Virus record (IMG/VR): IMGVR_UViG_3300042868_001656
Location: 1-32,658 of that record
Source of the DNA: a virus
Taxonomy: Duplodnaviria; Caudoviricetes
DNA length: 32,658 nt
Strand: one strand, 5' to 3'
The position numbers and the translations under genes are program-made. Position 1 is the stretch's first letter, and each line of letters starts with the position of its first letter. Of this stretch, positions 1 through 32,658 are shown piece by piece. Under the pieces are notes generated by a model. That model did not search any database. It was given only the letters and a program-made list of their open reading frames with translations, and had not been told where the DNA came from.

Positions 1-55
1 GTCATGCGTCGCTCAGGTCGCAAACTTTTGACCCACCCTCCATCTGTGTACCCGC

Positions 56-355
56 CTACTTTGCGTCGCCGCGTCGCGAGTTGCACGACCGATGCGCTGG
101 AAGAAGTGGGCTGTCCTTGTCTCCAGGTATGACGTGGTCAGCGGTCCACGGGTCGTCGGGTCGTGCGCCTTCGAGACAGATCCAACAGTATTGAGCGGAG
201 TCGCGGACTGCCTTGGCTCGTGCTTGGTAGTCGCCTGAGTAGTGAGGTCGGTGAGGCTTGGGATGGAGTCGGTTGTATGTGGTCTGGCAGTCTGGGCATC
301 GGCGTGGGTTGGTGGTGAGATTGCCACAGGTTAGACATGGTCTGGAGATGGTCAT
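56..355 (-). CDS. HNH endonuclease (terminase-associated, HK97 gp74-like)
   Basis: CxxC pairs plus 'CWIC...WTADHVIPG...LLPAHRSCNSRRG' HNH motif; last gene before terS on a circular map. Confidence 0.9.
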   Translation of the reverse strand: MTISRPCLTCGNLTTNPRRCPDCQTTYNRLHPKPHRPHYSGDYQARAKAVRDSAQYCWICLEGARPDDPWTADHVIPGDKDSPLLPAHRSCNSRRGDAK

Positions 356-372
356 AAGTGTGCGCCAGGCAT

Positions 373-570
373 GGTCACGCCGTCACGCCAAGTAATACTT
401 GGCGCGTGACGGCGTATGTGACAAATTGTGTTTCACGCCGTGTTTCACGCCGTGGGTCGGGTTCAATGAATATAAGGGTTTTACGGCGAAAACGGCGTAC
501 GCCGTGGTCACGCCGTGTGTGGTCGGCGTGACGGCGTAAGCACCTGTTTCACGCCGTGTCACGCCGTGTG
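373..570. repeat. Cluster of direct and inverted (TT)TCACGCCGTG / ACGGCGT repeats; candidate replication origin
   Basis: Copies at 431, 443, 508, 547 and 559; palindrome 492-505; hairpin 377-415; lies directly after the primase-helicase stop. Confidence 0.75.
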
Positions 571-572
571 GT

Positions 573-2405
573 TTAGAACTGTTCAAAGAGTGGATCATTG
601 ATCTGTTCTCGGCGTTGGGTGTGGGCTTGTCGGGCTGTTTTGCGGACTACATGGTAGATGGTTTCGGCGCGTTCTTTTACTTCGGCCCACATGGCGTCGA
701 GGCTGATGGTTGGGTCGATGTTGAGTTCTTCTAGCATCTTGAGGGCTTGGGTTAGTCGTTCGCCGCCTTGGATGTCTTGTGTGAACATCTTGTGTTGGTC
801 GTGAATGATGAGGTTGATGCGTTCGGGTATCCAGGTGTGCCGGTGCTTCTGTCGGATCATGACTAGGCGTCCGTCTACTTTGGTCATCTGCCAGACCAGG
901 TCGACGTCGTCGTTTTTGGCTGATGTGCCTCGTGCGCCTTTTTTGAGGTCTTTGCCTGCGTGGTCTATGCGCATGAGTGATCGGCCTTCTTGTTTGAGGT
1001 TGATGGCTGTCCAGCGGTAGAAGTTGCGGACTGTGTCGGCGTCGTTCTCTGCTCCTTCGACTGCTCGTGCGAAGGTGTCGATGATTACGAGTTCGGCTTG
1101 GCAGGCTCGTGCTAGGTCGCAGATTTGTTTTGCGCCTTCTGGTTTGTCGAGTGAGCCGATTGGTGGCAGTGAGGCGTAATGCAACCTTGATAGGTCTGTG
1201 TCTTTGTTGTAGCCCATTGCGGTGAGTCGCTCGTAGAGAACAGCCTGGCTCATCTCGTAGTCCATATAGAGGACGTTGGTTGGTGGTTTGGGTTCGGCGA
1301 AGATTTCTTTGCCGGTGGCTAGTGCGGCTGCGATGTAGAGCGCGAGCAACGATTTGCCTGTTCCGCCTGGTGCGAAGATGACTACGAGTTGGTTGCGTGG
1401 GATGATGGGTTCGATGAGCCAGTCTTCGGCTGGGAATGATTGGTTCCAGAAGTCTGTCCAGTTGATGAGTATGTTGTCGGTCTTTGATGGTTGCTCGACT
1501 GGTACTAGGGCTTTGCCTTCTTGTAGGAGTTTCTTGGCGAACGCTGATCGGTTGCCGTTGTGGTGCATGGCGGCGGTGTAGCCGAAGCGTGTGTATGTGC
1601 CTGCTGGTAAACCTGTGATGCTTGTGGTGAACACTTTGAGGATGTCTCTGCCTTGCCATCCTGTGGTCGCTGAGGTGCCTTCGCGGATGTCTTTTCCTGG
1701 TCTGACCCAGTGTGATTCGCCTGTTTGGTCGGTGTGTGCAAGTGTCCAGCCGTCTTGTCTTAGTAGTTCGGGCCATGTGGTTGCAGCGCAGTAGCGGGAT
1801 GCTGGTCCGTCTTCTTCGAGGAGTAGTGATGGTGGTGTGGCTGGTGTGTTTGGTGTGGCTGGTTCGGCTTTGGCTGTGAGGAGTAGCACCATCCACAGTG
1901 GCATGTCTGCTGGTTTGTGATCGGCAATCGAGCGGTCGTCTGCCCATTGGTATTCTTTGCCGTTCGGGTGAACTGTTGGTGGTGCGAGGACTTGTCCGCC
2001 GATGCCACGGATGTCGATGCCTTGTCCGAGTTTGCCTGATGCTTCGTTGCGGATCGGTGCATCGGTTAAAAAATATATGTGCCGACCACCGGATCCTGTG
2101 ATGACTTCGAGTGTGTCGGGTAGTTTGCCGTGTAGTTGTTCCAGGTCGGCGAGTGTGTCCGAGCCACGATATTGTTCGCGGTCATCAATGTCTACGACGA
2201 TTAGGTAGCGGTTGCGACATTCGCCTGTTGCGATGCCAAGTCCGCAGTCTTTGAATTGTCCTTCGAACCATTGTTGGATTGTGGTTGGGTCGGTTGTGGC
2301 GGCGTTCTGCCAGCCAGACATCGGTGGCCGTTTCTCGCCTTGTTTGATTGGTATGACGCGCACACCTTTGTTGGCGTACGCGAGTGCAGTTTGTAACACG
2401 GACAT
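573..2405 (-). CDS. Bifunctional primase/polymerase (Prim-Pol) fused to AAA_25/RepA-like helicase
   Basis: 'VIPIKQGEKRP', 'VVDID', 'TGSGGRHIYF', 'GIDIRGIGGQVLAPPTVHPNG'; Walker A 'APGGTGKS'; Walker B 'LVIIDT'; 'DHAGK...ARGTSA'; AAGGAG RBS. Confidence 0.93.
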   Translation of the reverse strand: MSVLQTALAYANKGVRVIPIKQGEKRPPMSGWQNAATTDPTTIQQWFEGQFKDCGLGIATGECRNRYLIVVDIDDREQYRGSDTLADLEQLHGKLPDTLEVITGSGGRHIYFLTDAPIRNEASGKLGQGIDIRGIGGQVLAPPTVHPNGKEYQWADDRSIADHKPADMPLWMVLLLTAKAEPATPNTPATPPSLLLEEDGPASRYCAATTWPELLRQDGWTLAHTDQTGESHWVRPGKDIREGTSATTGWQGRDILKVFTTSITGLPAGTYTRFGYTAAMHHNGNRSAFAKKLLQEGKALVPVEQPSKTDNILINWTDFWNQSFPAEDWLIEPIIPRNQLVVIFAPGGTGKSLLALYIAAALATGKEIFAEPKPPTNVLYMDYEMSQAVLYERLTAMGYNKDTDLSRLHYASLPPIGSLDKPEGAKQICDLARACQAELVIIDTFARAVEGAENDADTVRNFYRWTAINLKQEGRSLMRIDHAGKDLKKGARGTSAKNDDVDLVWQMTKVDGRLVMIRQKHRHTWIPERINLIIHDQHKMFTQDIQGGERLTQALKMLEELNIDPTISLDAMWAEVKERAETIYHVVRKTARQAHTQRREQINDPLFEQF

Positions 2406-2448
2406 GGTTCTCCTTAAGTGCAGGTCAGTCTAGTGAGACTGTCTGCGG

Positions 2449-2904
2449 TCACTTGGTTTGTTTGCGAATGTTGCCGATTATGTCGGCAGGTACTTCTCGA
2501 CCACGCAGGTCATAGAGGAAGGTGACGAATCCGATCTCGTCTACTTTCTCAACTTTGTTCTCCATGAATGCTGTGGCAAGTGCGTTGATTGGCCAGATGA
2601 CGAACCACGGTTCACTGTCTTCGGCAACTTCACCCCACCAACCATCCTGATTCGAGTGACCGTATTGCACGATGAACGCAGGGATCTTTGCCATGTTGCC
2701 GAGCTGTGCAAGTGTTCGTGCGCCGACATTGATTAGGTCCAGTACGGCGTGTTCGTGTTTGTAGTCGATGATTGCTTTCGGTACACACTTGTCGTATTCG
2801 ACCATGAGGAAGTCGATGTCCATTGCTGGTGTGTTGTAGCCCCAGGTGCGATGTCGGCCTGATAGCCATGCGTCTCGTTTGAAGTGTTGTTCATTGCTTG
2901 TCAT
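2449..2904 (-). CDS. Hypothetical protein, possible PD-(D/E)xK nuclease fold
   Basis: 'MDIDFLMVE...AIIDYKH' pattern; start moved to the ATG at 2904, which overlaps the upstream gene end. Confidence 0.6.
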   Translation of the reverse strand: MTSNEQHFKRDAWLSGRHRTWGYNTPAMDIDFLMVEYDKCVPKAIIDYKHEHAVLDLINVGARTLAQLGNMAKIPAFIVQYGHSNQDGWWGEVAEDSEPWFVIWPINALATAFMENKVEKVDEIGFVTFLYDLRGREVPADIIGNIRKQTK

Positions 2905-3130
2905 ACCAGTCCGTCCATATCTCTGAGGGATGTAGTCCGAGTCGGACTGCATATTTGTCTGCTTGCCATATGTTGAAGTTTGTTGGGTTGTTTCGCCATC
3001 GTGAGATGACGGTTCTGTTGACACCCAACAGTTCGCCGATGTGTTTCGCCGAAGTGCCAGGTGTCCACAGTTTCAATAGTTCCGATGCCGGATAGCAGAA
3101 GTATTTGACCGCCTGCTGTCTTGTGGTCAT
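2891..3130 (-). CDS. Helix-turn-helix (Cro/XRE-like) DNA-binding protein
   Basis: 'AKHIGELLGVNRTVISRWRN...ADKYAVRLGLHPSEIW'; ATGA overlap with the upstream stop. Confidence 0.8.
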   Translation of the reverse strand: MTTRQQAVKYFCYPASELLKLWTPGTSAKHIGELLGVNRTVISRWRNNPTNFNIWQADKYAVRLGLHPSEIWTDWYDKQ

Positions 3131-3435
3131 TGGATTTCGAAGTTTTCGTATGCGTCGTCGCCGATCAGGTCGCGCATGTATTCTTCGCTCTCTGTCAAGT
3201 CGTTGAACAGGATGCGGCGTTTCTCTTCTTGCCACACTGGTTCGAAGTCAATCTTTTCGGTGTTCTTGAATGTCACGATTGACTCTGGGTTGATGCCCGA
3301 AGATTCGATTGGTTCAAGGATTACTGCTTCGATGTTTGTTCCTGGGCTTGCCACGATGATGATGTCACGATCATCGCGTTCGTTGTAGTCGATGCGCGTT
3401 GTGCCGAACATCGTGTTGATGTATATCTGTTTCAT
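3127..3435 (-). CDS. Hypothetical protein
   Basis: Strong RBS AAGGAGG; coupled to the next gene. Confidence 0.75.
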   Translation of the reverse strand: MKQIYINTMFGTTRIDYNERDDRDIIIVASPGTNIEAVILEPIESSGINPESIVTFKNTEKIDFEPVWQEEKRRILFNDLTESEEYMRDLIGDDAYENFEIQ

Positions 3436-3489
3436 TGTTGCCTCCTTAGGCGTTGATTGGTTGATGTGTGGATAGTGCAGTTATCGGCA

Positions 3490-3804
3490 TCAGTCCTCCT
3501 GTTCTTCGTCTTGGTTGTATGGTTTGAAGTCGAACTTGAAGTTCGGGTCGCTGCCGGCGATGTAGTAGCCCATGGTTGGATGGTTCGGATTTCGGCGACG
3601 TGGTGCGCGTTTCGCTTGCGGTTTGCCAAGTGTCGCACCTGGGTATCTGACACCATTGCGCAATGTTTCATGGAATCGCAACGCATCAAACACACGATCC
3701 ATACCGCCGTGGATTAGTGCGTCAGCGAGCATGTCGCAGCATTGACGTTCTTTCTGCAATTCGTTTTGTATTTGGATGAGTAGTTGTTTTTCTTTGGCAT
3801 TCAT
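3490..3804 (-). CDS. Hypothetical protein
   Basis: RBS AGGAGG followed by CCTGCAC-ATG. Confidence 0.75.
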   Translation of the reverse strand: MNAKEKQLLIQIQNELQKERQCCDMLADALIHGGMDRVFDALRFHETLRNGVRYPGATLGKPQAKRAPRRRNPNHPTMGYYIAGSDPNFKFDFKPYNQDEEQED

Positions 3805-3822
3805 GTGCAGGCCTCCTATGAC

Positions 3823-4068
3823 CTAATCGTCTTCGAGTAACTGTCTTGCTATTCGAAGTTTCTCGGCAGCTCCCGCTGATTCGAGAAGACCGATAGTAGT
3901 AGATGTGACCTGCTCAGGCGGGCATATAGTGAAAAACTTTTGTTCGGTCGTCACATAGTTTTGGATCGTCGCAACCAGCACATAGGCGGTGCAAACATTG
4001 TCGGCATCTACTTGTGATTCGATGAAGTATTTGATGCGGTCATCAATCGGGTCTTCGCTCTCATTCAT
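3823..4068 (-). CDS. Hypothetical protein
   Basis: ORF packed within the operon; GAGGA upstream. Confidence 0.7.
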   Translation of the reverse strand: MNESEDPIDDRIKYFIESQVDADNVCTAYVLVATIQNYVTTEQKFFTICPPEQVTSTTIGLLESAGAAEKLRIARQLLEDD

Positions 4069-4150
4069 CGTCGTCCTCTAGTTTCTCGCCGCACACAGGC
4101 TTGCGTGGCAGGATGCGGTTCGGTAGGCAGGCGCAGAGTCGGGCTTCCAT
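4061..4150 (-). CDS. Small Cys-containing peptide (29 aa, MEARLCACLPNRILPRKPVCGEKLEDDDE), not in the ORF track
   Basis: TAATG overlap with the upstream stop; fills the gap exactly. Confidence 0.5.
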   Translation of the reverse strand: MEARLCACLPNRILPRKPVCGEKLEDDDE

Positions 4151-4467
4151 TATCGTTCCGCCACTGTGCGTGGGAATGGCAGGTCGTTGTATGCCTGGTT
4201 GAGTAGGCCGAGGTAGCCGATCGCATCGGCGAGTGTGTCGTGGTGGAGTCGGTTCTTTTCTAGGTTGGTGCGGAGTCGTGCCATCTTGACCGACACCATG
4301 AACAGGAGCGCGTCCGACATTGACATTCGGATGCCGGTTAGTCCTTCGAAGATTTGGATGACTTTGCTGTAGTCGTCTACGACATTGCCGTAGTCGTTGT
4401 TGCGTGGTCCTGTCACCAACTGGTGTGCTTCGAGCAGGATGTCTGCTCCGACTGATTCTGTTTTCAT
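4150..4467 (-). CDS. DUF6378-like phage protein
   Basis: 'ILLEAHQLVTGPRNNDYG...MVSVKMARL...HDTLADAIGY' pattern. Confidence 0.8.
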   Translation of the reverse strand: MKTESVGADILLEAHQLVTGPRNNDYGNVVDDYSKVIQIFEGLTGIRMSMSDALLFMVSVKMARLRTNLEKNRLHHDTLADAIGYLGLLNQAYNDLPFPRTVAER

Positions 4468-4652
4468 TGTGTCTCCTTGCAGATTTCGTATTTGGATTGG
4501 CTGAATGCGAGTAGCCGTCCGTTGGGTTCTATGCCGACCCAGGTTGGTGCATCTGGGTCACAGAGGCATCCTGCGATGCGGCGTGTGTCAAGTCGGACTT
4601 CACCGTCGCATAGTTGGCAGACGATGTATGTATCGAGTCCGATCGTGATCAC
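4464..4652 (-). CDS. Small zinc-ribbon protein
   Basis: CQLC...CLC; GTGA/ATGA overlaps at both ends. Confidence 0.7.
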   Translation of the reverse strand: MITIGLDTYIVCQLCDGEVRLDTRRIAGCLCDPDAPTWVGIEPNGRLLAFSQSKYEICKETQ

Positions 4653-4873
4653 AGTTCGATGCCTTGTTGGATGTGGACGCGGAGTCGGTCTAGTTGTCCG
4701 CCGAGTGATTTGATTCGGTCACGACACGCCTCCAATTCTTTGTGTAGCGACTCTGCTGCGTCAACTGCGTTGTCACGTTGTTCGGTGACACGTTCGAGTG
4801 CGACCGATAGTTCGGCGACACGGGTTTGCAGTTCGACTATCTCTTGGCTCATCGCGTATGTATCGCCGGTCAT
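4649..4873 (-). CDS. Coiled-coil hypothetical protein
   Basis: Heptad pattern; RBS AAGGAG; ATGA overlap. Confidence 0.75.
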   Translation of the reverse strand: MTGDTYAMSQEIVELQTRVAELSVALERVTEQRDNAVDAAESLHKELEACRDRIKSLGGQLDRLRVHIQQGIEL

Positions 4874-5001
4874 TTCTTGCTCCTTCTGTCCAGTTCTTGT
4901 TTAAGTGCTGCTATTACTTCGAAGAGCCGATCTTGTTCACCGACACCGACGAATTGTCTTTCAAGGAACGCGATTGCGTCTTGTATATCTTTCTTAGTCA
5001 T
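4870..5001 (-). CDS. Small hypothetical protein (43 aa, MTKKDIQDAIAFLERQFVGVGEQDRLFEVIAALKQELDRRSKK), not in the ORF track
   Basis: RBS GGAGG; stop overlaps the next start (ATGA). Confidence 0.75.
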   Translation of the reverse strand: MTKKDIQDAIAFLERQFVGVGEQDRLFEVIAALKQELDRRSKK

Positions 5002-5025
5002 CTCGACCTCCGCTGGTTGAAACAA

Positions 5026-5067
5026 GAACCTTACTCTGCGTCTCCCTAGTGACGCAAAGTAAGGTTC
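5026..5067 (-). terminator. Long stem-loop after the SSB gene (terminator or processing site)
   Basis: - strand GAACCTTACTTTGCGTC-ACTAGGGA-GACGCAGAGTAAGGTTC followed by TTGTTT. Confidence 0.65.
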
Positions 5068-5083
5068 AGGTCTTATTGCCTAT

Positions 5084-5482
5084 CTACCAACGGTCGTCGG
5101 TTGCAACCTTTTCTACCTTTGCCGCGAACAGCTTCGGTGCGTTGAACCCTGCCTTCTTTTCACCATCTGCCGAGTATTTGACCGAGATTTTGTTGCCGGT
5201 CAACTCTGTGACTGATGCTTGCTTCGCTGCTTCACGGATCGCGGTGATCATCGCACCACGCGCCCAAAGGTTTGCGTCGCCTTCTTTTTCTGTTTTGAGT
5301 GTGATGACATACACGAAACGTGGATCACCGTTCGGCCATGTCTTTGCGACACCTGCCGGATCACGATCCTCCAATTTTTTGACGTCTGTGACGATGCCCG
5401 AGTGGACATCGCCAATTTTCTCGAACTTCAAACTTGGCAGTTTGGGTCCGCCTCCTGCTAGGAGATCTTGTTCATCTGACAT
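5084..5482 (-). CDS. Probable single-stranded DNA-binding (OB-fold) protein of actinophage type
   Basis: 'PSLKFEKIGDVHSGIV...KTWPNGDPR..VITLKT...GFNAPKLFAA'; follows the exonuclease. Confidence 0.7.
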   Translation of the reverse strand: MSDEQDLLAGGGPKLPSLKFEKIGDVHSGIVTDVKKLEDRDPAGVAKTWPNGDPRFVYVITLKTEKEGDANLWARGAMITAIREAAKQASVTELTGNKISVKYSADGEKKAGFNAPKLFAAKVEKVATDDRW

Positions 5483-5918
5483 TGCTTACCTCATTTTCTT
5501 TGCTTGGGAATCCGAAGGAGTCCGTTGATATGTTCCACACGATGTCTTGTTCATCCCAACGTATTGCGCGACAGATAACAGCGAACTGTTTTGCACACGC
5601 CGCGTCGAGATGCCCTACGGCACCGCCTGCCGTTTTGAATAACACACCCTGAATCGAGTGGCAGAGACTCGTGATCAGGAGTTCGTCGCAGTTGTCGGAC
5701 ATGATGAGGTCAACTAGACCTCGTCCTATCTGGTATCTGCGATGCGATTTGAGTTGATCCAGTGAGATTGAGTGACCGTATTCGTTGCATTCGGTCGCGA
5801 TCTTCTTCAGCATTGCCCGCTGATGAGGACGAAGAGAGTCAAAGTCTGTTTGTAGTTGTAGGACACAGGTTCGGTCTACGCCTGTGTCGTATGTTCGGCC
5901 TTCGAATGTGTCGATCAT
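5472..5918 (-). CDS. Hypothetical protein
   Basis: ATGA overlap with the exonuclease stop. Confidence 0.75.
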   Translation of the reverse strand: MIDTFEGRTYDTGVDRTCVLQLQTDFDSLRPHQRAMLKKIATECNEYGHSISLDQLKSHRRYQIGRGLVDLIMSDNCDELLITSLCHSIQGVLFKTAGGAVGHLDAACAKQFAVICRAIRWDEQDIVWNISTDSFGFPSKENEVSNVR

Positions 5919-6964
5919 TTCTTCGCCTTCTTGCGTGTCAGTTTCAACGCTGGGTCAGTTTCAAAGAATTGGACATCGTTCTCGGCTTCAAGCAAGCCGA
6001 CGATCTTGATGAGTAGGTCTATCTGTTCGTTGTCGGCTTCACCGAGTTTGGGCACATCGACAGGCCAGAGTGACCGCAACATCTTCTGTGCCTTCTCTGG
6101 TAGATGTTTGATTCGTGCTGTCATCCAGTCACGGCGTTTGTCAAGGCTCGGTTCTAATTGAATGATCTTGGCTGACTCGAATCGTTCGTGTAGGTCGTTG
6201 CGTTTACGCCATGCGCGGACATCGAGCGCAAGTTTCAATCCTTCACGACCAGCGTTCAGATCAACCCAATAGAGGTCGCAGCGTCCTTCGCCTGCTGGTA
6301 GATGGAAGACGATTGCTTTGTCTTTTTCAATCATTGGCAGGCTTGTGCGCTCGGCTGTTTGGTAGTTGTAGATGTGTTGTGCGTCAGCGTAGGCAGCCAA
6401 CTGGATGGAGATTGCCCGCCACGAGTAGGTGAGATCGGTGCCAGTCTTCAAGTCGGCGATGTACATTCGGCCATTGACTTCTACGATGCGGTCTAGTGTG
6501 CCGGCATATTCGGATTCGTCGTTGATGACTACCGACTCGATGTAGTTCGGCATGATGTGAACACCGTACTTTTGCAAAGTTGAAACATAGGCGTCAAGGT
6601 CGGCTTGCAAGCCTGGGAGGATTGCTGGTTTCTTGCCCAAGTCGATTAGTTCGGTTAGTGAGTGAAGTGCTGTACCGAGGTTGGCGCGATGTGAACCGCC
6701 ACCTGCGGTGATTGCTTCTTCAGCAATTTTGTTAAGCGCGTTCTTGTCGTCAAGTTTTGTGGATGCCTGCGCAAGTAGGTCGGAGCGTTGGATGAGTCCT
6801 GTGATGACCATTCTGTTCGCCCACGATTTGAGTGCAGCTTCGTCGTCTGGTGCTTTCGCGATCGTGGTAACACGGGTGTAGCCGCGTTGTTTTCCGTCTG
6901 GTGTCGTGACGAGGTATCGACCCCACCGATCTTTCGGTGCTTCTTGTCGTGTTTCTTCAAGCAT
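5915..6964 (-). CDS. PD-(D/E)xK (RecB/Cas4-like) exonuclease
   Basis: 'YTRVTTI', 'GTALH', 'YAGTLDRI', 'IADLKTG', 'QLAAYA'. Confidence 0.9.
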   Translation of the reverse strand: MLEETRQEAPKDRWGRYLVTTPDGKQRGYTRVTTIAKAPDDEAALKSWANRMVITGLIQRSDLLAQASTKLDDKNALNKIAEEAITAGGGSHRANLGTALHSLTELIDLGKKPAILPGLQADLDAYVSTLQKYGVHIMPNYIESVVINDESEYAGTLDRIVEVNGRMYIADLKTGTDLTYSWRAISIQLAAYADAQHIYNYQTAERTSLPMIEKDKAIVFHLPAGEGRCDLYWVDLNAGREGLKLALDVRAWRKRNDLHERFESAKIIQLEPSLDKRRDWMTARIKHLPEKAQKMLRSLWPVDVPKLGEADNEQIDLLIKIVGLLEAENDVQFFETDPALKLTRKKAKK

Positions 6965-7006
6965 GTGCAGGCTCCTTGTTTTCTTGGGAATCTATGTCGG
7001 TATTGA

Positions 7007-7384
7007 CTATATCGGATCGGTGTTCGCTGAAGCGGGACCATCGGCAATGTTTTTGTAGGCGTTCCAAAGTTTCAGGAACTCGGTCATTGTCATAATCGCA
7101 TACCAGTTGTCCACTTCGACTGCACCTTGTTTCTTCACGGCACAAACACCGTGATTGGTGCCACGGTTCTTTTGCTCGACTTCTAGTTCTTTCAACCAGC
7201 AACCGATGTCGTGCCTGCGCTGGTCTTTGACCTCTACGGTGAGGTCGTCCACACCATCGATATCGCCGCGATCATCCGACCAGCCTGACCTTGATCGTTC
7301 AGCTCTTGGATGTCCGTGGTCTTGGAAGAACTTCGCCACCATCAATTCGGCGCGCGTACCTTTTCTTCTTTGTGGATTTGACAT
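7007..7384 (-). CDS. Holliday junction resolvase-like protein
   Basis: 'MSNPQRRKGTRAE...DRGDIDG...VEVKD'; start moved to the ATG at 7384. Confidence 0.8.
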   Translation of the reverse strand: MSNPQRRKGTRAELMVAKFFQDHGHPRAERSRSGWSDDRGDIDGVDDLTVEVKDQRRHDIGCWLKELEVEQKNRGTNHGVCAVKKQGAVEVDNWYAIMTMTEFLKLWNAYKNIADGPASANTDPI

Positions 7385-7673
7385 GAGTTCCTGCTCTCCT
7401 TCGTCGTCGGGTTTCGTTCCTTCGTTCAACTGTTGTCAGTCCGCCCCACACGCCGACACAATCGTTCGCTATCGCAAAGTCTAGACACTTTTGACGCACC
7501 ACGCAGATGTCGCAAAGTTTCTTCGCTTCACGCACCGCATGCAAATATCTTTCGTGGAAGAAGATGTCGGTGCCTTCGCCACGACAAGTTCCGTATTGTT
7601 GCCATTCTGGTCGGAGTAGTTCGAATACATTCTTGGACTCCGACCAGACGTCAACGATTCCGTAGTCGCTCAT
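7299..7673 (-). CDS. whiB: WhiB family Fe-S transcription factor
   Basis: 'WQQYGTC...IFF...AKKLCDICVVRQKCLDFA...GVWGGLT' with four Cys and a basic tail. Confidence 0.93.
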   Translation of the reverse strand: MSDYGIVDVWSESKNVFELLRPEWQQYGTCRGEGTDIFFHERYLHAVREAKKLCDICVVRQKCLDFAIANDCVGVWGGLTTVERRNETRRRRRAGTHVKSTKKKRYARRIDGGEVLPRPRTSKS

Positions 7674-7855
7674 TATTTGATTTCTTTAGTCCAGCGACGA
7701 ACATAAAACATTGCATAGAAGTTGACTAGTGCATAGATAAATATCTCTACGCCGTTTGCCGGACTTTCTTGCGGCAACCTTGGCATGAATAACAACATCA
7801 TCCATCCCACGATTATGAACGCCAATGTGAACATAATTTTCTCTTGCGGTTTCAT
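7673..7855 (-). CDS. Small membrane protein with two predicted TM segments
   Basis: Two hydrophobic segments; RBS AAGGAGG; TAATG overlap. Confidence 0.75.
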   Translation of the reverse strand: MKPQEKIMFTLAFIIVGWMMLLFMPRLPQESPANGVEIFIYALVNFYAMFYVRRWTKEIK

Positions 7856-7900
7856 TCTTCCTCCTTGGTTTAGTAACTCGCCTGTATCAGTTATAGGACA

Positions 7901-8473
7901 TTACGGCACAGATGTGGTGGATGCTTTGCAAACCCGCCAATTACAAGGATTCCATGGCTCGAACCCTGAGATCCGGTACAGCACCAGACCAGCCTTCAAG
8001 TTGGTGAGCGGGTCGAGTAGTGGTTCTTGAGTGCAGATGTTCATCTCTCGGCACACCGCAGCCCACTTGTTCCGAGACTTGTCATAGTTGACGCCGTTGA
8101 TCTGCAACAAGCCTGTATCGGAACGATGATTCCATTCGGACACACCTGTGATGTTGCAATCTTTGTCAACGATGTCTCCGCCTTTTCGGTTTGGGCAGGC
8201 TCCGCTTTCGCGTAGCACCAGTTCGGTCAATTTCGGTATCGCATGGTCAGGCCAGCCTGCCTGCTTGGCGAGTGACGGTAGCCAGGACACGTCTCCGTGG
8301 CGGAATCTAATGGGTTGGATTGGGTCAAGCCTGTCGGCTGGGTCGGGTCGCCAGAGTGGCTGTAATGAGTTTACAGCGTGACTGGTGTGGGCTGGTGCGG
8401 ATGCTGCTTGGGCTATGCCAAGGCTCATGGTTAGTGTGGCGAGTGTTGCCATGATTGCGGAGAGTATGCGCAT
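7901..8473 (-). CDS. Secreted lytic transglycosylase (SLT/lysozyme-like)
   Basis: Signal peptide; 'RESG', 'GLLQIN', 'LLDPLTNLKAG..LY...GFEPW'. Confidence 0.85.
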   Translation of the reverse strand: MRILSAIMATLATLTMSLGIAQAASAPAHTSHAVNSLQPLWRPDPADRLDPIQPIRFRHGDVSWLPSLAKQAGWPDHAIPKLTELVLRESGACPNRKGGDIVDKDCNITGVSEWNHRSDTGLLQINGVNYDKSRNKWAAVCREMNICTQEPLLDPLTNLKAGLVLYRISGFEPWNPCNWRVCKASTTSVP

Positions 8474-8499
8474 CGTGGTCCTTTCGATATGTGCAGGTC

Positions 8500-8565
8500 A
8501 ATAACGCAACCAGAAGGAGGTGACTGGTTGCGGTGCTACATCAACCCTAGTGGGGAGCGCACCTT
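8500..8565 (-). ncRNA. Candidate structured RNA or leader with an anti-SD loop
   Basis: Stem CGCAACCAG/CTGGTTGCG with loop TCACCTCCTT; second stem GGTGC...GCACC; -10-like TAAGGT at 8569-8574. Confidence 0.45.
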
Positions 8566-8601
8566 TCAACCTTAGCCGATGGCATCCGATTTTCGCTAGT
8601 T

Positions 8602-8865
8602 TTAGCGGTCTTGGGAATTAATTTCTAGATCCATCAACACTTTGATACTGACAACCATTTTCACAGGTATGTGCAGAACGTGGTCGATTGCGTCTTCGTT
8701 GCGTGACTGGTAGATGGTGACGTGGTCAGGTTTACCGCCATCGGATGTGGCGAGCAGGAAGCCGACTGTTTGGACGACTGCTGGGTCGAGGTCTAGGTCT
8801 TTGATATTGACCCATGATTCGGATCCGCTGTGCGCATCATGCCAGGTGACGAGTACTGCGGTCAC
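8602..8865 (-). CDS. Hypothetical phage protein
   Basis: 'VLVTWHDAH...W...QTVGFL...IPVKMV'; GTGA overlap. Confidence 0.75.
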   Translation of the reverse strand: MTAVLVTWHDAHSGSESWVNIKDLDLDPAVVQTVGFLLATSDGGKPDHVTIYQSRNEDAIDHVLHIPVKMVVSIKVLMDLEINSQDR

Positions 8866-9122
8866 TTCTTCTTGCGTGTCGCAACCTGCTTCGTCTTTGT
8901 AAGACTTCCGCTCGGCTCCTTGGTTACATGCCAGTCGAGGTGACTGGTAAGTTTTGCGCCTTGTTTTGCGACCATGTCGATCAGGTTGTCTAGTCGCTTT
9001 TGCACGATGGCGTGATCATTTCGGTTCTCTGTGGCGAGGTTCTTCATTTGGATGATGGCGACGATGATTCCGCCGAGTGCTGCGACTACTGCTGCGAAGA
9101 CGGCTGCAAGTCCGGCATCCAT
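8862..9122 (-). CDS. Membrane-anchored protein of the lysis cassette
   Basis: N-terminal TM 'AGLAAVFAAVVAALGGIIVAII', coiled coil, 'HLDWH'; start 1 nt after the endolysin stop. Confidence 0.75.
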   Translation of the reverse strand: MDAGLAAVFAAVVAALGGIIVAIIQMKNLATENRNDHAIVQKRLDNLIDMVAKQGAKLTSHLDWHVTKEPSGSLTKTKQVATRKKK

Positions 9123-9123
9123 G

Positions 9124-9675
9124 TCACACAGCCTTCTTGCGGTCAAGCCATGCTTGTACGGCTGGTGGCACGTTATCACCGGCTGTATAGCGCAAATGCC
9201 AGGGTTCCTCGGGAACCACTTCGAAACTAAATCCGAAGTCAACAACATTGGCGAGCATCCATTCGAATCGTTTACCTGACGCTGACCAGATGTCGACTGC
9301 GATACCGAGATTGTGTTGAGATGTGCCAGGCGCAGCGAGTGAAGCCAATGTCGGTGACTTCTTGTACCACTTCACACCTTCCCAAGTGCGGGTTTGCGCA
9401 CCAGCGATCGGTTGCTTCTGGTATCGCTGAAGGAACACTGTGGTTTGCATTGCGAGTGATCGGTAGGTGTCGCCTGCCGAGGTTGGTTTGAATGGTTTGA
9501 TTCCGTCGGCTAACGCTTTGTCGCGCATCGCATGATATGCGTCGGCTGCCCGCCAATGAAGTTTGCCTTCAGGTTGAACATCACGCAACAGATGCGCAGG
9601 TACCTCGCCAGGCTTCACGCCTTTGAGATCCGCCGGCAAAGTGACCTTGACGATCGGCCAGTTCTTTGCGTTCAT
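9124..9675 (-). CDS. Endolysin, peptidase M15/VanY-like
   Basis: 'YRSLAMQ', 'AAPGTSQHNLGIAVDI', 'EEPWHLRY' zinc-peptidase motifs. Confidence 0.9.
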   Translation of the reverse strand: MNAKNWPIVKVTLPADLKGVKPGEVPAHLLRDVQPEGKLHWRAADAYHAMRDKALADGIKPFKPTSAGDTYRSLAMQTTVFLQRYQKQPIAGAQTRTWEGVKWYKKSPTLASLAAPGTSQHNLGIAVDIWSASGKRFEWMLANVVDFGFSFEVVPEEPWHLRYTAGDNVPPAVQAWLDRKKAV

Positions 9676-9941
9676 TTCTTCTTCTTCGCGCCTGAGAATG
9701 CTTCTTTGATTTCTTCGGACGACAGTTCACCATCGACGGATGCTTCGGCGAGTGCGGACACAACTTTGATAACAGCCATCGCACCAGCCATGATCGCAGC
9801 CTTACCAACCGAGATACCGATGACGGCACCTGTGGTGATTGCTGGTAGTGCGTTGGCGAGGAACAGTGAGATGAGTCTTTGTCCGAGGTCAAGAAACTTG
9901 GCGACTGTTGCGTTCTGTTTAATGTTCATGCTCTGTTCCAT
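9672..9941 (-). CDS. Putative holin
   Basis: Hydrophobic helices, charged C-terminus, adjacent to the endolysin; two Met starts (MEQSM). Confidence 0.7.
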   Translation of the reverse strand: MEQSMNIKQNATVAKFLDLGQRLISLFLANALPAITTGAVIGISVGKAAIMAGAMAVIKVVSALAEASVDGELSSEEIKEAFSGAKKKK

Positions 9942-10110
9942 TTTCTTCTCCTTTGTCGGTTAATACTCCTGCCAAGTGTAGTGCGAGTGACATGAACGTG
10001 AATATCAATGCCCATGTTTGCAGGCTTCCAGACAGGGTCATGATGGTGATCGCGGACGCGCCAAGGGTAAACCCTAAGGCGAATATCTCTTTGCGTAATT
10101 TGGCGAACAT
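9919..10110 (-). CDS. Small membrane protein with two predicted TM segments
   Basis: Two hydrophobic segments; starts 1 nt after the upstream stop. Confidence 0.75.
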   Translation of the reverse strand: MFAKLRKEIFALGFTLGASAITIMTLSGSLQTWALIFTFMSLALHLAGVLTDKGEENGTEHEH

Positions 10111-10111
10111 T

Positions 10112-11605
10112 CTAATTTTCTCTTCTGCGCAGGCTTGCTCCTACCGCCACAAGTGTATTTGATACGGCGACCAAAGTTCTACGCTCGCCAACAGGTATGG
10201 TCTGCCCGACCATCTGGAACGAGTCGAAGACGCCTGCGAACACATTGATTGTGTCTTGGAATGCTTTCTTGACTTTCGTTGGTGCTTCGTTCAGGACTGC
10301 GACAAGTTCGTCGGCTTGCTCGACTGTGATTTCTTCTACGACTAGTTCTTCGAATATCTGTTCGGCTTGGTCTTGGGTTATCGCCGCCAACACCTCAGGA
10401 GTTGACGCGATGCTGACCGCCTGGTCGGAAGATAGTGCGGTTGTCAAGATCTGCTCGATGGCTGCGACCACTTGTGCCGGTGACGCATCCTTCAATTCGT
10501 CCAGCACTTCGGCGACCTTCTCGTCTGTGATCGGTTGTTCAGGCTCGATGTCAAGTAGCGTGGTGGTTGATGAGATCTCTGTTGTTGGTGTTGTCGTTTG
10601 TGGGATATTTGTTTCTTGCGTCGGCTCTGATGTTGGCACACTTGTTTCGTCGGGCAGAATTAGAGGCGGAACAGAAGAAGTCAGATCAGTTGTATTGGGA
10701 AGAGGTAAGGAAGGATCGGTTGTAGATGTTTCGAGAATCGTGGTGGATGTTGTGGTTTCGGGTTCAGGCAAGGAAGTTGTGGTGGTTGTATCAGGAACTG
10801 ATTCGACGACTGGTGCGCTAGTCGTCGTGGTTTGAGGAGGAGTGTATGGTGCTTGCGTTGTTGACGGAGCTGGTGCAGTTGTTGTGGTCGGCGGTGTCGT
10901 GGTATTTGTCGTTGATGTGGTTGTGTCTAACTGAGTTGTGGTCGTGGTGCTGGGAAGGATTGTTGTAGATGTCGAAGTTGTCGAAGAAGAAGTTGAGGTC
11001 GTGGTCGTGGTTTCTTCAACTGTCGTTGATGTGGTTGGTGTACTTGATGTGGTTGATGGCATTGTTGTCGAGGTGACAGCAGCATGAGTTGTGAACGCTT
11101 CGTCCGGCACGATCGACCAGTCGCCGTTATCTATTTTCCATGCAAGCATTAGGCAGGTTCCTCCGCCGTTCTCGTACATGAAGAGTTGAAGCGGGACACT
11201 GCCAGACTCAATGTCAAGATTGCCTGACATGGTCCATGTGCAGCCTTGGTCATACCAAACACCGAACATCTCATCACCGATAGTTATCTCGCCACCGTCA
11301 TCGGACGCGATCATGAACTCGATGGTTTGATGTTCAGGAATAGTGATGTAGCCAGTCATGTGAACCATGAACAAGTCATAGGTGCAGTCTTCGAATAGTT
11401 CATAGTCATAGTTGCGGTTGATGTTGTTCTCTATCTCCGAACCACAAACAAGATATTCGGATGTCGACTGAACTGGCGGTATCTCGTCAATCGTGTAGTA
11501 GGTCGTGTTCAAACCTGGCTGAACTTCGGCTCGAACCGTAGTCGGCCAGAACGCGAACAGGATTGCTGGTAGCGGTATAAGCCACTTAGTTAGATGGCGA
11601 CCCAC
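10112..11605 (-). CDS. Secreted PA14-like domain protein with a mucin-like Ser/Thr/Pro stalk
   Basis: Signal peptide ending 'TVRA'; 'PGLNTTYY...GYITIPE...SDDGG' PA14-like motifs; long T/S/P tract; acidic helical C-terminal domain. Confidence 0.8.
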   Translation of the reverse strand: MGRHLTKWLIPLPAILFAFWPTTVRAEVQPGLNTTYYTIDEIPPVQSTSEYLVCGSEIENNINRNYDYELFEDCTYDLFMVHMTGYITIPEHQTIEFMIASDDGGEITIGDEMFGVWYDQGCTWTMSGNLDIESGSVPLQLFMYENGGGTCLMLAWKIDNGDWSIVPDEAFTTHAAVTSTTMPSTTSSTPTTSTTVEETTTTTSTSSSTTSTSTTILPSTTTTTQLDTTTSTTNTTTPPTTTTAPAPSTTQAPYTPPQTTTTSAPVVESVPDTTTTTSLPEPETTTSTTILETSTTDPSLPLPNTTDLTSSVPPLILPDETSVPTSEPTQETNIPQTTTPTTEISSTTTLLDIEPEQPITDEKVAEVLDELKDASPAQVVAAIEQILTTALSSDQAVSIASTPEVLAAITQDQAEQIFEELVVEEITVEQADELVAVLNEAPTKVKKAFQDTINVFAGVFDSFQMVGQTIPVGERRTLVAVSNTLVAVGASLRRREN

Positions 11606-11608
11606 ACT

Positions 11609-11827
11609 TTAAGGCTCGATTGGCGGTGGTGGTGGTGGCGTAAAATCTTGTGTGTCGTAGTCGTATGTGTAACCTACGCCCGCGTATGTGTGCGTGTTGT
11701 CAATGAATGTTTCAACCCAAGTACCTGTGTAGCGTTCAGGGTTTGCTTCCAAAAACTCTTGCTGAACCACATGAACATTGGTAACAATGTTGTTGTCATC
11801 AATTTGTGCGAAGTATTGTGCGCTCAC
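11609..11827 (-). CDS. Tail fibre-associated small protein
   Basis: 'YFAQIDDNNIVTNVHVV...YAGVGYTYD...FTPP'; follows the Gly-rich fibre. Confidence 0.75.
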   Translation of the reverse strand: MSAQYFAQIDDNNIVTNVHVVQQEFLEANPERYTGTWVETFIDNTHTYAGVGYTYDYDTQDFTPPPPPPIEP

Positions 11828-12861
11828 GATGTCTTCACCCGAATGTACACGATCCCGCTGCCACCTGCGCCACCTGCTGCGCCTGCTCCACCGCCGCCGC
11901 CTGAGGCTGTGTTTGCTGCTGCTGCTGTGCCACCAGATGAACCAGCACCACCAGCACCACCAACGGAAGAACCGCCAGCGCCAGCGCTACCGTTTTTGCT
12001 ACCGCCACCACCGCCGCCGCCTTTGAATAGTGCTGAACCACCAATGAAAGCGCTGACATCGTAGCCTGCGCCACCTGCGCCAGCAGTTGTACTACTACCG
12101 TTTGCACCAACTGCTGCTACGCCACCGCCACCGCCAGCACCATTACCGTTACCACCGCCAGCAACACCATTACCACCCGCATAACCGTTAATGCCAGCGT
12201 TAGTTGCTGCGCCACCAACAATTGCGTTTGCATCATTTGTCCCTGTGCCTCCACCGCCGCAAGCGCCACTTAAGTTTTGATAAAGACCAAATGTTGGACC
12301 AGTTCCACCGCCACCAGCACTAAAACTTCGAGCAGCAGAAGTCAAATTAGAACCTAAACCGATCGTATTTGACGCACCACCAGCACCAATATCGATAGCT
12401 GCTGTTCCAACTTCAAGATACAAAGTTGCCTGAATAACACCGCCAGCTCCGCCGCCACCACCTGAGTCTGTTCCAGCACGACCACTTGAACCGCCGCCAC
12501 CGCCACCAAACATCAAGACATCTATCAGCCCAGCTGTGGTGCAAACCAAATTGGCATCTGCAGTGAAGGTATGAATGTTGTATGTTGAACCACCGATCGC
12601 AGTTCCTAACGCCGTGGACGCACCACCAGAGATTGATGCGTAGGTTGCACCACCAACACTCGCCCACGCTGAACCATTGAACACTTGCAAACCTGTAGCA
12701 GTTGAATAGGCGACCATTCCTGTTGATGGTGATGGTACTGCGGATGATCGTGCTGCTGTGCCGGCGTAAACCTGTACGGCTTGATCCATCAAGTACGTCT
12801 GTACGTTGGTAGAAGTTAATACTTCGCCCGATTGGAATGTTCTATACCCTGCGCCAGCCAT
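11824..12861 (-). CDS. Glycine-rich tail fibre / minor tail protein
   Basis: 'HTFT', 'GGGGAGG' repeats, C-terminal 'GGSGIVYIR'. Confidence 0.85.
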   Translation of the reverse strand: MAGAGYRTFQSGEVLTSTNVQTYLMDQAVQVYAGTAARSSAVPSPSTGMVAYSTATGLQVFNGSAWASVGGATYASISGGASTALGTAIGGSTYNIHTFTADANLVCTTAGLIDVLMFGGGGGGSSGRAGTDSGGGGGAGGVIQATLYLEVGTAAIDIGAGGASNTIGLGSNLTSAARSFSAGGGGTGPTFGLYQNLSGACGGGGTGTNDANAIVGGAATNAGINGYAGGNGVAGGGNGNGAGGGGGVAAVGANGSSTTAGAGGAGYDVSAFIGGSALFKGGGGGGGSKNGSAGAGGSSVGGAGGAGSSGGTAAAANTASGGGGGAGAAGGAGGSGIVYIRVKTS

Positions 12862-12863
12862 GT

Positions 12864-13073
12864 CTATACATTAACCCATGTCGAGCCGTTAAAAACTTGC
12901 AAACCTGTAGCAGTCGAATATGCAACCATTCCTGCCGATGGTGATGGTATTGCGGATGATCGTGCTGCGGTGCCTGCAAATACTTTAACCATCTGATCCA
13001 TGAGATATGTCTGAACATTGGTCGAAGTCAGGACTTCTCCAGATGCGAATGTTCGGTATCCTGCGCCTGCCAT
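12864..13073 (-). CDS. Stand-alone copy of the tail fibre N-terminal anchor domain (69 aa)
   Basis: 59/66 aa identical to the N-terminus of 11824..12861; RBS AGGAG. Confidence 0.8.
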   Translation of the reverse strand: MAGAGYRTFASGEVLTSTNVQTYLMDQMVKVFAGTAARSSAIPSPSAGMVAYSTATGLQVFNGSTWVNV

Positions 13074-13080
13074 AGTTCTC

Positions 13081-14325
13081 CTATTGTAATCCAACATCGA
13101 CATCGTCGAGTTGGTCTTGGTCGAGTATGAATGCGGTCAAGAGTTGTGCTTGTCCTAGCCCGAATCTTATCCGATGGTCGGAGGTGGTGATGTCGTGGTT
13201 GACGGATTCGATGAACACCGAGTCGGTGCGGGTTAACGGTAAGCCAGTTGTGTAAGTTTTGGTGACTTGGATTACATCGCCGACATCGAGTGCCAACACG
13301 GTTGGCCAGAGTGCCGAACCGCAAGCGTTCAAGCTGGTTGAGATTTCGTTGAATCGGATGATTGGTTCTTTGTATTTGTCGAGCAGGTTCTGTGCCAAGG
13401 TTGCACCTGCCGCCAAATTGTTTAGAGGCACATTCGAGAACGACAAAGTTTGCACACCATACTTGCCTTGGCTTGTCGAGTCTGAGACAACTTGTGCCGC
13501 GGTGCCACCATCAACATCCACCTGCACACGGTTGAACAATGTTTCTTGACCGTATGCGACACCGATAGACAAGATCGGTATCTGGTTTGTGGCTGTACCA
13601 CCGAATGATGCGATGGCGGTAGAGAACGTGAAATCTATTCTCGGATCGAACACAATCTGGTTTCTTCGATTTGCGAAGAGCCTGCCATCTTCCGCGACTG
13701 CGACCGCCTGCAACGCCGTCAAAGTGTTTGTGTTGTCCGCATAGGCGACGGTTCCGCATGTTGCGACACCTGTGGCGATGTCACGCAACGCCGTCGAGTA
13801 GGCGACCTCTGTACGGTCCAAGATCGCAGACACTCGTGCCGAAGTCAACTGTGATGATGGTGTGAACGCAGTCAGGCTGGTTCGGCTCAACTCATAGAGT
13901 CCGTCGGCTGCGATGATGGATGCGAACGACAGGTTCGGCATCTCGTAGGTGATGTCGAGGTCTGTGATTGCTCCGACGAACAGTTCGGCTGTGCCGGCAA
14001 GAACCTTGATCGCACGTCTCGGAGCCAGGTCGAAGTCGCCCGCGTACCAAGTTGATGCGGTGTTCGCTGGGTCGAAGAGTCTGCCTGATGCGCGGTCGTC
14101 AGCCAAGATACGACAAGTGCCTGGTTGGAATTGTTCTGTTTGTGCGCCACGGCCACGCTGAACCGACACGGCGAGAATGTATTCGGTTGCATCCACGAAA
14201 TCGGTTGAACCATTCAACACATCCGTACCATCAAGAGTTGACGAGTCGAGTGTGAATGCGTCGGTGACAGCACCGACATCCAACAGAACCGAATACGCTT
14301 GACCCCACTTAAGTGTCTTAGGCAT
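13081..14325 (-). CDS. Minor tail (tail tip/hub) protein
   Basis: Directly after the tape measure gene; beta-rich; 'VSVQRGR', 'EDGRLFANR', 'LDVGDVIQV'. Confidence 0.8.
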   Translation of the reverse strand: MPKTLKWGQAYSVLLDVGAVTDAFTLDSSTLDGTDVLNGSTDFVDATEYILAVSVQRGRGAQTEQFQPGTCRILADDRASGRLFDPANTASTWYAGDFDLAPRRAIKVLAGTAELFVGAITDLDITYEMPNLSFASIIAADGLYELSRTSLTAFTPSSQLTSARVSAILDRTEVAYSTALRDIATGVATCGTVAYADNTNTLTALQAVAVAEDGRLFANRRNQIVFDPRIDFTFSTAIASFGGTATNQIPILSIGVAYGQETLFNRVQVDVDGGTAAQVVSDSTSQGKYGVQTLSFSNVPLNNLAAGATLAQNLLDKYKEPIIRFNEISTSLNACGSALWPTVLALDVGDVIQVTKTYTTGLPLTRTDSVFIESVNHDITTSDHRIRFGLGQAQLLTAFILDQDQLDDVDVGLQ

Positions 14326-14327
14326 AA

Positions 14328-16418
14328 CTACGCAACCGCAAACTCTAAGAAGTTCCCACCAGCGATCCGACTATATTGCTGCAACACCTCAACAATTTGA
14401 CGCCCAGCCTCAACACCATTCGTGCCGATACCCGTGTTGATATTGATGTTCGTACCTGCGCCACCTGTGGCAGATGTTCCGCCACCAGCAGCCATGCCAG
14501 GTGTTGGAACAGTCGGCAATGAAGGGATGGTTAGATTGCGGTTCGGCATAGTTGCAGCAGCCTCAGCCACCTTTCTAATTGCCTCAGCAAGATTCTCGTA
14601 GGCTTCAGTCTCACGCTCGACAGCATCAGTCAAACGATCCGAGGCTTCCTTCTCTTTGACTTTTGCATCATTGACCGCGTCAAGAAGTTTGTTGTAGGTA
14701 TCCGAACCGATGATCGCACCGCTCACCGCTTCGTTCAAAACAAGTTGTGCGTCTTTCAGTTTGTTTGTTGCATCAAACTCCGAGTCACTTGCATCAGCAA
14801 CAGCCAACTTCGCTTGCGCCAAATCAATCTCAGCCTGGCGGATAGCCTGCGCACTTGATTGAGGGTCGGCGCGAAGTTCGGCAAGTGCCTTCTCAGCATC
14901 AGCGACAGCGAACACCGCTTCTTCGACACGGAATCCAGCCTGTGCCACATTGCGTTGAGCCGCCGACAGTTCTCGCTGAGCCTTCTTAGCCTGATCCGAA
15001 TCAGCACCGAACCCATTGACCGCATCGTTTAATGCCTTCTGTTTGGCGGCAACATCATCTTGCGCGGCTTTCAAATTATCGGCAGCCTGCGCACTACCCT
15101 TCTGCGCATTGTTGAACGCCTTCTGTGCAGATGTCGAAGACTTCAACGCATCTGTGTACTTCTCAAACTTCTGTTTGGCTGTCTCAACCGTCTTGGCTGC
15201 GCCACCTGTTTTCTTGTCAAGATCTGACAGCGATGTTGACCAGTCATCGGTTGATTCTTTGGCTTTCGGTAGAACTTTGGTTCCTAGTCTGTCGGTCTGG
15301 TCAATCAATGGTGAGATCTTGTTGCCGGACAGATTCAATGCTGCGGTCGTGTTAAGAATTGATAATCGCAATTTGTCGAAGCGATCTGTGACTGCTTCGG
15401 TTCGGTCAATGAGCATCTGTTCAACTGTGATGATTCCGTCGCCACCTGTGACAGCCGAACCGATCGCTCGAAGAATGTCTATGAACGCGAACCCTGGTTT
15501 GAAGAAGTTGACGATCGCTTGTTCAAACTCGATCACCGAAAGAATCATTCTTTCGATTGCGTCAATGACTATGAACGATGCTGGACCCATTGCGGCGGCA
15601 AAGTATTTGACCGCACCAGCCAAACCTTCATCTTTGAACCCGTCAACCGCAGCTTTCAACGCTGGGATGATTCGCTTCTGTAAGAACTCCACGATCTTCT
15701 CGAATGCTGGTAGCAGTAGGAAGCCGATTGTTTCTACTACTTCGCCGAATGATGTGCGGAGTATCTTTACTCGTCCAGCGAATGTGTCGGCTGCGGTTGC
15801 GGCAGCACCACCGAACTGTGTTTCGAGTTGACCGAGAACAGTACCGAAATCTTTAGTTTTCTTTGCACCTTCATCAAGTGGTATGCCGAGTCGAGTGAGC
15901 GCACCGATCTGACCATTCGCCGCACGACCGAGACCTAATGTCACAGACTCCAGGTCGCGAGAAGTAGCGGCGCTGATATCTAATGCAAGATTGAACAGAC
16001 GCTGAGATTTTTCTAGATCGCCTGTTGCTCTGACAAGATTGCCGAACGCCGGACGCAACTCATCGTCGGCGATACCTGTCGCCAACATCGCCTTCTCAAT
16101 GAACGCTTCGGTTGCTTGAACCTGTGCTTGTGTTGCAGCAGCCGAACGAATCAACTGTGCTTCAAGACTTTTCTGTGATGCTTCGTCGGCTGCCGCTGCC
16201 GCAACCGCAGCCGCTGCCGCACCACCAACTGCGGTCAACGCACCGAGCGCAACAAACGCACCCTTCTTTACAAAATCAAATGCTTTTCCAAGTCCGGCAC
16301 CGATCGACTGCACCTTCTCGATTGATTGCTGTCCTTCGCGGGCAAGATTCTTGAACGCCGTGATAGCACTGTCGGCGTTGCCGAGAATCTTTACAATGAA
16401 TGTGCGTTCACCTGCCAT
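14328..16418 (-). CDS. Tape measure protein
   Basis: 696 aa, Ala-rich and helical; 'GIADDELRPAF', coiled-coil region; position in the tail module. Confidence 0.9.
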   Translation of the reverse strand: MAGERTFIVKILGNADSAITAFKNLAREGQQSIEKVQSIGAGLGKAFDFVKKGAFVALGALTAVGGAAAAAVAAAAADEASQKSLEAQLIRSAAATQAQVQATEAFIEKAMLATGIADDELRPAFGNLVRATGDLEKSQRLFNLALDISAATSRDLESVTLGLGRAANGQIGALTRLGIPLDEGAKKTKDFGTVLGQLETQFGGAAATAADTFAGRVKILRTSFGEVVETIGFLLLPAFEKIVEFLQKRIIPALKAAVDGFKDEGLAGAVKYFAAAMGPASFIVIDAIERMILSVIEFEQAIVNFFKPGFAFIDILRAIGSAVTGGDGIITVEQMLIDRTEAVTDRFDKLRLSILNTTAALNLSGNKISPLIDQTDRLGTKVLPKAKESTDDWSTSLSDLDKKTGGAAKTVETAKQKFEKYTDALKSSTSAQKAFNNAQKGSAQAADNLKAAQDDVAAKQKALNDAVNGFGADSDQAKKAQRELSAAQRNVAQAGFRVEEAVFAVADAEKALAELRADPQSSAQAIRQAEIDLAQAKLAVADASDSEFDATNKLKDAQLVLNEAVSGAIIGSDTYNKLLDAVNDAKVKEKEASDRLTDAVERETEAYENLAEAIRKVAEAAATMPNRNLTIPSLPTVPTPGMAAGGGTSATGGAGTNININTGIGTNGVEAGRQIVEVLQQYSRIAGGNFLEFAVA

Positions 16419-16434
16419 GGTGAAGCAATTCTAC

Positions 16435-17148
16435 TCAGTTAGCAGCCATCCGTTTACGCAGCTCAGCCCACTCACGTTGCATCTCTCTATGTATCTCTGA
16501 CTGTGTCATGCCTTCATACTCTGACAAATCGATTGGTGCATCCCACCACTTCGGGTCAAGAACACAACGCATCGGATTACCACGACGCGGCTGACGAGTC
16601 GAACGAATGCTTGGTGTAGAGAATGTGCGTGTCGGTGCAGCGATGTCTGTGATGGTTGGATCAAGGAACCGCCAACCTGAATGATGTGTGCGGAACTGCT
16701 GACCTGCCTCGTGCTGTGGCAGGTAAAAAATGCGAGCAGGGTCTTTGGTTGCTGGGTCGCCTTTAAGACGAAGACGCTCATGTGTCTCGTACCAAACTTC
16801 TTCCCAGTTCTGTACCGGCACAGCCTGCTCAAATGGGATGACAACGTGCCAGTGTGGATTGTCTTCACGATGCGACCAGGTTGTGTAGGCGAAGTGTATA
16901 TACGATCCGAGATCAGCTTGCTCGAATGCTTCACCGTCAAGGTCGGCAACCAATGCCCAGATGTGTGACACATTGCGATTGCCACGAGTTGTGTGTTCAC
17001 GGTATGTGACTGGCGAATATAACTTGCCGTCAGACTTCTGTTCGCGTTCTTGATGGTTGCCGAGCATGGTTGCAAACTCCATCCATGATGTGGCGATGGT
17101 CTTTGGGTAGATTGATTTGACCGATGGGAACCCGACGACTTCAAACAT
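16435..17148 (-). CDS. Stand-alone archaeo-eukaryotic primase (AEP)-like catalytic domain protein
   Basis: 'LVADLDG' (DxD), 'AYTTWSH', 'WHVVIPF', 'DPATKDPARIFYLP'; no helicase; ATG at 17148 overlaps the RHH gene end. Confidence 0.75.
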   Translation of the reverse strand: MFEVVGFPSVKSIYPKTIATSWMEFATMLGNHQEREQKSDGKLYSPVTYREHTTRGNRNVSHIWALVADLDGEAFEQADLGSYIHFAYTTWSHREDNPHWHVVIPFEQAVPVQNWEEVWYETHERLRLKGDPATKDPARIFYLPQHEAGQQFRTHHSGWRFLDPTITDIAAPTRTFSTPSIRSTRQPRRGNPMRCVLDPKWWDAPIDLSEYEGMTQSEIHREMQREWAELRKRMAAN

Positions 17149-17281
17149 TGTGCAGACCTGCCTCAATGTATCGGCGAAGTAGTTCGGACGCGGTCACATC
17201 TTCACGCTTGGCTTGACGCTTGATGAGTGTCTTGAGTTCTTGGTTGAGTCGAATGGTGATGGTTGGATATTGATTTGTCAT
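17141..17281 (-). CDS. Ribbon-helix-helix (CopG/Arc-like) regulator (46 aa, MTNQYPTITIRLNQELKTLIKRQAKREDVTASELLRRYIEAGLHNV), not in the ORF track
   Basis: Alternating beta strand 'TITIRL', helix A, 'TASELLRRYI' helix B; TGATG overlap. Confidence 0.85.
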   Translation of the reverse strand: MTNQYPTITIRLNQELKTLIKRQAKREDVTASELLRRYIEAGLHNV

Positions 17282-17463
17282 CACATCACCACGATTGAAT
17301 GAATGATTTCGTTGTCAACAATCAAAAGGTTTGCGTAGTAAACCTTGGTTCCCTTTGGTCGTTGTACTGCTGCAAAGTGTGTCCAGCCTGTTGTGCGCAT
17401 GCTTGGAGTGTGTTCTTTGATTTCAATAACTTTCAATGTTTGGTTCTTGTGTTTGATTTGCAT
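17281..17463 (-). CDS. Hypothetical protein (60 aa)
   Basis: RBS AAGGAGG before the ATG at 17463. Confidence 0.75.
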   Translation of the reverse strand: MQIKHKNQTLKVIEIKEHTPSMRTTGWTHFAAVQRPKGTKVYYANLLIVDNEIIHSIVVM

Positions 17464-17480
17464 GACTACCTCCTTAGGTA

Positions 17481-17517
17481 TGTAAGACAATCTATAGGAA
17501 CTGTAAGACAAATGCAA
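17481..17517 (-). promoter_or_regulatory. Sigma70/SigA-type promoter with overlapping direct-repeat operator
   Basis: TTGCAT-17 bp-TAGATT; TTGTCTTACA twice (17481-17490 and 17502-17511); AT-rich upstream tract. Confidence 0.75.
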
Positions 17518-17558
17518 CTATTTTTGAAAGATTTTTTAAGCCTTATTCTGTAAGGCTT

Positions 17559-18107
17559 TCAGCCGATGCCTAGTTCTTTAACGACACGGTCCATGCCATC
17601 TAGGTATTCCTTGGCTATGGCGTTCTTGCGTTTGCGGACGGTCGGCCAGAAGAAGTAGCCCGACTGACCTCGATGTCTCAAGAACTGTTTCGTGGTCGGT
17701 CTAGCACCGCCACCGAACTCCGCACCGAAGAACACATCGGCACGAGTCACTTTCGTTTTGCGCTTACTGTTCGGACGAGTCTTAGATACGAACGATTCTT
17801 TACCACGCAACTTGATAGTCGGGATGCGGTCATTGCTTGCTCGTAAACCTTTGGCAACTTGTATTGCCTGACTCGCTCGACTGACTGTGGTTGCTTCTAG
17901 TTTGACTTTTGATTCAAGATCTCTGGCGATTGTGTAAGCGACTTTGCGCATCTCTTTGTTGAACTGCGGACTTGCCTTCTGGAACTTGCGCAAAGTTTCA
18001 AACAAGTCTTTGACGATGACAGTGTTACCTGCGACGGCTGCGGTGCCGGCACGACCAAGAGTTGAGCCTGTGTCACCTGGCAGACTTGGGAATGCTGAGA
18101 AGGCCAT
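17559..18107 (-). CDS. HK97 gp10-like neck/tail-completion protein
   Basis: Basic protein; 'FFGAEFG...QF...GYFFWPT' motif. Confidence 0.7.
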   Translation of the reverse strand: MAFSAFPSLPGDTGSTLGRAGTAAVAGNTVIVKDLFETLRKFQKASPQFNKEMRKVAYTIARDLESKVKLEATTVSRASQAIQVAKGLRASNDRIPTIKLRGKESFVSKTRPNSKRKTKVTRADVFFGAEFGGGARPTTKQFLRHRGQSGYFFWPTVRKRKNAIAKEYLDGMDRVVKELGIG

Positions 18108-18525
18108 CACTGAATCCTTTGTGGTGGGTTGGATTTGACGCTCTTCCAGCGCAGATAGCCGAGCATCGTGTACAGCATTCTAGGTGATTCTTGTAGAAGG
18201 AGACTTGGCGCAATCGAAGTCTCGCAGGCGAGGTATGCGATCAGCCAGTGGGCTGATTGTTCTCCAAAGGGACGATCACCGCAGAATCGGTTCCAACCTC
18301 CACACTCTCGACTGTTTCAATCCATTCTTCAAACTTCATCGCGGTCTTCTTTGTGCGCTTCGTTGCATGCCAAGCCAACCAGGCAAGATCGGTGAGACGT
18401 AGTTCTGTTTGGAAGTTTGCGACCGAACGATTCTTCTCGCCTTCGAATGCGATGAAGTCGGCGAACTGTGCGGTCACTTTTGTGGTGACGTTGTCTAACG
18501 TCGTGACTTCTAGGTTGATTTTCAT
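18107..18525 (-). CDS. Tail assembly chaperone, -1 frameshifted long form (G-T type)
   Basis: Slippery C-CCT-TTG at 18265-18271; the -1 frame is open for 54 codons (FGEQSAHWLIAYLACETSIAPSLL...) to a TGA overlapping the next ATG. Confidence 0.8.
18241..18525 (-). CDS. Tail assembly chaperone (short form)
   Basis: Follows the tail tube gene; RBS AGGAGG. Confidence 0.8.
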   Translation of the reverse strand: MKINLEVTTLDNVTTKVTAQFADFIAFEGEKNRSVANFQTELRLTDLAWLAWHATKRTKKTAMKFEEWIETVESVEVGTDSAVIVPLENNQPTG

Positions 18526-18553
18526 TCTTACCTCCTGATTGTTTTGTTAAGAA

Positions 18554-18964
18554 TTATGCAACTGCTTTTGTGATTGTTCCGCTGATCGGCCAAGTTACAT
18601 CGGCTGTGTTCAATTCACCGACAGCACCGTTCACTGGCGACCATTCGGTTACGAGAACCGAGAAGGTGTAGTGAGGTGAAGCTGTGCCTGCTGCGGCTGT
18701 GCCTGCTGGTTTAATAACCATGGTCACGGCTGTCGAACCAACGAGTGGGTAGATCAAGCCTTCGACTGATGAGTATTCGTTGTGAAGTGAAAGTGTCACC
18801 GAGTTGTCGATCAAGCCTGCGACGCGAGTTACTGCACCACCACTGCCGAAGTTTGTTGTTGGTACCTCTGCTGCTGTAGTGCTTAGCGTAATTGCTGCCA
18901 CGTCACTGGAAATATCTGTGCCGTTGAGTGTGACTACTGAGTTTGTGAGAACTAACTTTGCCAT
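18554..18964 (-). CDS. Major tail (tube) protein
   Basis: 'NGTDISSDV...TTNFG...VAGL...GAVGELNTADVTWPISG'; position. Confidence 0.8.
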   Translation of the reverse strand: MAKLVLTNSVVTLNGTDISSDVAAITLSTTAAEVPTTNFGSGGAVTRVAGLIDNSVTLSLHNEYSSVEGLIYPLVGSTAVTMVIKPAGTAAAGTASPHYTFSVLVTEWSPVNGAVGELNTADVTWPISGTITKAVA

Positions 18965-18966
18965 GA

Positions 18967-19134
18967 TTATTTATCTCCTGCCTTGTCGGCGATAGAAGTT
19001 GATTTTTCTGCCACCAGAACAATGCGACCCGATGCCAGTAGAGAGTCTAGATGGTCAACTTCGTTGCCATCAATAGTGGCTGGATATTGTTTGTCTAGAA
19101 CCGTGAAGCCTTCGACCACCTGATATTTTGCCAT
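18967..19134 (-). CDS. Small virion-module protein (55 aa, MAKYQVVEGFTVL...LLASGRIVLV...), not in the ORF track
   Basis: Fills the gap between the tail terminator and tail tube genes. Confidence 0.7.
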   Translation of the reverse strand: MAKYQVVEGFTVLDKQYPATIDGNEVDHLDSLLASGRIVLVAEKSTSIADKAGDK

Positions 19135-19137
19135 AGG

Positions 19138-19548
19138 TTAAGCGTACACCACGACACGGAAATCGACTGTCAGATAGGTTGTGTCGTTCGCGTCAACGGT
19201 TGTGATGTTGGATGCTTCTTCGACGATCAATGTTTTGGCGTATCCGCCGAGAGTTGTGTCGGCTTCGATCGCGGCACGAATCCCACCGTCATAAGACAGA
19301 TATGTATCCATTAATGCTTGTGCGGTGCGTTCGGCTGCACGACCCACGATCACACTGACCGTGAAGACATGTGTGACCAAGCCTGCTCGCATCGCACCGT
19401 GATAGGTGATTGACTCCAAGGTCGGCCATGCGATACCGCCGACCGATGGGTTTACTTGATCGGGTTGTTGTGCATAGGCACGGAGGTTCGTGATTGTTTC
19501 AAGCCGAGTCTTGATGCCGTTCTTTAGTTCGGTGACTGTTGCGCTCAT
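19138..19548 (-). CDS. Tail terminator-like protein
   Basis: 'IRAAIEADTTLGG', C-terminal 'DFRVVVYA'; position. Confidence 0.7.
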   Translation of the reverse strand: MSATVTELKNGIKTRLETITNLRAYAQQPDQVNPSVGGIAWPTLESITYHGAMRAGLVTHVFTVSVIVGRAAERTAQALMDTYLSYDGGIRAAIEADTTLGGYAKTLIVEEASNITTVDANDTTYLTVDFRVVVYA

Positions 19549-20171
19549 GCAAACATCCGCATTCGGCGATATGGCTCGACAAGTTGTGCGACGTCTGGGT
19601 CAAGTGCGCGTGTCACTCGTATCGCACCCAAATCTCCGAAGCCGGCAACGCCGAGCGGTGAATCGTAACGCTTAAAGATTCTCGATGCCTGAATGATCAC
19701 CGCTTGCGTGATCGGTTCAGGTACAGATGGCCAACCGTAGATGGCGGTCAGTCTGACCAATGCTTCTTGACCGAAGTTTGTGTTCAATGTTGGGAACAGG
19801 TAATCGCCGACTGCGCGGATCCGTGTGTACGGAACAGTCAATCCGTCCAAGATTCCGTTCACTGGTTCTAGTTGATAATCGGATGGCGACCAGGTGACAT
19901 CGAAGTTGCCGTCTGCGTTTGTTTGACTTTGAAGTGTTAATGCTGTGCCTGCGATGTCATCTATTTCGCATACGAACGAATCACCTGCGGTGAACACTCG
20001 TGTCGTCGCCGAACTGTAAGCCCAGAACTGTCGGTTCGCATAGCCGTCAATTAGTCGACTGGCTGCACCGGCACAGTTGTCAATTAGATCGTCGTCTTGT
20101 GTGTCGGCGGTGCCGATACGAAGAGCAGCCTTGATCTGATTGCGTGTGGCATAGCCATTGGTGATTGCCAT
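19545..20171 (-). CDS. Head-tail connector (adaptor) protein
   Basis: 'YAT...IKAAL...DDDLI...AASRLID', 'YGWPSVPEPITQA', 'DPDVAQLVEPYRR'. Confidence 0.85.
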   Translation of the reverse strand: MAITNGYATRNQIKAALRIGTADTQDDDLIDNCAGAASRLIDGYANRQFWAYSSATTRVFTAGDSFVCEIDDIAGTALTLQSQTNADGNFDVTWSPSDYQLEPVNGILDGLTVPYTRIRAVGDYLFPTLNTNFGQEALVRLTAIYGWPSVPEPITQAVIIQASRIFKRYDSPLGVAGFGDLGAIRVTRALDPDVAQLVEPYRRMRMFA

Positions 20172-20182
20172 AGATTCCTATC

Positions 20183-20803
20183 CTACTCAACAACCAACAA
20201 CTCAAGTGATGGCTGAAGTCTGAAGAATCTTACTCCATACAACTCGCGCAACTTGTTGATGACGATCGGGAACCATTGACTCCAGCCTTCAGGGTTGATT
20301 GCTTTGCTGTCGCCGTACTTGCCGAAGTTACTTATCCCACCTATCGACCCGTTGTCAACGCCGACCAAATTGATTTGTGATGCACCCATGTAGCAGGCAA
20401 GGTGCATCGCAATATGTGCCGAAGTGCCGCCAACAACCAACACATCTGGGTCGGTTGGCCATCCGATGTCAGGTCGCCAGAATGGTGCGTGTGGTCGGAA
20501 GGTAACGTGATTACCTGAACCGACATGTGTTGCGGTCATGTCTGATGCTTCTAAGTCCATGTCTGGAGTGACGAATATGCGGTCAGGGTTTTCGTCAATT
20601 CGTTTGGCTGTAATCGGATTCGCTTTGGAATAATTTGACGCCGAATAGAAGTCGGCGATACCGAACCAGAATCCGACATCGTTGATCGACACAACAACCT
20701 TGTCATTGAAGAATTGTGGTGTCACCCAATCCATACTCGGACCAGAGCCACACACCCAGATCTCTTCACCTTTGTGACGGTCTTTCAAGTCGAGCAGAAT
20801 CAT
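20183..20803 (-). CDS. DUF115/MptE-like (Maf-type) putative sugar transferase
   Basis: 'IWVCGSGPSM', 'SIND', 'TSAHIAMHLACYMGASQINLVGVD'. Confidence 0.75.
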   Translation of the reverse strand: MILLDLKDRHKGEEIWVCGSGPSMDWVTPQFFNDKVVVSINDVGFWFGIADFYSASNYSKANPITAKRIDENPDRIFVTPDMDLEASDMTATHVGSGNHVTFRPHAPFWRPDIGWPTDPDVLVVGGTSAHIAMHLACYMGASQINLVGVDNGSIGGISNFGKYGDSKAINPEGWSQWFPIVINKLRELYGVRFFRLQPSLELLVVE

Positions 20804-21465
20804 TCAGCCAACTTCGGCGGCCAATCCTCACCAGGTATCACACGACCAGATTCCAACAGTCTACGAAAATTGAACACTTCTTGTTCGGCTTGTTCGTCTC
20901 TTTGTGCAGTCAGTGCATCATCGTGTCGAACCCAAGTCCACACACAACGCGAATCAAACGACGCTTCAACATTGTGTGACCGCATCTCGCACCAATGAAT
21001 CCAATCAACATACTTGTGGGAACGGTACGGAATCTTCAACCAGGTCTTGCGACGAATCACCGCAAGACCTGGCATACCGTTGTTTTGTTGATTGAGGAGA
21101 TTCTTATATTGCTCAGGTGTGCCGTAACACAATCCGCCATCCCACCGACCACGCACGTTCACCGCGTCACCTTGCAGAACAAGACCATCAAAGAAGTTCG
21201 GGTCCATAGTGTCGTCGACTGGAAGATGTGTACACCATTCCGCTGACGCTTCACGCACACCCACGTTCACACACGGCCAAATGCGATCATCCCAATATGG
21301 CACAACCTTCCACCAGGCAGGCACATCAACTCTTGCAGTCGTCACAAGAATCACCTCTTGCGGTTTGACCGTCAAGCCTTCAATCGAGGCAATGAACCCT
21401 TCACCGAACCGATCCCAATAGTTCTGCTCGAATGGTGAGATTATTGCTACCGGCGCCGATACCAC
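20800..21465 (-). CDS. Putative GT-A fold glycosyltransferase
   Basis: 'PQEVILV', 'NVGVREASAEWCTHLPVDD', 'YVDW'. Confidence 0.65.
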   Translation of the reverse strand: MVSAPVAIISPFEQNYWDRFGEGFIASIEGLTVKPQEVILVTTARVDVPAWWKVVPYWDDRIWPCVNVGVREASAEWCTHLPVDDTMDPNFFDGLVLQGDAVNVRGRWDGGLCYGTPEQYKNLLNQQNNGMPGLAVIRRKTWLKIPYRSHKYVDWIHWCEMRSHNVEASFDSRCVWTWVRHDDALTAQRDEQAEQEVFNFRRLLESGRVIPGEDWPPKLAE

Positions 21466-22181
21466 GACAACGGAGCCTTCCCTTCAGCAATCCACGGAAT
21501 CCACGAATCATCCATCTGCACCTCAATCAACTGTTCGCCGCGTATCGAGCGACCGACCCGATAGTTCTCAGCCATGAATCCTTCAGGGTCATCAACCATG
21601 AGTTCTTGGTGCGAAAACGAACGCATCTTGTTTGCAGCCCATTCAGGTCCACCCATCCAAGACACATGCCAACCTGACCGCAAGTTAGGTAGCCGTTCAC
21701 GGTTGGATCGTAGATGTTGCGCACCACCAGCGCGTTGACCGTAAGGACCTGCGACCATAGTGTGTTCATCCGATAGACGCCAATACGCGGACATCACCAG
21801 GCGTTTCATTAGATAGCCACGCCAACCTTCTTTCAGTATGTCGATGTCGGCTGGGTTCCAGATCTCGTCACAGTCGGCAACGGTCACGATGTCGTTGGCT
21901 TCTGGTGCGAACTCTTGCAACGCGACAAACAGATGGTTGCGTTGTGCGTGTTCAGCCGCCCAACCTAACTGATGCGGGTTCGGTTCAAATGTTTCGTAGT
22001 GTATTTTGTCGCGCCACTTGTAGAACCTGTCAAGATCAATGCCGTGTGGTTTGGGTTGACCCATGAAAGTCGTTGACGATTCGACAATGATCATCTTGTC
22101 TACGACATCGCCGATCTCTGACAGTCGACATTCGAGCATGTCGTGTTCTTGGTTGAATAGGATGCAGTCAAAGATCCTCAT
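21447..22181 (-). CDS. GT17-like glycosyltransferase (beta-1,4-GlcNAc transferase family)
   Basis: 'IFDCILFNQEHDMLECRL', 'IIVES..TFMG.PKP', 'EHAQRN', 'DCDEI', 'GWHVSW', 'KMRSFSHQE'. Confidence 0.85.
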   Translation of the reverse strand: MRIFDCILFNQEHDMLECRLSEIGDVVDKMIIVESSTTFMGQPKPHGIDLDRFYKWRDKIHYETFEPNPHQLGWAAEHAQRNHLFVALQEFAPEANDIVTVADCDEIWNPADIDILKEGWRGYLMKRLVMSAYWRLSDEHTMVAGPYGQRAGGAQHLRSNRERLPNLRSGWHVSWMGGPEWAANKMRSFSHQELMVDDPEGFMAENYRVGRSIRGEQLIEVQMDDSWIPWIAEGKAPLSWYRRR

Positions 22182-22747
22182 CGGTGTGTCTCGCCGATAA
22201 GCAATATGCGGTTGTCGTTCATCACAATCTTTGTGTCAATAGAACAATGTTTCTCAAACTCGGTCTGCAAAGTACTGATGTCAGGTATGTGCCAAGTCGT
22301 GTCGGCAGGAATATATTCAACAACTATCAGCCAGTCACATCTTGTTGATGCTTCTCGGATTACTTCTTGCCAGTTTTCTTGCATCACCAAAGTATGTGAC
22401 ATGACCGCGCAATCGTATTCACCTGACTTGGCTGCGGTCAGACCATCACCGACACGGAAGTCGACGCCAGGGTATGACGCTTTTGCTTTGCGTATTGCGG
22501 TCGGTGAGATGTCATAACCAACAACTTTGCGATTGCGTAACGCCATCAGATGCGTCTGTGTACCTTTACCACAACCGATATCAAGAATGGTATTGAACGA
22601 ATATGCACCCATTACGGTTGATAGCAGGCGGTATCCCATCGGTCGCACATCGGACTGATACCACGCATCAAACTCTTGAACATCTTCGGCTTGATACATC
22701 TCATCAAGTTTGAAACCGTCTTGCAAGTAGTCGTGATATTTGGCCAT
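22178..22747 (-). CDS. Class I SAM-dependent methyltransferase
   Basis: 'ILDIGCGKG', 'GYDISPTAI'; TGATG overlap. Confidence 0.9.
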   Translation of the reverse strand: MAKYHDYLQDGFKLDEMYQAEDVQEFDAWYQSDVRPMGYRLLSTVMGAYSFNTILDIGCGKGTQTHLMALRNRKVVGYDISPTAIRKAKASYPGVDFRVGDGLTAAKSGEYDCAVMSHTLVMQENWQEVIREASTRCDWLIVVEYIPADTTWHIPDISTLQTEFEKHCSIDTKIVMNDNRILLIGETHR

Positions 22748-23400
22748 CAATCCCAACTTAAATCAATACGCCGTTGCAAATCCCATTCACCAGCATCAAG
22801 ACGCACATTGCGCAACTTGAACAACTCAAGATTTGATTCGAAGGTTGCCTGATTCTTGGCGATGAATGTCGGGTTGGATTGCAATGTGGATGAGTTGTCG
22901 TGATAGACGATCGCCTGCGATCTGGTTATCTGTTTGCCCATCCGTAATGCGCGACGCTCATAGTCGTTGTCTTCGAAGTACGCCGGATGGAACGCTTCAC
23001 AAAACAAGCCGACATCTTTGACTACTTGTGAGCCGATCCACGCACAGCACCAACCTGGTTGACCTGCTAAATGAATCTCGTCTGTGTGGCATTCACGGTA
23101 GAACTTTTGAAGTTCGCCACGCTCAAAGAATGCGTCCGAGTTGAGAAGAATCCAACCCGATGCAAACGGTGTCATCTTGATACCAAGATTCCAAGATGTC
23201 GCCACACCGAGATTGCTCGGCATATCCAAGACATATCGGTTCTCAATGTTTGAGTTCTTCGGCAACGACAAACAATCCTTCTCGATCATTCCGCCGTTGT
23301 CGATAATGATCAGATGCTCGACCGCATAGTCGATTGTTCTGATACATCGTTCAAGTAGGTCATATCGGTTGAGTACGGGTATGACTATGACCGGCACCAT
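22747..23400 (-). CDS. GT2-family glycosyltransferase
   Basis: 'VIPVLNR', 'IIIDNG', 'NLGVATSWNLG', 'LLNSD', 'YFEDND'. Confidence 0.9.
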   Translation of the reverse strand: MVPVIVIPVLNRYDLLERCIRTIDYAVEHLIIIDNGGMIEKDCLSLPKNSNIENRYVLDMPSNLGVATSWNLGIKMTPFASGWILLNSDAFFERGELQKFYRECHTDEIHLAGQPGWCCAWIGSQVVKDVGLFCEAFHPAYFEDNDYERRALRMGKQITRSQAIVYHDNSSTLQSNPTFIAKNQATFESNLELFKLRNVRLDAGEWDLQRRIDLSWD

Positions 23401-24680
23401 GCAGACAGCTCCTTCATTGCAGGTTTCCAAAACTGCTCAAAAACCTTGTCGGCTCCGTACCCTAGGGCATGGGTGATTGCGTCCTGAGAACGGCTTCTAG
23501 GCGCGTTATAGGCCATCTTCAGGGCATTGACGATGTCAGGCACGTTCGGTGTGAAGAACCATGAAGCCTGCGCCGCATCCCACCACGGCTGACCATCAAC
23601 CGTCCAGCCGTCACCGACCAGTTCAGGTTGCGCAGTGAAGTTAGAAACAATCACCCGCGTCCCACAAGCCTGTGCCTCAATGACAGGAATGCCGAAACCT
23701 TCACCCATCGAGCAGGCAAGAAGAACATCGGACGCCGTATACATCGCAGCCATCACATTCTGAGGCAACGAATGACGATACGCATACTGATCAACAACCT
23801 TGTATCTGTCCTTCGACACACCGACCGCATCCAACAATGTCGGCAAACTAATCCCAGACATCGCACCATCAGGCTCCGTGTACAAATACAACACAGCATC
23901 AGGATGATCTTTGGCGAAGATAGAGAACGCAAGAATGTTCTCAGCCCAAGCCTTACGCGCAGGCTGACTACCTTTGTTCGTCGCAACCATAGACACAACG
24001 AACCTGTCCTCTTCCCAACCCATGAACTCTCGACCAGTCATCTTCCGACCATTGGCAAGCATCACAGAATCGGTTGGCTGGAACACAGGTTCAATTGCGT
24101 GAGGAACATACAAGTGTTCGACACCTACCGTCTCCAACATTCGTGAACCAAACTTTGACATCGCTATCGGACGCACATTGTCACGCTTACACCACCTCAA
24201 CACATCTGGCGGTGTCGGCTGATGATCGATAGGAACCCACGATGCGATGTTCTTCAAAGTTTTCAATGATTCAGATTTCAACACCCACACATCAAACAAA
24301 GTCATCAACAACGTCGGTGTCGACAGATCCTGATTCGCCCACTCCATAGTGTGCGCGACAACCACATCATCGCTGTATGTTGCGAGTCCTTGCGGATAGA
24401 TTTTGAAACCATTCCAAGTTGATGTCGCGCCTGACAGGCCGTACATCGCGTGGACTGCTACTTGGTGATCTTCTTTCGCGAGCCTTTGGATGACTTGCGC
24501 GGTTTGCTGTCCGTATCCGGTGGAAGCCCATGGAGCGTTGGAATACCAGACGACCCTGAGTCGGTCGGGATTGGTTGGTCGGACACTTCCAACGAGTGCG
24601 CTACGCCCGCTCGGAGCAAACGCTCCGCTAAGGCTCCTGGCATCTCCACTGGTATGCCTTTGACGATTACGGTCTGCCAC
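23385..24680 (-). CDS. GT4 (GT-B) glycosyltransferase
   Basis: 'SNAPWASTGYG', 'YTASDVLL..SMGEGFGIPVIEAQACG'; start uncertain (GTG 24680). Confidence 0.9.
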   Translation of the reverse strand: MADRNRQRHTSGDARSLSGAFAPSGRSALVGSVRPTNPDRLRVVWYSNAPWASTGYGQQTAQVIQRLAKEDHQVAVHAMYGLSGATSTWNGFKIYPQGLATYSDDVVVAHTMEWANQDLSTPTLLMTLFDVWVLKSESLKTLKNIASWVPIDHQPTPPDVLRWCKRDNVRPIAMSKFGSRMLETVGVEHLYVPHAIEPVFQPTDSVMLANGRKMTGREFMGWEEDRFVVSMVATNKGSQPARKAWAENILAFSIFAKDHPDAVLYLYTEPDGAMSGISLPTLLDAVGVSKDRYKVVDQYAYRHSLPQNVMAAMYTASDVLLACSMGEGFGIPVIEAQACGTRVIVSNFTAQPELVGDGWTVDGQPWWDAAQASWFFTPNVPDIVNALKMAYNAPRSRSQDAITHALGYGADKVFEQFWKPAMKELSAWCRS

Positions 24681-24682
24681 AT
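24458..24682 (-). CDS. Small protein (74 aa) overlapping the GT4 5' end in another frame
   Basis: AGGAGG RBS then ATG; 'MWQTVIVKGIPVEMPGALAERLLRAGVAH' looks like a folded mini-domain. Confidence 0.5.
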   Translation of the reverse strand: MWQTVIVKGIPVEMPGALAERLLRAGVAHSLEVSDQPIPTDSGSSGIPTLHGLPPDTDSKPRKSSKGSRKKITK

Positions 24683-24696
24683 GATCCTCCTAAGTT

Positions 24697-24750
24697 TAGT
24701 GCAGAAATGGAAAGTCCACGGCCAACCCTGCACGAAATGGCCGTGGACTT
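24697..24750 (-). ncRNA. 13-bp hairpin / H-type pseudoknot in the leader of the glycosyltransferase operon
   Basis: AAGTCCACGGCCA-loop(TTTCGTGCAGGGT)-TGGCCGTGGACTT; loop GTGCAG is complementary to downstream CTGCAC (24699-24704). Confidence 0.55.
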
Positions 24751-24760
24751 AATCCTAGTC

Positions 24761-24778
24761 ACAGTCCTTGCGGACTGT
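24761..24778 (-). terminator. GNRA-tetraloop hairpin after the capsid gene
   Basis: ACAGTCC-GCAA-GGACTGT; no U-tract. Confidence 0.45.
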
Positions 24779-24802
24779 CATGTCTGTTTTCGGTTGCTCT
24801 AA

Positions 24803-25999
24803 TTAAGCAGCGTTACCGATGAAGTGTTTGACATGTGATGTTTGTGGCAAGTTGCCGTCGACACGCATTGTTGCGCGGAAGGTGACAAGGCCTGAACTGA
24901 AAGCGAAATCGTCGCTTCGATCTAGTTTGATGCCGCCAACTTGACGAACGAAGTACGAAGGAAGGTGTCCGAAGATTACCGACTTCGCGCTAGTTGCCGT
25001 GTCTGCCATTGCTGGGTTCTCGAATACTGGGTATCCAAGAAGCAAGTCATTCGCATCAGCGTTGAGTGCTGGTGAGAAGACGTAGTTGCCTGCGGTGTCC
25101 TTCAACGAACGCATCTTCGCGATTGAAGACGAGTTCATCTGGAAGCCCGAACCTGCAAGACGACGACCTGCTGTGTTTACCGAGTAAACAAGGCTGATCA
25201 AGTTGTCTGCTGTGAATGCACCAGATACACCCGTTCCGCCAGTTACGCCGGCAGATGATGCTACGACGATGCCCTTTGGTTGGTTTGTGCCTGAGCCAGT
25301 TGTCAAAGCATCGTTTACACGGAAGCCAAGTTCGTTGCCGACTTCAGTTGCCAAGAATGACAAGATGTCAACACCGCTGTCTTCGATCAACTCTGTTGAG
25401 AGTTGTACGAGGAACGAATACTTGTATGCGCCCAAGGTGATGAACGAGTTGAAGATTGGATCCGACTCGCTGATTGCTGTGCCTTCGCCAACGATTGCAG
25501 CAGTTGAATACTGAGCAAGTGATGGAATCTGAAGGTTCTCGCCTGATGCTGTGTTCAAGATCGTTGATGTTTGGAGCATTGGACCAACATGACGAGCAAG
25601 CATGATTACTTGGTCGTAGAACGATGTTGGTACTGGTGCGCCTGCTGATGTCTTTACAACATCACGCTTCTCAAACGAGTGCGAACGAATCTCGCCCTTC
25701 GCCATCGAGCGAATGACTTCTGCATCTGAACGAACACCGCGTGGAGCATCAGCGACAGGACGAACCTGGTCTGCGATGTCACGAGTTGCTGCTTCAAGAC
25801 GAAGTTCACGGGCCTCATCGGCGCGGAGCTTCTCGATTGTTGCTTGGCGATCCTCAAGTTCTTTGCTGATGCGCTCGTATGTCTGAGTCTCTTCTGCTGT
25901 CAAGTCACGCTTTTCGGCGGTTGCAACATCAAGAATCTTTTTTGCGGCTTCCCACGCTGTTGCGCGTTGAGCCATTTGTTGTTCAATGAATTGTTTCAT
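24803..25999 (-). CDS. HK97-fold major capsid protein with N-terminal delta domain
   Basis: Coiled-coil N-terminus; 'STELIEDS', 'GSGTNQPKGI', 'LKDTAGNY', 'LLGYPV', 'RATMRVDG'. Confidence 0.95.
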   Translation of the reverse strand: MKQFIEQQMAQRATAWEAAKKILDVATAEKRDLTAEETQTYERISKELEDRQATIEKLRADEARELRLEAATRDIADQVRPVADAPRGVRSDAEVIRSMAKGEIRSHSFEKRDVVKTSAGAPVPTSFYDQVIMLARHVGPMLQTSTILNTASGENLQIPSLAQYSTAAIVGEGTAISESDPIFNSFITLGAYKYSFLVQLSTELIEDSGVDILSFLATEVGNELGFRVNDALTTGSGTNQPKGIVVASSAGVTGGTGVSGAFTADNLISLVYSVNTAGRRLAGSGFQMNSSSIAKMRSLKDTAGNYVFSPALNADANDLLLGYPVFENPAMADTATSAKSVIFGHLPSYFVRQVGGIKLDRSDDFAFSSGLVTFRATMRVDGNLPQTSHVKHFIGNAA

Positions 26000-26122
26000 G
26001 ATTTCTCCATGATTGGTTAAGTTTGTAAGTGCGCAGGAAGTTGTATTCCGAAAGGCGCGGAACGCTGACCAATCTCTAGTCGTAGCGGGACGCTTACCGA
26101 CAGACCGAGTGTATATGAGAAA

Positions 26123-27973
26123 CTAGAAAGTTTTCAACAGTTCAAGATGTTTCGCCAACAAGTTCACTGACGAAGGAACTTTGGCTGGTTCGGCTCGAAG
26201 TTTGCTGACCGCACCCGACAACAGATCGGCTGACTCATCCGACAAAGTGCCACCAGCCTCAAGGATCGTGATTGCTTCAGCGAGCTTGTCTGCGTCAACA
26301 CCTGTGCGCTCGGCAAGAATGTCAAGAGAACGGACAGTGGCCGAAGTTGCCTTGTAAGCAGGGAACCCTGTCACAACCGAAACCTCATGCAAACGAACCT
26401 GACGCAGTTCGCGGGTCATGCCGTCATCTGACCATTTGTCGCCACCGGACGGAACCGAGAACCCAAACGACATCGAGTCAACATCGCCGCGCTTCATCAA
26501 CACCGACAAGTCACGACCGACTGTCGTGTCTGGAAGATCGGCGTTCACCAACAAACCTCGTGAATCTTCTTCAAGACGCAAAGTCTTCGAACGTGTCGAA
26601 GCAAGAAGCATCGACGAATCATGATTCATGTACATCTTGATTGTGTTGCGACCCTTCAAAGATTTCTTGAACGCACCTGGTGCAATTCGCTCGATGAACG
26701 GCAACGGTTCGGAATCAGAATTGAAGACTGCTGCGTATCCTGTGAATGACATTCCGTCACCTGTTGGACCTTCGCGTAGTTCGAAGTCGTTGATGTGAAT
26801 GCGGCGTGTCTCTAATGATTCGCTCATACCGTCAATCATAACAACATTCACGGGCAAGGTTCTAGAGGAGCGAGGATGATCTTTGGGAAGTAGATCGTTG
26901 TCGGTGATGTACTTCGGATTCTCTGGACGACCGTTGCGCAACAAATACAAGAACGAGTTCACCCGCGCATACGCCCACTGATTCCTAGTCATACCTGGAC
27001 GGTGAGATGTCGAATACGCTCCGGCACCGCGACGGAACACGGTTCGCAACATGCCGACAGTTGCCCGCTTCCAAGACGGATCCGCGCCATCAAGTTTCTC
27101 GTTGTGTTCATCGGCCTTGTTCTTCAAGCCTTCTTCGATCGCTTCGGTCAATTCAATTGTGTCCGATCCAGCAGGAGCTTTCGCTGAACCTTTCGGATTC
27201 TTATCTGAACCGATGATCTGGTCTGATGGTGGTGCTGGTGCGCGTTCGGATTGGATTGCTTCAGATTTTCTTGCGAACCAATCTCGTGCCGGCTGAGGGT
27301 TCAATGGATTGATGCCCCACAGGTAGTGTGCGACCGCACCCGCACCAGGGAACTGGTCATCGGTTGAATCCGAGTTCTTTGGTGCTTGTAGGTCTACGGC
27401 GTGTCGTTGCGCCCAAGCGTTCGCTCGCACAACTTTGTCTTCGGTGATGTCACCTCGCGCCATATCTCGTGCCTCACGAACGGTTCTATCGACCAGCCCT
27501 TCACCCGCAAGACCTTGACCGTAGTAGTCCAATCCTTTTCTTGCTGCGATACGAATGTAGACAGGTATCTCAAGAGATACCTGACGTACCGATTCTTCTT
27601 CTTCTTCTTCTTCTTCTTCCATCTCTTCTTCGTGTGGTTGCCATGCGTTGCAATAAAATCCGCCATCAACATACTCATCCCATTTCTCGCACCATGCTTT
27701 GAGATTGTCGCCATCTGCGATCACATTGTCATCATCGTAAAACGCACAGTTACCGCAAGCACGACCTTCAGGAACATCTGGTGACAACGCAGGCCGATAG
27801 TTGTCAGGCAACGCACGTTCGCCACCTGGTTCCATGTCTTCGGCGATAGATACTGCGACCATTTGATCGACTGCATCTTGTTTTGTTGTGTGGCATCCGA
27901 TCACTTCACCATCTTCTTTGATGGTTGCCCAACCAGAACAATCTGGTGACTTGTCGGTAATGAAGTAAGGCAT
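26123..27973 (-). CDS. HK97-type prohead protease with a long multi-domain N-terminal extension
   Basis: C-terminal 'FTGYAAVFN...ERIAPGAF...NHD...MSFGF...LHEVSVVTGFPAY'. Confidence 0.92.
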   Translation of the reverse strand: MPYFITDKSPDCSGWATIKEDGEVIGCHTTKQDAVDQMVAVSIAEDMEPGGERALPDNYRPALSPDVPEGRACGNCAFYDDDNVIADGDNLKAWCEKWDEYVDGGFYCNAWQPHEEEMEEEEEEEEESVRQVSLEIPVYIRIAARKGLDYYGQGLAGEGLVDRTVREARDMARGDITEDKVVRANAWAQRHAVDLQAPKNSDSTDDQFPGAGAVAHYLWGINPLNPQPARDWFARKSEAIQSERAPAPPSDQIIGSDKNPKGSAKAPAGSDTIELTEAIEEGLKNKADEHNEKLDGADPSWKRATVGMLRTVFRRGAGAYSTSHRPGMTRNQWAYARVNSFLYLLRNGRPENPKYITDNDLLPKDHPRSSRTLPVNVVMIDGMSESLETRRIHINDFELREGPTGDGMSFTGYAAVFNSDSEPLPFIERIAPGAFKKSLKGRNTIKMYMNHDSSMLLASTRSKTLRLEEDSRGLLVNADLPDTTVGRDLSVLMKRGDVDSMSFGFSVPSGGDKWSDDGMTRELRQVRLHEVSVVTGFPAYKATSATVRSLDILAERTGVDADKLAEAITILEAGGTLSDESADLLSGAVSKLRAEPAKVPSSVNLLAKHLELLKTF

Positions 27974-28236
27974 TACGGAGTGATGAGTGTGAACGCTACT
28001 GTGTGACCGGCTTTGGTTGATACTGCGAACATCTGTTGACCTGCATACATAACGAAGTCTTCCGATTCACTTTTTCGGATCGTGTGTCCAGCGTTCACTA
28101 CAACTGTTGAACCGCCAAGAAAGATTGTGTCGGTGTTGTCAAGGTTGCTGATGTGTAGTGTCCCTGGATTAACTCCGCAAGTTGTGATTAGTGTGGCAGC
28201 CGTGCCGACTGCGATTGATCCGTTTGTGATTGGCAT
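27973..28236 (-). CDS. Small beta-rich virion-module protein
   Basis: TAATG overlap; beta-sandwich-like pattern. Confidence 0.7.
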   Translation of the reverse strand: MPITNGSIAVGTAATLITTCGVNPGTLHISNLDNTDTIFLGGSTVVVNAGHTIRKSESEDFVMYAGQQMFAVSTKAGHTVAFTLITP

Positions 28237-28246
28237 GATTGTTACC

Positions 28247-28996
28247 TCAGAGCATCAATAGTAGTTCAGCATCATCTTCCAAGATGCTGAATGTGATCGT
28301 GCTTGTTGCTTGTGCTTGCATACCGTTCAAAGATGTTGAGACAACCGCGTAGCGTCGCTTCGGTTGGATGACAGGAATCTCGACCACTGGCTCGATGACG
28401 GGTTCAATCTTTTTGCGTGGTGTCGTTGAATAAACTCTGCGACCGCCAGATGGTTTCGGTGTCGGCTCAGGTTCTGGCGGTGTGTCGGTTGCGTCAGCGG
28501 TTGCGACTAGACCGCCGAGGGTTGCTGTTGCGACAGCGTTCTGTTCGACTGCGGTGATCGCCGAAGCGGCGAGACCGCCGAGGTTCGCTGATGCGGTTGC
28601 GGGTAGTGCGACTGTGGCAGTGGCCGAAGAAACAAGACCGCCGAGAGTTGCTGAGGCTGTTGCCGGTAGGACAACTGTTGCGGTTGCTGTGGCGACAAGT
28701 CCGCCGAGTTCTGCTTCGCCTGTTGCATCCGTTGTGACGATGACTTGCGCAACCTCGGCAACAAGTTCACCGAGTTCGGCTGATGCGGTTGCGAAGTGTG
28801 TGACGGTCGCTGTCGCTGTAGCCGACATTGCACCGAGTGTCGCTGCACCTGTGGCTGTGGTTAGAAACTCTGCACCGTCAAGGACTCGTGTGCCGTTGAG
28901 TGTGCTGGTGTCGAGGATGAATGCAAGACCGCCATCGAGTCCTGTGGTGCTGTCGTTCAGTGTGCTTGTGTCAAGCACGAACCTTTTGACCGCCAT
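28247..28996 (-). CDS. Ala/Thr-rich repeat protein (fibre/decoration-like)
   Basis: Repeats of 'ATASAxLGGLxAxATATV'; two FxLDTSTLN motifs. Confidence 0.75.
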   Translation of the reverse strand: MAVKRFVLDTSTLNDSTTGLDGGLAFILDTSTLNGTRVLDGAEFLTTATGAATLGAMSATATATVTHFATASAELGELVAEVAQVIVTTDATGEAELGGLVATATATVVLPATASATLGGLVSSATATVALPATASANLGGLAASAITAVEQNAVATATLGGLVATADATDTPPEPEPTPKPSGGRRVYSTTPRKKIEPVIEPVVEIPVIQPKRRYAVVSTSLNGMQAQATSTITFSILEDDAELLLML

Positions 28997-29003
28997 GGCG
29001 GTA

Positions 29004-29387
29004 CTAACTAGCGACGGTCAAAGATGCAGACAGATTGCCAGATGAAATTGTGTAAGTGTCACCAGCTGTGTAAGCGTTGCCTGTGATCGTGCCTGAGAAC
29101 AAGAAGTTGCCGGCACTTATATTGTCCCAAGCGGTGAAGTGTGTTGCGTCTTGCGAACCTGCGATATTCGTCCAACTGATATCGGCATCAGATGTGATTG
29201 CACCGTTTGACGCGGCACCGAACGAAACAATTTTGCGTGTCGTCTCGGTCGCAGCGTTCGATGTACCTGCTGCACCTGGATCACCGACATGAAGTTTCAC
29301 ATACACGTTCGTCACCGAATATGCGGTCGCATTGCCGAGCGCGTCAAGAAACGAGTTACAAAGATAAGCAGATAAACCTGTAGCCAT
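29004..29387 (-). CDS. Virion structural (fibre adaptor-like) protein
   Basis: 'YVKLHVGDPG', 'ATHFTAWD..SAGNFLFSG'; TAATG overlap with portal. Confidence 0.7.
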   Translation of the reverse strand: MATGLSAYLCNSFLDALGNATAYSVTNVYVKLHVGDPGAAGTSNAATETTRKIVSFGAASNGAITSDADISWTNIAGSQDATHFTAWDNISAGNFLFSGTITGNAYTAGDTYTISSGNLSASLTVAS

Positions 29388-30916
29388 TACTCTTCAACCC
29401 TTTCGGTGATAGTCAAGATTCTACCTTCGGCATCACGTTCAACTGTGCGAACAGTCGGTCTGTTCTCTGGCACGTTCACACGCACCACAGTCTCAGGCAC
29501 GTTGATGATCGGTGCAGCGACACTTACTTGTGCTGGTGGAACATTGACAACCATTTCAGGCATCGTCACATTTACGTCACGCTGATTCACATCGTAGGTC
29601 GGTGCTGGTTCTGTTACCTGTTGCAACAAGACTGGTGCGACACCTGTGTGTGTGATCGGATCAATGTCGAGTGCTTTCAATACTGCGGCAGGTTCGAAAC
29701 CTGCGTTGATGAGGCGTTGTGCCATCATTGTTTTGCGGTCAAGTTCGGTGAGTCCTGCTGCACCTAGATCGACGTTCGCAAGTGGCACACGGTAAGTATC
29801 GCCGCCGTCAGCCGGTCGTAGGTCTTCAAATCGGCGAACATCGTTGATTGATAACCAGCCTGCTTGTAGTCCTGATGAATATCCTGCGACTCGTGAACCG
29901 AAGTCGCCGCGCATCAAACCATCAAGGTTGAACTTCAAGAACGCACCACGGCCATCAATCAGTCTTGAATATCCATCCTCGATCTTGGTGACATATGGTC
30001 GGAGTGTGTGCATCACAAAGTGAATGCCGTTCATTTCAACAGATGCGTATGCTTGCGCACCTGACTGAATCACACCAGCCATCGATGGTGGTACACGGAA
30101 CGCACGAAGAATCTCTTCGACTGCGAACTGTCGTGATTGCAGGAACTGTGAGTCGTCTGGTGCGACCGAAGTTGTCGTGTATTTCGCACCACCGAACAGA
30201 ATGCCTGGACGGTGTGCGCGACGCAAACCTTTGTGACCTTCTTCGAATCCGTCAACAAGCGATTTGGCTTGTTCGCGGGTCAGGTTGCCTGGGAACTCGA
30301 TGATGCCTGAAGTGTGCGAACCTTGACCGAAGAACCTCGCAGCAAACTCTTCAAGAGCTTTCGACAATCCGAGGTTCTCTTTGATTAGTTCGATGCGTGA
30401 ACGGCCACGAAGATCGCCAGGTAGACGCAACTCGGACAGATGAATCATGTCCTCATGCTGGATGATGTCACGGTTGTCAAAGACGTAGACGATTCGGCGT
30501 GACTCGTCGCGTTTCACTTCAACTTTCAACGGATTCAAAACTGACAAACCTGCGACACCTTGATTGTCGCGGATGATACGAGTGAACGAGTTACCGTTCA
30601 ACAACATCGAAACAAGTACCTGTTGGAAGTGGTCGGTGCGTGACACACCGACTTCGGGCATGTCGAGCCATTCTGGTCGTGGTCGGAATGGTCGGCGATC
30701 ACCGTCGACACGGATGAACACATCGACTGGCAGAGTTGAGATAGAGTCTGCGATTAGTCGGACACACGCATACACGGTTCCGATCTTGAGAGAATCTTCT
30801 TGCGTGACTATCGTGCCGGCGTTGGTTGTGAATTGGAATGCGTCACCTGCGGCGAACAACGACTGATATGAGACTGCTCTCTCTTCTTCTCTTGGGTTGA
30901 ACAGTCTTGACAACAT
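29387..30916 (-). CDS. HK97-family portal protein with C-terminal extension
   Basis: 'VYACVRLIADSISTLP', 'LLNGN', 'QFLQSR', 'FRVPP', 'TLRPY', 'SINDVRRFEDL'. Confidence 0.95.
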   Translation of the reverse strand: MLSRLFNPREEERAVSYQSLFAAGDAFQFTTNAGTIVTQEDSLKIGTVYACVRLIADSISTLPVDVFIRVDGDRRPFRPRPEWLDMPEVGVSRTDHFQQVLVSMLLNGNSFTRIIRDNQGVAGLSVLNPLKVEVKRDESRRIVYVFDNRDIIQHEDMIHLSELRLPGDLRGRSRIELIKENLGLSKALEEFAARFFGQGSHTSGIIEFPGNLTREQAKSLVDGFEEGHKGLRRAHRPGILFGGAKYTTTSVAPDDSQFLQSRQFAVEEILRAFRVPPSMAGVIQSGAQAYASVEMNGIHFVMHTLRPYVTKIEDGYSRLIDGRGAFLKFNLDGLMRGDFGSRVAGYSSGLQAGWLSINDVRRFEDLRPADGGDTYRVPLANVDLGAAGLTELDRKTMMAQRLINAGFEPAAVLKALDIDPITHTGVAPVLLQQVTEPAPTYDVNQRDVNVTMPEMVVNVPPAQVSVAAPIINVPETVVRVNVPENRPTVRTVERDAEGRILTITERVEE

Positions 30917-31068
30917 TAGTTTCTAGCCGCTTTCTTTGACCGCTCCCAAGCCAAGGTGAAGGCAAGCAGAGATGCGCCTGTAAAGATTAGCCCAAGCGGA
31001 ACCGCAATGTAAAATACGCCGATCGCAATCATCAACATCGCGACCAATTCCAATAACAATACAATCAT
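30916..31068 (-). CDS. Small membrane protein (50 aa) between terL and portal, not in the ORF track
   Basis: MIVLLLELVAMLMIAIGVFYIAVPLGLIFTGASLLAFTLAWERSKKAARN; RBS GAGGAG; TAATG overlap. Confidence 0.75.
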   Translation of the reverse strand: MIVLLLELVAMLMIAIGVFYIAVPLGLIFTGASLLAFTLAWERSKKAARN

Positions 31069-31076
31069 CTTTCTCC

Positions 31077-32546
31077 TCACACTACAAAGAACCCTGGTTG
31101 CTGAACACTCTCGACTCGTCTCGTTGCACGATCCACAGCCATTGCCAATGCTATCGCAGCGTCAATCTTGCGTTTCGATTTGCCTTTAGACAAACGCCAA
31201 CCCATGTCGGTTGAGCGTTGCGCCGCCGACAACACCTGATCGGTGAACACAGGATCACCGTTGTGTGAGAGACGACCGTTCACGATGAACTCGTACAAAG
31301 TTCCGCAAGCAGGCACCATACGCGCAGTGGACTGGCTGAACTCAACCATCGTGAACCCTTCATCGGACATTGCTTCGGCTGAGCGTTGAAAGAACGCTGG
31401 GTCATAGGCGAACTCTTGTACCGTGTATTCGCGACCAAGATCGCGGATGTGTTGCTCGACTGCCGAGACATCCATCGCACCGCCATCTGGATGCCAAATC
31501 TTTGCACGAACAACAACACGACCAGACTCCTGCGGTTGCGCAACGACAACCGCGATTGAGTCGTGCTTGAGTGCCATGTCAATGCCGACGAAGACAGGAA
31601 TGTTCAGATCAAGTTCATCTTCACTACGACACTGCTCCCACGCACCCTTCGGCAACCACGATTCACCATCGGTACGAACCCACTGATTCAACCGATAGCG
31701 GCGGAACGCAACCTCGGCTGTTTGCATCATTGACACTTCCATGTCTTGCATATCCAACAAACCTTCAGCCAAGTTCGGATTCGACTCAGCCCAAGCGTCA
31801 CGGTCATGAATCTCGCAATCCGCTGGTGCTTCCCACCAGAAGAAACCGAACCGTTCATCCTGTTTCGTGTCGGCAACAATCTCTTTGCCGTAGTTGTACA
31901 GACGGCCACACACCGTGTCCAAGTCAAAACCTGCCGTGGTGATAGCGACAATGTTCGGGTCCTTACGCGCACCAGAACCCAACGTCAACGCATTCCACAA
32001 ATCATCATTCGGCTGGACATGCAACTCATCAAACACAACCGTCGAAGGATTCAAACCTTGCTGAAGTTTTGCGTCGCTCGATAGCACACGATAAATCGCA
32101 CCAGTCGAAGGAACTTCAACAACATCTCGATACACCTTGCACACACCCGACAACGCAGGCGACTGAGTGATCTGCCACTTCGCCTCGTTGAACACGACAC
32201 GCGCCTGCTGTCTGTCACCCGCCGCCGAATAAACCTCGGCACCAGGCTCACCCTCGATCAAGCCATACAGCGCAATCAGCGAACCGAGCAACGACTTGCC
32301 GTTCTTCCGACCCAACCCGATCAGGCTGCGACGATACCGAAGCAACCCATCATCACGACGCTCATAGAGTGCGTCAAGAAGTGCGACCTGCCAGTTGGTA
32401 AGAATCAGAGGCTGACCGGCACGAACACCCTTGCTCACATGCAAGAACGTGCGGGCAAAGTCAACGACCTTGTGACCGTCAGACTTGCTGTATAACTTCG
32501 GCGTCGACCAAGTTGGAGTTCCTTTGTCGATATGCGTCAAGCTCAT
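31077..32546 (-). CDS. terL: Terminase large subunit
   Basis: Walker A 'GRKNGKS', Walker B 'VVFDELH', 'ITTAG', 'GIDMA', 'KIDAAIA'. Confidence 0.96.
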   Translation of the reverse strand: MSLTHIDKGTPTWSTPKLYSKSDGHKVVDFARTFLHVSKGVRAGQPLILTNWQVALLDALYERRDDGLLRYRRSLIGLGRKNGKSLLGSLIALYGLIEGEPGAEVYSAAGDRQQARVVFNEAKWQITQSPALSGVCKVYRDVVEVPSTGAIYRVLSSDAKLQQGLNPSTVVFDELHVQPNDDLWNALTLGSGARKDPNIVAITTAGFDLDTVCGRLYNYGKEIVADTKQDERFGFFWWEAPADCEIHDRDAWAESNPNLAEGLLDMQDMEVSMMQTAEVAFRRYRLNQWVRTDGESWLPKGAWEQCRSEDELDLNIPVFVGIDMALKHDSIAVVVAQPQESGRVVVRAKIWHPDGGAMDVSAVEQHIRDLGREYTVQEFAYDPAFFQRSAEAMSDEGFTMVEFSQSTARMVPACGTLYEFIVNGRLSHNGDPVFTDQVLSAAQRSTDMGWRLSKGKSKRKIDAAIALAMAVDRATRRVESVQQPGFFVV

Positions 32547-32658
32547 TTGCCACCCTTATCTCCGCCAAACCCAACCTGGCACGATCGCTCGGAGTGAACC
32601 CAAGCAAACTCATCCAAGCCGTACATTGCGCGTCCATCTGTTCTATCTGCTTCACCGC
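32479..32658 (-). CDS. terS: Terminase small subunit (P27-like), 5'-truncated by the window edge
   Basis: Open frame ...'LLGFTPSDRARLGL'... overlapping the terL start. Confidence 0.85.
   Translation of the reverse strand, partial: AVKQIEQMDAQCTAWMSLLGFTPSDRARLGLAEIRVANELDAYRQRNSNLVDAEVIQQV

Follow-up and report, generated by a model that had tools for sequence, protein, structure and literature searches.

A hairpin ending the capsid message of an uncultured phage family probably acts as an antisense RNA on tagged phage gene starts

Introduction

The timing of phage gene expression and the stoichiometry of phage subunits are usually attributed to proteins and promoters. The CI RNA of phage P4 is a phage RNA whose exposed loops base-pair with short targets close to ribosome-binding sites. 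The c4 antisense RNA of phages P1 and P7 is likewise described as pairing near ribosome-binding sites through exposed loops, with loop and target changing together between phages (PMC5320573). Among bacterial RNAs, OxyS is reported to pair exposed bases of its terminator loop with the translation-initiation region of fhlA (PMC11979758), a 7-nt motif in the 3' untranslated region of icaR in Staphylococcus aureus is reported to pair with the initiation region of its own mRNA (PMC3868564), and the 6C sRNA of mycobacteria is portrayed as an actinobacterial, loop-seeded and multi-target RNA that is apparently independent of a chaperone (PMC6486639). Cluster K mycobacteriophages carry the SAS, an asymmetric repeat found in one orientation at gene starts together with a lone reverse copy, whose function is described as unknown (PMC3203893, PMC11373665, PMC12699233).

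Here we analyze a stretch of 32,658 nt (the window, IMG/VR record IMGVR_UViG_3300042868_001656) from an uncultured phage whose host group is given as actinobacteria. Relatives were covered down to about 40% capsid identity, and the widest capsid pattern corresponds to an estimated 1,500 or so stored IMG/VR stretches. No integrase or repressor was found among the 52 proteins of the window, nor by eye among the extra ORFs of a complete relative (G016). The window genes discussed below, and all features given with coordinates, lie on the minus strand.

Results

The HK97-type major capsid gene (24803..25999) has a promoter-like match (TTGAAA-18-TACACT, 26108..26137) for its transcript, which would bear at its 3' end a seed hairpin (24712..24750) with a pyrimidine-rich run behind it, a terminator-like end of the capsid message. 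The perfect 13-bp stem (24750-24738 with 24724-24712) encloses a 13-nt loop (24737-24725) that displays GUGCAGG(G). The first-pass annotation had placed GTGCAGG, the exact complement of the motif CCTGCAC, in such a loop after the capsid gene, and both its coordinates and the stem were confirmed. The region folds with a z of -3.85 (0/200 shuffles as low), and the window loop itself is predicted to be partly closed. The tail after the window stem is interrupted by C and A; the 8 nt downstream of 79 stems hold a mean of 4.3 T. The hairpin is missing from the terminator scan because the scanner accepts loops of at most 8. A small upstream hairpin with the GNRA loop GCAA (24761..24778) reads GCGA, GUGA or GAAA in relatives and shows G-U variants; its loops vary, so that there is one conserved seed loop only. 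Overlapping it is a second promoter-like match (ATGACA-18-TAGGAT, 24752..24781), a consensus match only, which could produce a separate short RNA or the transcript of the adjacent glycosyltransferase (GT) gene. The promoter scan found 2 promoter-like matches against 1.0 expected.

On the coding strand CCTGCAC occurs four times (2418, 3805, 6965 and 8491), each at most 50 nt upstream of a start, and CTGCAC occurs 18 times, seven of them upstream of starts. This tag constitutes the entire SD-ATG spacer of the exonuclease gene (6965..6971) and of a 104-aa gene of unknown function (3805..3811). It also lies in the leader of an SLT-like transglycosylase gene (tag 8491..8497, gene 7901-8473) and, in close relatives only, before the SD of the primase-helicase gene (2418..2424), which has a further CTGCAC inside codons 6-8 (2384..2389), written in fixed synonymous codons. 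CTGCAC directly precedes the ATG (17148) of an AEP primase-like gene (17150..17155), and a tag at 24699..24704 precedes the SD common to the GT gene (GTG 24680) and an overlapping 74-aa ORF (ATG 24682). The motif and gene coordinates first proposed were all correct. A wobble form in the capsid leader, CCTGCGC (26031..26037; CCTGCGT in clade 2), had been overlooked. A candidate CCTGCGC before a 63-aa gene (10127..10133) may be protein-constrained, since it falls within the end of the upstream coding frame.

Across the 52 upstream regions, CCTGCAC ranks first among 7-mers (binomial p 2.4e-5), and neither four copies of CCTGCAC nor seven of CTGCAC were reached in dinucleotide shuffles (0/3000 each). 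The enrichment stands against shuffles but is not significant over the 16,384 possible 7-mers: some 7-mer hit 4 of 52 random windows in 1951/2000 trials. Because the count is about chance after correction, the single window is merely suggestive and conservation carries the case. Loop-target duplexes in the window measure 7-8 bp, and 1-4% of random windows pair as well as the best six sites do, a share that rises to 20% for AEP and GT. Such weak single-window statistics count in favor of a plain terminator with motif matches due to chance or codon constraint.

The clade of the window keeps the tag at the starts of the exonuclease, 104-aa, transglycosylase, AEP, capsid and glycosyltransferase genes. 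Among distinct relatives it was found in 20/21 for the exonuclease (in the 21st, CCTGCGT is accompanied by a matching loop), 23/23 for the 104-aa gene, 17/17 for the transglycosylase and 20/22 for AEP (the other two have TTGCAC). For the primase-helicase, the upstream tag is present in 8/20 and the CTGCAC of codons 6-8 in 19/20. The capsid-leader wobble tag is kept in 34/37 and the CCTGCGC of the 63-aa gene in 17/19. Tags in SD spacers are conserved down to 50-67% protein identity, which argues against a plain terminator. We rejected one proposed target, the CTGCAC before the 3435 gene (3475..3480), which is kept in only 2/10 relatives and probably arose by chance.

The post-capsid hairpin is kept in 151/151 close and mid-range relatives. 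It carries the GCAGG loop in 143/151 loci, on 23 different arms, the remaining eight having one stem mismatch. Among distant loci (40-56% capsid identity) the fixed loop is present in 63/80; no such loop was found in the other 17, indicating that it is dispensable there. An exact-pattern scan for the clade-2 loop revealed hairpins in 71/120 matches, the others having no stem, and the hairpin matches listed belonged to the same phage family. The 79 distinct stems comprise 1025 Watson-Crick, 104 G-U, 9 A-C and 13 other pairs, and this preference of stem changes for G-U over A-C (104 vs 9) indicates that the element is an RNA read from the coding strand. While stem sequences turn over, the loop stays fixed, a second observation at odds with a plain terminator. 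As in trans-acting loop-seeded antisense RNAs, a structured RNA thus exposes a conserved seed.

A TANNNT box stands before the stem in 5/5 clade-1, 13/22 clade-2 and merely 4/41 clade-3 contexts, and we rejected a promoter of its own as a general feature of the hairpin. A C at -1/-2 in 28/41 clade-3 contexts is compatible with cutting by RNase E, which is reported to cut before C (PMC10641625). Of metatranscriptome runs, 24 were listed; the eight examined were all assembled contigs, which show no RNA ends, strand or level. One of these contigs (X13), a single record, ends just 3' of the stem with an A-rich loose end.

Loop and tags change together across clades. The loop GUGCAGG pairs with CCTGCAC or CCTGCGC, and ACGCAGG with CCTGCG(T) (exonuclease, capsid leader and GT). 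The distant clade pairs GUAGGUUG with CAACCTAC, CUAGG with AACCTAG, GCAGG with AACCTGC, GUAGGUCA with TGACCTAC, UGGUUGAU with ATCAACC, and GUGUGGGU with ACCCACGC. At least five separate double changes of loop and tag were read off a quick capsid tree. Enrichment in start regions tracks the cognate loop: CTGCAC was counted 53 times in clade 1 (13.6 expected) and 14 in clade 2 (11.2 expected), CCTGCG 46 times in clade 2 (15.2 expected) and AACCTAC 10 times in clade 3C (2.1 expected), pooled counts that are not independent because genomes within a clade are related. Initiation-region complements that covary with the seed are a further mark of trans-acting loop-seeded antisense RNAs. The first-pass annotation had held that relatives keeping the hairpin while loop and upstream motifs varied independently would speak against pairing; the two were found to covary repeatedly, at adjacent and distant sites.

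The gene after the major tail protein, a tail assembly chaperone assigned by position (18241..18525), provides a target kilobases from the hairpin. Its start holds the loop complement in 31/31 clade-2 and 37/37 loop-bearing clade-3 rows, and the tag has decayed in 6/7 loop-less rows; in the clade of the window CTGC[AG]C was found in 0/27, making this a target in clades 2 and 3 only. Where the loop matches, the Asn codon of the tag is AAC in 31 cases, GAC in 4 (compensated) and AAT in 0; in clade 1, where it does not match, AAC and AAT stand at 15 to 13. Two features still favor a plain terminator: the clade-3 chaperone tag spells out I-N-L, and clade 1 retains AACCTAG although its loop does not match. 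However, synonymous target changes track the loop, and the loop/target double changes already largely refute this explanation, leaving it scarcely credible. Pairing of the tag with the 3' end of host 16S rRNA is made unnecessary by the covariation with the phage loop; the rRNA tail pattern had no match in an Acidimicrobiales MAG.

There are exceptions. One locus (L070) combines a clade-2 loop with a CTGCAC site (5 bp), and an A-C mismatch is present in 11 rows, which read CCCGCAC. Types E and F of the loop fit their own GT start poorly (0/4 and 0/8 beyond the 5th percentile; 9/38 for type A). In favor of action in trans, ten loop-bearing loci have no adjacent site, and in nine of them another gene follows (one of these, L416, is apparently a GT that the test failed to recognize).

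Tag and hairpin could instead be sites for a phage or host protein, either an RNA operator or a stoperator/SAS-like DNA site, the reverse copy in the hairpin being an extra site or decoy. Cluster K mycobacteriophages offer a described instance of one-orientation, start-associated repeats (PMC3203893), a terminator loop is reported to be able to act without pairing (PMC11979758), CCTGCG occurs in tandem copies in clade 2, and an altered protein specificity would likewise shift all sites at once. Yet what the hairpin RNA on the coding strand displays is the complement rather than the tag, targets in several lineages mirror single-base loop changes exactly, and tags decay where the loop is lost. 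Furthermore, non-Watson-Crick loop-target pairs favor G-U (35) over A-C (11), with 33 others. Binding by a phage protein, the alternative offered in the first-pass annotation, is thus disfavored by the excess of G-U over A-C, seen both in stems and between loop and target, and we regard a protein site as very unlikely.

Pairing could also be confined to cis on long late transcripts, as a pseudoknot at the GT start, an icaR-like 3'-5' contact with the capsid leader and a long-range contact with the tail chaperone on read-through RNA. The commonest partners (GT, capsid leader and tail chaperone) all belong to one late block on one strand, and the loop makes a 10-bp inverted repeat with the adjacent site. 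However, the exonuclease, 104-aa and primase-helicase tags lie 18-22 kb away behind promoter-like boxes of their own, and in 51/53 distant loci with GT next, a -10-like box parts the hairpin from the GT start and places a leaderless start downstream of it. A linker of 5-7 nt across a 13-bp stem would also be sterically tight. We consider cis-only pairing unlikely.

Discussion

Because loop and tags changed together in evolution, an antisense role is likely for the tail of the capsid message, a reading proposed in the first-pass annotation and supported by this covariation together with the G-U bias. Judged from sequence, the hairpin RNA of the capsid message would probably pair in trans through its loop with tags at phage gene starts and lower their translation. 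That RNA would be the capsid message's own 3' end, or else a short product cleaved from it or transcribed from a start within it, and its loop would base-pair with tags of 6-10 nt where ribosomes bind other phage messages. Initiation would then be blocked by a duplex covering the SD, the stretch between SD and AUG, or the first codons.

The repressive direction of this effect is inferred from tag position only. Pairing in trans could rather raise expression or stability, by opening target structure or protecting 5' ends: many target bases in the window are predicted to be locally paired, the capsid leader has its site some 30 nt ahead of the AUG, beyond the SD, and the tail chaperone is needed late. 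However, several tags fill the stretch between SD and AUG or, at leaderless starts, the first codons, and a duplex there would obstruct the ribosome; activation appears highly improbable.

On the repressive reading, hairpin RNA would build up late as capsid transcription increases, and pairing would cap enzymes and chaperones needed in lesser amounts (glycosyltransferase, tail chaperone), with feedback on the capsid itself through its leader tag. The regulon had been proposed to consist of replication genes. Such targets do exist, mainly in the clade of the window, where replication genes may be throttled at the switch to assembly; the family-wide targets are late genes (GT, tail assembly chaperone and capsid), and the replication targets look like a lineage-specific gain. 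We tentatively propose, as a possibility somewhat short of even, that in a lytic phage the 3' hairpin of the capsid message is a master antisense regulator whose effect grows with the dose of capsid mRNA, lowering translation of the tail chaperone, the glycosyltransferases and the capsid and, in this lineage, of replication enzymes as well, that its seed drifts and its regulon is rewired between lineages, and that the same design may account for unexplained repeats at gene starts of cultured actinophages, the SAS of cluster K among them. If true, a structural-gene terminator serving as multi-target riboregulator would provide compact, RNA-only feedback in a very abundant phage family, and the natural series of seeds offers ready-made allele-specific tests.

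Even with E values of up to 5 admitted, the window gave no Rfam match (c4, RF01695, included), nor did 8 clade-2 and 8 clade-3 loci at gathering score. The likeness to c4 does not extend to family membership. Whereas c4 has three stems and two target-binding loops (a' and b'), is processed by RNase P and acts on one immunity operon of temperate phages, the element described here is one hairpin with one seed loop that sits after the capsid gene rather than in an immunity region, has several scattered targets and occurs where no integrase was seen. Terminator-loop bases meet a target start in OxyS as they are predicted to do here; OxyS, however, is a stand-alone host sRNA, whereas this hairpin lies at the end of a phage protein-coding gene, with several targets in the phage itself. 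The loop could pair with the capsid leader much as in icaR, which is described as a single self-acting mRNA, whereas most tags here are on other genes. The 6C sRNA is a host RNA with C-rich loops that bears no sequence or Rfam likeness to this hairpin. The one cultured relative that was found, phiPsal1 (44.7% capsid identity), has a plain terminator that lacks the loop, and the SD is its sole enriched start motif.

The SAS is a 13-bp consensus that contains the SD, whereas the tag of the window is a different 6-8-mer beside the SD or in codons. In the cluster K phage Anaya the reverse copy of the SAS folds into a hairpin loop, one present in only 5/9 of the cluster K regions examined. This parallel would make the role of the SAS repeat of cluster K1 mycobacteriophages, open since 2011, testable in a cultured system. 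Set against these systems, the post-capsid hairpin would be a new form of loop-seeded antisense RNA.

Phage and host

The window covers most of the genome of a small tailed phage. Its genes, almost all of them minus-strand, include terminase, portal, protease, HK97 capsid (24803-25999), a glycosyltransferase (GT) block, and head-tail and tail genes, followed by WhiB, exonuclease and primase-helicase; no integrase was found among them. Three things point to an actinobacterial host: the WhiB gene, the identity of the nearest cultured relative (Pontimonas phage phiPsal1), and a contig, binned in a MAG titled Acidimicrobiales bacterium, whose capsid is 94% identical and which shares the post-capsid hairpin. 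The MAG link itself may be a binning effect. Near the left end (360-570), nested inverted repeats built of ACGCCGTCACG units, present also in the related phage record G003, possibly mark an origin or packaging region.

A conserved hairpin follows the capsid gene

We collected three sets of 80: close capsid loci, mid-range rows (a few of which also belong to the close set) and distant loci. Among the 151 close and mid-range loci with sufficient downstream DNA, which carry 23 different stem arms, a GCAGG loop sits in an unbroken stem in 143 and in a stem with one mismatch in the remaining 8; 17 of the 80 distant loci, phiPsal1 included, are without a fixed loop of this kind. The 79 distinct stems from 229 usable loci comprise 1025 Watson-Crick pairs, 104 G-U, 9 A-C and 13 others, and this excess of G-U over A-C fixes the strand: the hairpin (24712-24750, minus) is an RNA read from the coding strand, displaying the complement of the tag rather than the tag. 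Since the stem usually has a U-rich run on its 3' side, and the capsid leader a promoter-like box ahead of it, the hairpin likely ends a capsid transcript. No Rfam family matches the element.

Tags at gene starts in the window and its close relatives

Every motif position reported in the first-pass annotation proved correct on re-checking. On the coding strand of the window, all four copies of CCTGCAC and 7 of 18 copies of CTGCAC have a start no more than 50 nt away. The proposed enrichment at starts held against shuffling, where both counts exceeded all 3000 controls, and its p of 2.4e-5 lost significance over 16,384 7-mer tests; some 7-mer was common to 4 of 52 random windows in 1951 of 2000 trials. 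The case is consequently carried by relatives. Distinct relatives retain the tag at the starts of the exonuclease (20/21), the 104-aa gene (23/23), the transglycosylase (17/17; its SLT-like family is a lead) and AEP (20/22), and at codons 6-8 of the primase-helicase (19/20), the region upstream of the latter being weak (8/20); the capsid leader keeps the form CCTGCGC in 34/37. Nine further genes tested had no upstream tag, and the CTGCAC before the 3435 gene, put forward earlier as a target, is kept in just 2 of 10 relatives. In two genes the tag makes up the whole SD-ATG spacer. Loop-tag duplexes in the window span 7-8 bp. Random windows equal the best six sites in 1-4% of cases and AEP and GT in 20%, and the target bases are often predicted to be paired locally.

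Loop and tags change together

The annotation had suggested testing whether loop and target motifs co-vary among relatives, and the changes are indeed matched: a quick capsid tree built from 68 chosen rows shows five or more separate double changes, and GCAGG may be the older loop state. Clade 1, which holds the window and its close relatives, pairs loop GUGCAGG with tags CTGCAC/CCTGCGC. Clade 2 (64-73% capsid identity) has loop ACACGCAGGG and CCTGCG(T) at the GT start, the capsid leader and, where seen, the exonuclease. Most members of clade 3 (40-56% capsid identity) have loop UUGUAGGUUG and its complement in the first GT codons, where the complement follows the loop variants at each changed base. 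Enrichment in start regions tracks the cognate loop: CTGCAC occurs 53 times against 13.6 expected in clade 1, 14 against 11.2 in clade 2 and 0 against 1.4 in clade 3C, CCTGCG 46 against 15.2 in clade 2, and AACCTAC 10 against 2.1 in clade 3C, in 32 whole or partial records of related genomes with starts from a simple custom gene caller. Non-Watson-Crick pairs between loop and target number 35 G-U, 11 A-C and 33 others, counted over those site types in which six or more of the eight pairs are Watson-Crick, a few picks being out of register. Exceptions include the locus L070, with a clade 2 loop alongside a clade 1 GT site, 11 rows in which CCCGCAC gives an A-C mismatch to the loop, loop types E and F, which fit their own GT starts poorly, and loop type A, whose adjacent site lies beyond the 5th percentile in just 9/38.

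The strongest test of co-variation is the start of the gene 3' of the major tail protein, a gene whose position suggests the tail assembly chaperone and which lies kilobases from the hairpin. In clade 2, CCTGCG stands against the SD in 31/31 rows. In clade 3, the cognate complement is found in all 37 loop-bearing rows, divided by loop as follows: GUAGG in 22 (4 of these GUAGGUCA/TGACCTAC), CUAGG/AACCTAG in 4, GCAGG/AACCTGC in 3, GUGGG, by G-U wobble, in 5 and UGGUUG in 3; loop-less rows have lost the tag in 6/7. Because the clade 3 tag encodes I-N-L, its codons were checked: the Asn codon is AAC in 31, GAC in 4 and AAT in 0 where the loop matches (2 unparsed), against AAC in 15 and AAT in 13 in clade 1, whose loop is no match (2 unparsed). 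Separately, in the gap after the 94-aa gene (18110-18241, minus) a different frame is open over a stretch, which would be expected of a candidate frameshifted tail-chaperone extension.

Probable action in trans and proposed mechanism

In clade 3, GT is the next gene at 53 loop-bearing loci. A -10-like box separates hairpin and ATG in 51 of these, which suggests that the GT message is leaderless and does not include the hairpin; 41 offer a site that forms at least six Watson-Crick pairs. At ten other clade 3 loci the loop is retained and no site adjoins it, and several of these have an intact tail-chaperone site. Clade 1 tags stand on early genes 18-22 kb from the hairpin. These arrangements favour action in trans, cis contacts on read-through RNA being possible.

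Structure, strand, complementarity and co-variation of hairpin and tags were established by these comparisons, and the hairpin is, as judged from sequence, a real and conserved RNA element for which nature supplies unusually clear compensatory changes at targets far away. It would derive from the capsid message itself, or from a fragment made by cleavage or an overlapping promoter, signals for neither of which are general among the loci. The stable hairpin left behind would seed pairing through its G-rich loop on the SD, spacer or first codons and so block translation initiation, and rising capsid transcription would then cap GT, the tail chaperone and the capsid itself. Repression was chosen from the position of the sites over activation of the targets by pairing, a minor alternative. 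The window's clade seems to have dropped the tail-chaperone target and gained replication and cell-wall gene targets; the late shut-off of replication genes by an antisense RNA envisaged in the first-pass annotation fits this lineage only.

Other elements in the window

In the transglycosylase leader (8505-8532, minus), a second hairpin has co-varying stems and a loop, TCACCTCCTT, complementary to an SD, with C-rich versions in clade 1 and clade 2 records; it might act as a second riboregulator or else as a switch in cis. The capsid leader (26040-26105, minus) carries two small tandem hairpins, both with a GAGC loop in clade 2 and with a different repeated unit in clade 1, which look like a separate protein-binding operator. 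A 17-bp hairpin lies upstream of a small gene (5026-5067); at the matching place in the related records G006 and G007, loops contain CCCTGCG, complementary to their own post-capsid loop and a possible kissing partner of it. A 74-aa ORF (MWQTVIVKG...; 24458-24682, minus) overlaps the GT N-terminal extension in another frame; of 12 clade 1 and clade 2 loci translated, 11 retain the two frames together with their two starts.

Comparison with known systems

No description of the element was found in the literature searched, including the accessible part of a 2025 phage-sRNA review. The loop sequences are absent from six searched supplementary files of PMC10690425; files 1, 2 and 4, outside that search, may include it among candidate structures. 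The tags resemble the SAS repeats of cluster K phages, whose role is called unknown in the available portions of three papers (PMC3203893, PMC11373665, PMC12699233). Anaya has 16 SAS matches forward and one reverse, and the reverse SAS forms a hairpin loop in Anaya and four others among nine cluster K regions examined, being absent in Yuna, SirPhilip, Keshu and Pixie; the parallel is a lead only. That loop belongs to an intergenic multi-hairpin element (48780-48960 of locus L353; 59779-59959 of the Anaya record) conserved in 150 mycobacteriophage records.

The analogy to P1 c4 does not extend to membership, the element having failed the tests for it. In its proposed mode of action, the post-capsid hairpin is like the loop-seeded antisense RNAs c4 (PMC5320573) and 6C (PMC6486639) and the loop-seeded pairing of OxyS-fhlA (PMC11979758) and icaR (PMC3868564), as described in the accessible sections of these sources, and we judge it, on comparative grounds, to be a putative trans-acting antisense RNA of a new form, linked to the capsid gene.
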